A DNA stretch of 64,000 bases from an uncultured virus (IMG/VR IMGVR_UViG_3300044679_000029) (IMGVR_UViG_3300044679_000029:53102-117101), one strand, 5' to 3'. Counted from the stretch's first letter, positions 1 through 64,000 are shown. Translations and numbers: made by a program. Notes: generated from the letters alone by a model not told the origin.

Positions 1-994
1 TGCCTGCGACAATACCTTGGTACTTCTTTTTTTCGATCATCTGAAAGCCGGCATTAATATCTAGCGTTGGGTCACAAAGTGCCTTAAGATCTTCCAAACC
101 AACTAGACGTGTGCCTAATGAATCTGATACACCGAGCACTTCGTTCAAGAAAGAACTGGGAGAATACAGTTCCATTTTCTCCAAGATACGTGCCCAGCGC
201 GACGGACTTTCGCTATTAAGCGGAAGAATTAATTGGCTAATGTGATAACCTTTTATTCGAGCGGTCGGTTTAAGATCGACCCACTTACCACTTCGTGCGT
301 GAAGCGTATGACCGCAACTAGCGCAGATAATCCCCTTAAGACCAATCGAACGCACTGAATCAATAAAATTTGATTTATTACAACCGTCGCACTTCATCAC
401 CCACTCGGATGAAGTTGACTGATCAAACAACCATTGTATACCGTTATCGTTAGTTTTAGGTGTACCAGTATATAATATATAACCGTAAGGGCTGTTAGCT
501 GAACACTCCTTAATAATCGGGAGTAGAGAGATAACATCTAGATCCTGGACCTCGTCCAAGAAGATTCGATCAGCTGAAATACCTCGGATACGATCTGCGT
601 CTTCCTGCGCGTATGACAAAGCAATTTCCGACCCGTTGGACATAATCTTTAAGAACACGTTTGCAGTAGATCCATAACCACAAAAATTACGACGCACCAG
701 CGGGGAGTAATTCAATGTCTTAGACAGACGCGTAGTACTAAATTTTGAAGTCTGGTTCTCCGACGGCGACACGTATAACGTCTTCCAGTGTGCTCTAGCT
801 ATACTCTCTGAGATAATGAAGTTTGAGGCCATCGTAGACTTGGAGCACTGACGACCAGATTTAACAATAATTTCTGGCGCGTTACGATCATATATGTCGT
901 AGGCCCACGGGTAGTCGCGTAAAGATACTGGTTTCCCGTCTAAGTATAATAGACTTTCAACCAGCCTAGATTTGGTTACATTGTACCGGCTCAT
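1..994 (-). CDS. Terminase large subunit, GpA-like (3' end runs off the window)
   Basis: Not in the ORF track. Manual translation from ATG at 994: MSRYNVTKSRLVESLLYLDGKPVSLRDYPWAYDIYD...IIVKSGRQCSKST (Walker A), DRIRGISAD, IFLDEVQD (Walker B), YTGTPKT, CxxC pairs, KGYHISQL; frame open to position 1. Confidence 0.88.
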   Translation of the reverse strand, partial: MSRYNVTKSRLVESLLYLDGKPVSLRDYPWAYDIYDRNAPEIIVKSGRQCSKSTMASNFIISESIARAHWKTLYVSPSENQTSKFSTTRLSKTLNYSPLVRRNFCGYGSTANVFLKIMSNGSEIALSYAQEDADRIRGISADRIFLDEVQDLDVISLLPIIKECSANSPYGYILYTGTPKTNDNGIQWLFDQSTSSEWVMKCDGCNKSNFIDSVRSIGLKGIICASCGHTLHARSGKWVDLKPTARIKGYHISQLILPLNSESPSRWARILEKMELYSPSSFLNEVLGVSDSLGTRLVGLEDLKALCDPTLDINAGFQMIEKKKYQGIVAG

Positions 995-1026
995 AGTATA
1001 ATAATAGACTGATTTATATTTTAGCT

Positions 1027-1043
1027 AAAAATCTGGTATAAGA
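1027..1043 (+). promoter_or_regulatory. Phage early promoter motif AAAAATCTGGTATAAGA
   Basis: Identical 17-mer at 36626-36642; core TGGTATAAGA also at 53267 and 61772; each copy heads a plus-strand gene block. Confidence 0.7.
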
Positions 1044-1051
1044 ACTTGCTT

Positions 1052-1357
1052 CTAAAGCATTCATGCTTAGATGGGAGAACAAAATGGCAAAGCTAATAAA
1101 CGAGAATATGTTTGAGTTGGATGACGGTCGTGTCGCTTGTTTTGTCTTTGGGCAGAAGTACGCCCTCAAAGACGGCCGAGTTGGTGAGTACACTGGGTGT
1201 TGTGGCTCCGATATCGAACTGTCTATTGGCGCTGGATCCGCTGGCGGGGTCTACATCATCACGGTTACCGCTGAGGACGTTGAGGACACAGATATCGTTA
1301 CCTTTAAATCCGAGCACCGGAAGTTCAGTTATGAGAACTAAAGCACTCATGCTTAGA
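1052..1357 (+). repeat. 20-nt direct repeat CTAAAGCA(T/C)TCATGCTTAGA at 1052-1071 and 1338-1357
   Basis: 19/20 identity; each copy forms an AAGCA-N4-TGCTT hairpin and lies just before a GGAG ribosome-binding site. Confidence 0.75.
1084..1341 (+). CDS. Hypothetical early protein
   Basis: ORF with GGAG RBS before ATG 1084, downstream of the promoter motif. Confidence 0.65.
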   Translation: MAKLINENMFELDDGRVACFVFGQKYALKDGRVGEYTGCCGSDIELSIGAGSAGGVYIITVTAEDVEDTDIVTFKSEHRKFSYEN

Positions 1358-1372
1358 ATGAGGAGATAAATA

Positions 1373-1759
1373 ATGAACTTCAACGCCGGCCGTATTTTGC
1401 TAGGAACATTTAAGCAACATATTACGCGGCTTAATAGTACTACCAAAAAGTACAATGTCACTGGAAGTCGAGATGCTAACTCAATATGTATTACACCAGT
1501 TGACAACCAAGAGTATGAAGTAAAGATATCTATTTATGGTCACGTAGACACTGGTGTAATGTTTCTACGTTTGGGCTTTATACGTACGCCTAAAATTGCC
1601 TGCGCAGATACATTTTCGTTCAAAACTGATTTTAAGCAAGACGAGCTAGCTGAACTTTTAGACACCGTCGACAGAATATTCGCCGGTGAGCTTACAGGAA
1701 CTAATTCACTCGACAAACTTTTAAATGAATGCTATAGTAAAAATATTACTGTAGCTTAG
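1373..1759 (+). CDS. Hypothetical protein
   Basis: 128 aa ORF with AGGAG RBS. Confidence 0.7.
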   Translation: MNFNAGRILLGTFKQHITRLNSTTKKYNVTGSRDANSICITPVDNQEYEVKISIYGHVDTGVMFLRLGFIRTPKIACADTFSFKTDFKQDELAELLDTVDRIFAGELTGTNSLDKLLNECYSKNITVA

Positions 1760-1767
1760 GATATAAC

Positions 1768-2174
1768 ATGACAAAACCAAATTCAGATTTTTATTTTGGT
1801 ATCTACAAGAAGGTACTGGACCGTGTGTACTTAGTGTCATAGATAAGTCTTTCTGGGATACGAACCACACGCTTAAAAGCACCGGTATTGTCGACGATGA
1901 CACCAAGGATAAAATTGATAATGATTTTCTAAAGCAGAATTGTAGCAACTCGACCTGCAGTAGTAGTACGTGGTTTCCTGGAAAACGGGTTGATACTACT
2001 TATGCTAAGTCATGTAGGGACTACCACAATAGTGAATTTAAGACTGAAGAAACCGCGTCTTCGCCGTCAGAAGTACGCAAGATTGTGGAACAGCACGGGT
2101 TTAAGTATAATCAAGATATATCAGATCTTGTGCGAGCCGCAACTGATAAAGCCATGGAGTTGCTAAATGGATAA
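1768..2174 (+). pseudogene. Frameshifted hypothetical gene
   Basis: ATG 1768 frame stops at 1842 (24 aa). The -1 frame is open 1767-2174 with no early start codon. Confidence 0.5.
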
Positions 2175-2279
2175 AATTTTTGGCTTGTTCGATGGCTGGA
2201 AAGTAACAGTAACGCCTAGCAAGACCCCGTAGCGAATAGCAGTACAGAGTGCATCATTCTATAACAAGGATTCAAATAT

Positions 2280-3524
2280 ATGTCAAAGACTACAGCAGAG
2301 AGCCCAGATACTAATAAGCAGGCGGATGTTGAGCAGTTCAAGTTGATGAAGATGCAGTGGGGCGATCCGGCGTTCGTGAAGGCACACATTAAGGCGTGCA
2401 TGGATACGAATGAGGTCGCCGGAGTCATTGGTAAGGCCGGTATCGGTAAGACCGATATCGTTCAGCAGCTCGTGAAGGAATTGTCCGAGAGTACGGGCAA
2501 GACGTGGGGATGTCGTGTTATCCAACTCCAGCATTTGGAGAAGGAGGACATCGCGGGATTTCCGTTCCCAGATCCTGATAACAGTCACAGCGTGGTGATG
2601 CGTCTTCTGAAGCGGTTGCCTCGCGAAGGTGATTGTGAGGAGTGTGGCATTATCTTCTTCGATGAGTTCAATCGAGCAGATAAGTCAGTCACGAATGCTG
2701 TCTTCCCCGTCATGGAGGAGCGTCGTATCGGTGACTGGTACGTTCCAAAGGGTTGGCACGTTGTTCTCGCTGGTAACGTCTCTGATGACGCCTACGCGGT
2801 GAATGAGGCGGAGAAGGATCCCGCTATTCGTCGCCGTGTGTGCTGGGTCGGTGCTGTGTGCAATAGCCGTCAGTGGTTGGAGTATGCGCGGTCTGTCGGT
2901 ATGCACCAGTCTGTGATCGAGTTCATCGCTGCAAATCCCCCGGCTCTGTACGATGACACCGCGCATCGCAATGGTGCGATTGGTGCTTCTCCTGCGTCTT
3001 GGGAGAAGGTTTCCAAGTCGATGCACGCTGCCGGAAAGAATGGAAAGGCTGTCCTCAGCAAGATCGCCGGAAACATTGGTCTTCCGCGGGCGCTCGATTT
3101 CGTTAAGTTCGCCGAAGAGATCAGCAATAAGCCACCTCCACCGCTTGAAATTCTCTTGAATTTCACTACGGATGAGAATCTACAGCGTCGAGTCAAGATG
3201 CTGGAGCCGGGTGAGACTGCAAACCTCAGTTCGTCCGTCTTGCACGCTCTCAACGAGTTGAGTGCAGACGCCGATCAGAAGGTCGTTGAGACCAATCTGG
3301 CCGAGTATCTGAATACTCTCACGAGCGACGGGTTCGCCAACTTCATCGAGTTGGTGGTTCAGTCGGTGGCAACTAACATGTCACCGATTGCGGCGAGCGT
3401 GTTGGAGAGCATGTCGCAGGACAAGAAGTATAAGGCTCGCGCCAAGAAGGTCCAGAAGTCGATTGCCTCGTTGAACGGCAAGTCGGTGGTATTGACTGAT
3501 GGCGATAAGACGGTGACAGTCTAG
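2280..3524 (+). CDS. MoxR-like AAA+ ATPase
   Basis: Walker A GKAGIGKT, Walker B FFDEFNRA, VVLAGN sensor, DPAIRRR arginine finger. Confidence 0.85.
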   Translation: MSKTTAESPDTNKQADVEQFKLMKMQWGDPAFVKAHIKACMDTNEVAGVIGKAGIGKTDIVQQLVKELSESTGKTWGCRVIQLQHLEKEDIAGFPFPDPDNSHSVVMRLLKRLPREGDCEECGIIFFDEFNRADKSVTNAVFPVMEERRIGDWYVPKGWHVVLAGNVSDDAYAVNEAEKDPAIRRRVCWVGAVCNSRQWLEYARSVGMHQSVIEFIAANPPALYDDTAHRNGAIGASPASWEKVSKSMHAAGKNGKAVLSKIAGNIGLPRALDFVKFAEEISNKPPPPLEILLNFTTDENLQRRVKMLEPGETANLSSSVLHALNELSADADQKVVETNLAEYLNTLTSDGFANFIELVVQSVATNMSPIAASVLESMSQDKKYKARAKKVQKSIASLNGKSVVLTDGDKTVTV

Positions 3525-4375
3525 ATTAGACTGTTACAAGCAGTTGTGTAGGACGTAAGACAGTCCAGCAAGTGGTTCTCCACAGAGGCTAATTTGCCTA
3601 GTTGGATGTCTAACGGGGTCTCAGAGAAGGTGGTAGTAGTGAGGTCGTTCTTGTTCGTCTCCGACCAAGCTGCTACCACCTCTTCTGTTGACAGCCCTGT
3701 TCCATTGCGATTCAAATATTTAAGTTCTTCGGCAGCAAAAGTTAATACATCTGGACATACAAGCATACCATATTCATGTAGACATCCAGCCGTGTATACG
3801 CGCGGTTCTCTGTCTAACGTGGTACCAAAAGCGCCGGTATTTTCTAAGACAAAATCGGCCTCGATACACGCCCAGGCTAAATATGCTGGAGTTACCGGGC
3901 GTAAGATTTCTGTGTCAGGAATTTCTCCGGCAAATGCGGCAACCGTTGTAGCGAAGACATTAGCGTCCATTAAGAATACTGGCATATCAATGAGAAGCAT
4001 CGCGGATAGGAGTTTATTCCTATTTTCATGGGATAAGTCTATATCATGCTCATCAGCTAGTGTATGCCAGATAGTATCTGGGTCAAAAGTAGTTATTAAT
4101 GGGCCTAAAACATTCGTGGCTGCAAGCAAGACTAAACTGGCATTAGTGTCGGGGTTAGCCAATAAAACCTTACTACGGGTCTGCCAGGCCCCCGTACCAG
4201 TCTTATAGTTAATAGTCCTATCCTCATAATGACCCGCGATCTCAGATTGATTACGTTTGCAGGCCGATGCTGCAGCATCAAATGCTGCCTTGGCTTTTAT
4301 AATTGCTTTATTTAGGGCTGGGCTATTCTTAGTGCGCCCAATAGGATCTAAGGCATACGGTTCTTCGATTGTCAT
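3521..4375 (-). CDS. Hypothetical protein, possibly head-associated
   Basis: 284 aa ORF immediately downstream of 4380-5366 on the late strand; stop overlaps the MoxR stop (CTAG). Confidence 0.6.
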   Translation of the reverse strand: MTIEEPYALDPIGRTKNSPALNKAIIKAKAAFDAAASACKRNQSEIAGHYEDRTINYKTGTGAWQTRSKVLLANPDTNASLVLLAATNVLGPLITTFDPDTIWHTLADEHDIDLSHENRNKLLSAMLLIDMPVFLMDANVFATTVAAFAGEIPDTEILRPVTPAYLAWACIEADFVLENTGAFGTTLDREPRVYTAGCLHEYGMLVCPDVLTFAAEELKYLNRNGTGLSTEEVVAAWSETNKNDLTTTTFSETPLDIQLGKLASVENHLLDCLTSYTTACNSLI

Positions 4376-4379
4376 ATCT

Positions 4380-5366
4380 TTATCGTCTATACCCGAGATT
4401 ATCGACTAAGATATTTTGAAGATCACGAGGCATGCCAGGTAACTCTCGGCCTAACGCGTCCGGGTCCAAATCGCCGTCTGGTGCCACGGAATTCTGAAAA
4501 TCTTCTCCGAAAATATCGCCGTACAGTTCAGGTGGTGAACCAAGTAATCTAGACATACCCACGTCTCGACCACCCACATTAACTTGCTCTTCCGCCAATT
4601 TTGAAGTATTAAAAATAGTTAATACCGCATCCGGAATTGAGTGGCCATAAAACCTTTCAACTTCTGACTTTTCGTCTAGTTCTGAGATACTCTGAGCCAG
4701 CTTAACAAGGGACTTGCGATCGTGACTTTCAGTAATTTTAACGCTAGCTAGTTTATCTGCCATATCGCGATAGGCTATTGAATTAGCCTCGTTGTTGGCA
4801 ATCATAGACCTTACCTCAAGCCAGTCTCTCACGGCTGTGAGATCTGAACGGACGCATCCTGACAACTTCTCCACAGCAACATTTACTGGCACATTCAACT
4901 GTGCAGCCTTCGTCATTAGTCGAACGGCCGCCTGAACTCGTTGCGCGACTGGCATCGTAGTGGCTTCCGCGATAGCCTCAGAAGCTAGCTTAACGGTTTC
5001 AGCGTCCTTAACAGCCCAACGCTTTTCATCTGGCAGCAAATAAAATTTATCATCTATAGCAGCAGCAGTTTTAATAGTTGGGATTGCAATACCGTAAATA
5101 TCGCAGGCTTCCTTTACGGCAAGCTTAATAGAATCCGGAACAGACGGGTCAGTCGCATACAAATATGACAGGGCGGCGTGCGCTGATTCATGAATAGGAA
5201 ACTTACGACCATTCTGGTCGGCGAATGCGGAATCAGGTAAATTATCATATTCATCTGGTCCGACAGAAGCTGTCTTAATAAGTTCGCTAGCATCGGGATA
5301 AGACTTAAGTAAAGATGCTAACCGACGAAAACTGGGGTCTGAAAACTGATCTGTTAGATTAGGCAT
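4380..5366 (-). CDS. Putative head-associated protein with K-[TL]-A motifs
   Basis: LPDSAFADQNGRKFPIH motif typical of phage head proteins; repeated IKTAS, IKTAA, VKLAS, DKLAS, VKLAQ, SKLAE; AGGAG RBS. Confidence 0.55.
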   Translation of the reverse strand: MPNLTDQFSDPSFRRLASLLKSYPDASELIKTASVGPDEYDNLPDSAFADQNGRKFPIHESAHAALSYLYATDPSVPDSIKLAVKEACDIYGIAIPTIKTAAAIDDKFYLLPDEKRWAVKDAETVKLASEAIAEATTMPVAQRVQAAVRLMTKAAQLNVPVNVAVEKLSGCVRSDLTAVRDWLEVRSMIANNEANSIAYRDMADKLASVKITESHDRKSLVKLAQSISELDEKSEVERFYGHSIPDAVLTIFNTSKLAEEQVNVGGRDVGMSRLLGSPPELYGDIFGEDFQNSVAPDGDLDPDALGRELPGMPRDLQNILVDNLGYRR

Positions 5367-5465
5367 TTAAGGCTCCTTACAACGATATACAATAATAGGA
5401 TGTAGGTATCACAGGTATTATGGCCCCGTTTCGAACAGAAGTCAACTAATAACAAAGGTATTTTA

Positions 5466-6947
5466 ATGGCAGACGAAAAGACAGATATTGTTGTAGCACC
5501 GCCACAAGAAGAGACTAAGATCGACCATGGGGATATGCCAACCATCCATGATATTCTTGGATATCTCATTATGACCCGCGGAAACGAGTCTTTCTACGCA
5601 AATATGCTCAGCCGATTGAAGATTCGCGAAGAGCGACAAATCCCTTCGATCATGGGTGTTTCGTGGGAGGGTAATGGATACTGCCTTCTGTATAATCCAG
5701 ACTATCAGGCTACCGAAGTTATGACTATGCAGCCGGGTGAGCGCCTGACTTATCTGAAGAGTGTAGTCGCGCACGAAGCCATGCATATTCTGCTGAACCA
5801 CATTCCTCGTATGGCTCGGATGGCATCGATTTTGCCGACAGCCAAGTCACGTACATTGTTTGCGCCAACCGTTCCTGATCGTAGTGGAAAACCGACGTAT
5901 ACGATTCAGAACATTGCAACGGACGCAGCGGTCAATGAAAATCTTGCTCCGTCTTTCCCGAACATTGGAAATAGTAAACAGGGCTGGGTTCTTCCTGGAA
6001 CTATTGGTGCGCCTGAGAAGTGCACCGCTGAACAATATGCCGAACTTCTTTTGTCTAAGACTCCGTCGATGACTACGCAGCAGCTTGCGCAGATGATTCA
6101 GGACGCTCTGGAACGAAAGAAAAATAAGGCCAACGGGCAGGGTAAGGGGCAGCAGGGTAAGGGTGATAAGCAAGGGCCGCCACAGAACGGTAAGGGCCAG
6201 CAGGGTGGAAATGGTCAGGGCGGCTTCGACGTATCTCACGAAGGAGCGCACGACGATTGGGCGTCAAAGCTCGATGAAATGACTCCTGAAGAGCTAGAGA
6301 ATATGGCCCAGACTCTCGAACAAGAGTCGCAGCGTCTTGTTAACGAGGTTGCTCGTACGTGCGGCAATATTCCTGGGGAGATTCAGGAAATCTTGTCGCG
6401 GCTCGAAAAGGCCGGAGAAGTTCCGTGGCACCGGCTGCTCAAAAATCAGATCGTCAATAAGATCCAGTCCAAGAAGAAGCGCAGTCTACAACGTAGTAAC
6501 CGCCGCAGTGGCAGTGGCGGAGGTTGTCTATACCCCGGGCGAGTTCCTGAGTTTAACTTCAGGATCAAGTGGGGCGTAGATGAATCTGGCTCAATGTCCG
6601 ATACTGCTTTGGCAGCCGGTCTTGTCGAAATGCAGAATTTGATTCGACAATTTCCTGGTGTTGAAGTCGAGGTCGTTGAGTTTGACTGTAAGATTGATCG
6701 TATTTATACGGTCAATAAGAAGTCTGAAATTAAGTATGACGCGATGGGTAGAGGTGGAACTAGCTTCGACCCGTTCTTTGAGTATGTTGCCGAAAAAGGC
6801 GGTGCCGATTTCGTTGTCATATTCACTGATGGTTTTGCACCTGCGCCACAAACTCGCCCAAAAGTCCCGCTGATTTGGTGTCTCACAGCCAATGGGGAAT
6901 GTCCCTGCCCAGAGTACGGGAAGCAAATTCGTATCAGCGAGGGTTAA
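5466..6947 (+). CDS. Metallopeptidase + VWA domain protein (DUF2201-like), MoxR partner
   Basis: HEAMH (HExxH), NIATDAAVN, Gln/Gly-rich linker, VPWHRLL, MIDAS DESGS, GRGGTSF, FTDG. Confidence 0.85.
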   Translation: MADEKTDIVVAPPQEETKIDHGDMPTIHDILGYLIMTRGNESFYANMLSRLKIREERQIPSIMGVSWEGNGYCLLYNPDYQATEVMTMQPGERLTYLKSVVAHEAMHILLNHIPRMARMASILPTAKSRTLFAPTVPDRSGKPTYTIQNIATDAAVNENLAPSFPNIGNSKQGWVLPGTIGAPEKCTAEQYAELLLSKTPSMTTQQLAQMIQDALERKKNKANGQGKGQQGKGDKQGPPQNGKGQQGGNGQGGFDVSHEGAHDDWASKLDEMTPEELENMAQTLEQESQRLVNEVARTCGNIPGEIQEILSRLEKAGEVPWHRLLKNQIVNKIQSKKKRSLQRSNRRSGSGGGCLYPGRVPEFNFRIKWGVDESGSMSDTALAAGLVEMQNLIRQFPGVEVEVVEFDCKIDRIYTVNKKSEIKYDAMGRGGTSFDPFFEYVAEKGGADFVVIFTDGFAPAPQTRPKVPLIWCLTANGECPCPEYGKQIRISEG

Positions 6948-6958
6948 TAAAACCAGAT

Positions 6959-6997
6959 GAAAGCTGGCGGTGGTAATAATACTGCCGCCAGCTTTTC
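6959..6997 (+). terminator. Intrinsic terminator
   Basis: AAAGCTGGCGGTGGTA-ATAA-TACTGCCGCCAGCTTTT stem right after the VWA gene stop. Confidence 0.75.
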
Positions 6998-7025
6998 GTC
7001 TACAACTAGCGAGGTACATTTCATC

Positions 7026-7295
7026 GTGAGTGGAGAAATCCACAATCATAGTAGCATTACTGTAACAACGAATATCCCTAAGCCGATGTATAATCGATTT
7101 CGCGTCTTAGTATTCAAGGCAAAAGTAGAAGGCTGGAAGTCTGTTTATGGGCTACCAGCAGAAGCAGTTTCTGATACTCAAAAGTATGAGTATGTTCATA
7201 AGAAGCTCTGCTTTTATCAAAAGCTCAACCCAGAATCTAGAAAGATTGCCAGGATGCTGGCTAAGGTTGAAGCGACTAAGCCCAACGAGGGCTAA
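7026..7295 (+). CDS. Small basic hypothetical protein
   Basis: GTG 7026 after GAGG; the upstream part of the track ORF coincides with the terminator hairpin. Confidence 0.5.
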   Translation: MSGEIHNHSSITVTTNIPKPMYNRFRVLVFKAKVEGWKSVYGLPAEAVSDTQKYEYVHKKLCFYQKLNPESRKIARMLAKVEATKPNEG

Positions 7296-7297
7296 AA

Positions 7298-7336
7298 AGC
7301 TAAAAAGCCCGGAGACCTTAAATGGTCTCTGGGCTT
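7298..7336 (-). terminator. Intrinsic terminator of the minus-strand structural block
   Basis: Minus strand AAGCCCAGAGACC-loop-GGTCTCCGGGCTTTTTAGC. Confidence 0.7.
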
Positions 7337-7364
7337 GGAAGCTTTCAGGATTAATTTTTTTAGA

Positions 7365-8324
7365 TTAACTTAGGGTAGTACCAACATTGGTTACTAGACC
7401 CCAAACCAGTCCGCTGGACTTACTAATTGCCTCTAGAACAACAAACTGTCCGACAGCAGTGAAATCGATATGAGTATGTGCGTTATCGAACTCTGCGGCG
7501 ACAGTAACAGTCCGAGTTCCAGAGCCAACTGTATTTGCGCTAATAATCATCTTCTGACCGATAAACGTGGGAATCGCCAGAGTATTAGTTTCTGGTCCTG
7601 CGGAACCGATTGTGAGAGCAACGTTAGCAGAACGAGTTACACCGATTGCTGCGCCAGTCCCTGGGTCTGCGAGTGTTAGCGGGATATAGTGCTTAAGAGC
7701 GTCAATGCCAGCCTGAACTGTGGACGGGCTGCCGACCGAGGCAACGAAGGTGGTGTCGTTATATGTGGTGCCTGCAGCAGAAGCAGAGGTAGCGGTCTGA
7801 GTAAAAGTTAGATTGGTAGTACCAACCACAATCGGATTCTTTGTGGTTAGAAGCCACTGAGTTCCAGCATACGTAGTGCCTTCCATAACAGTTACAGTCT
7901 CACCTGCAGATACTGAACTCTCACCGTTAGGACCGACAAGTCGTGTCCAGGTTCCGGTCGAGGCGACGTAAAGACCATTGGCTGGAGCGGAAGCCTGATC
8001 TGTTAGAAGAACGATATCACCAGCCGCGATAGCACCAGTATCGACGGCGGAAAGCCCGTTGGTAGCAAGATTGATTGCGGCGGCGGCTACATACCTGGCT
8101 ACGTAAGCGGTACCTGAGCTGGTAAAGTAGTCGATCGTGCCGGCAGCGGCTAGAGCATCTAGACCGCCCTGCATATTAGCGAAAGTCGCCTCTGTGAGTG
8201 GTGTAGAAACAGTAGTACTAGCGGGAACAGTAATTACTGTCGCTGTCTGGTCATACCCGGTCGGGTCCGATACGACAACTTCCGATGTCGCTAGGTTCTT
8301 AATAAATAAGGTAGTAGTGGACAT
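7365..8324 (-). CDS. Virion structural protein (head decoration/fibre-like)
   Basis: GDIVLLTDQASAPANGLYVASTGTWTR matches a common phage fibre/decoration domain; Thr/Ala-rich; GGAGG RBS. Confidence 0.65.
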   Translation of the reverse strand: MSTTTLFIKNLATSEVVVSDPTGYDQTATVITVPASTTVSTPLTEATFANMQGGLDALAAAGTIDYFTSSGTAYVARYVAAAAINLATNGLSAVDTGAIAAGDIVLLTDQASAPANGLYVASTGTWTRLVGPNGESSVSAGETVTVMEGTTYAGTQWLLTTKNPIVVGTTNLTFTQTATSASAAGTTYNDTTFVASVGSPSTVQAGIDALKHYIPLTLADPGTGAAIGVTRSANVALTIGSAGPETNTLAIPTFIGQKMIISANTVGSGTRTVTVAAEFDNAHTHIDFTAVGQFVVLEAISKSSGLVWGLVTNVGTTLS

Positions 8325-8393
8325 AAGGCGTGCTCCTCCAAAAGACTTTGTACATTAAATTTAGGATAGGCTGGTTTCTTAGCCAACTACCTT

Positions 8394-9518
8394 TTAACTA
8401 AGGCTAGCTGCTGGATTACCAGGATCAAAATCTGGGCAAACTGCTACTACAGCCGCTAACGCCGAGTTAGCCATATTTTGAGCTGCTATAAGATTCTGGG
8501 CTGTTATAGCGGCATTAGCAGCGGCCGAGTTAAAACTATTGGTCGTAGACTGTACAGCAGACTGGGCTGCCTGGATAGCCGTTGTTACGGCCGTGGTAGC
8601 TGGAATGAACGGCGTAGCCGGAAAAGCAGCGTCTAATACTTTATAGAGATTTACAATCGTTGTCGACCCGCCTGCGGGCTGAAAAATCTGCAATGCATTA
8701 GAAAGATCAGTCTGTGCCGGAGACGTAGGAAAATTCGGTAAATCCTGTATGACACTATACATAAACGTTGCTAATTGACTAAATAAATCAGTACCTACGC
8801 GCGTAGATACCGTAACAGGAAATCCGGCCGGTGGCGTGCCCAGGTCGGCTAACGCAGCTGTTATCTGTGTCTCTAGTTCTTCCTGGTTATCTAGGAGTGC
8901 GGTCGCTGCTGCGGACAATGGTGCAACGACATTCGTATTTATATTCGTTACTACACTAAGTAAATTCTGTGCATTAGTTAAATTAGATTGACTTTGTGCC
9001 AAGGTAGCCGCCGCAGTCGTAGCAGACGTCTGTGCTGTAACTACACTATTCTGAGCAGTTTGCCAAGTAGTAATAAGACCAGATAAGATCGACGGGTCAG
9101 ATGTTGGATAGTAAACTGTAGAGGGTGTAAGAGTCTGAAACGAAGTAGAGAATGCCTCATAAGCGTTGACTAACGCATCAATATTATTGTTTAAGCTAGT
9201 CTGTCCAGCCGTAGCAGTATTTACGTCGTTAAACGTAATAGTCATCTGTGGCGTACGATAATACGTTTGTCCTGCCGCTATAGCGTTCCAGCGGCTTAGA
9301 CCGTATCCGCCACTAGTAATGGCACCGTAATCTGATAGCGTTGCGACTCGTGTAAACGTATCTGTTGTTGGGTCAGCATTAGCACCGATCTGATACAGAA
9401 AAAATCCGTTATCCGGAAGTGTTCCGGCGTTAGTAACGACCGCCACTATTTGAAGCAGTGTTCCATTTACGCCGGCTATAGCCGTTCTAGTTTGTGATAC
9501 TGTAGCAGAGCTTGACAT
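8394..9518 (-). CDS. Putative virion protein with coiled-coil segments
   Basis: Ala/Thr/Gln-rich, nearly Lys-free; N-terminus resembles 9521-9874 (F/W-x-H/R-V-[AS]-T-L-x-D...YYR). Confidence 0.55.
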   Translation of the reverse strand: MSSSATVSQTRTAIAGVNGTLLQIVAVVTNAGTLPDNGFFLYQIGANADPTTDTFTRVATLSDYGAITSGGYGLSRWNAIAAGQTYYRTPQMTITFNDVNTATAGQTSLNNNIDALVNAYEAFSTSFQTLTPSTVYYPTSDPSILSGLITTWQTAQNSVVTAQTSATTAAATLAQSQSNLTNAQNLLSVVTNINTNVVAPLSAAATALLDNQEELETQITAALADLGTPPAGFPVTVSTRVGTDLFSQLATFMYSVIQDLPNFPTSPAQTDLSNALQIFQPAGGSTTIVNLYKVLDAAFPATPFIPATTAVTTAIQAAQSAVQSTTNSFNSAAANAAITAQNLIAAQNMANSALAAVVAVCPDFDPGNPAASLS

Positions 9519-9520
9519 GA

Positions 9521-9874
9521 TTAACCTGAATACGTGTTTGTTAGGGTGCCGGGGAATGTACCGGCAGCTTCGGTATATAAGTCTACAAGGCTTGCTACCC
9601 GCTGCTGCATGGCTGTGATATTATTTTCTGCGTCTTGAAGATTAGAGAATACTTGGGTTACTGTGGATAGGCGATAATAACCTTGCCCTGGTGTTGGGGA
9701 TGTTGGAAAATTATTTACATCGAATAAAGTTGAAACATGCCAGAACTTATTCGTGGTGTAATCAAACGTAAAGATCTGGGGCGGCATAGAACTATCTGGT
9801 GACGTAGCTGTACTAACTGTTTGATAGCCGCCAGCAATTATCGTATTTACTTGGACTAAAGTAATTTCAGCCAT
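9521..9874 (-). CDS. Putative virion protein, related to the N-terminus of 8394-9518
   Basis: FWHVSTLFD...GQGYYRLSTVTQVF vs FTRVATLSD...GQTYYRTPQMTITF. Confidence 0.55.
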   Translation of the reverse strand: MAEITLVQVNTIIAGGYQTVSTATSPDSSMPPQIFTFDYTTNKFWHVSTLFDVNNFPTSPTPGQGYYRLSTVTQVFSNLQDAENNITAMQQRVASLVDLYTEAAGTFPGTLTNTYSG

Positions 9875-9876
9875 GA

Positions 9877-10998
9877 TTAACTTCCAGAGAGATTATAGCC
9901 AGTGACGCCTAGAAGACTGCCGCCGCCCACGAGCAAAGATTGTGATTCCTGATTGAGTAGCGAACTAACTAGAGACTGGACAGATATAGAGTGTGCTAAA
10001 GCCGAATTAGCGGAACTGTAGTAGCTACAGAAATTCGAGTCTAAGAATATAGTACTGTTGCCATAGTCGCTGCGGGTGATAACAGCGTCAGTAATCGTAT
10101 TAACGCCACCATTCCAGGTTAACTTTGAACCAGTAGCATCCGGGCTTGACCAAACACTAATATCGGTTGGAAATGGGGAAGACGAAGTTATGAACGGAAT
10201 TGAGCTAGATAGGGTTGTTGAGGCTGAAGCGGTGCCTTGAGCAGATAAGTTCATTCCTGATACTGAAGTTGGGGGTGGAATATTTAGAATACAAGATGGA
10301 AAAAAGCTCGCCCCAACACGGCCGCCAACAGGCCCAAATTGCGGTATGATTTGGGTAGCCGGGCTATAGGATAATACATTGAATGTATCCTGATACGAAA
10401 TTATACCGGTCGTCCGTGGCGCTAGTGTTCCCTGATACGCGTAGGGCAGATCTGATGGAGTCCCGATCGAATACGTTACTGTTTGTCCGGTTTCAGTTGG
10501 ACCGAGAGGAAAGTAGTTTGGGGGTGCTAGATTAATAGCATTGGCAAGCGATAGCGAATTTGTCGCGATAGGAATTAGTAGTGGACTACCAGAATTGTAT
10601 GTTCCGTAGCCACCAGTAATTTTAATAAACGCGTTAGTGGGTATAACGAGACTATTTAATGCACCAGCCTGATCAGTAAATTTTGTGGCGTTTAATATTG
10701 AATTCCATGTCGCTGGGTATGTATTAAACTTTATGGATGCTGGTGTTAAACTTGCGGCATACAAATATTGCCACGCTGAAGACGCCATTGCGTTTAGAGG
10801 ATTAGGATTTAGAACATTTAAGTCGTTAGGAGAAGCTATTCGGAGTAGAACTTCTATTGGTCCGTCTACACTTCCAGTCCTTAGAATAACGAAGCTATTG
10901 GCTAAAATAGACGGCGAAGCTATAGGAAGCCAGTCGACAGCAAGTGTCGCTGAATTACTAGTATTCTCTCTGTCCTGAATTAAGGTGGCCGTTGCCAT
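9877..10998 (-). CDS. Putative virion protein
   Basis: Ser/Thr/Pro-rich, low charge; first gene of a minus-strand block with AAGGA RBS. Confidence 0.55.
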   Translation of the reverse strand: MATATLIQDRENTSNSATLAVDWLPIASPSILANSFVILRTGSVDGPIEVLLRIASPNDLNVLNPNPLNAMASSAWQYLYAASLTPASIKFNTYPATWNSILNATKFTDQAGALNSLVIPTNAFIKITGGYGTYNSGSPLLIPIATNSLSLANAINLAPPNYFPLGPTETGQTVTYSIGTPSDLPYAYQGTLAPRTTGIISYQDTFNVLSYSPATQIIPQFGPVGGRVGASFFPSCILNIPPPTSVSGMNLSAQGTASASTTLSSSIPFITSSSPFPTDISVWSSPDATGSKLTWNGGVNTITDAVITRSDYGNSTIFLDSNFCSYYSSANSALAHSISVQSLVSSLLNQESQSLLVGGGSLLGVTGYNLSGS

Positions 10999-11024
10999 TC
11001 GTTTTCCTTATACTAATAATAGCT

Positions 11025-11573
11025 GTGTGCCCTATCCCTCAAAAATCAGTTTATCTTGGTGTAGACCAGAGTCTTAGGTCTACTGGTGTATTCTGGCTAG
11101 GAGAAGGTATAACTGGTTGGTCTAAGATTGAGACAAAGAAGTTGCGTGGTATAGAACGGTTAAAATACATCAAAGATGTACTACTTAAAATTATAACAAA
11201 TGACTTGGATGGCTATATAGTTCAACGAGTTTGTATCGAAGGTTACGCCTATGGCATCCGAGGTGGCCGGGTTTTTGAGTTAGGAGAATTGGGGGGCGTA
11301 CTGAAAATCGCCTTGACAGAGGTATGTTGTAACTCTATAACAGCGGTACCACCTACTTCGCTAAAGAAGTTTACTGGTTTTGGTGGCGCTGAAAAGGAAG
11401 ATGTCGTAAAATTTATCAATAAGGAATTAGGTTTGAGCTTTACTATAAAAGATAACGATATTTGCGATGCTGCTGTTTTATCAATGATTGCAAGAGAATT
11501 AGACGAGACGACTACGAAGTTACGCCATCAGTTAGAAGTCCTTAAGACTATCAAAGATTCAGCCGAGGGATAA
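11025..11573 (+). CDS. ruvC: RuvC-like Holliday junction resolvase
   Basis: LGVDQSLRSTG, CIEG, PTSLKKF, DNDICDA catalytic pattern; start uncertain (GTG 11025). Confidence 0.8.
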   Translation: MCPIPQKSVYLGVDQSLRSTGVFWLGEGITGWSKIETKKLRGIERLKYIKDVLLKIITNDLDGYIVQRVCIEGYAYGIRGGRVFELGELGGVLKIALTEVCCNSITAVPPTSLKKFTGFGGAEKEDVVKFINKELGLSFTIKDNDICDAAVLSMIARELDETTTKLRHQLEVLKTIKDSAEG

Positions 11574-11679
11574 CCGTTACATGACTAAGTTTAGATTTTG
11601 CTCCGTTCACGGATGCAGAGTGATACATTACGCCAAAGACTTGTGTTATAAAGCAAAATATCTAAGGACCGGTCTATAA

Positions 11680-14613
11680 ATGCAAAACATAATGAGCGCG
11701 GCTCAGGAATTTGTATTCACTAGAACATACGCCAGGTGGATTGAAGATAAGAAGCGCCGAGAAACATGGTCTGAAGCGGTAGACAGATATTTCAGTTTTA
11801 TGCAGAAGCACTTTTATGATAAGGTGCCAACAAAAGTTTGGACTAAAACAAAAGAATTAGTCCTGTCGATGGACGTCATGCCCAGCATGCGCGCTTTAGC
11901 CGCTGCTGGACCAGCCCTAGAAAAAAATAATCTTGTTGGCTACAACTGCACAGCCATGGCCTTTAAAGATTTACAGTCTCCGGTCGAGCTTTTTTTTATA
12001 TTAATGTGTGGCTGCGGTGCGGGATTTAGTGTTGAGGAAGAATTTATTTCACAGATGCCGTCTGTAGCAAAATTCACTGGTTATCATCGGGGGACGCACG
12101 TCGTAGGCGATAGTCGTGAAGACTGGTGTTTAGCGCTTAAGGCCGGTTTAGAAGTATGGTTTGCCGGTGAGGATATTGATTTCGATGTCTCACAAGTAAG
12201 GCCTAAAGGCTCTCGATTGATTACCATGGGTGGGAGGGCTAGCGGTCCTGAACCACTACAAAAACTACTGTCATTTGTACGAGATATTGTATTAAAGGCG
12301 CAGGGGCGAAAATTAACAAGCATTGAATGGCTAGACGTAGGAAACATGATTGGGCAGGCTGTTGTGGTCGGTGGAGTAAGACGTTCTAGTGAGATCTCCT
12401 TCTCTGACTTAAATGACGAAGCTATGCGTCATGCTAAAGATTTCCCTATTCCTCCACACCGCTATATGAGCAATAACAGCGCCGTGTATAAAACAAAACC
12501 GGATATGATTACTTTTATTCGTGAGTGGGGAGCACTAGCTTCTAGTGGAAGTGGCGAACGTGGAATATGTAATATAGAGGCCGCTAAAAAAGCTAGCCCG
12601 CGCCGCAATCCGTCAGATGCGCTAAGATTTAACCCTTGTCAGCCCGCCGGCGCCTCGTTGCTAACTCCAGCCGGGATACGAACTATGGGGGAAATGCAAA
12701 TTGGCGATACGGTGTGGTCCGGTAAACGATGGACGAAAATAACTAATAAGGTTGCTACCGGTGTCAAACCCGTTTTTTCCTATCGCACGAAAGCTGGCGT
12801 TTTTGTGGGTACAGAAAACCACAGAGTGGTATCTGCTGGCATTAAAATAATGGCACAAGACGCAGAATCGATTGATATTGCTTGTGGCGAGCTATATAAA
12901 AAAATACTGCCGATCTGCCCAGCAGATGTGATGGACGGATTAGTTGTGGGCGACGGAACAGTACACAGAGCCTCAAACAATCTAGTGCTTCTACTAGTAG
13001 GTGCTAAAGACTTGTCGTGGCTTACAAGTGAGGTAAAAGATTTATTTAAAACTGCCAGGCCCGGCGTGGGGGCGTATGAATACGAAATTAACACGACAAT
13101 TACCGACACAGAACTGCCTAGAACTTATGACCAGCGTGTGCCTCCGCGATTTATTTATGGCAACTTAAATAAAGTATGTGGCTTTCTACGCGGGTTATAC
13201 TCTGCTAACGGATCTATATGCGGCGGCAGAGTTACTCTGAAAGCGTCAAGTCTACAAATAATAACTGACGTGCAATGTATGTTATCTGCGCTTGGCATTA
13301 CTTCGTACTATACAACTAACAAACCGCATAACGTAGAATTCGACAATGGCGTATATACGTGTAAACAAAGCTATGATCTAAATATCACAACTGACCGACG
13401 AAAATTTAATGATCTTATAGGATTTATACAACCAGATAAACAAACTCGGCTAGACGACTGTTGTGAAATAATTCCGTCTGGCAAACGGAAAGAAACATAC
13501 GACATCGTTGATATCGTTGCTCTAGGAGAGGAACCGGTATTTGATATTACTGTTGATGACGACGAACATACATATTGGACTGGAGGTCTACTAGTTTCAA
13601 ACTGCTCGGAGATTATTCTGCGAGCGGATAAAACGCAGGCGTGTAATCTATCCGAAGTAGTTGTTCGTGCTAGCGATAAAATGGATGATCTTACCGAAAA
13701 AGTTAAAGCCGCAACTTGGTTAGGTGCCATGCAGTCGTGTCTAACAAACTTCCCTTTCATGCGCCCAAGTTTTAAAGAGATGTGTGAAGAAGAAAGATTA
13801 TTGGGTGTTAGTCTAACTGGGCAAATGGATAACCCAAAAATGATGACAGCTGAGCGACTAGAAGATTTACGTAATCTAGCTATAAAAACGTGTAGAAAAG
13901 CTAGTAAGGCACTTGATATAAACATGTCCGTCGCTATAACCACAACTAAACCAAGCGGGACCGTATCACAACTAGTAAATTCTGCGTCCGGTGCTCATCC
14001 ACGTTACGCGAAGTATTACATTAGACGCTATCGTATCAGTGGTACGGATCCATTGTTTAAAATGATGCAGGCTCAAGGTATTAAGTTTTCCCCCGAGAAC
14101 GGCGAGCGGCCGGAAGATCTTGAGCAGCGACGTAAAGATCTCATTTCTAAGGGACGAACTGTTGAAGAAGTGCGTGCATTAATCCCGGAATGGAATGCTG
14201 AATCTGTAATGACCTGGGTGGTCTCGTTTCCAGAAGCGGCGCCTAAAAACGCTATAACTAGAGAGCAAGTTACAGCAATAGACCAACTTGAGTGGTATCT
14301 TAAATTAAAGCAAAATTGGGTAGAACATAATTCTAGTATTACTGTTTATGTTCGTGATAATGAGTGGCTAAAAGTTGGCGCTTGGGTATATGACCATTTT
14401 GATGATATCGTAGGTGTTTCATTTCTTCCGTACGATGGTGGAAACTATTCACAAACGCCGTATGAGGAAATAGCCAAGGAACAATACGATAAAATGATCT
14501 CAGAGATGCCGAAGATAGATTACGCCAAATTGGCCGATTTTGAGGTAGAAGATAGTACTACGGGAATCGGCGCCATCGCTTCCTGTACTGGTACATCATG
14601 TGAGCTGAAATAA
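11680..14613 (+). CDS. nrdJ: Class II (B12-dependent) ribonucleotide reductase containing an intein
   Basis: RTYARW, PSMR, YNC, VVGGVRRS, NPC..CSE, CNLSE, TKPSGT, C-terminal CTGTSCELK. Confidence 0.9.
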   Translation: MQNIMSAAQEFVFTRTYARWIEDKKRRETWSEAVDRYFSFMQKHFYDKVPTKVWTKTKELVLSMDVMPSMRALAAAGPALEKNNLVGYNCTAMAFKDLQSPVELFFILMCGCGAGFSVEEEFISQMPSVAKFTGYHRGTHVVGDSREDWCLALKAGLEVWFAGEDIDFDVSQVRPKGSRLITMGGRASGPEPLQKLLSFVRDIVLKAQGRKLTSIEWLDVGNMIGQAVVVGGVRRSSEISFSDLNDEAMRHAKDFPIPPHRYMSNNSAVYKTKPDMITFIREWGALASSGSGERGICNIEAAKKASPRRNPSDALRFNPCQPAGASLLTPAGIRTMGEMQIGDTVWSGKRWTKITNKVATGVKPVFSYRTKAGVFVGTENHRVVSAGIKIMAQDAESIDIACGELYKKILPICPADVMDGLVVGDGTVHRASNNLVLLLVGAKDLSWLTSEVKDLFKTARPGVGAYEYEINTTITDTELPRTYDQRVPPRFIYGNLNKVCGFLRGLYSANGSICGGRVTLKASSLQIITDVQCMLSALGITSYYTTNKPHNVEFDNGVYTCKQSYDLNITTDRRKFNDLIGFIQPDKQTRLDDCCEIIPSGKRKETYDIVDIVALGEEPVFDITVDDDEHTYWTGGLLVSNCSEIILRADKTQACNLSEVVVRASDKMDDLTEKVKAATWLGAMQSCLTNFPFMRPSFKEMCEEERLLGVSLTGQMDNPKMMTAERLEDLRNLAIKTCRKASKALDINMSVAITTTKPSGTVSQLVNSASGAHPRYAKYYIRRYRISGTDPLFKMMQAQGIKFSPENGERPEDLEQRRKDLISKGRTVEEVRALIPEWNAESVMTWVVSFPEAAPKNAITREQVTAIDQLEWYLKLKQNWVEHNSSITVYVRDNEWLKVGAWVYDHFDDIVGVSFLPYDGGNYSQTPYEEIAKEQYDKMISEMPKIDYAKLADFEVEDSTTGIGAIASCTGTSCELK
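12637..13602 (+). mobile_element. Intein (322 aa) with LAGLIDADG homing endonuclease
   Basis: FNP|CQPAGA...TENHRV (block B)...DGLVVGDG...FLRGLYSANG...VFDITV...LLVSN|CSE. Confidence 0.9.
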
Positions 14614-15078
14614 ATGCTCCTCCAACCAGTCCTAGCCCAGGACTTAGTCACATATTTTCAGACTCAGGAACAAACTGCTTTACAAGCAGCGCAAGCCTTC
14701 GCGAATGCGTATGTTAATAACTACGCAAACGCGATGACCTATATCGTTCCTGGGACACTAAATAGTCTAACTAGTATCATCACACAAATCATAGCAGCCG
14801 TACCACCATCACCGATACCCGGAACTTGGGCGTTAGCCGTTGACGCCGCGCTAGTAGCATTTTGGCCGGCAGTATCAGGTATAACTGTTCCGTCAGGAGT
14901 AATAACTCCTACAGCACCTGGAACAGGTGCGACACTGATACTCGGATCATTAACACCTGGGGCATTAGCGGGACTCCCGCCCACAGGACTAGCCCAACTT
15001 TTAGCAACTGCGTTAGACACATATACAAGAACATTCGTAATTTCATTTGACATTGGTGGTACTTCTCCATTAACATAG
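14614..15078 (+). CDS. Hypothetical protein with virion-like composition
   Basis: 154 aa, Ala/Thr/Pro-rich, no Lys; fills the gap between nrdJ and the AAA gene. Confidence 0.55.
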   Translation: MLLQPVLAQDLVTYFQTQEQTALQAAQAFANAYVNNYANAMTYIVPGTLNSLTSIITQIIAAVPPSPIPGTWALAVDAALVAFWPAVSGITVPSGVITPTAPGTGATLILGSLTPGALAGLPPTGLAQLLATALDTYTRTFVISFDIGGTSPLT

Positions 15079-15085
15079 GTAGACA

Positions 15086-16159
15086 ATGCGATTTAAGCCT
15101 ACGTATCTGAACAAAACATATCTTGAAACAGCGCCACTATACCAATTCGTTGAAGAGTGCCAGGCAGTCGGTAAGACAGCTTACATAGTTAGAAAGTTTA
15201 ACTGTATCGATAATAGCCAGTTGGGTAAATTCTCTACAGAACTAAAAGAGAAGTTTGGTGGCAAGACCATCATCGTTGAGTACACTGATGATGATCATGC
15301 TGGCGAGCATATTGAGATCGAAGACGGTTATGTCCATCTTGAGCCAAATTCACGCGAGACTGGTGACCCGAGCTGGATGGCTAGCACCGATAAAATTAAA
15401 GTAGAATGGTTCAGGAACCGGCTAAATGAGATTTCAGCCGAACCCGTAGAGGATAAGTCAAAGTTGTTTTGCCTCGTGAGCAATGGTCAAGGCTTGTATC
15501 TACAGGACTTTAAACTGGACTCTCAGGCGCTAGTTCTGGACAACTATCATGAAAGTGTTTCTCCACAAGTTGATCATCTTTGTTCAGAAATAATTTCTAA
15601 GACTCCGTGCGGGAAGTTGACGATTATCAGCGGAGAACCAGGAACCGGGAAGACATTTCTTATTAAGGGAATTATTTCAAAGATCCCTGAGTGCGTCTTC
15701 GTATTTCTACCGGCTAGTAGCATCGAGAGCATCGCGTCACCACAAATAATTCCGGTGTTCTTCAACTCTGTCCTAAAGGACAAGACTACTGTTCTGATTC
15801 TTGAGGACGCGGATTCATGTTTAGAGAGACGAGACGGAAGTAACACATCACTGGTTAGTACTCTTCTTAACGCTACTGATGGTTTGCTTGGTGATATTCT
15901 TAATCTACGTATCATCGCGACAACGAACGTTCACAAGGCAGATATTGACCCGGCGGTTACTCGTGCTGGCCGTCTATGCCAGTTCATGAATGTCGGTAAG
16001 TTGTCGCCGGAACGCTGTGTTAAAGTGTTCAAGCGGCTGCAACCAGGTAAGCCGGTGCCTGCGTTTAACTCCCCGAAGGTGTTAGCGGAAATATATCGTG
16101 AAATTAAAGGCGCTCCGTCACTGGATCTGCCAGAAGAGGAAACACTAGGATTCAAATGA
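15086..16159 (+). CDS. AAA+ ATPase (single domain, BCS1-like)
   Basis: GEPGTGKT, LILEDAD, LLNATDG, IIATTN, DPAVTRAGR. Confidence 0.85.
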   Translation: MRFKPTYLNKTYLETAPLYQFVEECQAVGKTAYIVRKFNCIDNSQLGKFSTELKEKFGGKTIIVEYTDDDHAGEHIEIEDGYVHLEPNSRETGDPSWMASTDKIKVEWFRNRLNEISAEPVEDKSKLFCLVSNGQGLYLQDFKLDSQALVLDNYHESVSPQVDHLCSEIISKTPCGKLTIISGEPGTGKTFLIKGIISKIPECVFVFLPASSIESIASPQIIPVFFNSVLKDKTTVLILEDADSCLERRDGSNTSLVSTLLNATDGLLGDILNLRIIATTNVHKADIDPAVTRAGRLCQFMNVGKLSPERCVKVFKRLQPGKPVPAFNSPKVLAEIYREIKGAPSLDLPEEETLGFK

Positions 16160-17055
16160 GCTACGAAAAGGAAATTAAGTTGTTAGACCATGGGTACGTA
16201 AAGTACGTATGCCATATGGGGTCAGATACAGCTATCGTGGAGGCAGCCCGTATGTCGACGGGCTCCTCCTCGAAGGGCGATGAGGCAGATAGGAAATTAC
16301 TAGATTTTCTGTTTCGGCATGAGCACACATCCCCCTTTGAAATGGCGGAACTTGTGTTGGAAGTTCAAATGCCAATTTTTGTGTTCCGTGAATGGGATCG
16401 ACATAGAACACAGGAACTTATAGAAACTGAAATACTGGCTATCTCGACTACGGATAACGCATCTCGCATGTTCGTTAGTAAAAACGAATTCTCTGGCCGC
16501 TACTCAGAAATGCCTGCCATCAGCTATCTACCAACAGCAGATCGACTTGGTAAACAAGGCAAGATTAACAAGCAAGGCACAGAGGGTGACTTGGACGACG
16601 TAGTTAAGAAGTCCATACTCGATGATCTTAGATTAGATCAGGAAGATGTTAGATCACATTACGAAATGCATCTAGAATACGGTTTGAGCCGAGAAGTCGC
16701 GAGAATTAATCTTGGATTATCGCAATACACCAAGATGCGAATCAAGGCTAACGTTCTCAACTGGTGTCGCTTTCTAGATAAACGACTACGCAACAACGCT
16801 CAATATGAAATTCGAGTTTACGCGCAGGCTGTTGCACAGATTGTTCAAGAACTATTTCCGTGGACTTGGGCTTCATTTGAAGAACACGCGTACAACGCTG
16901 TAAAGTTTAGTGCGTCTGAAATGAAACTTCTTAAGACGTTGTTAAATAGCGTGAATGAAGAAAAGATCGCGCCAGCAATAAATCATCTAAACTGGCCTAA
17001 GTCACGGGTCGAAGAATTTCTACAGAAGTTGGCACTAAATTCAGAGGATCTATAA
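16156..17055 (+). CDS. thyX: FAD-dependent thymidylate synthase
   Basis: AARMS, HEHTSPFE, REWDRHR, NEFSGRY, EVAR, AQYEIR. Confidence 0.92.
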   Translation: MSYEKEIKLLDHGYVKYVCHMGSDTAIVEAARMSTGSSSKGDEADRKLLDFLFRHEHTSPFEMAELVLEVQMPIFVFREWDRHRTQELIETEILAISTTDNASRMFVSKNEFSGRYSEMPAISYLPTADRLGKQGKINKQGTEGDLDDVVKKSILDDLRLDQEDVRSHYEMHLEYGLSREVARINLGLSQYTKMRIKANVLNWCRFLDKRLRNNAQYEIRVYAQAVAQIVQELFPWTWASFEEHAYNAVKFSASEMKLLKTLLNSVNEEKIAPAINHLNWPKSRVEEFLQKLALNSEDL

Positions 17056-17056
17056 A

Positions 17057-17581
17057 ATGTTAATAGGGGTTGGATATAAAGCGCGCGTGGGTAAGGATGT
17101 AACCGGAGATTATCTTGTCCGGCAATACGGTTATCAGAAAATTGCCTTTGCAGACCCGCTGAAATCAGCGGCTCACTGCATATTTGGTTTCTCAGACGCG
17201 CAATTAAATGGCGCGTATAAAGAAGTAGTTGACCCATTCTGGGGTATCTCGCCACGCGAAGTGCTTCAGAAGTTGGGGACCGACGGGTGTCGTTCTCTTT
17301 TTGGAGATGATATTTGGGTCAAGGCACTTGTACGCCGCCTTGACCCAAACGTTAATACAGTTGTGGTTGACATACGTTTCCCCAACGAAGGAAAAGCCAT
17401 CAAGCAAAATGGTGGGATCTTAATCAATGTCGTTAGAGATAATGGTATACCAGGAACCACCCATTCCCACATTAGCGAATCTGCTATGGATAGTTTTACG
17501 GATTGGGATGGCGTATTGCGGAACAATGGCAGCTTCGCCGATCTGTATAAACAGATTGACGACCTGGTAATGACGTTTTAG
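17057..17581 (+). CDS. Deoxynucleoside monophosphate kinase
   Basis: GYKARVGKD P-loop, FADPLK, PREVLQKLGT, DIRFPNE, HISE. Confidence 0.88.
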   Translation: MLIGVGYKARVGKDVTGDYLVRQYGYQKIAFADPLKSAAHCIFGFSDAQLNGAYKEVVDPFWGISPREVLQKLGTDGCRSLFGDDIWVKALVRRLDPNVNTVVVDIRFPNEGKAIKQNGGILINVVRDNGIPGTTHSHISESAMDSFTDWDGVLRNNGSFADLYKQIDDLVMTF

Positions 17582-20500
17582 ATAATCGTATTTGGTGCTA
17601 GGTACAGGGGGCCACCGGTAGCTAAGTTTGAGGGGGGCAATATAGGCCAAACATAATTAGTCAAATAAGTTATATTATTATCGTCGTAAAAACCTGGAGA
17701 GGCAGTCATGTTACCGGTGATACTAATATTTTCGTCTCCTGATAACGCTAAGGAACTATCGCTACTAAATAGTATTGATACAACAGGCGTACCGGTCGCA
17801 TACGGGGTGGTTATCGCCCCGGTAGAGGCATCAATTATTGCCTGACTATAGTGTGTTGTACCACTCCCAGAATATATGGTTATTGCCGGGCCTGCATTAA
17901 TTACGTTATTAGCCACTAATATATTCTCGCGACTATTAAAGAAACTAACTAAGCCGGTGCAAGTTGCGTCTATATAATTACCACTAAAATTACAAGAACT
18001 CGTTCCTGTAAATGCAGCCACTGTTAGTAATTTATCAGCGGGAATATAGATATAAGAATATCCGACGCTATTCATAAATGAATTATTAACAACAGACACA
18101 CCAGATATATAACACGCTGCCGATGACACAGTCCCGATAAATAATGGCGCGCTTGGTGGTGACGGATAGGTTAGAACCACAGCTTCCGATCCTGTATTAA
18201 AAAAAGAATTTCCGGATATCATTATATTACAAATATTGTTAACTTCATTTGACCACATCCCTAGGATTCCGCCGTTCTGAAAAAGAGAGAACTGATTTCC
18301 TGAAATAGTCGCGGTAATATTATTTGCTCCTGTAACTAAATTACCGCCGAGATACACGCCGGTATGATCAACGCATGGGTAAGTAGTAATAGTATAACCG
18401 CCCAAAGTACCAATAAAATTATTACTAGAAATTGTGATTGTGCCGTCCGAGGCTGATGGTGTGTCGACGAAAACGCCGGCCATTACACCGTAACCAGAAC
18501 CTTGGCTACCGCCTACTAACGACCACACTGGCGCTTCTACTTGAAATACGTTACCGGTGATGGATACATCACCAAGACCATGCCAGTAAACACCACAGGA
18601 CATAATGGCGTACGGATTAGACCCAAGGGTCCATGAACCAGATAAGTTTATTTTTTGACTATTGTATACTGTATTACCAGTGAATGTCGTAAGTCCGCTG
18701 CTATTTAGGTAGCAAAGAGGTGAAGGAGCTGTACCTATAGAGCCGGTAGGGCTGCCATTAGTTTGAGTAGCAACACTAGAAATAGTATTACCTGTAAAAG
18801 TTCCGCCGCCAAGTACTTCGAGTAGATAGCAGTTGGCTTCAATCCAAGTTACACCGCTAGGCGCGCCCCATGAAATATTACTATTAGACACATTGGCTGG
18901 ACACTCTAAAACCACCAGTGAGGGATTTCTAGCACCAGTCGCGCCGTTGGCCGTGTTACTAAGTGTACAGTTTGTAATAGCTATAGATTCACAGGTCGCG
19001 ACTACTGCTGCAGCCTGACGATTTAACTGAATATTGCAATTAGATATAGTTGCAACCGAGTTATCTGAGAGTAACTGAAATATCGGAGTAATAAATGTTT
19101 CAGGTTGCGCGTCGACAAGTTGTACGTTATTTATAAATACTATGGGGGATGTTGCTGAGGTTGAGATAACTGCCCCGCCTACACCATCCTCTAAATAGCA
19201 GTTAGTAAAATAGAGCGAGTTAGAACCGGCTGCGGTATACGCGCTAAGGCAATAGGCTCCGATGTTCGCAAAATGACACTTATCTACAATAGCAGACGCC
19301 ACCAGGGCTGTACCGACTAATATTGCGCCATTGGCAGTGGATGAAGGTGAACTACACACATTCTCAAATGAACAACCGTCGAACACAGTTGCAAAATCAC
19401 ACGCGTCAGAAGAATGGTCCAAACTGGTACCCATCGTAGCTTTGATTGCTACTGCGGCGTCTGTGCTATTCATAAACGTACAATGTACGAACTCTGTTCG
19501 GCAATTACTTTCGTATTCTGAAACCGCTACAGGCGTTGTAAATGTTCCACCGGCAGCGTAGCCATCGAAAGTACAGTATACGAGCCTGCTACTTTGAACT
19601 TGTAGCCAGTGAGTATCTGTGGCTGGCGAAGCGGCTACGAATTGAGATGCTGACGACCCAACGCTATCAACACAGAAAGATACGTTTTCAACAATACAAT
19701 TTCCCAGCGATAGTGTTATATAGTTCGCATTACTGATCGCAATCTCAACCAGATTTTCTGTCGTAGAACTCTGTTTTCCTACGATATGTATATTACTAAG
19801 TACTTTACTAGTAGCTCCACTAGTTGAACCGAATGCTGCGGCACCATTATATACCCATAACTCTTGAACCTGATTAGGGGACAGTGCTGCTATACCGGCC
19901 TTATTTATAGATTCCAAGAACGCAAAAGCATCATCCAGCTTTGAAAAATTCATCTCGGTGCCAGTACCGTCGCCGACCTTAATCGGTTGTCCGGTACCCA
20001 TGGACCAGCCATTAGCACAAACAGACCCAGATGTTCCTGTTTGGCCTGGGCCATAATAATTTGTGCCGTTCCAATATCCAATATACACATCTTGATTTGG
20101 ATTAAACGACGCAGCCTCTCGAAGAAACATTGTGCCGTCATGAAACACAATCGTTCCTGCTGGTGTAGAACTTGGTGTGAGTGTCAACGGTGATGGTGTG
20201 ACTACGCTATAATATGTTCCCTGAATAAATGCGCTAAGTGGTGTAGTGCAGGTCAACGTTGGACTTGTATACTGCACTGCGCCCTGTGTAAAGTAGTTAC
20301 CTATATTCTGAACTGCCTCGAACGTTGTCAGCGCGTTTTCGCAAACACCATTATAGACATCAGTTAAAGTTGCCTGAAGAGCGCCGGGAGGGATGTTTCC
20401 GAGTACGGGTGGTGATGTCGGATCAGTAAGTTGCGCGACACCAATCGTAGCTGCAATTAATCCATTAATATCTGCAGCAAGATCCTGTATCTGTTCGTAG

Positions 20501-21807
20501 GTAGTTCCTGCTGGAACTGTTAGCGTCTGTCCGGTTAGATACGCGTTATTCGTAGCTGTGGTAAACAAGGCGTCATACCCACCAATCGGGCTGGTTGCTG
20601 ACCCTGAAACCGGATTAGGTAGAACTTCACCACTTGCTAAAATAAGTTCGCCGTTTAAAGCAACTTTAGCAATCGGTATTGCGTACTCAATAAGATTTGT
20701 AAACTGCGAAGTATTAACGATGCTAGCGGCAGTAACAGTCGTTCCGCTTGTAGGCAAAGACGTCTGAAAAGGATATACGCTGACGCTATAAACATTCGAA
20801 CCAAGTATCGAAGCGTTAGCAATAAACGAGACGGCTTGGGGCACAACTTGGGTGCGACGGTAATCCCAATTACCGAACATGATAGCCAAACCATCACCGA
20901 CTTTTAAGGGATTAGTCGAACCGTTAAAAGGAGAACTGCCGATGATAGAAAGACTACTAGCAAGAATATCGTGTCTTTCGGCGTCGAAACCGCCAGATAG
21001 TGTAAACGTTAGAGACGTGGTGACCGACGGATTTGGAAATACGAGATCAGTACCGGTGAACGACCCAGATGGATCTGGGTCGTTTCCAGATGTAACAGTA
21101 ACAAGACCAGTTGACTGGCCGACGAGTGGCGCTGCTGACAGTGCAGCTGCTACGGTATCCCACGTAGTAGCTGGTCCGGCTGTAACATTAATTATATTTT
21201 GAAGAAGTGACGAGCCGCCGATATCTACTGGTACGCCAACAATATACCCACCGCTTAAAGATGGTGCCGATGCACTAGAACCGGCGACAGAAGAATAAGT
21301 TAAGACTAGTTGTATTGTATTACTGCCATGCATTTCTAGCCAGTTAGCCGCTAATGCAATGCCATTAGATTGTGAATACCCGGCGTTATAACACACTACG
21401 CCGGCTAACGTATTTACGGCCGGAGAGTTTATGGGCTCTATATGTAGGGTTGAAGTCGGATTACCGTCCTGGCCTTGGTCGATCCAAACGGCACCTGAAC
21501 CATTAATACCGGTATTTGGGGAACCGCTAACATAAGGACCATCCCAATAAATAGAAGCTGCTACACCAGATGCACCGTCTAAGCAATAAGACAATCCGAG
21601 GTTATCAGTTATAATTGCCTCATGGTCATTTAAGAATTTACGAATTACTTCTGTGCGGTTACGAAGATTTTCTGTATCCCGATTAAGAGCTGCCGCATTG
21701 ATCGGGTCCACGCCGTCTTGCATCGGTTGAATAGACGCCGGAAGATCCTGGCCGGTGTCTGTCACACCGACTATTACAGGGATTATTTCATAATTTACTG
21801 GCATCAA
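17578..21807 (-). CDS. Tailspike / tail fibre with right-handed beta-helix
   Basis: 1409 aa; N-terminal LNRDTENLRNRTE anchor; many ITGN/ISGN/FTGN/FxNC parallel beta-helix repeats. Confidence 0.75.
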   Translation of the reverse strand: MMPVNYEIIPVIVGVTDTGQDLPASIQPMQDGVDPINAAALNRDTENLRNRTEVIRKFLNDHEAIITDNLGLSYCLDGASGVAASIYWDGPYVSGSPNTGINGSGAVWIDQGQDGNPTSTLHIEPINSPAVNTLAGVVCYNAGYSQSNGIALAANWLEMHGSNTIQLVLTYSSVAGSSASAPSLSGGYIVGVPVDIGGSSLLQNIINVTAGPATTWDTVAAALSAAPLVGQSTGLVTVTSGNDPDPSGSFTGTDLVFPNPSVTTSLTFTLSGGFDAERHDILASSLSIIGSSPFNGSTNPLKVGDGLAIMFGNWDYRRTQVVPQAVSFIANASILGSNVYSVSVYPFQTSLPTSGTTVTAASIVNTSQFTNLIEYAIPIAKVALNGELILASGEVLPNPVSGSATSPIGGYDALFTTATNNAYLTGQTLTVPAGTTYEQIQDLAADINGLIAATIGVAQLTDPTSPPVLGNIPPGALQATLTDVYNGVCENALTTFEAVQNIGNYFTQGAVQYTSPTLTCTTPLSAFIQGTYYSVVTPSPLTLTPSSTPAGTIVFHDGTMFLREAASFNPNQDVYIGYWNGTNYYGPGQTGTSGSVCANGWSMGTGQPIKVGDGTGTEMNFSKLDDAFAFLESINKAGIAALSPNQVQELWVYNGAAAFGSTSGATSKVLSNIHIVGKQSSTTENLVEIAISNANYITLSLGNCIVENVSFCVDSVGSSASQFVAASPATDTHWLQVQSSRLVYCTFDGYAAGGTFTTPVAVSEYESNCRTEFVHCTFMNSTDAAVAIKATMGTSLDHSSDACDFATVFDGCSFENVCSSPSSTANGAILVGTALVASAIVDKCHFANIGAYCLSAYTAAGSNSLYFTNCYLEDGVGGAVISTSATSPIVFINNVQLVDAQPETFITPIFQLLSDNSVATISNCNIQLNRQAAAVVATCESIAITNCTLSNTANGATGARNPSLVVLECPANVSNSNISWGAPSGVTWIEANCYLLEVLGGGTFTGNTISSVATQTNGSPTGSIGTAPSPLCYLNSSGLTTFTGNTVYNSQKINLSGSWTLGSNPYAIMSCGVYWHGLGDVSITGNVFQVEAPVWSLVGGSQGSGYGVMAGVFVDTPSASDGTITISSNNFIGTLGGYTITTYPCVDHTGVYLGGNLVTGANNITATISGNQFSLFQNGGILGMWSNEVNNICNIMISGNSFFNTGSEAVVLTYPSPPSAPLFIGTVSSAACYISGVSVVNNSFMNSVGYSYIYIPADKLLTVAAFTGTSSCNFSGNYIDATCTGLVSFFNSRENILVANNVINAGPAITIYSGSGTTHYSQAIIDASTGAITTPYATGTPVVSILFSSDSSLALSGDENISITGNMTASPGFYDDNNITYLTNYVWPILPPSNLATGGPLYLAPNTII

Positions 21808-21853
21808 AACCTCGTTACAGTAAGTATAGCAGCCGCTTTATTTTTAGCCAAAA

Positions 21854-23599
21854 TTAAGTCGGGAATAGGTCACTGAAGCAAAATGTATAACTCGGTTTTC
21901 CGGCCAGGATGACATCTTGGAACTGTGCATTAGTGAATGCTAGCCCAGCTGTAACTGTTGCGGAATCTACAACGATTTCAAATGAGTTCCATTTGATATA
22001 TCGATTAAATACCTGATAGGCGTAGTTATGATGTAACGGTGGCCTATTGGCCAGATTTGGTATAAAGCCGTCCTCATCAGCCCCGCAGATTAACCCTGGG
22101 TCGCCGCACACTGGAACGTCATAGACGTCAGGTAGTACGTAACCACTGTATAGTTCGTTGAAATAGTTAACATCTCCCGTGCCTGTTGAGTCTACTGGTA
22201 GTCCACAGATTAACGGGTAAAGATTTGGTGTAACCTGTGAACGGCCGGCCCAGAATGCCGCGAAGTTCGCGACGTCTGTTGGGCTATTAACCACGTTACC
22301 GGGTAATGGTGGAGGCGGTGCCAGTGTCAATAAATTAGGTGGAATATTTTGATCATACCACCACGTTGGGTCATTAACATAATCGTTGACGGTGAACGCC
22401 GAACTGAATGGTTCAAATGCTTGTAAAGGGAATGGTGAAGGTGGAATAGCCGTAATAGCAGACTGTATATCAGCGCGCAGCGGCATAGCTGAGTTAAACG
22501 GCCCATATACGTCTAAGTTAGTCGTGAGTATCCCTGTAACAGAGTCGTATGACAGTGCTACCTCGCTATCTGAGGTCGCTACAGGAAAACCATTCATAAC
22601 ATTAAGCGCAGCTTCCATACGCGTTACAGCTGGGCCTAACATGAAGTATTGAAACACGCCCTGGATTAAAAGCTTATAGGTTTCAGACGAGGGTTGAAAA
22701 ATTCCAATCAGAGAGCCAAAATTATTAGCTAACCAAAACTCATCGATTTGGGCGTCTGGTGCCCACATACTTATTTGGGCGACTGTGGGCGCGCTTTGAA
22801 GAGACCACTGAACACCAACTGTCGGTTGTAGAAGTACGTTCTGTCCGGATACGAACGATAAAGTACAGTCGTTCTCGTCTGTGACTGTCGCTATAGCATA
22901 CGTGCCGGATACGTTATTGACTGTAGAAGTCAACTGAAGCTGATGTGTCGTGTCATATGGCGTCAATTCAATGCTGTCTGAATGAAAGACATTTGACGCG
23001 GTAGAGGGCAAATTACCAACGATACCATCGCCACCAGTTTGATATACAACTGGAACTATGTTTACTTCGTTATATGGAACGCCAGCGACTACTGAACCAT
23101 TGTTAGCAGTAAACGGGTCGGAAAAGAATTGTATGTATGTAGTCTGCTCGGTTCCAGAGGGATCTACTTCCTGTAGTAATACATAATCTAATCCGTATTC
23201 CCAGATGACGTTTGGACCAAATATTTGATTATATAGGTATTTAATGTCTACGATATTATCAGGAAGTGCGATGTTATATGTCGCTGCGCCGGGACCAGTG
23301 CCCCACGGTGAACTTCCGCCCCACGGATAACCACCACCCCATACTGGGGTTCCTGTGTACGTAACTTCAACTTGCGCCTGGTTAAACACTAAGTTTTGCC
23401 AGAGTTCCGTATGAAAAACAGGGCAATTATTTATAGATGAGGTAAGAACAGTTTCAAGCATATTAAGATATACTTGTCCTAATAGCTGCTCAGTTCCCTG
23501 AAAATAGCCATTTAACGTCGCCTGATCGGCGAATAATCTCTGCCAAAAAGTCGAGAGACCGGTCAATAGGTTTTGGGAGTTGTTACTTACAATAGCCAT
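21854..23599 (-). CDS. Baseplate wedge-like protein
   Basis: Located between the baseplate J-like and tailspike genes; NNFGSLIG...ETYKLLIQGV pattern. Confidence 0.6.
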   Translation of the reverse strand: MAIVSNNSQNLLTGLSTFWQRLFADQATLNGYFQGTEQLLGQVYLNMLETVLTSSINNCPVFHTELWQNLVFNQAQVEVTYTGTPVWGGGYPWGGSSPWGTGPGAATYNIALPDNIVDIKYLYNQIFGPNVIWEYGLDYVLLQEVDPSGTEQTTYIQFFSDPFTANNGSVVAGVPYNEVNIVPVVYQTGGDGIVGNLPSTASNVFHSDSIELTPYDTTHQLQLTSTVNNVSGTYAIATVTDENDCTLSFVSGQNVLLQPTVGVQWSLQSAPTVAQISMWAPDAQIDEFWLANNFGSLIGIFQPSSETYKLLIQGVFQYFMLGPAVTRMEAALNVMNGFPVATSDSEVALSYDSVTGILTTNLDVYGPFNSAMPLRADIQSAITAIPPSPFPLQAFEPFSSAFTVNDYVNDPTWWYDQNIPPNLLTLAPPPPLPGNVVNSPTDVANFAAFWAGRSQVTPNLYPLICGLPVDSTGTGDVNYFNELYSGYVLPDVYDVPVCGDPGLICGADEDGFIPNLANRPPLHHNYAYQVFNRYIKWNSFEIVVDSATVTAGLAFTNAQFQDVILAGKPSYTFCFSDLFPT

Positions 23600-25632
23600 T
23601 AGACCGCCTGAAACTGAATATCGTCAACGTTAAGGAGCGGCTGAACTGTGCGGCCAGAAATACCGAGTAGTGATGGATTAGAAATATAGAACGGGCTTGT
23701 AGAAGCCAGTTGAATATGATTCGTATCTATTAGCACGTAATCTGTTGTTTGATACGGTATTACGTTTCCGTTTGGGGCCCATAGGTCATAATTTACAGTG
23801 TAAAGTAAATTTGGAGTACCAGGGACATACGGGTAACACGATAGTAACATAGGGAAATTTGCTAGCACGAATGAAATTATATTCGACACGTGGAGAGTTT
23901 CACTTGCAGGAAACGTATTAACATAATTAACTATTGCCGTCGCGCACGCCTGCTCACTAAAGGCGCCCGCGTTAGCCGGGGGACTTGGATTCAAGGTGTA
24001 GCCCAATGTGAAATTTAGGTAGGCTGCGAATAGTCCCTTGGCTAAGATAGACGCTGCGGGATTCCTATTAAATTGATTCGTACAATACTCGTCTATGTCG
24101 CCGAAGTCAGCTATGGTGTCATACACAACCGTGATAGGATTTCCGTCTTGCGAATCATCGTTAGCTACATAAAGCAACACTAGTTGTTCGGCTGATGACG
24201 CCCACGCGGGAGTGCCGCAATATAAAGCATAATCATTTAGTCCAAGACTAAATGTGGGGGGGGCACCGTTTTGCTGGGTGTACGAAACAAGACCGTTAGT
24301 ATTAGCGAATGAACTAGTTGGGTCATAAACGTTTACAGACGAAACCTGATAAATTGGGGTCTGCGGCATTCCTACTGCGCCGGAGATAAACATTATATCC
24401 GTGCACTCGCCGTTTTCGTTAGACGAAAGGTTATTAATCTTGTCATAATAGTTTGGTGCTACTGCTCCAATGCTATACGGCAACCCAGATGTGATTTGCG
24501 GGAATGGTGAGAGCGGTGATATTTGAAGATAGGGGCCGTTTACGGACTGAACCAGATAAGAATACGTGGTGCTCTCGAATACGATGTTTAGGACGTCACC
24601 AAATACAATATTGCCGCCAATGGACGTTGAATTGAAAGTATTTCCGTTTGGTGTACCGTCTGAATTAAAGAAAGTACTATCGGTAAATATCGTAATATCG
24701 GGAGACGGATTGGTGAAGAAACCGCCGACTGTTCCAGTAAACGTTTGGTTGGGGGCTATAGTTCCGCCGACATATACGTCAACATTATCGCCGGCGTGTA
24801 TCAAGCCGATGGAGGACGCATCAGGTACTACGTCCCGTTGCATTTCTGGGTCGCCGTACGCTACCACGACCACTTCGCTAATCTGCGGGAAGTTGGTAGT
24901 TAGAGTTGTACTAATCGCACGATTTGAAGTCAGATCGCGGAGAGTTATAGCCGTTGGCGCTGCGGCTAGTAACTGTGAAGACGTTTCCGTGTCTAAGCCG
25001 CCCGTGAAGGTAGTAGTACTGACGATTTGTGTAATATACGGATTAAATGGAGTATAACTAAGAAATGTCGTTGGTTGAATATTGTACTGTACACCAACGC
25101 CAGTACTGATTACGGGGATGCTGCATTGATACTGTTGAATTACGCCCAGTGGGTTTACAATAGGAGTAAGTTGCGTAGACGGAATAAGAAGATTAGTGGT
25201 TGAGTTAAGTGTGAAAGATGTAGTAGCATTAGCATTAAACAACGCCGTAGGCGGAACTAACACGTCAGTGAGCTGACTCAGATAACAAACTACGAAACCG
25301 GTTGAGTTCTGTCCTGCCGTAGGTTGAACGAACAAGTTAGACATTAGAGCATTGACCGCGTTATCCTGGTCAGCTCCTGCCGGCATCGCTGCTACATTGG
25401 CGACACTTAATCCTTGCTGAATTGTCGTGATCTGATAATTAAAGTACGCTACGACGTATGAAATGGCGTTCACAGTTAGATCGTACAGTGCACTGCCCAC
25501 GGAGAAGTCGCCTTGTGGCAACGCGCTAGAGAGATACTGCTGCAAGAATGTATTAGCTGCGGAAAGATCGTCTGCGCTAATTGTGATAGTCTCCGCCGGA
25601 GTTGTTATGGTTTCTGGGTTTGTAGTAGCCAT
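23599..25632 (-). CDS. Baseplate J-like protein
   Basis: GSALYDL, GVQYNI, FTGGLDTET, YGDPEMQRD, VDVYV motifs. Confidence 0.75.
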   Translation of the reverse strand: MATTNPETITTPAETITISADDLSAANTFLQQYLSSALPQGDFSVGSALYDLTVNAISYVVAYFNYQITTIQQGLSVANVAAMPAGADQDNAVNALMSNLFVQPTAGQNSTGFVVCYLSQLTDVLVPPTALFNANATTSFTLNSTTNLLIPSTQLTPIVNPLGVIQQYQCSIPVISTGVGVQYNIQPTTFLSYTPFNPYITQIVSTTTFTGGLDTETSSQLLAAAPTAITLRDLTSNRAISTTLTTNFPQISEVVVVAYGDPEMQRDVVPDASSIGLIHAGDNVDVYVGGTIAPNQTFTGTVGGFFTNPSPDITIFTDSTFFNSDGTPNGNTFNSTSIGGNIVFGDVLNIVFESTTYSYLVQSVNGPYLQISPLSPFPQITSGLPYSIGAVAPNYYDKINNLSSNENGECTDIMFISGAVGMPQTPIYQVSSVNVYDPTSSFANTNGLVSYTQQNGAPPTFSLGLNDYALYCGTPAWASSAEQLVLLYVANDDSQDGNPITVVYDTIADFGDIDEYCTNQFNRNPAASILAKGLFAAYLNFTLGYTLNPSPPANAGAFSEQACATAIVNYVNTFPASETLHVSNIISFVLANFPMLLSCYPYVPGTPNLLYTVNYDLWAPNGNVIPYQTTDYVLIDTNHIQLASTSPFYISNPSLLGISGRTVQPLLNVDDIQFQAV

Positions 25633-25633
25633 A

Positions 25634-26152
25634 TTATGTTATCTCGATCCCGGGCGGTAGAGCATTCAATGTTGTTGGCGGTAGGAAGTCAAGCGGCAAA
25701 CCTAAGACCATTATTTGACCAGAGACAGACACAAGTTTGATATAAACGTCAAATCCACTGTTGTCAGTATTAAGTATTAAACTCGTGATATTCGCTCCGC
25801 CTAGCGCTTCATTAGGATCTGTCACCACGCCAGTTTGATAACCAATTATAGTGGCTGTAGTCTGGCTGACGCATGTTGTTAAGAAGTCTGCTAAGTCTGT
25901 GGAATTCGTGATGTTTGAAGAGAATAGCGCAGGAAACTGACTACCGTAGTTTTGGTCATTTAAATCAGTACCAGTCTGGGTCAATAAGCACTTAGTCCAT
26001 TTTAGCAGAGTTTTATAGAATCCTGTTGTTAGAGCAGACTTCTGTGTTGTGGTTCCCTGAACATTGCCGAATGTAAAATTAAATGTACCGGCGGGTGGAT
26101 TAGAACCTGGGACGGGAGTTACCTCAAGCAATAGATCATAAGTAGTAGCCAT
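25634..26152 (-). CDS. Baseplate wedge subunit, gp25-like
   Basis: KCLLTQTGTDLNDQNYGS motif; directly upstream of the J-like gene. Confidence 0.65.
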   Translation of the reverse strand: MATTYDLLLEVTPVPGSNPPAGTFNFTFGNVQGTTTQKSALTTGFYKTLLKWTKCLLTQTGTDLNDQNYGSQFPALFSSNITNSTDLADFLTTCVSQTTATIIGYQTGVVTDPNEALGGANITSLILNTDNSGFDVYIKLVSVSGQIMVLGLPLDFLPPTTLNALPPGIEIT

Positions 26153-26154
26153 GG

Positions 26155-27912
26155 TTATAATGCCTTGCCGTCGTTCCAGATACCCTTTATGAAGTCGAAT
26201 AATAATCCGACGACATTCGTCTGTGCTGGTATTTGGCTATCCGCTGTGGCCGTAGAATTTGTAATAGTATTAGAGCCATCTGCGTTATTCGTAGCGGTTG
26301 CATTCTGCGTCTGTGTTACTGCTGCTGAACTAAAATCACCGCGGTCGGCCGTACAAAGAAAGTTAGATCGGCTTTGAGCTTTTGCCAAATCATAGGCATG
26401 TAAAACTACAGCCTTATAGCCCTTGGTGCTGGCGTTAGCGACAGCACCAAGAATATTATTGACGGCCTGGTTAGTGGGTTGTGCCAATACATCTTGCGGT
26501 GGTAGGAAAACAGAATTAAAAGCTGCCGGGCTATTAGCGGGGTTCTGGATTTGTGAGAATAAATCTGCAAATGGGAATCCGCCAAGTGTAGGGTCCGCCG
26601 GAACTTTCGGATGGTCCCAGGTTGTCCACGGTAAAACTCTCGTGGGCGTCTGGGGAATATTCAATCCGCCTTCTGCGCTGCCGCACTGGTTTATGACTTG
26701 CGCTAAAGCCGCGTTCATAGCAGCAGTGACTGGATCGCCATATCGACCCTCTAATACGATATGAACACAACTGGCGTCTAGCACACTCACGTTACTCTGT
26801 GATGGGGGGAACGTCTCGTATAGAGGACCGTCGCTTAATGCCGTAGTAGTTAAAAGTTTATGCCGACGGTTATTACTACCAGACAGAGTGTCGGCGAGAT
26901 TGGCAAACTGTGTCAAGAAACTAATTTGATAGTTAGAAGACCCTACTGCAATATTTTGTGACGCGATGTAGGCTCGTGTCTGATGTAAAAATTTGCTTAG
27001 TTTTTTTGGTCCGCCCTGCACGTTGGTGTCGTACAACATGGCAAATGCCCGTTGCGACGTAAGACTACAGGTTTTTGCAAACGGTACGGCGGTATCAAAA
27101 TAGAGCTGTCTTGCTAGTGTTCGCTGCACTTTTTGAAACGGGGCATACTGACCCGCTGCCGAAAACTGCAACCGATAACCAGATAGATTAGTGGCTCGAC
27201 TAGTTATCACGGACTTATTTAATAGCGTTGGAGCGAGAGAACCAAAAATAGAATTAAATTCTACACTGCTGGATTGATTCATTGCAACGCAAAGATTATA
27301 CAAAGAACCTTTAATCTGGTTAAATTGAATAATACCGAATGCGATTCCATTATTATTATCGTTCGGATTAAACGCTGAGTACAGATTATCCCCGCCCTCG
27401 AACGATACTGTTAGTTCTATGATACCGTCGATCAAACCATCTGGTGTTAAGTCCATTGGGTTTGGTGGTGACTGCGGACCGAGTTGTAGGTAGTGAGCAG
27501 TATTAGCCAGGTCAACCATCTGAATGATGCTACCGTTATAGCCGATAGCGATGTGTGGAATAATTGGGTTTTGTGGTGTGTCTAAAAACGATTGAATGAC
27601 CGGTAGCAATGCCGCTTGCGAGATTGATGCGTTTGCTGTGCCAGCCCTGTTTAAAATAAAGTAAGTAGGCTGATACGACCCGCGTCCAGCGTCGTATTTA
27701 GCGCCTGGTGCGGCAGGGAAAAACTGTGCCGAAGTTAATACCTCACCAACAGTAATTTGAGACCCGACTGCCGGGGAAAGATTCTGGTAAGCTGATATAT
27801 TGCTGGCAGATAGTTGGCCCTGCTGAGCGATAAAGTTTTGAAAGCTCTGCGCAAAGCTGGCGCTAGCAGTCAAAGACTGGGACACTATAGCTGGAGGAGT
27901 TGCCGGTATCAC
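26155..27912 (-). CDS. Tail-associated lysin: degenerate amidase with inserted lysozyme-fold domain
   Basis: Amidase_2-like halves (PHIAIGYNGSIIQMVDLANTAH; CVHIVLEG...ADP..GFPF) flank FEGG..YSA..GIAFGIIQFN..AMLYDTNVQGG. Confidence 0.65.
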   Translation of the reverse strand: MIPATPPAIVSQSLTASASFAQSFQNFIAQQGQLSASNISAYQNLSPAVGSQITVGEVLTSAQFFPAAPGAKYDAGRGSYQPTYFILNRAGTANASISQAALLPVIQSFLDTPQNPIIPHIAIGYNGSIIQMVDLANTAHYLQLGPQSPPNPMDLTPDGLIDGIIELTVSFEGGDNLYSAFNPNDNNNGIAFGIIQFNQIKGSLYNLCVAMNQSSSVEFNSIFGSLAPTLLNKSVITSRATNLSGYRLQFSAAGQYAPFQKVQRTLARQLYFDTAVPFAKTCSLTSQRAFAMLYDTNVQGGPKKLSKFLHQTRAYIASQNIAVGSSNYQISFLTQFANLADTLSGSNNRRHKLLTTTALSDGPLYETFPPSQSNVSVLDASCVHIVLEGRYGDPVTAAMNAALAQVINQCGSAEGGLNIPQTPTRVLPWTTWDHPKVPADPTLGGFPFADLFSQIQNPANSPAAFNSVFLPPQDVLAQPTNQAVNNILGAVANASTKGYKAVVLHAYDLAKAQSRSNFLCTADRGDFSSAAVTQTQNATATNNADGSNTITNSTATADSQIPAQTNVVGLLFDFIKGIWNDGKAL

Positions 27913-28613
27913 TTCTTATCGCCCGCCTTTTGCATCTCTTGAATTCTAGTGACTAACTTCTTCTTGGCGTAATTTAACTGTCCTACATTCATCTCTAATT
28001 TTTTAGCTAATTGCTTGGCGTTTAACTTCTCTGCGCCACCGTATCCGGTTAGGTGCTCAAATAGTTTCTGGTCTGCAGGAGCTAAGCCGTGATAGATATA
28101 GACGATGTTTGAGTCGTCTTCAGCGTTACCCGAAACCGGCAAGGTAGTCAAGCTCTCGATATTCTCAGCGTGGCGAAAAGGTTGAAGCTTCTTGATTGAG
28201 GCTTGAGACCATGATAGATGATCAGCTAACTCGTCTATAGTTGGCTCCCGTCCGTGGTGGGCTTCGAGTTCTTTGGTCGCGCTGTTTAATGTATTGATTC
28301 GTAAAAGTGCGAGTTCCGGTATTCGCGCGAGGTTCTGACTTTCATAGACGATACGTGAAAGTTTTTGAAGACGGTTAGTAACGTGTGTACCTAAGGATGC
28401 GCCGAACTTAGGGTCATAAGAATGGAGTGCCTCGACAGCTAGGCGCCGAGCTTCTATAGTAAGCGGCACTGACGAAATGGCTCCGCTCCATCTACCGACT
28501 TCTTTTCCTATCAGAGGCGTTAAATTATCCAGCAGCGGAGACAAGTTTTTGGACGTAGGAGTCTTCTTCCACGTTTTCCACAATTCTACGTCTTTATCTC
28601 TATTTATTGGCAT
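27909..28613 (-). CDS. Sigma70-family factor (FliA/SigF-like), candidate late sigma
   Basis: EALHSYDPKFGASLGTH (region 2), ARIPE, GREPTIDELADHL (region 3), C-terminal HTH. Confidence 0.8.
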   Translation of the reverse strand: MPINRDKDVELWKTWKKTPTSKNLSPLLDNLTPLIGKEVGRWSGAISSVPLTIEARRLAVEALHSYDPKFGASLGTHVTNRLQKLSRIVYESQNLARIPELALLRINTLNSATKELEAHHGREPTIDELADHLSWSQASIKKLQPFRHAENIESLTTLPVSGNAEDDSNIVYIYHGLAPADQKLFEHLTGYGGAEKLNAKQLAKKLEMNVGQLNYAKKKLVTRIQEMQKAGDKK

Positions 28614-28622
28614 ATAGTAATT

Positions 28623-31388
28623 TTAACCACCCACAGGAACTTTACCAAGAACCTTATTTCTATAGTTCATGATAGCTGTGCCCCAGTCCTGGCTTAAATC
28701 CGCGTCCACCGGTTGCGAAATATTACCAGACGTTGCAGGATACTCGACAGGTGGCGTAGCCGAAGCAACCGAATAATTCAGAATTTGGTTATAGTATACT
28801 GCGCCTAAACCGCTTGAGCTGGTAGCTGCGACAGGGTCTATACGCACACCCTTAGGACCAATAAAGTCAATGTACTGATCTAGTGTGCATATGGGACGAG
28901 AACCAGCTATAAGAGCAGACGTAGAGTGCGCTGCTAGTTGCGCGTACAAAGGTTTTAATTGAAAATCTGGCTGGCCGTCTTGAGACGTTGCATTAGATTC
29001 TACTGCAGCCGCCTGTGTCTGACCTGGCAGCGGGGCTGTGACATCAAAATAAATATCATCCGGCGTTTGAGGACTATCAGGGTTGTACACACCTAACGCA
29101 TCACGCCAACTAAATACAGAAACCCGGTTAGCAGGAAGTTGCGCCTGAAAGAATAACTCACTGTAATACTGTGAGGCATTTCCTATGTTTTGGAATGTCT
29201 CGCGTATAATCGGGATTGGGGACGCAGGGCTAGCGTCGAGTGTGCCAGCTTGAAAACCCTGTAAAGTATTAACTTGTGTCTGAAGAGGCGTGACAACCGA
29301 TTGGGCGTTATTGGCGGCGGTTTGTGCGGCATTTAGGTCGGCGCTATCTGTAGCTAATTGTTCTTGCGCCGCGGATACTGCTTGCTGGTCTGCGGTTATA
29401 ACGTCCTCTGATGCGTTAGCCGCCTGGTCTGCGCGTAACTGAGCTTGTGCTGCAGCAACCGCCGCTTGATCGGCTGTTATAGTGGCAGATGATGACTGCT
29501 GAACGCCGGTGAGCGTAGCATTTGCTTCGTCTAAAGCCTGTTGTGCGACCGTTAGATTCGCCTGAGTTAATTGGTAATTAGCGGTATTAATCGCTACGTT
29601 GTCTGCGGCTATAACTGACTCGGCGGCATTTACTTTAGTGTCTGCTGCTAACTTTTCTTGCGCGTCTGTTAACTTTTGCTCCGCGGTTTCAACGTCTACC
29701 TGCTGTGCATTAAAGTTATACCCGGCCGAAAAATTCGTAAACAAACCAATGTCGTTAGCATAGGCATCAAAGAAATCACTAAACGTTTGCGCGTATGTAT
29801 ACCCGATTTGAGTTGAAAATTCGCTGGGCGATAAAGTATGTGTTACAGTAGTGAAATAGGCAAAGACGTGGTTACCAACTTCTAGATTATCAAAGACCAC
29901 ACCGGGATGACCGGCGCATACGTACGGGTCAAATATGGTTACGACCGCACCAGACTTGGCTTGAGCTTGCATTCGTAGAAGTTCAGAGTCAGCATAAAGC
30001 TGATATATGATATTGTTATTAGCTGGAGTATTAGACTGGGATGTTGCCTGTGCTAAATACATAAACCAAGAAGGCGTAGCTTCTCTAGCTACCACTGGAC
30101 CTAAGAAATACTCCGTTGGCCATATTAGAAAGTTCTTACCAGAACGAATCATGTTTGGCTGATTTATTAAAGCCGCAATTTCTTGTTGTGCGCGCGCAGG
30201 AGCGGCGACTGTTGTCGCGTTTAATGCACTGAATCCTGCAGAACCAGACGCATCTGAAAGAATTAACGAAGATATCATTTCATCATTTATGTACGCACGC
30301 GTAGGCTGTTGTTGATAATTTTCACCGTAAGCGAACGACTTAATCATAGACGGGTACAAAACGTTACAGGATGGCGGTACACAAAACTGTAACGCCGGCT
30401 TAGTAACATAATTCATTAGTCGCACTGGATTGGTGGGTGAAGCGGGACCAGAGCCCGGTGTACCGGCTGTGGTGCTACCGCCGTTTGCAAACTGTGGCGG
30501 TCCTTGTACGACGCCGGATAAACTAGTTGTAACAATAGCTGGAGCAGGATTTAGACCAATCTCGTAATAAACCTTTTGGAATATGTTATGAAGAAGTTCC
30601 CACATATTACTCGAATTCGCTATGCGATCCCCTTGTTGTGCTAGAGCGGGCATAAATTGCTTTAAAGCTTCATCTGACTGTACAACTTGCATCAACGGAA
30701 ATAAACTTCCGGGGTATTGACTAAGTTCGGCCTCTAATACGGGCGAGGGCGCGATTCTATTTAAAAAATTATTCTTACGAATCCATCGACTAAAAAAATT
30801 TACCGTTACAGATGATTTGTATTGTTCGTAGCAAGACACCCCACAAAGGGCATTCAATAAATTCGATATAAAGTCAAAAGGTCTGGTTATGAATTTTCCG
30901 CTTGAATTATCTAGGCCCTGATAAAATAATGCCGCCGGAAAAGTAAACTCCGAGATAGGCATCGGGACTAGCGATGCTGGCGGCTCTATTGATCCTTGAA
31001 GAAGATCTCCGTAGTTTGTCATTAGATACGGAAATAACTGAGTAAATATGGAAAAATAATCCACAGCCTGAAACACCATGCTTCGGCCGTTAGACGTATT
31101 CTGATACTGCCAGCCGACTATCTCGCCTTCAGCGAGCAACCTGAAATCAGGCGGTTTTCCTGTGGCCTGCGTATAAGCGTTATCTAAGTAAAAAACTTGT
31201 ACTGGAACCCGGTCCGCCTTTCCTAAACGTATAAGCTCTCTATCAGGAGCGACTTCAATATTTATAGTTGGAAATTGCCATACACCCGAACTAACTGTCA
31301 CGCTAAGCGTCGGGCAGAATTGGCCAGCCACATAGACGATATAGCTGCCTCTTTGTGGTTGATTTGAGGAAAACTGTAGAGTTGCCAT
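28623..31388 (-). CDS. Baseplate hub / tail protein with coiled-coil insertion
   Basis: 921 aa in the baseplate cluster; PPSCNVLYP, FDPYVCAGHPG, VTHTLS; Ala/Gln heptad region. Confidence 0.6.
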   Translation of the reverse strand: MATLQFSSNQPQRGSYIVYVAGQFCPTLSVTVSSGVWQFPTINIEVAPDRELIRLGKADRVPVQVFYLDNAYTQATGKPPDFRLLAEGEIVGWQYQNTSNGRSMVFQAVDYFSIFTQLFPYLMTNYGDLLQGSIEPPASLVPMPISEFTFPAALFYQGLDNSSGKFITRPFDFISNLLNALCGVSCYEQYKSSVTVNFFSRWIRKNNFLNRIAPSPVLEAELSQYPGSLFPLMQVVQSDEALKQFMPALAQQGDRIANSSNMWELLHNIFQKVYYEIGLNPAPAIVTTSLSGVVQGPPQFANGGSTTAGTPGSGPASPTNPVRLMNYVTKPALQFCVPPSCNVLYPSMIKSFAYGENYQQQPTRAYINDEMISSLILSDASGSAGFSALNATTVAAPARAQQEIAALINQPNMIRSGKNFLIWPTEYFLGPVVAREATPSWFMYLAQATSQSNTPANNNIIYQLYADSELLRMQAQAKSGAVVTIFDPYVCAGHPGVVFDNLEVGNHVFAYFTTVTHTLSPSEFSTQIGYTYAQTFSDFFDAYANDIGLFTNFSAGYNFNAQQVDVETAEQKLTDAQEKLAADTKVNAAESVIAADNVAINTANYQLTQANLTVAQQALDEANATLTGVQQSSSATITADQAAVAAAQAQLRADQAANASEDVITADQQAVSAAQEQLATDSADLNAAQTAANNAQSVVTPLQTQVNTLQGFQAGTLDASPASPIPIIRETFQNIGNASQYYSELFFQAQLPANRVSVFSWRDALGVYNPDSPQTPDDIYFDVTAPLPGQTQAAAVESNATSQDGQPDFQLKPLYAQLAAHSTSALIAGSRPICTLDQYIDFIGPKGVRIDPVAATSSSGLGAVYYNQILNYSVASATPPVEYPATSGNISQPVDADLSQDWGTAIMNYRNKVLGKVPVGG

Positions 31389-31402
31389 ATATGTATGTTA
31401 AT

Positions 31403-31957
31403 TTAACTACCGCGTAAAGTCAAGACTGAAGATAAACAAATCGCCGTAGCTATACTACAAACTCTATATACTGGCGACTCCTGTTGAGAAACGTTAGAAC
31501 TTAGAAGATTAAGATGCGGGGTTGGAATACCTCTAGACGCCAGTTCAGCTGACATTCTTGGATACATGGGGTACAACCCGCTTAACGCGGCGTCTACCAC
31601 AGTAGTACGTTTGCGCTGACATAATATTCCGGTGTCAGGGAATAACCCAGGATATAAATCGTTTAGGATTCCGGATAAACCCGTAGTCGCCATATAGAAC
31701 AAAACTGTTCTAGCTATACTAACATTCCAGTTTGAATTAGTACAGTTATTAACGAATGTATTTCGAAATATTTCAGTGTAAGGGTAGTCAGGTTCTGGCG
31801 TAAGAATCTGTGTCTCTATAGCCGACAGAGTAGGTGGGGACATCGATGTTTGTAATGACTCAAAACATACAAGTGTTTCAGGTGTGGGAGGCGGAATCTC
31901 AAAGCCTAGCGGGTAGGCTAGGGGCGCGTTAAGTGAATTCCATCCGTATATTGGCAT
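31403..31957 (-). CDS. Hypothetical tail-cluster protein
   Basis: 184 aa ORF contiguous with its neighbours. Confidence 0.55.
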   Translation of the reverse strand: MPIYGWNSLNAPLAYPLGFEIPPPTPETLVCFESLQTSMSPPTLSAIETQILTPEPDYPYTEIFRNTFVNNCTNSNWNVSIARTVLFYMATTGLSGILNDLYPGLFPDTGILCQRKRTTVVDAALSGLYPMYPRMSAELASRGIPTPHLNLLSSNVSQQESPVYRVCSIATAICLSSVLTLRGS

Positions 31958-31959
31958 AG

Positions 31960-32910
31960 TTAATTACCTGAAGTGTAGTCTTGCGCGGATGGGTCAGATT
32001 CTGGTACTGGTGTATAAGTCCAGTCGTCCATTTGTTGCCCAGTGGTTTCGTCCGCGGGTGGTTCGTTATTATCCTGAGCCGCGTTAGGAGCAAGTCTGGG
32101 GGGAACACCCATAGCAGCAGATAGGGTCATAGGAACAAGTTGCGGTGGCTGTATAACTGACACACCAGTAAGCCCTGCCGTAAAACCAGTATTAAGCTGC
32201 GTAGGTTGCCAGGTTGGTTGAAGTGTTACATCAACCTGAGTTACAATCATCTGGAAGCTAAAATTGTAAGCCATCTGCATCTCTGCGCGCATTGACTTGC
32301 CAACGTTAATCATTGTGCCGGTGACAACCTTGTTATCGTATCGGAGTCTAAGAGTCTGTTGGATATCGGCCATCTTAGACGCACGCAAAACATTATCATA
32401 TAGAATATCAAACGCGGCAGCCCAGTCATCCTGTTTCGTATTAAATAGCCAACCAGAAAAACTCCAGATTGGAGCGTGTTGCCCGAAAACGTAGGTAACG
32501 AAGTCGTCTGATAATACTTCAGATATTTGGTATCGTTCGTCGCGGCGCTCCTCTACTTCTGACAATAGAAAATCTACATAACCAGTTCCGCCGGTTGCTG
32601 ACCCCAATCCATTATCAGTGCCCATCAAAGCCAGTAACATGGGCTGGGCGTCCGGACTCTTAATAGCCCCAAATAACTGTGGATATAGTTGTGACGGATC
32701 TCCCTGAACGTTTATAAACAACCGTGCCTGTGAAGCAATACTGGCGTCACCATTGGAATTATTATACTTTAACTGTGATGCTGGGAACTCAGCATACACA
32801 CCCTGTTCATTAGATGTGACAGTAAGAACTTGTGTTAGAGGCGTAGCTGAAGCTGTGAGACCGGTGGCTCCGCCTAAAATAGTATTCTGTGGGTTTACTG
32901 AATCAGCCAT
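31960..32910 (-). CDS. Putative tail tube initiator / baseplate protein
   Basis: Downstream of tape measure; DFLLSEVEE..ERYQI..YVFGQ..FSG.L pattern. Confidence 0.55.
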   Translation of the reverse strand: MADSVNPQNTILGGATGLTASATPLTQVLTVTSNEQGVYAEFPASQLKYNNSNGDASIASQARLFINVQGDPSQLYPQLFGAIKSPDAQPMLLALMGTDNGLGSATGGTGYVDFLLSEVEERRDERYQISEVLSDDFVTYVFGQHAPIWSFSGWLFNTKQDDWAAAFDILYDNVLRASKMADIQQTLRLRYDNKVVTGTMINVGKSMRAEMQMAYNFSFQMIVTQVDVTLQPTWQPTQLNTGFTAGLTGVSVIQPPQLVPMTLSAAMGVPPRLAPNAAQDNNEPPADETTGQQMDDWTYTPVPESDPSAQDYTSGN

Positions 32911-33094
32911 TGGTGGTCGGCGTGTCCTGTGTAATTAGAGGGATAATTCCTTCATTATTAACTACTACTTCAGCGATAGCTTGAATAGGTAAAACACTAA
33001 CGGCCGGCGTTAATCCACGGCGTGCATTTGCGATTAGAAGTTGAGATATAAAATTTAGAACGTCGACTGGCGAAGGTTTTATAATTATATTCAT
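32903..33094 (-). CDS. Small hypothetical protein
   Basis: Fills the gap between tape measure and the next gene. Confidence 0.45.
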   Translation of the reverse strand: MNIIIKPSPVDVLNFISQLLIANARRGLTPAVSVLPIQAIAEVVVNNEGIIPLITQDTPTTNG

Positions 33095-33095
33095 A

Positions 33096-36000
33096 TTACC
33101 ATCCGTTATCTGGGTTACTTACGGAATCAAGTGCCGGGCCTAGACCTAAATCGCCTAAAGCCTTAGAAATCAAAATAGCACTATGACCAAACGAGGATAC
33201 ACTATCAGAAAATTCCGCCGAGGATTTCGCGAAAGCTTCCATGTTCGCAGCGGTGCTGGCGCTTCCTTCTGCTCCGGTTCTCGCGACAGCTGCGTTTAGA
33301 TCTATAACCTTAGTGGGGTCTAATCCCTTTTGGGCTGCTGCCATTGAATAAACTTTTTGGTCAGATTTTCCGACGGCAGCGTGACCCAAACTCTGTCGTA
33401 GACCAGCTACGCTGGTCACACCAAACGCGTTCTGTATGCCCTTTTCCTGTGCTGTCTGATTAATGCTTTCGCCGGCTAATGTCGCCGCTATTACATTAGA
33501 TCGCTTGTCAGCAGAGGTTGCTCCTCTAAAATGTTCTCTAAGACTACGCATTTCCCCATTACTACTACTTCTAACATCGGTCATTAACGCTTCAAACGCG
33601 GATCGCTGTTTATTCGTCTTTAAGGTTTTACTGAACTTTCGGAGACTTTGTGCGTCACCAAACATAGCTTCTGCAACCCACTTCTCGGCCTCGTTCTTAC
33701 CAGTCGCCCCGCCCTCGAATGCTCTATTCGCGAGACCCTGTAGTTGTACAGATTCGGTTGTAGCCGCTTTATTACTCCAAATACCAGACGAATACTTATT
33801 CATCTCATTGTAGTTTGCTGACCGCGCTGCGTCGTGCACGGCGTCTATAGATGTAGCGTTTTCTATAGCCGTAAGTTCGCCGGCTGCGCCTCTTTCTCGT
33901 GCAACATGCCGCGCTATAAGTTCTGGACTTGTATTATCCTTTGCTGCCTGAAATCCGGCAGAGTGAAGCATTTTAATAGTATTTGGATCAGAAATAAGCG
34001 CTGCACGGTATTGCACGGGAATTTTTTGTAAAGCTTCCTGCATAGCAACATCTGTTGATTTATCCTTACTACCAAAAAGGCCGCCTAATACAGTGTCGCC
34101 GCTAGTGGCTGATGTCGCCAAAGAAGTACCATAGGCATCAATAAATGCCTGAGTTATCGCCTCTGGAACGTTCTTTTTCTTGAGAGCCGCTATAGCTTTA
34201 TCGTTTTGTTGATAATTCTGTGTAGCTGTGTTCTTTGACATCGTATCCAAGCGTCGAGCGTTTCTCTTTAATCTAGTCTCTCCTGCTTGTAAACCCGCTA
34301 TATGTCTTGGTGTGGCAGACATAAGACCCATACCGAGGATACCTTGGATGGGACCCATACCGGGGATACTACTTTGGATGGGACCCATACCTTGGATGGG
34401 ACCCATACCGAGGATACCTTGGATGGTACCCATATCGATGATACTTTGGATGGGACCGGAGCGTGCTAATAATCCAGGTAGACCGCCTTGCGCCTCTGTA
34501 ATACTTAATTGCGCCGCGCCTACGCCGTTTCGTGTTAACATTCTATTATACGCACCACCCACTGTAGGGTCGTGAGACAGATTGTTATAACCAGCGTAAT
34601 CAGCGAAACCGAATGAACGTTTTCCAGCATTTATTCCTATATCGCCAAAATCTTCTACATGTAAGCCCAGAGCAGCGTTACGCTCATTTTGTTCTTTTCC
34701 GGCAAGCCAGTCTCCAACTCTAGCGAAACCGGTATTCCACGCTTCTCCGACGGCACTTATACCGGTGGCTCTTGCTATACCGTGTCCTAATCTAGAGAAC
34801 GCTCCTGGAGCCCGCCGCATCTTCTCAGCATTTTCAACTCTAACTCGTGCGTCTTCATTTTGTGTCTGCTGCATCAAATTCTTATAGGTTTCTGGGTTAG
34901 AATATTGATTTACGAATGCCGTAGCTTCCGTACCGGACATGCCGAACGTATGACGCATAGCGGTAGTCAAAGAGATATTATTACCCATCTCTCTTTGAAC
35001 CATTTTAGCTATCTGTAATTGCATCAACGGCATCATTTCAGGACCGACTGCTTGCGCAAATTGGCTACGAAGTTCTGGCATCTGATTTGCTAGAGCCTGG
35101 ATATCTGCTGGTCCGTGGATGTTGCCTGTACCGCGGGCGATGACAGAAGATAGAGTTCCGCCGGATGACATTAACTCCTTGATACGGCCGGGGTCCAAGG
35201 ACAAATTACCGTTAGCTCCGTGCTGTACTAAGAACGGCATTAATTGCGCTAGACCTTGGCCACCTAAAAATCCTGCGGCGGCGTTAGTACGCGACTGGGC
35301 GACACCAGATACGCCGCCCAGTAGACCCAGTTGAAGATTTGAAATAGACCCTGTATTAACTGCTTGCTGTGCTTGCGCCAAGGATTGTGCCCCAAAACGC
35401 ATTCCTTGGAAACCGCTTAGACCGGCGTTTTGAAACGCTAGTGCTCCAGGCATAGCGCCACGTTCCATAACACCTTGGAAATTTGTACCGGCCATTCTAG
35501 CAGCGGCGTCCATTCCTCGAACAGCTTCTAGCATCTCCGGTCTACTACCGCCCAGTCGGCGCATTTCTCCCATAAGAGAAATAGAGTGACGAATGTCGGG
35601 ATCGCCGATTATTCTAGCAAAAGTTCCAACGATCTTGCTAATATCACGAACTGATGAAATAATCTGATCAGCGTTATGCGCCGCATCTAATAGGCCAACA
35701 TCGCCGGCGTACTGAGTTATATTTACAATATCTCGACGATTAAACATACCATGAGATTGATCGGCTATTTGTCCGGCTGATCTGGCTACGCGCATGGCTC
35801 CTGGAAGAGCTAAACCCTGACCGGTGACGTCCATACCCTGGCCACCAACCATATATCTCTGTGAGGCTTGAGAAAGACGTATACCATATCCGTAGTCTCT
35901 CAACGCAGGTTGAAACATAGCAGACACAGTACCGTGCAAACCTGGGATAGCGTTCGCAGCAATTCCGCCGATAGCTGCGCCGGTCTGTGCCCCGCTAACA

Positions 36001-36590
36001 CCACCGAAATATCCGCCGATACCTGCGCCGATAACCGTCCCTGCGATGTCTGTGAGAGTTGTAGCACCGGCGTTCATAGCCGCGATCTCTTGTGCGGCTG
36101 TATACCTGGCCTGCTGATTGCCGTAATTATAACCCATCATTTCAGGACGGCTGAACATAGACATTTCGGGCATCGCTGGAAATGGTGTATACGGCGTCAT
36201 GGGGCGTTGACGATAATTACCATAACTTAGCGGTGACGGTGTTATATTACGGAACCCGCCAAGCTGGGGCGGGGTAAGATATTGAAACTGCGGCAAATTC
36301 ATAGACGTTTGCCCGTTTATACCACCGGCTATGGCTGCGGTTGCGTACGGCATCTGATATGAAGCTGCCAACGCCGGGTTACTAAATGTGATAGCTGGAG
36401 GCGTAATTGGAGCTGAAGGCGTAATTGGAGCTGGAGGCGTAATTAAGGTATGGTTATAGCTGGTGTAACTACCATATATATTTGGGGCCATTGCTGGCGT
36501 CTGAGAATAGCCAACACCGCCAGACCTGGTTGTGGTGTAGGCGTCAGCACCAATTATATCATTTAAGTCGCGGTCGCTACGGTCTGCCAT
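33096..36590 (-). CDS. Tape measure protein
   Basis: 1164 aa, Ala/Gly/Met-rich and helical, first gene of the tail operon. Confidence 0.75.
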   Translation of the reverse strand: MADRSDRDLNDIIGADAYTTTRSGGVGYSQTPAMAPNIYGSYTSYNHTLITPPAPITPSAPITPPAITFSNPALAASYQMPYATAAIAGGINGQTSMNLPQFQYLTPPQLGGFRNITPSPLSYGNYRQRPMTPYTPFPAMPEMSMFSRPEMMGYNYGNQQARYTAAQEIAAMNAGATTLTDIAGTVIGAGIGGYFGGVSGAQTGAAIGGIAANAIPGLHGTVSAMFQPALRDYGYGIRLSQASQRYMVGGQGMDVTGQGLALPGAMRVARSAGQIADQSHGMFNRRDIVNITQYAGDVGLLDAAHNADQIISSVRDISKIVGTFARIIGDPDIRHSISLMGEMRRLGGSRPEMLEAVRGMDAAARMAGTNFQGVMERGAMPGALAFQNAGLSGFQGMRFGAQSLAQAQQAVNTGSISNLQLGLLGGVSGVAQSRTNAAAGFLGGQGLAQLMPFLVQHGANGNLSLDPGRIKELMSSGGTLSSVIARGTGNIHGPADIQALANQMPELRSQFAQAVGPEMMPLMQLQIAKMVQREMGNNISLTTAMRHTFGMSGTEATAFVNQYSNPETYKNLMQQTQNEDARVRVENAEKMRRAPGAFSRLGHGIARATGISAVGEAWNTGFARVGDWLAGKEQNERNAALGLHVEDFGDIGINAGKRSFGFADYAGYNNLSHDPTVGGAYNRMLTRNGVGAAQLSITEAQGGLPGLLARSGPIQSIIDMGTIQGILGMGPIQGMGPIQSSIPGMGPIQGILGMGLMSATPRHIAGLQAGETRLKRNARRLDTMSKNTATQNYQQNDKAIAALKKKNVPEAITQAFIDAYGTSLATSATSGDTVLGGLFGSKDKSTDVAMQEALQKIPVQYRAALISDPNTIKMLHSAGFQAAKDNTSPELIARHVARERGAAGELTAIENATSIDAVHDAARSANYNEMNKYSSGIWSNKAATTESVQLQGLANRAFEGGATGKNEAEKWVAEAMFGDAQSLRKFSKTLKTNKQRSAFEALMTDVRSSSNGEMRSLREHFRGATSADKRSNVIAATLAGESINQTAQEKGIQNAFGVTSVAGLRQSLGHAAVGKSDQKVYSMAAAQKGLDPTKVIDLNAAVARTGAEGSASTAANMEAFAKSSAEFSDSVSSFGHSAILISKALGDLGLGPALDSVSNPDNGW
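34325..34457 (-). repeat. In-frame tandem repeats (18-30 nt units) in tape measure
   Basis: Repeated TTGGATGGGACCCATACC; protein GPIQSIIDMGTIQGILGMGPIQGMGPIQSSIPGMGPIQGILGMG. Confidence 0.85.
36393..36444 (-). repeat. 18-nt tandem repeat, about 3 copies, in the tape measure N-terminus
   Basis: AGCTG(G/A)AGGCGTAATTGG; protein ITPPAP-ITPSAP-ITPPA. Confidence 0.85.
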
Positions 36591-36625
36591 AGATATCTAA
36601 TTTTAGCGTTCTCATTAACTTGAGC

Positions 36626-36642
36626 AAAAATCTGGTATAAGA
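36626..36642 (+). promoter_or_regulatory. Phage early promoter motif (copy 2)
   Basis: Identical to 1027-1043; sits at a divergent strand switch. Confidence 0.7.
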
Positions 36643-36681
36643 TAATGAAGTCCAAACGTTCGCATTGCGAACTAACCGCGA

Positions 36682-36888
36682 GTGAATATGAAGAGACGAA
36701 GTGTTGAGGCAGCTGTGTACACGGTTGACAGCAAGACAAACGAACCGATTTCTTTTCTCTGCACGGATAAGCGATGCTTGGAGAAGCTAGCCGGCGAAGA
36801 GGTTGTCATCGTGCGACTGAACAGCAAAATCATCAACAAGGAGCAGCCGTACTGCATGTCGTGCAGGACGCCGCTGTCCTACTGCTGA
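36682..36888 (+). CDS. Small Cys-rich hypothetical protein
   Basis: CTDKRC and CMSC motifs. Confidence 0.5.
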   Translation: MNMKRRSVEAAVYTVDSKTNEPISFLCTDKRCLEKLAGEEVVIVRLNSKIINKEQPYCMSCRTPLSYC

Positions 36889-37086
36889 TGCCTACAGATT
36901 TTATGATCGCCACCTGGGTGGGTGCATGTGTGCTGGTCATTTTCGTGATCGACGTCGTCGAAACATACAAAGGGCGCTGATGGTCGGCGCAAGTTGGGAC
37001 AAATACACAAATCCCATGCTCGTGCGCTATTAGAACGAGAGACCGGTTGTCCTTGACATCGGGCAAGTACCTCTTATATTAATTGT

Positions 37087-37287
37087 ATGACAGAACAAGA
37101 ACGACTCGCGGCTATGCACTGTCCAGGACATAAGGACATGGCAATGGTCTGTGAGATTTGCGCAGCCAACGAAATGAAAATAGTAGCCGGAGAAGAGCGG
37201 GCTAAAATCATAGCCGAATTAAAGGTCGGTGGATTTGAGGACGCGGTTAAGAGTTTAGAAGCAGCGATAACTGTTTCTGGCCGCTAG
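37087..37287 (+). CDS. Small hypothetical protein, probably leaderless
   Basis: TTGACA (37053)-16 nt-TATATT (37075) with ATG 6 nt later; stop codon lies inside the tRNA. Confidence 0.55.
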   Translation: MTEQERLAAMHCPGHKDMAMVCEICAANEMKIVAGEERAKIIAELKVGGFEDAVKSLEAAITVSGR

Positions 37288-37350
37288 CTCAATTGGTAGA
37301 GCAGACAATCTATAATTGTCTGGTTCCTGGTTCGATCCCAGGGCGGCCAA
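37278..37350 (+). tRNA. tRNA-Ile(UAU), atypical C33, no encoded CCA
   Basis: Acceptor TGGCCGC/GCGGCCA + A73; D arm GCTC/GAGC; anticodon stem GACAA/TTGTC with loop TCTATAA; T arm CCTGG-TTCGATC-CCAGG. Confidence 0.85.
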
Positions 37351-37358
37351 TTAAAACC

Positions 37359-37387
37359 TTGACTTCGTAGCACGCAGGTGTTATACT
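37359..37387 (+). promoter_or_regulatory. Sigma70-type promoter
   Basis: TTGACT-17 nt-TATACT with extended -10 TG. Confidence 0.75.
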
Positions 37388-37443
37388 AGAGATGTAGCTA
37401 GTGTTGCAAAAAGAAGTAAAACCGTAGCAAAAGGAGTAACACA

Positions 37444-37677
37444 GTGGCACGTGGCCAACCATCCCATATTAAGTGTCGTAGTTGTAAAGGCACGACCGGC
37501 CTTTTTCTTACCGGTCGCAGCAAAACCGTAGCAAAGTACGGTAACCGGACCAACGTCGCGTTGCTTGAAGTTAAGCACGTTGGTTGTGGGCGGGCGTTCT
37601 GGACCAACCACGAGGAAGCAAAGCTTCTCTCGCAGGTTCAACCGGAACTACCGTCGTTAAATGTAGCCAATGGTTAA
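37444..37677 (+). CDS. Small zinc-binding protein
   Basis: AAGGAG RBS and GTG start; CRSC...HVGC. Confidence 0.6.
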   Translation: MARGQPSHIKCRSCKGTTGLFLTGRSKTVAKYGNRTNVALLEVKHVGCGRAFWTNHEEAKLLSQVQPELPSLNVANG

Positions 37678-37683
37678 GCAGCT

Positions 37684-37707
37684 CGACCGGAAGATATCTT
37701 CCGGTCG
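37684..37707. repeat. Perfect 24-bp palindrome
   Basis: CGACCGGAAGAT|ATCTTCCGGTCG, intergenic. Confidence 0.85.
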
Positions 37708-37772
37708 CTGCGTAGAAGCTTGGAATGACGTAATCTACACACTATTCTTTTTTTAGCTTTAGGAGATAACAA

Positions 37773-38300
37773 ATGGCAGAAACGATTGCAGTGAATTATA
37801 CAAACGGTAATACCCCTCTCGATTCAGAACTTACGACCGCTACATTAAATAGCGGGGCGATGACTACTACAGGCATAATAGGTAATATGATTTCAACTTC
37901 GAACATTGGCTCAAGCCTCAATTATAACGGCTGGTACGACAGCCATTGGGCTTCGTACCCCTGGTGGGTGACCAGTACGGCTTACTACACCTATGGCATG
38001 CTACGTGCGAATGTCATTGATGAAAAGGATAGTTACGTCATTGAGTTAGATGTTCCCGGTGTAAAGGGTAAACACGTCAACGCGTCTGTAACTGCGAGAA
38101 CTCTTACCGTTACAGTTAATTTCGGCGACAGGGCTGGAAGTGGCGATAGGCTATCTGGTGATCAAACTCGTTTTTTTTATCTGCCAGAAAATGTTAAGCC
38201 GACATCGTGCTCAGCAACATTAGACGCCGGTGTGCTGTCATTATCATTCTCACGGAATGCTGGACCGAAAACCCATAAGATTGAAATCGAGACCAAGTAA
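37773..38300 (+). CDS. Small heat shock protein (Hsp20/alpha-crystallin)
   Basis: YVIELDVPGV, RFFYLPENV, ATLDAGVLSL, KIEI; AGGAG RBS. Confidence 0.85.
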   Translation: MAETIAVNYTNGNTPLDSELTTATLNSGAMTTTGIIGNMISTSNIGSSLNYNGWYDSHWASYPWWVTSTAYYTYGMLRANVIDEKDSYVIELDVPGVKGKHVNASVTARTLTVTVNFGDRAGSGDRLSGDQTRFFYLPENVKPTSCSATLDAGVLSLSFSRNAGPKTHKIEIETK

Positions 38301-38948
38301 ATGTCTAATCCAACACCTCCGCAGAAGTCGCGCGTCCCCACTATAACCCCCGGTGTTAACGCCGATATAGACCGCTTCATGGGTATGATCCCGCCGGATA
38401 ATCTTGCAGCACCACTGCCTCCTGTGCTAAAGCAACCGACAGTGCCACTTCCTGATGAGCCTGTGGCAGCACAAGAGTCGACTGTAAAGCCAGAAGAGAT
38501 TGTGGTTAAGACACCGCATGAAGAATACCTTGAAGCACTAAAGGCCATTAATGTTACGCCAGATCAAGCGGCTAATATCGTCGATAGCCTTATTATACAA
38601 GGTTTCTACGAGGAGACGTTTCTTCTGAATAAGAAATTTCCTGTTAAGTTTCGGTCGCGCGACCAAGGCTCTAATCAGCGCATAGATCGCGCGCTAGCGG
38701 ATCATAAGCCAGAGTATAACTCGTCGTATATGACGCTGGTCGTAACTCATAACATCGCGGCTTCATTAGTTCAATATGGTAAGTTTATATGTCAGCCGTA
38801 CGTCTCAGACGAAGAGTTTGATAAAACTCTAAAGATGGTTCAGAAAATTCCTCAGCCGATTTTTCAACTTCTAGTAGAGCAGTTATCGAAGTTCGACCAG
38901 AAACTATTAACAGTATCTAACTCGGCAGCGGTGATTTCAAATTTTTAG
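38301..38948 (+). CDS. Putative tail assembly chaperone (G-like)
   Basis: Ends in slippery heptamer A AAT TTT followed by TAG; helical 215 aa protein. Confidence 0.6.
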   Translation: MSNPTPPQKSRVPTITPGVNADIDRFMGMIPPDNLAAPLPPVLKQPTVPLPDEPVAAQESTVKPEEIVVKTPHEEYLEALKAINVTPDQAANIVDSLIIQGFYEETFLLNKKFPVKFRSRDQGSNQRIDRALADHKPEYNSSYMTLVVTHNIAASLVQYGKFICQPYVSDEEFDKTLKMVQKIPQPIFQLLVEQLSKFDQKLLTVSNSAAVISNF

Positions 38949-39331
38949 CTCGACCTCTGAATCAAGCTAGGGCGTTTAAGTGGTACAGTGGTCTAACAGA
39001 ATTTCCTAGCATATATGACGTCTCGTTGGTGGGGATGTTACGCAATGAACTTATTGTAAGATTGTGTTACCATGACAGAGAGCGCCAGGTTACTGAGTTA
39101 GACTACTTAGTTAATAGCATCGTGATGACCATAGGCATACCGAAAGAAGACATTCAAAAAAAACTTGCAGCAATGGGTAATTATAAACAACGATATGTCG
39201 AAAATTTGTACATGGATAAGTACAATCCAAATTATGAAAAAGCTAAAGAAAAGATCCAAACGAGTGAATCCGACATCGTCAAAAAGGTCGCTGGACTTGG
39301 TAGATCGGTCACAAAGCCTGGCACTAAATAA
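38939..39331 (+). CDS. -1 frameshift extension (GT-like) of 38301-38948
   Basis: -1 frame is open from the slippery site (FLARPLNQARAFKWYSG...) into track ORF 39026-39331. Confidence 0.65.
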   Translation, partial: KFLARPLNQARAFKWYSGLTEFPSIYDVSLVGMLRNELIVRLCYHDRERQVTELDYLVNSIVMTIGIPKEDIQKKLAAMGNYKQRYVENLYMDKYNPNYEKAKEKIQTSESDIVKKVAGLGRSVTKPGTK

Positions 39332-39692
39332 GGTCTTAGACAAAGTAGTCCTGTTAGAGCCGTATGACCTGGTAACTCAGATGTATAAGAGTGTTGGTAT
39401 TAAAGCCGCGATCAAGACGCTTTTAGAAACACCTGAGGTCTCTGCGCTGCTAGAACTTGCTGTTGATAAATCAGTGCAACAGAAACTTGGAGCACGACTT
39501 ATATATGAGTCTAAAATTTGTGCTAAGAGTCCTGTATGGACAGTGCCGTCACCATTTGAATACAGTATTAGTTCTTATATCGCCGTGTTACTTACTGTCG
39601 CGCCAGAATATAATGACATTGTAGCTCTGTGTATGCTTATATGTAAGGGGCTAGTTATGCCGCATAAAATTTATGCGGAATTAAGTAAATAA
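39165..39692 (+). CDS. Hypothetical protein (start uncertain, probably downstream of 39300)
   Basis: Open frame fills the gap up to the next promoter. Confidence 0.4.
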   Translation: MQQWVIINNDMSKICTWISTIQIMKKLKKRSKRVNPTSSKRSLDLVDRSQSLALNKVLDKVVLLEPYDLVTQMYKSVGIKAAIKTLLETPEVSALLELAVDKSVQQKLGARLIYESKICAKSPVWTVPSPFEYSISSYIAVLLTVAPEYNDIVALCMLICKGLVMPHKIYAELSK

Positions 39693-39694
39693 GT

Positions 39695-39723
39695 TTGACT
39701 TTGGTTCGTATACGTATTAGTAT
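39695..39723 (+). promoter_or_regulatory. Sigma70-type promoter
   Basis: TTGACT-17 nt-TAGTAT, then AGGAG and ATG 39744. Confidence 0.6.
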
Positions 39724-39743
39724 AAAGTCATAGGAGATAGCAA

Positions 39744-40013
39744 ATGGCAAAGCCAAGTAATTCAGTTCAAACAGAAGTAGTTTATAAGTGTGATAAGTCT
39801 GGTCCCGGGTTTTTAACCCAGATTGTAGGCGGACCCGGAAAGCGTCTTAGTTTTAAGTGTGACCATTGTGGACTTACTATGTTTCCGGTCTTCCCTACCA
39901 TGAGCGTATCCGCCCACGGTAAGACTAAGGTGACCATTGGTCATACTCTTTTATCCGCTAGGCAATTAGGCGTGTCAGAAAGTGTAAAGCCACAGCCAAC
40001 CAAGGCTAAGTAG
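39744..40013 (+). CDS. Small zinc-ribbon-like protein
   Basis: YKCDKS...FKCDHCG; AGGAG RBS. Confidence 0.6.
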   Translation: MAKPSNSVQTEVVYKCDKSGPGFLTQIVGGPGKRLSFKCDHCGLTMFPVFPTMSVSAHGKTKVTIGHTLLSARQLGVSESVKPQPTKAK

Positions 40014-40014
40014 A

Positions 40015-40596
40015 GTGATCGCCAGCGAAGAGGCCGATAGCGGCTTTATTTTATACACGCATTCAAATGACGTAACTACAGCCCTATTCAAACTGGGTTT
40101 TAAACCTGATAACCAGTATACTCACGAGAATATAACTCTATTCCGATATACTCTGCCGAATAAAGATATTCTCAAAAATCCTGTTCTCGCCAAGTCTGTT
40201 ATGGAATCAGCGATGGATCTTAAGCATATTATTAGGCGACTTGCCTTTCCTCTATACACTGTAGGCGATGACACCGGAGTTTTTCAGTGTACAGACGCTA
40301 CTAGCGATTCATATTTGGGCCTCTCGCGCGATCCGGTGCTGCTCGATGAAATATTACAAAAATCGAGTAATTCTGGTATAAGTATTAGTACAATAACTAT
40401 CGCTAATTATCAAGACTTATATGATACTCTAAAAGGTTTTCAAGAAAGCGGAATCAAGCACGTTGTACGATTTTTAGACGCAACCATAGTAGAGAAGTAC
40501 AAGTTAGAAACCGTATTAATTGCAGTAAGTTTTATGCTTGAAGACACGCCACACGACCCGTTAAGTGTAGTTACTGCAACTCCTACAAAAGATTAA
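40015..40596 (+). CDS. Hypothetical protein
   Basis: 193 aa ORF contiguous in the operon. Confidence 0.6.
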   Translation: MIASEEADSGFILYTHSNDVTTALFKLGFKPDNQYTHENITLFRYTLPNKDILKNPVLAKSVMESAMDLKHIIRRLAFPLYTVGDDTGVFQCTDATSDSYLGLSRDPVLLDEILQKSSNSGISISTITIANYQDLYDTLKGFQESGIKHVVRFLDATIVEKYKLETVLIAVSFMLEDTPHDPLSVVTATPTKD

Positions 40597-40605
40597 GGAC
40601 CTCCA

Positions 40606-40917
40606 TTGAGGTTTAAATTTTCGATGAGTCTTCCCTTCTGGGAAAAGACTATTGCGTACGTATCACAAAACCCAATTCCAACGTACAACTTTGAAGTTAC
40701 AGGTGATACTGATTACCAGACTATCACCTGTTCAAGTATTATTAGTGGACTGCTATACACATTAAAATCTAATGAGGTGGCGCCGTCTACTTCTGGGTAT
40801 ACAACTACCCCTGTTGTGATGGGTATGGCTTCACTTTTAGGTGAGTGGACCGATAAAGAATTTACAGACAAGTTGGGGGAGTTATTTAACGCTATTGACT
40901 CGGTTATTAGACTATGA
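40606..40917 (+). CDS. Hypothetical protein
   Basis: 103 aa ORF, AAGGA RBS. Confidence 0.55.
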   Translation: MRFKFSMSLPFWEKTIAYVSQNPIPTYNFEVTGDTDYQTITCSSIISGLLYTLKSNEVAPSTSGYTTTPVVMGMASLLGEWTDKEFTDKLGELFNAIDSVIRL

Positions 40918-41141
40918 TGATTGTTTTGTTAGAGGAGTCAGCTTACTCAGCATATGATTTTTGGATCTCGCAAGCTATAGCTCTCAGAGATGACGCTGAT
41001 CTTGGGTTGTACTCAGTGCATTTCAAGGATGAGACAGACGCACATAAGTATTCAGTACTTATTAGAAAAACTCTAAATATACTATACAGTAACACCGGAG
41101 AACTAGATTCCGCAATTCTTGGTGCATGGTTTAATCTATGA
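40914..41141 (+). CDS. MFxxIY-family small protein (divergent)
   Basis: KYSVLIRKTLNILY...WFNL; 3' junction identical to member 58441-58638. Confidence 0.55.
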   Translation: MMIVLLEESAYSAYDFWISQAIALRDDADLGLYSVHFKDETDAHKYSVLIRKTLNILYSNTGELDSAILGAWFNL

Positions 41142-41473
41142 CTAGATTAAGGTCAGCCATATTTACAAAGATTCAAAAGTATTTAAGTAAACCAAGTAAA
41201 AATGAAACGTTCGAAATAAAAGACGGTATTCTGATGCTTAAAAATACTGACTTACCGATACAACATTTGCTCACAGAAATGGGTATTGGTTATACCATCT
41301 ATGATATAGCCGACAGTGAAGGTGTCTTACCAGAAACTATTCAACAAGCTCTAAAAGATCTAGCCACCATATTTGGTGACGATACTACAAAAAATCCAGC
41401 GGAAATAGGTTCTTTTAAGGAACTATTTAAACTATTATATGAAGCTGGATTAGACAGATTAGGACCACGATGA
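41138..41473 (+). CDS. Hypothetical protein, possible HTH
   Basis: GYTIYDIADSEGVLPETIQQAL resembles an HTH. Confidence 0.5.
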   Translation: MTRLRSAIFTKIQKYLSKPSKNETFEIKDGILMLKNTDLPIQHLLTEMGIGYTIYDIADSEGVLPETIQQALKDLATIFGDDTTKNPAEIGSFKELFKLLYEAGLDRLGPR

Positions 41474-41952
41474 AAATAAAAGAAACCTGTAAGCGCTGTG
41501 ACAAAGCCGGACATAATACGAAAGTTAAAATCTCAGTTACTATTAATCCGGCGGATCGTGATACATACTTTAAGTTTTCAAGTCAGTACAAGCTTGATCT
41601 TATAAGTAAGAGAGATGACAGAGCATCGCAGTTATTTATGCCGCCGTCGAAGTATCCGAAGTCGGCACAAGCTCCACTAGTAATTCCTAATAGTTATGAG
41701 AGCCCCTGTGCTCACTGTAAATACGGTGAAGAAACTGTCGGACCTCGTGGGTGCGGTCGGGGTGATAATTGTCTTGCTCTAGCCTGCCATAATTTCCTGA
41801 CGAGTGGCAATATTAAGAACAACTCAGTTGTTACATCGTTTCTAAAAGGAACTCCGAATTGGGATTTGCCAACAAAGAAATACACAAAGAAAGCTATTGG
41901 TACTCCCACTACAGTAGCCGAGTTTGAGAATGCGAAAATCAAAAAAAAGTGA
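41470..41952 (+). CDS. Cys-rich hypothetical protein
   Basis: CKRC..GH, CAHC, C..DNC. Confidence 0.55.
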   Translation: MKIKETCKRCDKAGHNTKVKISVTINPADRDTYFKFSSQYKLDLISKRDDRASQLFMPPSKYPKSAQAPLVIPNSYESPCAHCKYGEETVGPRGCGRGDNCLALACHNFLTSGNIKNNSVVTSFLKGTPNWDLPTKKYTKKAIGTPTTVAEFENAKIKKK

Positions 41953-42187
41953 ACTGGTAACGTGCGCGGTATACTGCGATCGCGGTAATGGTGATTTTGC
42001 TTTATATTCTAACTACGATGTTGAGGTTTCCTGTTATAGCACCATAGTTGCTACTAAAGTAAAATTTAAAGAATTTATTGACAGCGCTAAATACCATGAA
42101 CTACTGTGTGCTAGTTTTAGTCTGATATACAAATATCAGCGCGGTGAGGATGACGGCGCGGTGAATTGCTTTAATCTAGGACGATGA
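41924..42187 (+). CDS. MFxxIY-family small protein (divergent; start uncertain)
   Basis: KYHELLCASFSLIY...CFNL. Confidence 0.55.
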   Translation: MRMRKSKKSELVTCAVYCDRGNGDFALYSNYDVEVSCYSTIVATKVKFKEFIDSAKYHELLCASFSLIYKYQRGEDDGAVNCFNLGR

Positions 42188-42723
42188 TGAACTGTAACTG
42201 TGGTGGGGTTTATAAAATAGGACCCGCTAAACGTTGTACTAAGTGCGGTAAAACAAATAAGCCGGGTGCTATCGCCAAAGAAACAGCATCACTAGAATGT
42301 CAGTCTATGATCAAACAATATGGCATTAAGGGTGACCTGTTTCCAAATATAAAATCACGTATAGAAGCTATAGGCGATGCGTCGACTACAGAAGAAGCTG
42401 AGCGCTTAGGATCACGCGTTGTTAATGCTATGTTTGCGCAATGCCTAGCCGCGTGGGCTGAGGGCAGGGCTGCTGGGCCAGAGACTCCTGAATCGCTTGA
42501 AGTTAAGGCCAAGAAGGCTGAGAGCCTGGCGAAGATGTTACTAAATAAAGATGACGATGCTGGTGCCGAGCGGCAAAAGAAACGCGCTCAAGAATTACGT
42601 GAAAAAGCTAAACAAGGACGGCCTGAAGTAATCATAACTGAATCGCCTAAAGGTCGGCGCTGCGGCAAATGTGGTGGTAACGGCCACAACAGCAGAACAT
42701 GCACAACTCAAACAGGAGATTAA
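42184..42723 (+). CDS. Zinc ribbon + CCHC zinc-knuckle protein
   Basis: N-terminal CNC..CTKC; C-terminal CGKCGGNGHNSRTC (Cx2Cx4Hx4C). Confidence 0.65.
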   Translation: MMNCNCGGVYKIGPAKRCTKCGKTNKPGAIAKETASLECQSMIKQYGIKGDLFPNIKSRIEAIGDASTTEEAERLGSRVVNAMFAQCLAAWAEGRAAGPETPESLEVKAKKAESLAKMLLNKDDDAGAERQKKRAQELREKAKQGRPEVIITESPKGRRCGKCGGNGHNSRTCTTQTGD

Positions 42724-43370
42724 TGTCAACTAAGAAGTTCCGTACAACTATTGTACGAACCGAAGCGGAGAACCTTGAACGAGAAGAACTAATACGTAAG
42801 GCTGCCGATGGCGATGAGATTGCCTTTGAAACTTACTATAAGCAAAATATTAATCTCCTGCGTTCGATCGTAAATCGATGCCATAGACAGTGGCCGAGAG
42901 CTGATGTAGAAAATATCTACCAGGAAGGTCTTATGGGCCTTCTACACGGTATGAAGAAGTACAAATCCGAGAAGCGTAAAACCGGTAGACCCGAATCCTA
43001 CCTATTTAGTTGGGTGCGTGCCTACGCGCGACGGTATTGCGTACAAAACTACCAAGAAGAATCTAATAAAGTTCCGTACGACGAGATTGCTACGAGTGGT
43101 TTCACTACTGCAGAGGACCGAATGGAATACACCGAGCGCTATGGTGATTTTGAAATTCAGGACGCACTTGAGAAATTCTTCAACACACTAAACCCACGTG
43201 ACCAAGTTATCGCTCGCGGGCGATTATGCTATGATACCAAGCGAACACTTAATTCGATTGGTCGAGAATTAGGTGTTTCTCGTGAGCGAATAAGACAGAT
43301 TACTATAGGACTAGTATCTAGGTTCAAGATTTTCGCTGAAAGACATGATGTTGATGTTCATTGGACATAA
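42723..43370 (+). CDS. Sigma70-family factor (regions 2 and 4)
   Basis: LIRKAADGDEIAFE, IYQEGLMGL, SYLFSWVR, RTLNSIGRELGVSRERIRQI; AGGAG RBS. Confidence 0.85.
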   Translation: MSTKKFRTTIVRTEAENLEREELIRKAADGDEIAFETYYKQNINLLRSIVNRCHRQWPRADVENIYQEGLMGLLHGMKKYKSEKRKTGRPESYLFSWVRAYARRYCVQNYQEESNKVPYDEIATSGFTTAEDRMEYTERYGDFEIQDALEKFFNTLNPRDQVIARGRLCYDTKRTLNSIGRELGVSRERIRQITIGLVSRFKIFAERHDVDVHWT

Positions 43371-43372
43371 AT

Positions 43373-43555
43373 ATGTATAATTTTCGTATAACACCATACT
43401 ATACTTTCGATAGATTTTTAATAAGCCCGAACTCTGGTAGAAAAAATCTTACCGAAGGTATGTGGTATAGAGCCATAATCGATATGTTTGATTTAATATA
43501 TCCAGTGGAGTATAGAGAGATTGATGGTCTATTCAATTCTTGGTGGCTAAAGTGA
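43373..43555 (+). CDS. MFxxIY-family small protein
   Basis: WYRAIIDMFDLIY...WWLK. Confidence 0.7.
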   Translation: MYNFRITPYYTFDRFLISPNSGRKNLTEGMWYRAIIDMFDLIYPVEYREIDGLFNSWWLK

Positions 43556-43562
43556 GGTCAAA

Positions 43563-44666
43563 ATGTTACTCGTACAGCAAGCTTTACAGAATGGAACGCA
43601 TACACTCGATTCGCTAAGCCGTGACTTGGGTATTAGTGCAACACGGCATAGTCAACGTAATAATCTTGTGCTACTGAAGTACGACATGACTGAGTCGCCG
43701 ATGGACAACCCACTCGTCCAGGAATGTCGTGGATTGATCTTGGACGAAGATAATAACTGGGCCGTGGTCGCGCATCCGTTCAACAAGTTCTTTAACGTTG
43801 GTGAGCCCAACGCAGCAAAGATTGATTGGAACACAGCTAGGGTTCAAGAGAAGGTTGACGGCTCATTGATCTTTATGTATTGCTATAACTTCAAGTGGGA
43901 GATCTCCTCTTCTGGGATGCCAGATGCTGGCGGAAACATCAACGACTCAGCTACTTCGTTTCGCGAGTTGTTTACTCGAACTTTTCATGAACTGGATATG
44001 AAACTCCCGGATCTCGGTCTTGGGTATTATACCTATATGTTCGAGATGATGTCTCCGTTTAATCGTGTGGTTGTTCAGCAGCCAAAAGCTGATATTGTAT
44101 TTCTTGGTGCGCGAAACAATATCACTGGTCAAGAAATATCTCCAGATGAGTGTGGCTGTAGTGAACGAAACTGGAAGCCGGTTCGTCAGTTTGATCTCAA
44201 GACTGAAGCCGATGTTATAGCTACTCTTGAACCTATGAAGGGCCTTGATCAAGAGGGTTATGTTGTTGTGGACGCGAACTTCAATCGAATCAAAGTGAAG
44301 TGTCCAGACTACCGCCGTCTTCATAGGCTCCGGGGTAACGGTAATTTATCGCCGAAGGGTATTTTGGATCTTGTTCGTCTCGGTAATACGGATGAGATTC
44401 TTGCGTCGTTTCCGGAATTTAGTAAGCCATTTGAACGCGTACAGTCGCGGTATGATGCTCTTGTAGATGAGCTAAATGCTGTTTATGCTGGTATAAGAGA
44501 CTTGAAGATTCAGAAAGACTTTGCCCTTGAAGCGGTAAAGCACCGGTGCAGTGGCGCACTATTTCAGTTGCGTGCCGGGCGCGTCACAAACGTAAAGCAG
44601 TTTTTGTCAACGATGGTGTTGGATAACCTAGCAGACACTCTTGAGTTAAAGAGTTTGGAGTTCTAG
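43563..44666 (+). CDS. RNA ligase, T4 Rnl1-like
   Basis: ECRGLILD, FNKFFN, EKVDGS, MFE, EGYVV, KVK. Confidence 0.88.
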   Translation: MLLVQQALQNGTHTLDSLSRDLGISATRHSQRNNLVLLKYDMTESPMDNPLVQECRGLILDEDNNWAVVAHPFNKFFNVGEPNAAKIDWNTARVQEKVDGSLIFMYCYNFKWEISSSGMPDAGGNINDSATSFRELFTRTFHELDMKLPDLGLGYYTYMFEMMSPFNRVVVQQPKADIVFLGARNNITGQEISPDECGCSERNWKPVRQFDLKTEADVIATLEPMKGLDQEGYVVVDANFNRIKVKCPDYRRLHRLRGNGNLSPKGILDLVRLGNTDEILASFPEFSKPFERVQSRYDALVDELNAVYAGIRDLKIQKDFALEAVKHRCSGALFQLRAGRVTNVKQFLSTMVLDNLADTLELKSLEF

Positions 44667-46123
44667 TGGCTCAGGTAGCAAAAACACAAAAAGTCAAAGG
44701 CCTACTTGCATTAAAGAATTCGACCGTGTGGAGTGACGAAGTTCCGCATTTTCGTGTTATCACAAACGACCTGGAACTAACGAACTTCCTTAAGTGCGGG
44801 AAGGGCTTGCGCGATGTAGATTACCCCATATTCGCGCGACCCTGTCCTATCACTCCGCGGCATGGATTTGTTGATTCAACAGTTGTAAACAGTAATAAGG
44901 AACTTAAGGCACTTTGGGTAGCTGCACGTAAAGTTGACCCGCAGGCTGAAATGATTCTTATGAAGCCGGTTGATTGCGTTGCATCGGCTATTCTTACTGA
45001 AAATAAAATCAGTGTTGGTCCAAGTAACGACGGTGCGACGTCAGGTAAGAATACGGTTAATTTGCCGCTATCTAGTCTTACTGTGGTTAGCGAGTATATC
45101 TCAGATTTAGCTGGGGTCAAAGACACAGCATATATCGAAGCGCTATTTCCCAGCGACCATGATGGTCAATTCGCCGTACAGTTGCGGGATGGACCTGCGT
45201 GTAAGACAAATGGTAACCAAATACCCAAGACGACTAAGGTGAAGAAGATCGTAACTACCAGTAGCTGTCATGATCTTCTTGCTTGGGAATCACTGATGGC
45301 GAAGGCTAAAGCCGGTACTGTTGTATACCACAAAGGCGGAAGTCCCCTATCACACTATTCCGTTCATGCCATCTTGAATGATATACCGGTGATTTTCGAC
45401 AAGCCGCCAAAGATTGGTAGCGTATTGAAGGCGAGCAAGAATGCCAATAAGCAATCATTTCCGGTAGAAACTTGTAAAGGCATACATGACGGATTCTCAA
45501 CACAGCTGTGTGTTAAGGATTGTGGTAAAGTCCTTACATTTGCTGTGATGAGTGCACATCATGCTCTTGCTATGATGAACGACCAGGAAGGTAGTTATCT
45601 TGTTGGCGTTGGCGCAGCGCTAATGGTTAGATTAGCTTATACCGCGTGCCTCGGCGAGAATCGGTATTTTACGCATAGGGGTAGTAGAGATGGAATTTAC
45701 AAGAAGGTCTTAACCAAGTACGCCGACAACCGAAAGAGGATGGTACAAGCATATAAGAACTTTAATCTTGATGATGATGATGACTATTTCGATGTTGGTG
45801 GTGCCCCTTGGCGATTATGCGCAAAGACGGCAATACAGTTAGAAAATAGTCTAATAGCATACAGCAAAAAGCCGAATAGAAAAACACTTGAAAAGACTGT
45901 GGCAATCATGCATAATCTTATCAATTGTACCCATAATAATGGATATCTATTCGATAAGTTTGACGGGTACGGTTATCGTTGTGCGAATACGTTTGATCAA
46001 CATGCAGACGGTGATCCTAACGCCGTATTAGATAGTGCTAAGAATTACTATGAGTGGAAACAGTCGTTTCATGTTAGCAAGCATGTTAACCCCAGGAAGA
46101 TGAAACCGGTGATGGCAATATGA
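44666..46123 (+). CDS. PEP-utilising-enzyme mobile (phosphohistidine) domain protein
   Basis: GGSPLSHYSVHAILNDIPVI swivel motif; N-terminal FARPCP..PRHGFVDS..VQLRDGP. Confidence 0.6.
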   Translation: MAQVAKTQKVKGLLALKNSTVWSDEVPHFRVITNDLELTNFLKCGKGLRDVDYPIFARPCPITPRHGFVDSTVVNSNKELKALWVAARKVDPQAEMILMKPVDCVASAILTENKISVGPSNDGATSGKNTVNLPLSSLTVVSEYISDLAGVKDTAYIEALFPSDHDGQFAVQLRDGPACKTNGNQIPKTTKVKKIVTTSSCHDLLAWESLMAKAKAGTVVYHKGGSPLSHYSVHAILNDIPVIFDKPPKIGSVLKASKNANKQSFPVETCKGIHDGFSTQLCVKDCGKVLTFAVMSAHHALAMMNDQEGSYLVGVGAALMVRLAYTACLGENRYFTHRGSRDGIYKKVLTKYADNRKRMVQAYKNFNLDDDDDYFDVGGAPWRLCAKTAIQLENSLIAYSKKPNRKTLEKTVAIMHNLINCTHNNGYLFDKFDGYGYRCANTFDQHADGDPNAVLDSAKNYYEWKQSFHVSKHVNPRKMKPVMAI

Positions 46124-46887
46124 TTAATAAGTTTGAAAATACTGTAAAGAAGATAGAGGAGAGATTATCGACACCGACGTCTACCACAACTAAGCCCGCT
46201 ATAACCTGGAGTCAGATGGACCACGAAGGTGGTGTCACCGAAACTTCGACTGGTGATCGTATCGTATCGGAGAAGTTCGATAAGTCTAGTAAGGTTGAAG
46301 TGATTGAGGAGGATTGGCCTACCGAGGTAAAGAGTTCGACACCTGCGCGCGATAACGGCGGCTGGAATAGTAGTAAAGTCTACAGCGGTTTTAGTTTTGC
46401 AAAAGACTGCCATAAGGTATATAGCCCGGATAAGCACTCTCCACTATTTACTATAAGTAAATCCAAGATATATCCTGGTAGGTTGTCTGAGCTATCGGAC
46501 AGCGGTTCGTGGAATCTCGTGATTGATTGTGCTAATGGCCAATATCGTAGTGGTGGGTATTACGCCCCCATGGAGTATCAGGATCTGGAAAAGTATGTTA
46601 TTCCTGTCATTACGCTTCCGTGGGAAGACATGTCACCTCCGCCTGTGCAGCCAGAATTCTGGATCAATCTCGTTAAGAGACTGCCGCCAGGTAACATTGG
46701 CGTTGGTTGCGTTGGTGGTCATGGTCGTACTGGTACCGCTATTGCGGCTATGTTAATATGTAGTACAAGTAAAAATGCTACTCAGGCTATCCGTTGGGTG
46801 CGTAGGGAATACTGCGAAAGCGCCATCGAAAATGATGCGCAGGAGAAGTATCTATTTGTACTTGAAAAGAAGCTAGGACGTAAGTAA
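46120..46887 (+). CDS. Protein-tyrosine / dual-specificity phosphatase
   Basis: CVGGHGRTG (Cx5R), LPWEDMSPP, AIRWVR, AIENDAQ. Confidence 0.85.
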   Translation: MINKFENTVKKIEERLSTPTSTTTKPAITWSQMDHEGGVTETSTGDRIVSEKFDKSSKVEVIEEDWPTEVKSSTPARDNGGWNSSKVYSGFSFAKDCHKVYSPDKHSPLFTISKSKIYPGRLSELSDSGSWNLVIDCANGQYRSGGYYAPMEYQDLEKYVIPVITLPWEDMSPPPVQPEFWINLVKRLPPGNIGVGCVGGHGRTGTAIAAMLICSTSKNATQAIRWVRREYCESAIENDAQEKYLFVLEKKLGRK

Positions 46888-46934
46888 TAAACCTGTACAA
46901 GGATGTTATCATCCGACGTACAATTTTGAGACAA

Positions 46935-47171
46935 ATGCTTACTGGCTATAAAGATACGTTCTGTGTTACTGTCGATGACAGGGCACCTAGTTGTGCTATT
47001 ACTACTAGGATTAACAAACAAGAAATAACGCATAAAAGCGTGGTGGGATTCAACACAAAGGAATCCAGTTTTAAATATATAGATCTTTGCATCGAAATGT
47101 TTGAGACTATATATTATGGGCGATACAGTAAACTAGACTACGAACATCTAAACAGATTTGAGATAAAATGA
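46935..47171 (+). CDS. MFxxIY-family small protein
   Basis: KYIDLCIEMFETIY...FEIK. Confidence 0.7.
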   Translation: MLTGYKDTFCVTVDDRAPSCAITTRINKQEITHKSVVGFNTKESSFKYIDLCIEMFETIYYGRYSKLDYEHLNRFEIK

Positions 47172-47656
47172 TACGACAAATTATTATCTGGCCTGATAAG
47201 CGTTTAACGCAACTCGCTGAGCCAGTTACAGAATTTAATGATGAACTAAAGCAACTTGCTGATGACCTGGTTGAGACCATGGTGGCCTATGATGGTAAGG
47301 GTTTGGCGGCGACTCAGGTCGGCGTCATGAAGAGCGTGATTGTGGTTAGTATGGACAACAAGCCCACAGTTTTTGTTAATCCCGCGTATTCTTCCGAAAA
47401 GGGTGAAAAACAAACACTACAAGAGGGTTGCCTTTCAGTTCCTAATGTTTTTGAACGCATTGAACGGCTGTCTGACGTCCGCGTTATCGCGCAAGATGTA
47501 CTAGGTAACGACATGCCGCCGATGTATCTAAAGGGATACGACGCTGTCGCCGTGCAGCACGAGTGTGATCATCTTGAGGGCAAGATGTTTACCGATTATA
47601 TTAGCTCGCTGAAGAGAAGTCTTATTAAATCAAAGATGAAGAAATACAAGAGGTAA
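47168..47656 (+). CDS. def: Peptide deformylase
   Basis: GKGLAATQVG, EGCLS, QHECDHL. Confidence 0.93.
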   Translation: MIRQIIIWPDKRLTQLAEPVTEFNDELKQLADDLVETMVAYDGKGLAATQVGVMKSVIVVSMDNKPTVFVNPAYSSEKGEKQTLQEGCLSVPNVFERIERLSDVRVIAQDVLGNDMPPMYLKGYDAVAVQHECDHLEGKMFTDYISSLKRSLIKSKMKKYKR

Positions 47657-47657
47657 T

Positions 47658-47840
47658 ATGAAGTACGTAATTGCGGCAGTAGCTATTCTGTGGGCCGGGT
47701 GTATTACTGTCAAATTTTCACCTCTACCGGTTGTATTAAGCTGGGGTGGTATAACACCAGATGCTAATCTTGTTAAAGTTAAGAACCCGGGCACGGACGG
47801 TGGAGTCGCTGAGATACATAAATGTCTGAAACAAAACTAA
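47658..47840 (+). CDS. Small putative lipoprotein
   Basis: MKYVIAAVAILWAG-C lipobox-like signal. Confidence 0.5.
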   Translation: MKYVIAAVAILWAGCITVKFSPLPVVLSWGGITPDANLVKVKNPGTDGGVAEIHKCLKQN

Positions 47841-48040
47841 AGTTGATGTTCGCCGCTATATTTGGCATAATAATTATTATCGCGGTTGTGATGACCCTCG
47901 TTGCTATATCCAGTGAGGAAGTTCCAATTACTGATAGGCGCGGTAAAGTTGTGCATATATACGTCTGCGATAAATATAACGGCTCATGCGACGATGACGC
48001 AGCACAAGTATTTATTGTACACGAACCGGATGGAGGATAA
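47822..48040 (+). CDS. Small membrane protein
   Basis: One hydrophobic helix and a Cys pair. Confidence 0.55.
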   Translation: MSETKLKLMFAAIFGIIIIIAVVMTLVAISSEEVPITDRRGKVVHIYVCDKYNGSCDDDAAQVFIVHEPDGG

Positions 48041-48235
48041 AATGTCACCAGTAGTTTGGATCACTGCACTAATCATGCATGCATACCCGATTTTTACACA
48101 GCAACAAGCTATTCATTTGGCCGAAAACGCTGTGGTAGTTTGCGAAGCAACGGTTGGTGAAGTCGAGACCAGACCTTTCATGAAATGTATCTTAGATACT
48201 ATTCCTGGCGTTGTTGATTCGGCAACGAGAAATGA

Positions 48236-48457
48236 ATGAAAGTAGCCAGGTTTTGGGTATTCTGGCAGCAAACTTCTATGCAACCTCACGGCTATAAAAT
48301 ATGGTACTATAACCATGACAATACTCAGGTTAGTCATTATTATAGCAACAACGAGGGCATAACATTAGCCTATGTTTTTGCGGTTAACAAGATGTTCGAT
48401 AGTTTATACTACAGAAAAACAACCGAGACGTACACGACCGCAGATTGGGTTCTATGA
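48236..48457 (+). CDS. MFxxIY-family small protein
   Basis: AYVFAVNKMFDSLYYR...WVL. Confidence 0.7.
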   Translation: MKVARFWVFWQQTSMQPHGYKIWYYNHDNTQVSHYYSNNEGITLAYVFAVNKMFDSLYYRKTTETYTTADWVL

Positions 48458-48681
48458 ACGGTTTTGCGTTATTATGGAATAAGGAGAAGGGAAACTACAG
48501 TGTGCGCTTTAGTAATAATGTTAATACTAAGACTAACCCAGCGAATTGGGCTATTCTATTTAGTCGACACGATAATCCAATCAGACGGTACATGTATATG
48601 AGCGCTCTCACCGACATGTTCGATATAGTTTATGCCCGCATCAATAATGACTATGATCGTCGGATATGGATACTAAGATGA
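48454..48681 (+). CDS. MFxxIY-family small protein
   Basis: MYMSALTDMFDIVYAR...WILR. Confidence 0.72.
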   Translation: MNGFALLWNKEKGNYSVRFSNNVNTKTNPANWAILFSRHDNPIRRYMYMSALTDMFDIVYARINNDYDRRIWILR

Positions 48682-48908
48682 AAGGTTTCGCTCTGTGTCT
48701 AACACAAGAGTACTTTGAACACAGATATTACGGGCTTCGCGTACTGACTCGTGACACAAAAATGAATATAGATAAAGCCCCTATTTCATCAGTACCACAT
48801 AATCTCGGCCCTCCGAATATTAAAGAGTACATTGAAGCGTGTAATATAGTGTTTGATAGAATTTACGCACGTGTAGAATTACCACCCGTTAGACGGTGGT
48901 TAGTTTAA
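48678..48908 (+). CDS. MFxxIY-family small protein
   Basis: EYIEACNIVFDRIYAR...WLV. Confidence 0.72.
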   Translation: MKGFALCLTQEYFEHRYYGLRVLTRDTKMNIDKAPISSVPHNLGPPNIKEYIEACNIVFDRIYARVELPPVRRWLV

Positions 48909-48916
48909 GGAATAAG

Positions 48917-50020
48917 ATGGAATTTCAGACACTATATAAGAAAACTTCAACTAATGCGACACAAAGCTGGACTGTATCCACAGCAGATAATATTATTACT
49001 ACTCGTTGGGGACAAGTAGACGGTAAAATCCAGGAGACCTCGGAAACAATCAAAGAGGGCAAGAATCTTGGAAAGAAAAACGCAACAACTGCGATTCAGC
49101 AGGCCGAGTTTCAAGCCAAGTCGCTTTGGGAAAAGAAGCTTAAGTCTGGATACGTAAAGAGTATCGAAGATGCTAAAGCTGGTAAGGTCGACAAAATTAT
49201 TAAGGGCGGCGTATCACCGATGCTTGCGCAGAAGTTTTCTGAGCGTGGCCAAAAGATTATCTACCCTGCGGCAGCGCAACCTAAACTCGACGGACACCGC
49301 TGTATTGCTATCCTTAAGAACGGTAAATGCACTCTTTGGAGTCGTAAACGTCAAGCGATTACGGGTTTACCACATATAAATAAGGAGATCGAGGATAATT
49401 TTACCGGCGGTGTAATACTCGACGGTGAATGTTATAACCACGCTTACAAACATAACTTCGAAGTTCTTAGTAGTTTTATTCGATCAAAGACACCGAAGCC
49501 TGGCTGTGAGGTTGTGCAATATCATGTGTACGATACTATAAATAATCTACCGTACAACGAACGACTGCAACTAATAAAGACTTTTCCGTTTGTTAATAAG
49601 TACCTCAAGCGTGTTAAGACTCGTTTAGTTAACGATGAAGACGAACTCATGCTCGCGTTTGAAGAGTTTCTTTTGGATGGGTATGAAGGTGCTATGGCCA
49701 GAAACTTGGCTAGCGTATATGAAGTTGGTAAGCGCTCTAATGATCTCCAGAAGATAAAAAAGTTCGATGATACAGAAGTCCTGATCACTGGTGTGAAAGA
49801 AGGTCACGGAAAACTTGCCGGTCATGCTATATTTCTTTGTGAAACATACAAAAAGGTTCCGTTCGAAGCAAAGATGCGCGGTGAGATTAGTAAATTGAAA
49901 GAGTATTTTGACCACCCAGAAACTGTAATTGGTGAGAAACTTACTATTAAGCATCAGGGCTGGACGAAGGATAATAAACCCAGATTCGTCGTAGCTTGGC
50001 GACTACGTGAGGATATATGA
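48917..50020 (+). CDS. ATP-dependent DNA ligase with WGR-like N-terminus
   Basis: PMLA, QPKLDGHR, LDGE, YHVYD, EGAM, KRS..LQKIK. Confidence 0.9.
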   Translation: MEFQTLYKKTSTNATQSWTVSTADNIITTRWGQVDGKIQETSETIKEGKNLGKKNATTAIQQAEFQAKSLWEKKLKSGYVKSIEDAKAGKVDKIIKGGVSPMLAQKFSERGQKIIYPAAAQPKLDGHRCIAILKNGKCTLWSRKRQAITGLPHINKEIEDNFTGGVILDGECYNHAYKHNFEVLSSFIRSKTPKPGCEVVQYHVYDTINNLPYNERLQLIKTFPFVNKYLKRVKTRLVNDEDELMLAFEEFLLDGYEGAMARNLASVYEVGKRSNDLQKIKKFDDTEVLITGVKEGHGKLAGHAIFLCETYKKVPFEAKMRGEISKLKEYFDHPETVIGEKLTIKHQGWTKDNKPRFVVAWRLREDI

Positions 50021-50118
50021 TATTTGGACCAGAAGATAATGACGACATGGAAGATTACGATGATGAAAATGAAGAAGACCCGGATGACATCTGGACCGAT
50101 GATCTTGTGGAAGACTAA
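50017..50118 (+). CDS. 33-aa hyperacidic peptide
   Basis: MIFGPEDNDDMEDYDDENEEDPDDIWTDDLVED; GAGGA RBS; overlaps both neighbours (ATGA, TAATG). Confidence 0.6.
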   Translation: MIFGPEDNDDMEDYDDENEEDPDDIWTDDLVED

Positions 50119-50348
50119 TGACGTTCGGGGATATTAATTTCTCGTTCGTGACCACTAGATTTCCTTATTTCTGGATAGAACATCTGCCAGAATATTTTTC
50201 GACGTCTAGTTATGTCGACAACTTTATCGAGGAACATCCTTCAGGTTACGCAGCGGCGGTTATTGATATGTTTGATCGTGTTTACACTCGCCATGAACTC
50301 CGGCTGTCTGAGAGTATCTCTGTTCCGGTTTGCTGGTGTTTTAAATAG
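50118..50348 (+). CDS. MFxxIY-family small protein
   Basis: GYAAAVIDMFDRVYTR...WCFK. Confidence 0.72.
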   Translation: MTFGDINFSFVTTRFPYFWIEHLPEYFSTSSYVDNFIEEHPSGYAAAVIDMFDRVYTRHELRLSESISVPVCWCFK

Positions 50349-50357
50349 GAGGTTACA

Positions 50358-50699
50358 GTGTCAAGAACGTTAAAAAAGAACATTAATAAGCTGAAGCCGC
50401 GTAATCATATCACCAAAGAAATGATTACCAATAAGCGTAAAACTGGGCCACATACTGACCGTAAGAAGCAGGCGTCGAAGGATGCTTGTGACGAGTTCGA
50501 GATCGACGAGCCTGTGTGTGCAGACTGTGGAGGGCCATACATCCAAGGAAGTAGCGAGAGTTGTGATAATGCGTTCCACCGTTGTCGTGATTGCATCTAC
50601 GACGACTGGGGCGATTTGGTCGACAAGTGTGTTGCTTGTGGGCTTGCGTCTGATTTCTTGGAAGACGATATGCCCGCTGTTGACGGAGAAGATTTCTAA
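50358..50699 (+). CDS. Protein with basic N-terminus and acidic Cys-rich C-terminus
   Basis: AGGAGG RBS; KPRN..GPHTDRKK; several CxxC. Confidence 0.6.
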   Translation: MSRTLKKNINKLKPRNHITKEMITNKRKTGPHTDRKKQASKDACDEFEIDEPVCADCGGPYIQGSSESCDNAFHRCRDCIYDDWGDLVDKCVACGLASDFLEDDMPAVDGEDF

Positions 50700-50700
50700 T

Positions 50701-51099
50701 ATGAAAAAAGAACTCGATGAAGAGTTGTGTAAGAAGTATCCAAATCTGTACCGCGACAGAAACGAGCCGCCAAGTAAGAGCTGTCTTCATTGGGGATTTC
50801 CCCGTGATGGCTGGTTCGAGTTAATCGATAAGGCATCAGCAGTCCTTGAGGCCGAGATTCTCAAACTTCCAGAGGAGCAAAGAATCGATTACCGCGCCTC
50901 TCAAGTTAAAGAGAAGTTTGGAACATTGCGGTTCTACCTACACAACGAAACAGACGCGATGCGTGCTGCAATAAGGGTAGCTGAAAGCGAATCAGCGAAG
51001 ACTTGTGAGCAGTGTGGTCATCCTGGTCAGTTGGACAAAACTCGTCCGTGGATGCTTACGCTTTGTTCACAGTGTAGTTCTGCAAGAAATTCTGGATAA
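50701..51099 (+). CDS. Conserved phage protein (QVKEKFG type)
   Basis: DGWFELI, QVKEKFGTLRFY, TCEQCG..W..TLC. Confidence 0.75.
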   Translation: MKKELDEELCKKYPNLYRDRNEPPSKSCLHWGFPRDGWFELIDKASAVLEAEILKLPEEQRIDYRASQVKEKFGTLRFYLHNETDAMRAAIRVAESESAKTCEQCGHPGQLDKTRPWMLTLCSQCSSARNSG

Positions 51100-51101
51100 A
51101 T

Positions 51102-51506
51102 ATGACAATATTTCTTATAGCGATGGTACTACTTCTTAGTGGTGTACTGCTGGCCGCTGTTCTTGGTGTTCCAGGTGAGCGTAAACGAAAATCCAAGGCC
51201 GCTCAACTCATAGAAGCTATAATGATAAACTACGAATATCTTAACGCTATTCACGTTGCCACTATGACCGATATGTGTAGGTGGGAGACACTTAAGAGAC
51301 AAGCAGAACAAATGCTACTGTACAATGAAATCGCTAAAACTATACCGGGATTTCCCACTTTGTCCGTCGGGTATGAAAGAGGAACTAGGAACATTATTTC
51401 GCTCCTCGAACAGCATGAAGCAAAGCCTACTGAAACACCGGTAAAGAAACAAAAGAAGCCGATGCCGTCGTATTTGCAGTTAGTTAAAAATGATCAGCTG
51501 AACTGA
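51102..51506 (+). CDS. Membrane-anchored hypothetical protein
   Basis: N-terminal hydrophobic helix. Confidence 0.6.
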   Translation: MTIFLIAMVLLLSGVLLAAVLGVPGERKRKSKAAQLIEAIMINYEYLNAIHVATMTDMCRWETLKRQAEQMLLYNEIAKTIPGFPTLSVGYERGTRNIISLLEQHEAKPTETPVKKQKKPMPSYLQLVKNDQLN

Positions 51507-51525
51507 TCTGGAGAAAATAATTTAT

Positions 51526-52482
51526 ATGTTTACAGCTATTTTGTTTGCAGCACTGGCGTCATCTCCCGTTGTTGTCGATCAAGCGCATCTACTAAACGAC
51601 GAGCAGACGCTGGCAGTTCAGAAGGAGTTTAGCGAAATTCAGAAGGACGACCATGTAACCATGGGTCTATTTACATTGCCCACGTCCACCGACATCAAGA
51701 GTCAGGCGTATCAGGCTATTAACCAGTTTGACCTCGGTCCTAATAGCGTTGTGATGCTTGTGTCTATGCAGCCTAGGAAGATTTATATTCAGCCTGGGAC
51801 GCAACTCGCTAGCAGGTTCTCTTCATCGACCGTTGACAGTCTCGTCAAGTCGTCGATGGTACCTGCTATGGGTAGCGGTCGGTATGGAGACGGTATCATT
51901 CGCGGTGTCAAGGCCGTGCGTAGTACACTAGAGGATTCCTGGCATCTCGGCTGGTGGCTATTCGGGCTACTGATTGTGGGTTTGCTTGGCTATCTGTTCT
52001 GGCGGCGCACTGAGGTTATCGTTGTGCGAACACGTTTTATCAACATGCACCAAACGGGGTCCTATTCGGCGTCTGGGGCTCGGCCTGTTAGCCGCTATAC
52101 TCGTCGCGAGTCTAGTGGTGGTACTACCGTTATCAACAATAATACCGGCGACGGCTTTATTGAAGGCATGCTTATCGGTGACATGCTCAACAATCGAGGC
52201 AGTCAGTCTGTTCCCGCGGTGCAACCGAGTGCTCCTTCACCTAGCTATCAGGATGGCGGTAGCCTAGGAGGCGGTGGCGCTAGTTTCGACGATGCTCCTG
52301 ATACTTCCGGTGGTGGTAGTGATTTTGGCGATACTTCCGGTGGCGGCTCTAGCTTCAGCGATGACTCGGGCAGCGGATCTGATGTCGGTGATTCCAGCAG
52401 CGGCGGCTCCGATTTCGGCGGTGGCTCTGACTCCGGTGGTAGTTTTGACGGCGGAAGTAGCGGCGGTGGTAGCGACTTCTAA
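51526..52482 (+). CDS. TPM-domain membrane protein with Gly/Ser/Asp tail
   Basis: VVDQAHLL, RKIYIQPG, MVPAM..GRYGDGI, TM helix, terminal GGGSDF. Confidence 0.8.
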   Translation: MFTAILFAALASSPVVVDQAHLLNDEQTLAVQKEFSEIQKDDHVTMGLFTLPTSTDIKSQAYQAINQFDLGPNSVVMLVSMQPRKIYIQPGTQLASRFSSSTVDSLVKSSMVPAMGSGRYGDGIIRGVKAVRSTLEDSWHLGWWLFGLLIVGLLGYLFWRRTEVIVVRTRFINMHQTGSYSASGARPVSRYTRRESSGGTTVINNNTGDGFIEGMLIGDMLNNRGSQSVPAVQPSAPSPSYQDGGSLGGGGASFDDAPDTSGGGSDFGDTSGGGSSFSDDSGSGSDVGDSSSGGSDFGGGSDSGGSFDGGSSGGGSDF

Positions 52483-52504
52483 ACTACTGCCTAGTTAATT
52501 AGAG

Positions 52505-52535
52505 GGCCCTCTAGCGAAAGTTAGAGGGCCTTTTT
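52505..52535 (+). terminator. Intrinsic terminator
   Basis: GGCCCTCTAGC-GAAA-GTTAGAGGGCC-TTTTT. Confidence 0.85.
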
Positions 52536-52551
52536 AATTGGAGTTATAAGA

Positions 52552-52782
52552 ATGAAAGCCTTTTGGGTCGATGTGCGCCCGACGAATAGGGATATGCGTT
52601 ATTGGTTTACTGCTGACTTGAGTCTTGCTGCATCAGGAGTAGTATATATGACGGAAATAATCCCGCGTACTTTACAAGACAAATATTATAAACTATGTTG
52701 CGGGATGTTTAATAGAATATACGCACCGTTGTCTGATAAGTATCAGGTTAAAAATAGTTTGCGCGGATGGATACTACTATGA
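52552..52782 (+). CDS. MFxxIY-family small protein
   Basis: KYYKLCCGMFNRIYA...WILL. Confidence 0.72.
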   Translation: MKAFWVDVRPTNRDMRYWFTADLSLAASGVVYMTEIIPRTLQDKYYKLCCGMFNRIYAPLSDKYQVKNSLRGWILL

Positions 52783-52976
52783 AAACCACTAAAATAACGT
52801 ACATCATAGAATCAAGAAGTAATCTACCAAGTAATAAGTGGCATACTGTATTTCAAGGAACGAGTTCCGTTCGTGCGCACCAGGAGTATAAGCGAATATG
52901 TAGACGAGACCCGTTCATGAACCATAAGTTCAGCGTTACTACGACGACAACTGTTGAGCTAGCGAGGACCGAATGA
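52779..52976 (+). CDS. Small hypothetical protein
   Basis: ATGA-coupled ORF. Confidence 0.5.
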   Translation: MKTTKITYIIESRSNLPSNKWHTVFQGTSSVRAHQEYKRICRRDPFMNHKFSVTTTTTVELARTE

Positions 52977-53203
52977 AGCTCCTAAACAGGGCTCTGTATA
53001 CCGGAACCGAGTGGTTATATAACAAGATCTACCCAGATAACAGAGATAAGCCCGAGCAAATCGAATTGTTTGATGGCGACTCCAAAGTACTACACGGCAC
53101 GAAGTTGACTCGGAGTGGTAATAGAATTCTAGTTACGAGTGAGGGTAAGGAATTCGTTATCTTCATAGGAAGCAAGGAAAAGATTGTTGGCTTTAGAAAA
53201 TAA
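52973..53203 (+). CDS. Small hypothetical protein
   Basis: GAGGA RBS, ATGA coupling. Confidence 0.55.
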   Translation: MKLLNRALYTGTEWLYNKIYPDNRDKPEQIELFDGDSKVLHGTKLTRSGNRILVTSEGKEFVIFIGSKEKIVGFRK

Positions 53204-53215
53204 TATAGACTAGAG

Positions 53216-53276
53216 AGAATGTCCTAGCCGGGACATTTTCTTTAGCTTACATAATACCACAAAATGTGGTATAAGA
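53216..53276 (+). promoter_or_regulatory. Terminator hairpin + TTTAGCT + early promoter motif (copy 3)
   Basis: AGAATGTCC-loop-GGACATTTT, then TTTAGCT, then AAAATGTGGTATAAGA. Confidence 0.7.
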
Positions 53277-54081
53277 ATATGAGCTTCTAATGTAGTATTT
53301 TACCCACAACCAAGGAGTACTAAATGCGCAACTTGACTGAGCTGCTGAACATGCCGTACTACCCGGGACACACCGAAGATTGCCCTGTGTTACAAGGCGT
53401 TCAGATTTGTGATTGCGGCGCGTCTTTGGCCACGGCGCTGATGATTGTTGCCGAGAGGGAAGCTGCACCACGGCAACAGGATCAATTGTTGCCGGCTCGA
53501 TCGGAACTCTGCACCGAGCGCTAACGTGACCCGTACAGAATACTGGGTCATGCGTGAGGAAGATATCCCTCGCGAGCGCGGTGGCCTAGTGGTTCATGTA
53601 CGAAACATTCCAGTCATTGCGATGGAGACGTCGTATGATGACGCACTAGGTTCACTGGCGGAGTTCACGCGGCTGAATCCCCAGTTTGCTGGGTCGTACA
53701 CGATTGTAACCCTAACTCTTGAGACATCGAGGAAACCATGAAATTAGCGGAGGAGTTGGCAAAGGCTGTTCTTCAAGCGTTCTTCAAGAATGGTGATTTC
53801 AGAGATATGACAACCGGCGATAGGCCGCTGGCTGTCGCAGCGGCAGAGAAGGTGCTGGAACAGAAAGCCGAGGAAGAGATCGCAGACCTGAATAAACCGG
53901 TTGGTGAACAGGTCTTCGAGTTTCAGCCAGACTCGGACGTCCTGTTCGACTCTGAAATTGTTGCCAAGCGCTGTGAAAACTGTGGCGACCCTGCGACGTG
54001 CGGGGAGAGGTGTTCGGCCTGCTGTACTGGTTGTGCAAACGACGCGGTTGACGCCGACCGGTTATATAAAGGAGCCCGCAA

Positions 54082-54270
54082 ATGAAAATCGGACGAAACG
54101 ACCCGTGTCACTGCGGAAGTGGCGTGAAGTACAAGAAGTGTCACTGGTGGAAGGAGAGCCAGAAGAATGTCCCGGATCGTGGGGCGGAGAAGCGTACCGC
54201 AAACAGGACCGGAAGTTCGATTCGCAACATGTTGGCTCTGATTCCGTTCATCGGAATTGGTAGTCGCTAA
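54082..54270 (+). CDS. SEC-C motif protein
   Basis: [20 protein letters not shown]; AAGGAG RBS. Confidence 0.85.
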
Positions 54271-54386
54271 TAATAACAACCTTGTCCGTCCGGCGCCGGT
54301 TTGGCGGTGGATTGATCTGACTGCGAAGGTCCTGGATTCAGATCCCAGGACTGGACCGGACGGACATCTTTTCAAACGGAGGAAAC

Positions 54387-54563
54387 ATGTCGACGAAGGC
54401 AGAGCGAGTGAAGCTGGGAGAGTGTGTGAGTTGCCCGAAACAGGCGCACGTTGACGAAAAGACTGGCAAGCGGCGGCGCGCTTGTCCCGCGTGTCTCGCA
54501 AAAAACAAGGCACGACCCGATAAGAAGATTGACAAGTGGGCTGGAATGGACGATGCATGGTGA
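54387..54563 (+). CDS. 58-aa zinc-finger protein (below the track cut-off)
   Basis: GGAGG RBS; MSTKAERVKLGECVSC...ACPACLAK. Confidence 0.65.
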   Translation: MSTKAERVKLGECVSCPKQAHVDEKTGKRRRACPACLAKNKARPDKKIDKWAGMDDAW

Positions 54564-56365
54564 AAACAAGCTTCTACTGTCTGCACTGCAAAAATACGTG
54601 GGAGTTGCCGGCGTGTCTGGTTCATCCCACAAATAAACCAGGCAAGGGCTGGATAAACTGCGATAAGTGTCACTGCGCCTGTCCAGAGTGTGGCGGACAG
54701 ACAATCTACCAGAGGAACGTAAATGTCGAGACAAATAATACCGCAAATCTGGTGTGAGATTCCAGAGTGGGTGATTAAGAAAGCGTTGAGAGACCCGCTG
54801 GGCGAGGACGATAGTCTCACGTGTACAATTTTTGTTTTCTTAGACCCGCACAAGAAAGCTCTTGAAACCGCAAAGCAGTGGCGACGAAACTGGTGGTATT
54901 CTCCGTGGTCCGCAAATAGACCCGACGGCGATCCTGGTTGGACACCAGATATGCCAGAAGAAGCCGAACGGTGGTTAAAAAACCAAGGGACATGGAGGAC
55001 AAAATGAACAAGCCTACTTGTCAGCGCGCGGCGGAACATAACTGCACGAATCCTGTAGAAGTACGGTGCGTGGTTTGTGAAGCCTTTCTCTGCAAACGAT
55101 GTCATGACAGCACTGGGTGTAACGGTCATGAAGTAAGTCAGGACCGAGAGATTCTGAAAAGCGTGTTAAGCGAACATATTAACACGATGATCGTCACGAG
55201 TACTGACTTCATCGCGGCTAAGGCGGCGTGGAATAAGGCCGTTGTCGCGATAAACGCAGCTATCGTCAAACGCAACAAAATTGAAGAAGGCTGGCCAGAA
55301 GCTGCGGCAACTTTTGCTGAAGCAAAGAAAACACTTGCGATCCAGGTCGGTTGGACTTGGTAAGGAGTAGTATGCCGTATCCGGTGCTGTTTTATCTTGG
55401 TTGCATCATACTTGGGTTGGTCGCCACGTTCAGGCCGCTATGGTTGGCGTATCTGATGCTCTGCATGTTGTTGTCCTTACTGGCAGGGATGACTTGGTAT
55501 CTATTCTACCTCCTCATATACTGGTTGTGCGGCAAAGACCCTAGGTGGCCATGAACCTCGAAGATCTTCTAACGGAACGCGAAAAAAATAAGAAGTATCT
55601 TCCTGGGGAATATCATCGCGGCTTTGACGAAGCACTCGCGATGATGATTCGTAAATCACAGGAAGAGGGAAACGAGGTCTACACTCGTTGTAACAGATGT
55701 TTGGATTTTCTGATTGATGGTAGGTGTCCGAAGAAGTTTTTGCCGTGCTTCGGAAATACGTTTGACACTAAATAGGAGTAACATGACAACCAAAAAGAAG
55801 ACAGCAAAGAAGTCACCGAAGAAGTTCAAGTCTGTGGAAGTTGCGATGACGCAGACTGAAACAAACCTCGTGAGGACGCTTAACGAGAGTTTTGACGCGC
55901 TCTACGTAGCCGTCACCGATGGCGTAAATCGATTAGAAGACCGGGTCGAGGAAGTCGAACTTGCTCTCGCCGATGTCATCACGAAGGACTGCTGCGCCAC
56001 GCATAGAGAAGAAAAGGCCGTTGAAACGCCGGAGCCTCAAGTGTGCATTCTTTGCGGTAAACCTGCTACTGTTGTAGAACAATACGAAAAGTGCGGCCAG
56101 GAGTACTTAGTCTGCTCTAAGCACAGGACAAGGTCGAGACCCATTCTGGCGGATACGGCCGCGGCGCAGGCCAAAATCGACCCGTTCGAAGCTGCGCCGA
56201 TCAGTGGCGTGGAAGAAGACGGAAGTTGGAAAGACAGGCTGGATAACGATCTTCGTGCCAGCAAAGCGCCCGTCTTCTGTCCGTATTGCAACAAGACGGT
56301 GTACGTCGGGAACGATAAGTGCAAGTTTCCGAGGAATCATCACAGTCGGTAGGCCGCGTACTAAA

Positions 56366-56400
56366 CCAAGAGCCCCAGATTCTTTGGGGCCTTGTTTTCT
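56366..56400 (+). terminator. Intrinsic terminator
   Basis: GCCCCAGA-TTC-TTTGGGGC followed by CTTGTTTT. Confidence 0.6.
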
Positions 56401-56412
56401 AGACTGGAATAA

Positions 56413-56652
56413 ATGAGATTTAAATTAATGTCTTTTACTGATAAAAGTTGTGGATGGTGCGTGTCTATTTTTATAGATAGCAATACTAATACTGACGAAT
56501 ACTACATAACGCCGTTCAGCCGGAGAAGTTTGTTACCAGAGAAATATTTTGAACTGTGCTCAAGTATGTTTAATACCGTGTACAAGATACATCTGATAAA
56601 TGAAGATGAGTTCGGCGACAAGTTACCGCCCAACAGCTGGGAACTATACTAA
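56413..56652 (+). CDS. MFxxIY-family small protein
   Basis: KYFELCSSMFNTVYK...WELY. Confidence 0.72.
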   Translation: MRFKLMSFTDKSCGWCVSIFIDSNTNTDEYYITPFSRRSLLPEKYFELCSSMFNTVYKIHLINEDEFGDKLPPNSWELY

Positions 56653-56817
56653 ATGCGCAGACAATATTACTGGTGGGATCAAATGGGTCCGGACAGTAGG
56701 ATGCGGTTCTATCCATATGCTTCCCGTAACTTAATTTACCTGGAATTGATGACGTGTATGCTTGACCATATTTACCAACGCGACGTTGGCGGTAGTGGTG
56801 TTTTTATATTGGAGTAA
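56653..56817 (+). CDS. MFxxIY-family small protein (54 aa, not in track)
   Basis: MRRQYYWWDQ...IYLELMTCMLDHIYQR...FILE. Confidence 0.68.
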   Translation: MRRQYYWWDQMGPDSRMRFYPYASRNLIYLELMTCMLDHIYQRDVGGSGVFILE

Positions 56818-56818
56818 A

Positions 56819-56977
56819 ATGAAAACAAGTTTTGTTATTAAATCTAGACAGAGATTTTCAATCTCGTATGACGATACAGGCAGCTGTGCAGACTGGATGA
56901 AATATCATAATGAATTAGTATTTCCGATGCTCAGTTTAATTTACCGGTTTGATAGTTTACTATGGATATTACTATGA
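56819..56977 (+). CDS. MFxxIY-family small protein
   Basis: KYHNELVFPMLSLIYR...WILL. Confidence 0.65.
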   Translation: MKTSFVIKSRQRFSISYDDTGSCADWMKYHNELVFPMLSLIYRFDSLLWILL

Positions 56978-57198
56978 ACTTTACTATACGAAACTACAAA
57001 AAGTACATGGATAGGTGGTTTTGGGATTACTTGACGTTTGCTGAGCGAAGAGATCTTGATTTTAAACTTCCGTTTACGGATGCCGCCGAATGTAGTAGTT
57101 ACTTCAGTCTTTGTGTCGACATGTTTGACACCGTTTATAAGCGAGCGGGGACTGAATTTCTGACGATGGATGGCGTATCTTTATGGGAATTAAAATGA
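56974..57198 (+). CDS. MFxxIY-family small protein
   Basis: SYFSLCVDMFDTVYKR...WELK. Confidence 0.72.
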   Translation: MNFTIRNYKKYMDRWFWDYLTFAERRDLDFKLPFTDAAECSSYFSLCVDMFDTVYKRAGTEFLTMDGVSLWELK

Positions 57199-57434
57199 AA
57201 GTTCTAATTTTGTTGCTCCTAACTTCTTGTGGCAGTGCTTTTGAGTATGGTCCGGACGACGGCGGAAATATTTGTAATGGATCAGTGATACCGGACGGCG
57301 CCGTGTGTTGTAGTCCTGGCGAGATGTTGTCGGGTGATTACTGCCCAGAGAATTATGTCTGCTGCTCGATTGGGTGTGTGCAGTCTACTGAAGTTGATGT
57401 TGTAAATAGCACAGGAATTGAGAGTTGTGACTAA
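57195..57434 (+). CDS. Cys-rich lipoprotein
   Basis: MKVLILLLLTS-C lipobox; acidic, CC/C-rich body. Confidence 0.65.
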   Translation: MKVLILLLLTSCGSAFEYGPDDGGNICNGSVIPDGAVCCSPGEMLSGDYCPENYVCCSIGCVQSTEVDVVNSTGIESCD

Positions 57435-57646
57435 TGGCTAACTATATGTATATCACGAACCCGGAACGTTGTCGCTGGGCTCCTGTCGCGAAATTTATTG
57501 TGGGTACAGATCCTATTTACGGTGTCATATTTTATCCTAGGACACGCGTCGACGCAAGCGAGTACGCAAAACTGTGTGTAGACATGTTTGATTTGGTGTA
57601 CGCAAGAGTGCACAATAACCCGTCGTATAAATTCATGTTAATATGA
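57434..57646 (+). CDS. MFxxIY-family small protein
   Basis: EYAKLCVDMFDLVYAR...FMLI. Confidence 0.72.
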   Translation: MANYMYITNPERCRWAPVAKFIVGTDPIYGVIFYPRTRVDASEYAKLCVDMFDLVYARVHNNPSYKFMLI

Positions 57647-57852
57647 AAACAACCATACAAATAAATAAACTAGACGCGCATACGGTTATATTTTACGGCT
57701 ACGTCATTAATGACATCGGGCAGATTCTTTGTGAATACACTTTGAACCCGCATAGCCGCGAATATAAATACTATCATGCTTGCGCTGACATGTTCTCCTT
57801 ACTATACAATAGATACCTAAATCTTGATGATAGAAAGTTTGTGTTAAAATGA
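57643..57852 (+). CDS. MFxxIY-family small protein
   Basis: KYYHACADMFSLLYNR...FVLK. Confidence 0.72.
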   Translation: MKTTIQINKLDAHTVIFYGYVINDIGQILCEYTLNPHSREYKYYHACADMFSLLYNRYLNLDDRKFVLK

Positions 57853-58036
57853 AAACTATATTAACATCCTGGAACACGGGTGGCTCTACAGTATTTTTCT
57901 ACATGTATCTTGATAACCACGCGTGGGGGCAGACTACGATGAATACGTCGACTACTTTAAAGCCTGTTTAAAAATGTTTAGACGCATTTATAGAAATTTA
58001 GATAATGACAAATCTGCGGCGTTCGTACTGGAATAA
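57849..58036 (+). pseudogene. MFxxIY-family member frameshifted near a G5 run
   Basis: Frame 0 MKTILTSW...FYMYLDNHAWG stops at 57971; the -1 frame gives DYFKACLKMFRRIYR...FVLE. Confidence 0.7.
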
Positions 58037-58037
58037 A

Positions 58038-58244
58038 ATGAAAACAACTCTAAAAATATATACGTGTACCGATTACGGGGTAGCGAAACGTGGGTTCTAT
58101 ATGTATCTAGACACCTTATCGAGGGATTTTTGGATGCCGTCGACACCGGAGTTTAAAGACTATCATGATGCTTGTCAGCGTATGTTTCATAGGATCTACA
58201 GAAGTGCCGAAGATAATTCTGATAGACTATTCGTACTGGAATAA
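58038..58244 (+). CDS. MFxxIY-family small protein
   Basis: DYHDACQRMFHRIYR...FVLE. Confidence 0.72.
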   Translation: MKTTLKIYTCTDYGVAKRGFYMYLDTLSRDFWMPSTPEFKDYHDACQRMFHRIYRSAEDNSDRLFVLE

Positions 58245-58246
58245 AA

Positions 58247-58438
58247 ATGAATAAACGTAAACTAATTCAGTTAGACACATGGCGCGGCAAAGACGGGCTC
58301 ATTCACTTCTACCCAGAGACGACCGGAAATGGCGATGTCGAGTTAGTAAGAAGCTATCAACTAGCGTGTATTTATACATTCGAGCATATCTATGCCTATT
58401 TCAGTAACCGAAATGATCTCGGATTTGTTCTGTACTAA
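58247..58438 (+). CDS. MFxxIY-family small protein
   Basis: SYQLACIYTFEHIYA...FVLY. Confidence 0.7.
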   Translation: MNKRKLIQLDTWRGKDGLIHFYPETTGNGDVELVRSYQLACIYTFEHIYAYFSNRNDLGFVLY

Positions 58439-58440
58439 TT

Positions 58441-58638
58441 ATGAAATTTGAACTTTATTGTGATTTCAAAAAAAAACCATTAGAATTTTTTCCGTCCATA
58501 ATTAAAAATAGAACTAATTGGGCATATATTAACACCCGTGATTATGAGCCTGAATACAAATACCTAAAGGCCGCTAATGAAATGTTTGACTTAATATATA
58601 CGCGCCGGACGACGAAGACAGTATGGTTTAATCTATGA
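58441..58638 (+). CDS. MFxxIY-family small protein
   Basis: KYLKAANEMFDLIYTR...WFNL. Confidence 0.72.
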   Translation: MKFELYCDFKKKPLEFFPSIIKNRTNWAYINTRDYEPEYKYLKAANEMFDLIYTRRTTKTVWFNL

Positions 58639-58844
58639 CAACAACAATAAAAATATGGCCAGAAAAACCTTACAGTTCGTTTAGGCCATTCTATGTGGAC
58701 GATGCCGGTAACCTTATAGGCTACTACACTCTTAAGGCGTCACTGCCAAAAGAATATAAGTACATAGATGCCTGCCGGGTGATGTTTGAAAGAATATATG
58801 TGTATAAAGATAACAACTATAATGGCTTATTTGACTTGGTGTAA
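58635..58844 (+). CDS. MFxxIY-family small protein
   Basis: KYIDACRVMFERIYV...FDLV. Confidence 0.72.
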   Translation: MTTTIKIWPEKPYSSFRPFYVDDAGNLIGYYTLKASLPKEYKYIDACRVMFERIYVYKDNNYNGLFDLV

Positions 58845-58846
58845 TC

Positions 58847-59011
58847 ATGAAACGAGTTTGTGAAAATTGTGGTAAGGCCGCTGTGTTTACAGCCAAAGGC
58901 GGCAAGGCACATACAGACGACACACATACACTCTGCCAGAAATGTTGGCGCGACTTGCTAAATATTAACAGGAGTCTTGAAATGAAAAGCGGCGAGGTCA
59001 CAAGGCGATGA
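58847..59011 (+). CDS. 54-aa zinc-finger protein (not in track)
   Basis: MKRVCENCGK...LCQKCWRDLL. Confidence 0.6.
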   Translation: MKRVCENCGKAAVFTAKGGKAHTDDTHTLCQKCWRDLLNINRSLEMKSGEVTRR

Positions 59012-59196
59012 AGATAAAGATTACCGAATTATACGTATGGCCATCCTCACAGATTACTGGTGGGGTGTATTTTACGTATACCGCTGTGTCTACGGCTAGT
59101 CGAACGTACGAAAAAGCCTGTATCGATATGTTTGATTTGGTGTACAACCGTACTGATGACGCGTTCGAGTTTGTTACATCTTGGAGTATACGATGA
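59008..59196 (+). CDS. MFxxIY-family small protein
   Basis: TYEKACIDMFDLVYNR...WSIR. Confidence 0.72.
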   Translation: MKIKITELYVWPSSQITGGVYFTYTAVSTASRTYEKACIDMFDLVYNRTDDAFEFVTSWSIR

Positions 59197-59402
59197 CAGA
59201 AAACTATATAGCTATGAAATACTATAATGACGAGGTAAATTTCTACAGCGACGGAGGATTTTATTGGAATATAAGAATTCTATTTCAAACTGGATATAAT
59301 CACGGAGAAAAATATTTTAAAATCGCAGAAGAAATGTTCGACCGTGTTTATGCGAGAATACCATCTGAGCGAGAGCAGTATGCCTGTTGGAGTAAAGTGT
59401 GA
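59193..59402 (+). CDS. MFxxIY-family small protein
   Basis: KYFKIAEEMFDRVYAR...WSKV. Confidence 0.72.
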   Translation: MTENYIAMKYYNDEVNFYSDGGFYWNIRILFQTGYNHGEKYFKIAEEMFDRVYARIPSEREQYACWSKV

Positions 59403-59611
59403 ACAAATATTATAACTTCTTTCAGATTGCATGTTATGCTAATTATTCGGTGCACTGCTATAATAGTGGAAAAAATATGGGTAGCCTTGTAAATTTCAAA
59501 ATCAAACAGGAACGGACGATGTACTACCTTATGTGTGAAGCAATGTTTAATACCGTGTATGACGTGACAGAAACTTATAGTGGAAAATTTAGTCGATGGT
59601 GCCTGGAATGA
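59399..59611 (+). CDS. MFxxIY-family small protein
   Basis: MYYLMCEAMFNTVYD...WCLE. Confidence 0.72.
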   Translation: MNKYYNFFQIACYANYSVHCYNSGKNMGSLVNFKIKQERTMYYLMCEAMFNTVYDVTETYSGKFSRWCLE

Positions 59612-59895
59612 AAACCAAAATTCCTATAAAGAAATTCACAGAGGACGTCACGAAGTCGTGGGAAGAGAACTACAGGAGACTTGTAGAACACCGTGAAGAA
59701 GAGACGGCGTTCTTAATTAAGACAATTGAAGAACTCGAAACGCGTATGGAAAACTGTAGAAGCTGTTCCTCTCTTCTAGCAGCGGACGAGTGTGCACGAT
59801 CTGGGCATACTCCCTGTACTCATCCATTTGGGTGTGACTGCGGGTATATGCCAAAGGGTTCGGTTGTATGTTCTCGGTGCGATGAGGTTATATAA
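59608..59895 (+). CDS. Coiled-coil + Cys-rich hypothetical protein
   Basis: ATGA-coupled; several Cys clusters. Confidence 0.55.
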   Translation: MKTKIPIKKFTEDVTKSWEENYRRLVEHREEETAFLIKTIEELETRMENCRSCSSLLAADECARSGHTPCTHPFGCDCGYMPKGSVVCSRCDEVI

Positions 59896-60125
59896 TGAAC
59901 CAAAAACCTAATACGTGGTTTTCGTGTGGAACACGGGCGACACCACATATAGTTAAATTATGTAGCAACACGAGTACTAACACCCCACGCTGGAACACGT
60001 TTGTTACATTCGAGGAAGTAGGGGACGCAAAAAAATATCAGGATATAGTAATTGATATGTTTAGTCTAATATACATAAGAAATTTTGGTTATAGCCGAGA
60101 CGACTACGCAAACTGGGATAGATAA
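59895..60125 (+). CDS. MFxxIY-family small protein
   Basis: KYQDIVIDMFSLIYIR...WDR. Confidence 0.72.
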   Translation: MNQKPNTWFSCGTRATPHIVKLCSNTSTNTPRWNTFVTFEEVGDAKKYQDIVIDMFSLIYIRNFGYSRDDYANWDR

Positions 60126-60126
60126 T

Positions 60127-60456
60127 ATGAAGAAACCAATAAAAGGATATGTTCACGAACCGGTGTACTCATACACTGATGTTATACACTATCTTGAAAA
60201 GAAGTATAAGTTTAATAGTCGGGATTTTGCTAACAAGCACGGTGGTGACTCCGAGAGTGATCGGCCATATCAGGATTTTTGGCACTGGGTAGTTGGTAAT
60301 GACGACGAAATTCGTAATGGTAGTTATACAGGTATCTGCGTCGATTACTTCCTAGAAAATTCGGATACGCCTGATTGGGTCAAAACTATTCTTGGATATT
60401 TCAAAAAAGAGTTTCCGGAAGATAGCGAGTACATGGAGATGTGGGTCGAATGGTGA
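60127..60456 (+). CDS. Hypothetical phage protein
   Basis: YLEKKY..RDFA..PYQDFWHW..IRNGSY..WVEW. Confidence 0.6.
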   Translation: MKKPIKGYVHEPVYSYTDVIHYLEKKYKFNSRDFANKHGGDSESDRPYQDFWHWVVGNDDEIRNGSYTGICVDYFLENSDTPDWVKTILGYFKKEFPEDSEYMEMWVEW

Positions 60457-60668
60457 CTATTGATAACAAGCCATGGTTTGCTTTAGATAATTACTTATGT
60501 GTGGTTGGGTACGCTACCCACATAGACAGTCATTGGCCAACTAATATAAATTTTAAACACAAAAAAAGCGCGTTTGTGTATTACACCGCCATTTGCGACA
60601 TGTTTAATAAGCTGTACTCATTTCGCGGCGCGCGCACTGGTAGCAACGTTATAAATTGGTATATATGA
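60450..60668 (+). CDS. MFxxIY-family small protein
   Basis: VYYTAICDMFNKLYS...WYI. Confidence 0.72.
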   Translation: MVTIDNKPWFALDNYLCVVGYATHIDSHWPTNINFKHKKSAFVYYTAICDMFNKLYSFRGARTGSNVINWYI

Positions 60669-60871
60669 TTAAACATGGGATGTTTGCTATAAATTACGAA
60701 GGGCGTGACGTCATGTACTACAACAGTATAGACGATGATCGGTCAGCCTACACAAATTTTAAAACCGACAAACAAAGTGAAAAATACTATAGACTTGTAG
60801 TAAATATGCTTGATCGCGTGTATATAAGATGTATTGTACTAGAGCATAGTACTTATTGGGAATTTAAATGA
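60665..60871 (+). CDS. MFxxIY-family small protein
   Basis: KYYRLVVNMLDRVYIR...WEFK. Confidence 0.72.
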   Translation: MIKHGMFAINYEGRDVMYYNSIDDDRSAYTNFKTDKQSEKYYRLVVNMLDRVYIRCIVLEHSTYWEFK

Positions 60872-61056
60872 AAAATGTGTTTATTCGGTTTGTAATTACG
60901 TTATCCATATTGACGCTGATACCGGTTGGTGTGACAGCTATTCTGTTTGGTGTGTCATACTTAATATCTCTTATTGGTGTAGACGCGTCGATATGTCTGT
61001 TGGTTAGCGTCGGTGTGTCTCTATGGATGGCCATAGACAAGAAGTCTTTTAAATAA
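60868..61056 (+). CDS. Small two-TM membrane protein
   Basis: Two hydrophobic segments. Confidence 0.6.
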   Translation: MKNVFIRFVITLSILTLIPVGVTAILFGVSYLISLIGVDASICLLVSVGVSLWMAIDKKSFK

Positions 61057-61064
61057 GGAGTAAC

Positions 61065-61289
61065 ATGCATCAGTTTTGGAAAAATTATTTGGATGCTCTA
61101 AGCGACTTTACCGTAAGAATTGCGGTCGTTGTCGTTTTTGTTTTAATGACAGCAGTCTGCGTTGTGCCGACTGTATATGCAATTTTCCTCTTTGCGCACG
61201 GGCATTCTGTTTATGGTGCCTTAAGCAGCGTAGGAGCATTTATGTGTTTTGCCGCTGTTGGTGCGGTATGGGAAACCTGGATTAAATAA
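61065..61289 (+). CDS. Small two-TM membrane protein
   Basis: AAGGAG RBS; two hydrophobic segments. Confidence 0.65.
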   Translation: MHQFWKNYLDALSDFTVRIAVVVVFVLMTAVCVVPTVYAIFLFAHGHSVYGALSSVGAFMCFAAVGAVWETWIK

Positions 61290-61290
61290 C

Positions 61291-61506
61291 GTGATATGGG
61301 ATATATGGATAGAAGACTGGGGCGCAGGCCAGAAGAAATTAGGGTTTGGCACCTCAGATGCTCTGAACGATAAAAAATTAGTAATGAATGACTGCGACGT
61401 AAGAGATTATTGGCAAGCCGCTTGTGATATGTTTAGTTTAATCTACCGTATGTCCGTTATGTCAAAGGCGGGTTATGTCAAGTCTTTTCGGAGATTTGAG
61501 TCATGA
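61291..61506 (+). CDS. MFxxIY-family small protein
   Basis: GTG start; DYWQAACDMFSLIYR; N-terminal DIWI shared with the next gene. Confidence 0.7.
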   Translation: MIWDIWIEDWGAGQKKLGFGTSDALNDKKLVMNDCDVRDYWQAACDMFSLIYRMSVMSKAGYVKSFRRFES

Positions 61507-61721
61507 TAATGGATATTTGGATTGATTCTAACAGCGGTAAAAAACAAATATTTTGCGGTAGCGATTACATTCTGCGAAATAGTTTGTATAGCGTATCAGG
61601 CGAAATAGACATGCACCTCTATATAGTCGCATGTGCAAAAATGTTTAATCGAGTTTATCCCAAAATGGACACGACTAAATTTTACAATATTGTGCCGCTG
61701 CATCGATTTTTCATAGCATAA
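61503..61721 (+). CDS. MFxxIY-family small protein
   Basis: LYIVACAKMFNRVYP...RFFIA. Confidence 0.72.
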   Translation: MIMDIWIDSNSGKKQIFCGSDYILRNSLYSVSGEIDMHLYIVACAKMFNRVYPKMDTTKFYNIVPLHRFFIA

Positions 61722-61728
61722 AAAGATT

Positions 61729-61781
61729 GGGTGCTTCGGCACCCTTCTTTTTAGCTTAACCCACTGTAATGTGGTATAAGA
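61729..61781 (+). promoter_or_regulatory. Terminator (UUCG loop) + TTTAGCT + early promoter motif (copy 4)
   Basis: GGGTGC-TTCG-GCACCC-TTCTTTTTAGCT, then AATGTGGTATAAGA. Confidence 0.75.
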
Positions 61782-61813
61782 TAGTGGTAGTGTAGTATAG
61801 TTGACTTTAGGGG

Positions 61814-62056
61814 ATGGCTACTAGGAAGGTAGGGAGAGTGGATACCGTAATCCAACCCGATTTGGAAGATAGATTGACCACAGAAGTAACGGCGATGCTC
61901 AGAACCACCCGACATAAAACAAACTGCCCGAGTAAATATCCCGAGCAGGGACCTCCGTGTTTTTGTGAGGTCGATATGACAGTTGCCCACGCGATGGGGC
62001 TACTGAATACCTGTGACAAAGAGTTTCAGCGCTTCGACTTAGAAGGCGAAGAGTAA
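61814..62056 (+). CDS. Small hypothetical protein in its own transcription unit
   Basis: Lies between the promoter motif and a terminator; H..NC...CFC motif resembles 53324-53524 (H..DC...CDC). Confidence 0.55.
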   Translation: MATRKVGRVDTVIQPDLEDRLTTEVTAMLRTTRHKTNCPSKYPEQGPPCFCEVDMTVAHAMGLLNTCDKEFQRFDLEGEE

Positions 62057-62064
62057 CAGGAACA

Positions 62065-62093
62065 GGGCGCTGCATTAGCGCCCTTTTCTTTTT
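62065..62093 (+). terminator. Intrinsic terminator
   Basis: GGGCGCTG-CAT-TAGCGCCC-TTTTCTTTTT. Confidence 0.8.
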
Positions 62094-62331
62094 AAACTTT
62101 CTCTGCTTCTTCTACTAAAGCACGAATTTCTTCAACCGTTTCGCGAGCTTGTAAAACGTAACCGCCGGGTAAGACGACCCTAGACTTTCCGTTGACACCG
62201 TAAGATTTCCAGTTAGTCTCTCGGTCGTCTGGGTCTCGGGTTTCTAGTCTACGTATCTTTTTTGGGTTTACTTGAAATGCCGTATTGTCGGGGTCAGGGG
62301 AGTGTAAAGTAATTAATACTGGCTTCTTCAT
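62092..62331 (-). CDS. FlbD/SwrD-like small protein
   Basis: ITL...FQVNPKKIRRLE...RVVLPGG...ARETVEEIRALV resembles the FlbD family pattern. Confidence 0.55.
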   Translation of the reverse strand: MKKPVLITLHSPDPDNTAFQVNPKKIRRLETRDPDDRETNWKSYGVNGKSRVVLPGGYVLQARETVEEIRALVEEAEKV

Positions 62332-63326
62332 TTTACGTACTCCATCCAAACCTTCTCGGCCTGCTTGGCGTTATTTTTTAGGGCCTTAGCATTTTTGAAA
62401 GCTACATCACGGCCGTTCAACAACACGCGATGAAGACCTTCTACTATCGACTTGCTATCCACTGCTGATACACGCGAAATGGGAGAGCACCAGTTAACTT
62501 CGTCCGAAACAACGATAGGAAGCCCTACGCTAACCATGTCGGCGCTTACTATGTTATACGTTTCACTCAAACTCGCTTGCATGCCGATGTCCATAGTATC
62601 TAAGACCTTCAAGAAGTCTGTGTGGCTATACCAAACGTGTTCCACTAACTTATGTCGCGTGCCAGAAAACAGCGCTCGCAAATTTTTTAGCACACCTGCA
62701 CCACTGTTTTCTACACGGGTACCATTGATATTAAAATTCAAAACTAAATCTTTATCATCAGCAAACTTTATTGCGCAAATAGCCTGAAGAAGTTGATTCT
62801 TAAGCGGCCTGATTGCGCCAAAGCAGCTAACTTGCAACGACGCCGGTGTTGGGTTACAAACATGATTCTTAAAGTTTTCACCTGGGTGATAATAGTTAGG
62901 TAGATAGAGCGGCTCATTGCCTGTGGCGTAATGAATATCACGTCTGAGTCGCGTGCTATTGCACGCAACGGATGGTCCGTAATTATCATAGTAACCGTCG
63001 ATCCACTCTATGGCGATGCCTTCGTGTGCTAAGAAGGGAGTTTCAGAATGTAATCTTACAACAAACTCAACTTTGGGATGAAGCAGACCGAGTTCTATAA
63101 TTTTTTCTGGCGTACACCAGAGGGCTTCGATGATACAAACATCTGGCCTAAAAGCTGTAACTAGATAGTCTATAGTGTTACCGTCCACAGCAGTAACGAC
63201 TTCTGATCTAACGCCGTTATCAACAAGCATCTGACTTACAAGTCGTGCGGAATTCCACAAACCTGCAGGACCAAGATGAAAATTGCCGTAGTCTTGTCGC
63301 TTACATATAAACTGAACAGATTTCAC
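62328..63326 (-). CDS. Glycosyltransferase (GT-B, family 4-like)
   Basis: RPDVCIIE, RLHS, FGAIRPLKNQ, SLSETYNIVSADMVSVGLPIVVS. Confidence 0.8.
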   Translation of the reverse strand: MKSVQFICKRQDYGNFHLGPAGLWNSARLVSQMLVDNGVRSEVVTAVDGNTIDYLVTAFRPDVCIIEALWCTPEKIIELGLLHPKVEFVVRLHSETPFLAHEGIAIEWIDGYYDNYGPSVACNSTRLRRDIHYATGNEPLYLPNYYHPGENFKNHVCNPTPASLQVSCFGAIRPLKNQLLQAICAIKFADDKDLVLNFNINGTRVENSGAGVLKNLRALFSGTRHKLVEHVWYSHTDFLKVLDTMDIGMQASLSETYNIVSADMVSVGLPIVVSDEVNWCSPISRVSAVDSKSIVEGLHRVLLNGRDVAFKNAKALKNNAKQAEKVWMEYVK

Positions 63327-63341
63327 TCTCTCACGTACTTT

Positions 63342-63731
63342 CTAGCTTCGCTCGACGATGTTCTGTTGCTGCTCTTCTTCGAGCTGTTTCATTTTAGAGA
63401 CTGCGTTAAGAAATATACGCTTATCCAAGGCCTGCGCCCACGAACTCGCGACAGCGGCAACTTGAAGTAGTTCGGTTCGAAGGCTGTCCAGGCACTCCTC
63501 AGCAAAGGCCTCCATTACTTCTTCGCGTAAAATATGTTTCCAAGTTCCGTAGCCGTCTCTAAACGCCTTATCACACTGTTCGCGAGCTATCTCTGATTGC
63601 AGTCTATCAGCTTGTGTTCCAGTTCCGTCTGGGTGACCTGATTGATCGCCCCATAGTTCTAGCTGGCGGTCCATCTCGTCCTCTACTTCCTTCAAAATAT
63701 CTTTCACTTTCTTACCACCGGTCGAATTCAT
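63342..63731 (-). CDS. MazG-like nucleotide pyrophosphohydrolase domain protein
   Basis: EMDRQLELWGDQ, ILREEVMEA, LRTELLQVAAVA. Confidence 0.7.
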   Translation of the reverse strand: MNSTGGKKVKDILKEVEDEMDRQLELWGDQSGHPDGTGTQADRLQSEIAREQCDKAFRDGYGTWKHILREEVMEAFAEECLDSLRTELLQVAAVASSWAQALDKRIFLNAVSKMKQLEEEQQQNIVERS

Positions 63732-63766
63732 GCTTAGTTATAATAAGCTTGCGTAACTAATGCAAG

Positions 63767-64000
63767 TTAAAACGACCAGCCGACGGTCATGGCTTCAACA
63801 TTCGTGTAAGCAGCGCAGCCGTCGTAAGCGCCTCCGGAGTTGTGATTCCAAATAGGATAAGTAGGTGCAAGCATCTGGAGACCAGCATCGGCCGCGTTCG
63901 TCATTACACAGGGGACGATTGTGCCTCCGTCCGGGTTCTCTGAAACCACTACAGCATAAACAGGACGGACGTAATTCGTGCCGACGCCGCAGGGCCATTG
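63767..64000 (-). CDS. C-terminal part of a probable exported/Cys-containing protein (5' end outside the window)
   Basis: Frame open to the window edge; PDGG and DAG motifs. Confidence 0.45.
   Translation of the reverse strand, partial: QWPCGVGTNYVRPVYAVVVSENPDGGTIVPCVMTNAADAGLQMLAPTYPIWNHNSGGAYDGCAAYTNVEAMTVGWSF

Follow-up and report, generated by a model that had tools for sequence, protein, structure and literature searches.

The window analyzed here, a stretch of 64,000 nucleotides, lies at the right-hand end of a viral record of 117 kb (completeness about 65%) from a large, uncultivated phage of peat and freshwater. Spanning positions 40914-61721 of this window are 28 small plus-strand genes of 52-87 codons, whose products have in common the motif Y-x2-[AL]-C-x2-M-F-x2-[IVL]-Y, followed by a terminal aromatic-x-hydrophobic ending. 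Three extra members lie upstream of the window at record positions 24497-25151, bringing the record total to 31, and two additional paralogs were each found on another short metagenome contig. Aromatic residues make up 17.6% of the family, isoelectric points range from 4.5 to 10.0 (above 8.5 in 10 of 28 members), and no membrane spans were predicted, every segment being too weakly hydrophobic; the proteins thus look soluble and varied in surface.

About a third of the copies are dispersed singly among enzyme genes, and the neighbors of members are non-structural phage genes (sigma factor, RNA ligase, phosphatase, deformylase, and DNA ligase). Scores in brackets here and below are bits from a leave-one-out family profile. 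The first member, of 75 aa (40914-41141; 18.5 bits, best shuffle 6.1), has the strain variant P0024. It is followed by a member of 85-87 aa (41924-42187; 24.9 bits), to which P0003 is identical over 85 aa, and by one of 64 aa (43361-43555; 20.3 bits), whose start overlaps the end of a sigma-70-like gene, with sigma domains located in 42699-43370. The stop of a member of 78-81 aa (46926-47171; 30.4 bits; variant P0001) overlaps the start of the peptide deformylase gene. Members of 73 aa (48236-48457; 18.4 bits), 75 aa (48454-48681; 31.0 bits), and 76 aa (48678-48908; 19.1 bits; variant P0012) adjoin one another; the start of the second was reset to the ATG of an ATGA, P0010 being identical to it over 75 aa, and the end of the third overlaps the DNA ligase start. 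Two members of 76 aa each lie at 50118-50348 (25.0 bits) and 52552-52782 (30.2 bits; strain variant P0007).

All other copies in the window belong to a dense array of 25 genes in 5,309 nt, 19 of them family members. The array opens with a 79-aa member (56413-56652; 24.4 bits), which carries in-frame deletions of 6 nt and 15 nt in strain X4. Two divergent members follow, one of 54 aa (56653-56817; 9.3 bits, best shuffle 7.8) and one of 52 aa (56819-56977; 6.0 bits, best shuffle 8.4; start in the ORF list, TTG at 56762), the latter retaining M-L-x2-I-Y and a W-I-L ending. Beyond these lie members of 74 aa (56974-57198; 34.0 bits; strain variant P0014), 70 aa (57434-57646; 31.6 bits), and 69 aa (57643-57852; 30.6 bits), and then a frame-broken member (57849-58036), the N-terminal part of which runs to 57971, while its motif-bearing C-terminal part (26.2 bits) begins at 57917 in another frame; the copy in strain X2 is broken elsewhere. 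The series continues with members of 68 aa (58038-58244; 25.2 bits; strain variants P0004 and P0006), 63 aa (58247-58438; 15.2 bits), 65 aa (58441-58638; 35.1 bits), 69 aa (58635-58844; 27.8 bits), 62 aa (59008-59196; 31.5 bits), 69 aa (59193-59402; 24.2 bits; strain variant P0015), 70 aa (59399-59611; 30.4 bits), 76 aa (59895-60125; 33.2 bits), 71-75 aa (60453-60668; 23.4 bits), and 68 aa (60665-60871; 30.0 bits). It closes with members of 71-85 aa (61291-61506; 18.1 bits; P0018 identical over 71 aa) and 72 aa (61503-61721; 23.5 bits).

Thirteen of the 24 junctions within the array are 4-nt overlaps, and the other gaps measure -1 to 8 nt; the array is a compact, translationally coupled polycistron. 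Terminator-like hairpins flank it at each end. The one directly before it (56372-56390, plus strand) has a stem of 8 pairs and then a run of T, and the one closing it (61729-61744) appears to act in both directions, with a 6-pair GC-rich stem and T runs on both strands. The nearest exact copy of a promoter-like motif, TGGTATAAG, upstream of the array is at 53267-53275 on the plus strand. This putative promoter element occurs in 13 exact copies in the record, every one on the plus strand.

The first-pass annotation had listed 28 ORFs sharing the motif, 26 clear and two divergent, and had proposed comparing profile scores with those of shuffled sequences. All 28 were recovered at their listed positions on the plus strand, with the corrections that 57849-58036 is a frame-broken copy and that several TTG or GTG starts are better placed at an ATG overlapping or abutting the previous stop. 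In the leave-one-out comparison (E values set for 2,442 six-frame segments, 200 shuffles per member), 26 of the 28 members scored 15-35 bits with E <= 0.005, above all 200 of their own shuffles; of the two called divergent, 56653-56817 was marginal and 56762-56977 fell short. Among window ORFs, the strict motif Y..[AL][CIVAT]..MF..[IVL]Y occurred 16 times on the plus strand and never on the minus strand, and a looser form 25 times versus once. The core MF..[IVL]Y was present in 23 window ORFs, 21 of which are family members, the exceptions being an unrelated plus-strand ORF at 23058 and a minus-strand ORF at 60581. The N-terminal frame is open in 27 of 28 members back to a start abutting the preceding gene, far beyond chance length, as just 4-10% of random 45-codon windows of the same DNA are stop-free. 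Synonymous variation in the motif, also claimed earlier, extends over the 28 members: the first Tyr is encoded by TAT in 13 and TAC in 13, the Phe by TTT in 19 and TTC in five, and the last Tyr by TAC in 16 and TAT in 12. Because these codons are mixed, the family is conserved at the protein level. The members are real coding genes, and the rival reading, that AT-rich sequence has produced ORFs by chance or that the similarity is a repeat at the DNA level, for which we found no point in favor, is refuted by codon mix, strand bias, shuffle scores, and open frames, leaving it a barely conceivable explanation. The members stem from old duplications, no two paralogs sharing more than about 35% identity. 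The sole hint of expression comes from RNA-library contigs, all from one library that possibly contains DNA.

The proteins divide into two unlike parts. A constant C-terminal module of approximately 30 residues joins a predicted amphipathic helix to an aromatic-hydrophobic strand at the very end, while the N-terminal half, of 30-55 residues, is no longer alignable between paralogs. When N-terminal parts alone were scored with the leave-one-out profile, only one of 30 exceeded all 200 shuffles and four of 30 ranked in the top 5%, bearing out the earlier statement that the N-termini are mostly unalignable. Conserved helix positions are spaced i, i+3, i+4, i+7, i+8, i+11, i+12 and are nearly all hydrophobic or aromatic, with variable, polar residues between them. 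This is the pattern of an amphipathic helix whose hydrophobic side is buried. It points to a fold core or to a surface for self-association more than to an exposed docking site, and a structural core is likelier than a docking surface. The layout proposed in the first-pass annotation, a docking helix joined to a diversified recognition surface, therefore holds for the constant module and the diversified half, but its docking role is doubtful. AlphaFold2 models gave a hairpin plus helix for the product of 57643-57852 (pLDDT 64) and a helix plus two short strands for that of 59008-59196 (pLDDT 68); both being of low confidence, the idea of a common scaffold rests mainly on the residue pattern.

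Comparison of strains showed that the two parts also change at different rates. Over 13 orthologous pairs, amino-acid differences numbered 40/538 in the N-terminal part, 3/169 in the helix, and 11/208 in the tail, so that N-terminal halves change about four times as much as the helix (Fisher p = 0.005). Among the differences listed, 13 of 15 in family genes change a residue, none of them in the helix; for the remaining genes of this stretch, residue-changing and other differences numbered 12 and 9. Judged from these comparisons, the helix is under clear purifying selection, and the N-terminal half still gathers mostly amino-acid-changing differences between strains. The proportion of 13/15 does not depart significantly from the 80% expected (p = 0.41; omega-like value 1.6), and the non-synonymous excess of family over other genes, computed on the 34 of 319 differing sites that were listed, gave p = 0.077. 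Since this excess is not significant, relaxed constraint fits as well as an arms race. Among the pieces listed, strain X2 differed at 26/3,562 bases in the array versus 25/9,561 outside, and strain X4 at 49/1,542 versus 53/4,054. Between-strain indels within members (6, 15, 3, and 9 nt) were all in frame, and orthologs in other strains, from three further runs, kept their order.

Database searches linked the family to nothing beyond its own lineage. For the 28 members, the best Pfam match had E = 0.058, with no family matched by more than one member; the best PHROGs match had E = 0.0016, with the same family matched by at most two of 28; and NCBIfam matched none of the 28. These three collections also yielded no match to known anti-defense or host-takeover families. 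The family profile had no match among PDB sequences at E <= 1. With a model of pLDDT 64, Foldseek returned no match against PDB and BFVD at E <= 0.001, and a wide fold search with VIA-align reached a best Z of 3.7; given that pLDDT, the absence of a fold match proves little. A HMMER search of 1.84 billion protein representatives reached nothing beyond the lineage of this phage, its 24 matches at E <= 0.001 being the lineage's own proteins, near-identical variants, or the two new short-contig paralogs. The first-pass annotation had not recognized the family, and none of the Pfam, PHROGs, NCBIfam, PDB, and HMMER searches placed it in a described one. It had further called the locus an undescribed system, which overstates the case: the family is new, but very large tandem paralog arrays as such are already known in jumbo phages (PMC5646251), and archaeal viruses are known to have families of anti-defense paralogs (PMC11065993).

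We see about an even chance that this multigene family, restricted to its lineage and counting at least 31 small proteins that are soluble and rich in aromatics, is a host-directed accessory repertoire built on one scaffold. The helix would serve as the hydrophobic keel of a single alpha+beta scaffold of small size, and its working surface would be provided by the variable half, rich in beta structure. Each paralog would then have its own target in host takeover or counter-defense, and the family would be expressed from phage-specific TGGTATAAG-type promoters. A more specific form of this proposal, which we hold only tentatively, is a repertoire of more than 30 binders in which the beta-rich half on the invariant-helix scaffold has been diversified, and still is between strains, so as to neutralize a large variety of host defense or housekeeping proteins. 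If true, it would do in a bacterial virus what the multigene host-range families do in poxviruses and African swine fever virus (ASFV), and would be a minimal binder scaffold of natural origin. If the targets are indeed separate, the locus would offer approximately 30 natural variants of a 60-80-residue scaffold from one uncultivated phage, a compact test bed for phage diversification of small inhibitors, and a source of new anti-defense or host-takeover proteins.

Several other roles deserve consideration. In one, which follows the layout of the first-pass annotation, the members would be adaptors or cargo, the C-terminal module being a signal or docking element for a single phage component (such as the phage RNA polymerase, a sigma factor, or a route for head packaging or injection) and the variable half the payload, much as the capsid-targeting sequence of T4 internal proteins works. 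The constancy of the module in some 30 otherwise unrelated-looking proteins, the helix's fourfold better conservation between strains than the rest, and the overlap of one member with a sigma-factor gene all speak for it; against these, the conserved hydrophobic face with variable polar positions has the look of a buried core, and the module is C-terminal here, whereas the T4 signal is N-terminal and cut off. We regard this role as unlikely. It is similarly improbable that tandem duplication left the genes as largely dispensable filler of genome space, with loosely kept frames and no separate specific functions: these paralogs are old, yet 27 of 28 are intact, orthologs remain in order in three further runs with in-frame indels, the helix is clearly under purifying selection, and tight translational coupling is maintained. 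That possibility draws on the omega-like value (~1.6), which does not differ from neutral, on the one frame-broken copy, broken at another place in strain X2, and on the interpretation of arrays of >30 genes in phages G and 121Q, in PMC5646251, as tandem duplication expanding jumbo genomes.

A still less probable role is that of small nucleic-acid or transcription/translation regulators acting on the phage's own expression machinery, such as its RNA polymerase and sigma factors, and not on host defenses. Genes for a sigma-70-like protein, an RNA ligase, and a peptide deformylase lie between the members, many of which are basic (pI > 8.5 in 10 of 28), but the range from 4.5 to 10 argues against one common nucleic-acid ligand, Pfam and NCBIfam gave no DNA- or RNA-binding family match, and we know of no precedent for thirty regulators of one machinery. 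We consider it very improbable that the family is a library of modified-peptide precursors, with a C-terminal "follower" read by one modifying enzyme and an aromatic-rich, hypervariable N-terminal core. In its favor, the layout would be that of numerous precursors sharing a constant recognition part, with the rest hypervariable, and the aromatic content is very high; however, Radical_SAM (PF04055), the one family covered by the record-wide search for RiPP modifying enzymes, was not found in the 117-kb, about 65% complete record, the annotated neighbors that were scanned showed no further enzyme of this type, and a variable part of 30-55 residues, modeled as a beta hairpin, would be unlike a core peptide.

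The host-directed repertoire that we favor can be set beside several known systems. T4 internal proteins carry a constant short module on unrelated variable bodies, and at least one of them acts in counter-defense. Their capsid-targeting sequence sits at the N-terminus, spans about 10 residues, and is cleaved off by the prohead protease, whereas the module here is C-terminal, hydrophobic, and approximately 30 residues long, and the N-termini have no more than the start in common. The MGF110/360/505 families of ASFV and the poxvirus host-range families are lineage-specific, lie in variable genome regions where copies are gained, lost, or left to decay, and are directed at the host. They resemble the present family as lineage-specific paralogs, but belong to eukaryotic viruses and encode much larger proteins, with host-interaction roles proven for some members; here the proteins are far smaller and occur in a phage.

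Small proteins also make up the AcrID1 family, described in PMC11065993, in which 26 of 35 homologs come from paralog clusters in four rudiviruses, identity falls to 7.3%, one member is a proven anti-CRISPR, and the authors suggest functional diversification. As here, a small-protein family has multiplied within one virus genome, with genes close together and very low identity. AcrID1, however, is found in archaeal viruses in a handful of copies per genome, with an own promoter for each early gene (PMC11065993), in contrast to the approximately 30 translationally coupled copies here; PHROGs, which covers archaeal viruses, gave no match, and this and the HMMER search are indirect negatives for a relation to AcrID1.

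The nearest parallel in organization is provided by the tandem arrays of >30 similar genes in phages G and 121Q (Hua et al., 2017; PMC5646251). Both cases consist of tens of small paralogous genes arranged head to tail in a large phage through tandem duplication, our record holding 31 members, 19 of them in the 25-gene, 5.3-kb array. No sequence relation was detectable by HMMER among the 1.84 billion representatives, a library assumed to include G and 121Q proteins. The G and 121Q copies are called "very similar" in PMC5646251, as opposed to at most about 35% identity here, and a third of the copies here are scattered singly between enzyme genes. With this family, a very diverged, partly dispersed case joins the unexplained arrays of paralogs known from large phages, and it suggests that selection maintains arrays of this sort, which would be more than just recent genome filler.

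The window carries an old, selected and translationally coupled multigene family, restricted to a single uncultivated phage lineage. All 28 plus-strand ORFs (52-87 codons, 40914-61721) claimed for it in the first-pass annotation are present as described. A strict form of the shared motif occurs in 16 plus-strand and 0 minus-strand ORFs of the window, and a looser form in 25 and 1, respectively. We scored each member with a profile built from the other 27, using 200 shuffles of the left-out member as the control, and 26 of the 28 reached 15-35 bits, above all 200 of their own shuffles; the member at 56653-56817 was marginal and that at 56762-56977 failed, so the original division into 26 clear and two divergent members stands. 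Extending the profile search to the rest of the record, as that annotation had proposed, recovered three further tandem members at record 24497-25151, 28.6 to 27.9 kb upstream of the window start (E = 1.3e-4, 6.4e-5 and 0.016; 2,442 six-frame segments of the record). None of the three was in the profile training set, and the best E-value on the minus strand of the record, among the same segments, was 0.16. Both codons are used at the conserved Tyr, Phe and Tyr (13/13, 19/5 and 16/12 across the 28 members), and this mixture indicates that selection acts on the protein rather than on a DNA repeat, as the synonymous variation had initially suggested.

Each member joins a constant module, a hydrophobic helix, to a front half that diverges freely. 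The module occupies the last ~30 residues and reads Y-x2-[AL]-[C/I/V]-x2-M-F-x2-[I/V/L]-Y, often followed by R, after which come 8-20 variable residues and an aromatic-x-hydrophobic ending. Its conserved residues, hydrophobic or aromatic and spaced i, i+3, i+4, i+7, i+8, i+11, i+12, map to one face of an amphipathic helix. At the motif, AlphaFold2 predicts a helix with confidence in both members modelled (block pLDDT 81-89), with two short C-terminal strands in one model and an N-terminal beta hairpin in the other; overall confidence is low (pLDDT 68 and 64). A profile-detectable beta-strand pattern shared by the N-termini had been expected and was ruled out, since a profile of the N-terminal 27-55 residues placed only 1 of 30 above all of its own shuffles (4 of 30 in the top 5%), in line with the earlier description of these parts as mostly unalignable. 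Pairs among the members at 57643, 58038 and 58635 do align end to end, at ~35% identity. Across members, aromatic content is 17.6% (F+W+Y), pI ranges from 4.5 to 10.0, and no membrane-span-like segment was found. Fold searches with a member model gave no usable match, the PH-domain and OB-fold rows (Z 2.3-2.9) being noise, and neither did a feature search of the ESM Atlas, whose model of a member has a pLDDT of 0.41. A two-copy complex prediction for the member at 57643-57852 scored 0.02, which counts neither way on self-association.

Nine members are scattered among enzyme genes, alone or in groups of three, often overlapping the starts or stops of those genes, and nineteen form one block with six other small genes (56413-61721), flanked by terminator-like hairpins at 56372-56390 and 61729-61744. 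The six encode a Cys-rich lipoprotein-like protein, two zinc-ribbon-like proteins, a 109-aa protein and two membrane proteins. The lipoprotein-like product (79 aa, 57195-57434) has a signal peptide of that type, many Cys and no Pfam match; the zinc-ribbon-like proteins, with CxxC pairs, are interleaved with the family at 58847-59011 and 59608-59895, and weak, sub-threshold Pfam zinc-ribbon matches were obtained for the former only. Across the 24 junctions of the block, a 4-nt ATGA-type overlap occurs 13 times, a spacing of -1 twice, 0 to 2 nt eight times and 8 nt once, which indicates that the true start of many members is the ATG at the preceding stop; gene calls on other contigs likewise place starts there. 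The TGG of the terminal Trp and the next codon often supply GGA or GGAG 7-12 nt upstream of the following start, and an SD-like word stands at most array junctions, so the terminal motif probably reflects demands of both the protein and the ribosome-binding site of the following gene. No such word accompanies members with an F-V-L-K or F-M-L-I ending, so the motif is more than a DNA signal.

The 9-mer TGGTATAAG is a likely candidate for the phage promoter of the family units. The 117-kb record has 13 copies, all on the plus strand and most of them preceded by a conserved A-rich lead-in, 'aaaat[cg]', at window 1034, 36633, 40374, 44489, 53267 and 61772 and at seven positions further upstream in the record. 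Two copies lie directly 3' of terminator-like hairpins, and one lies 8 nt upstream of the start of the three-member cluster (record 24497-25151), a distance from the start codon that would mean a nearly leaderless mRNA. A sigma-70 promoter scan found no excess (44 sites vs 40.0 +/- 7.3 in shuffles). Contigs from the metatranscriptome run X14, matching at 99% or more, include pieces with the members at 46926, 48454/48678, 58247/58441, 59895 and 60665; they are only a hint of family transcription, as the library may contain DNA. One X14 contig has an extra A in an A run at 58467, inside the member at 58441-58638 and absent in the DNA runs, which may reflect strain variation, an error or slippage.

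The plus-strand neighbours of the family are non-structural phage genes. Domain annotation identifies among them, all on the plus strand, a sigma-70-like factor (42699-43370), a T4-Rnl1-type RNA ligase (43563-44666), a dual-specificity-phosphatase-like protein (46120-46887), a peptide deformylase (47168-47656), an ATP-dependent DNA ligase (48896-50020) and a TPM-domain protein (51526-52482). The window is the right end (53102-117101) of a linear IMG/VR virus record of 117,101 bases, 65% complete by CheckV. Large minus-strand genes at 17578-36590 gave no PHROG or Pfam family, with the sole exception of a glycosyl hydrolase 46 domain, and a PHROG search with ten large phage proteins returned 0 matches; the phage itself therefore has no close described relative. 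A 920-aa phage protein had no relative among the viral contigs searched, and a 1,163-aa protein none among the phage records searched. Elsewhere in the window, a LAGLIDADG domain, probably an intein, interrupts a ribonucleotide reductase gene (11680-14613), genes for a dynein-related AAA_5 ATPase and for a protein combining DUF2201 metallopeptidase-like and VWA-like domains stand close together (2280-3524 and 5466-6947), and a single tRNA-Ile gene with anticodon TAT is found at 37278-37350.

The protein family is new. Pfam and PHROGs, both named in the first-pass annotation as places to look, yielded no family for the members; nor did NCBIfam, and PDB sequences gave no match. The family profile, run with HMMER over 1.84 billion representatives, returned 24 matches at E <= 0.001, all of 52-85 residues and none a fused or longer form. 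Eleven are encoded in the window, 11 are variants of these at 87-99% identity, and the database proteins P0021 and P0025 are new paralogs known solely from contigs of 913 and 1,232 bases. The same picture came from two word-based searches of 5.8 billion proteins, the second of which, with an enlarged family alignment (A2), added nothing. The 52-aa variant P0019 falls in a 90% cluster with the 324-aa P0029, named an oligopeptide-transport ATP-binding protein, in what looks like a clustering oddity. A single-member query against viral contigs found no related locus, and its sole metagenome-contig locus (L021) is a false positive, in the wrong frame of a high-GC bacterial contig. Loci around relatives of the DNA ligase (L006-L020, at most 45% identity) hold no family member; the best candidate there (L007, 11800-11979) has an E-value of 0.17, lies mostly within a longer ORF and was rejected. 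Topic searches of the literature for phage paralog families yielded no paper on this family.

The matches listed place parts of the array in 24 public runs (20 studies) whose metagenome labels are peat, freshwater, lake and permafrost; four of these runs were used for strain comparison. In the DNA runs X2, X3 and X4 the region is present as long pieces that differ little and keep the gene order, and strain indels within members are in frame (6, 15, 3 and 9 nt). Summed over 32 of 141 contig pieces, X2 differs from the window by 0.73% in the array and 0.26% in the enzyme region, and X4 by 3.2% and 1.3%, respectively. Run X3 barely covers 59164-60491, a weakly supported X2 joint (side 24) skips 60277-61495, and several strain contigs end close to member borders; as no well-supported contig bridges these places, we do not claim copy gain or loss. 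Both X2 and X3 contigs depart from the window sequence at 54088 and 54135, and these strains seem to carry different DNA in between.

Among 34 classed sites (out of 40 listed of 319 differing), 15 fall in family genes, 13 of them residue-changing and 2 silent, compared with 12 and 9 in other genes (p = 0.077 for the residue-changing excess). The non-synonymous ratio in family genes is near 1.6, assuming 80% of sites to be non-synonymous, and is not significantly above 1 (p = 0.41). None of the 13 residue-changing sites lies within the helix, and in 13 orthologous database pairs differences occupy 40/538 N-terminal, 3/169 helix and 11/208 tail positions (helix vs N-terminus, p = 0.005). One gene, at 57849-58036, is a copy of its neighbour at 58038-58244, divided between two frames close to five consecutive G; in the low-depth contigs of run X2 it has lost 1 nt and gained 1 nt elsewhere and is again out of frame with its start. 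At such depth an assembly error is possible; two distinct lesions in one gene fit a dying copy.

There are four rival explanations: the constant module might be a common-partner or cargo signal, or the members might be weakly constrained duplication filler, regulators of the phage's own machinery, or a library of modified-peptide precursors. The reading we prefer is directed at the host: the helix would be the core of a small alpha+beta scaffold, the front half may provide a specificity surface, and the family could act in host takeover or counter-defence. This host-directed reading draws on the setting among early-type accessory genes, on the evolutionary pattern and on the analogy with the AcrID1 paralogs of rudiviruses (PMC11065993). 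Unlike the family, paralog arrays as a kind are already known, from jumbo phages G and 121Q (PMC5646251); what sets this one apart is how deeply its members diverge, how cleanly they divide into a constant helix and a non-alignable remainder, and that some copies are scattered among enzyme genes.
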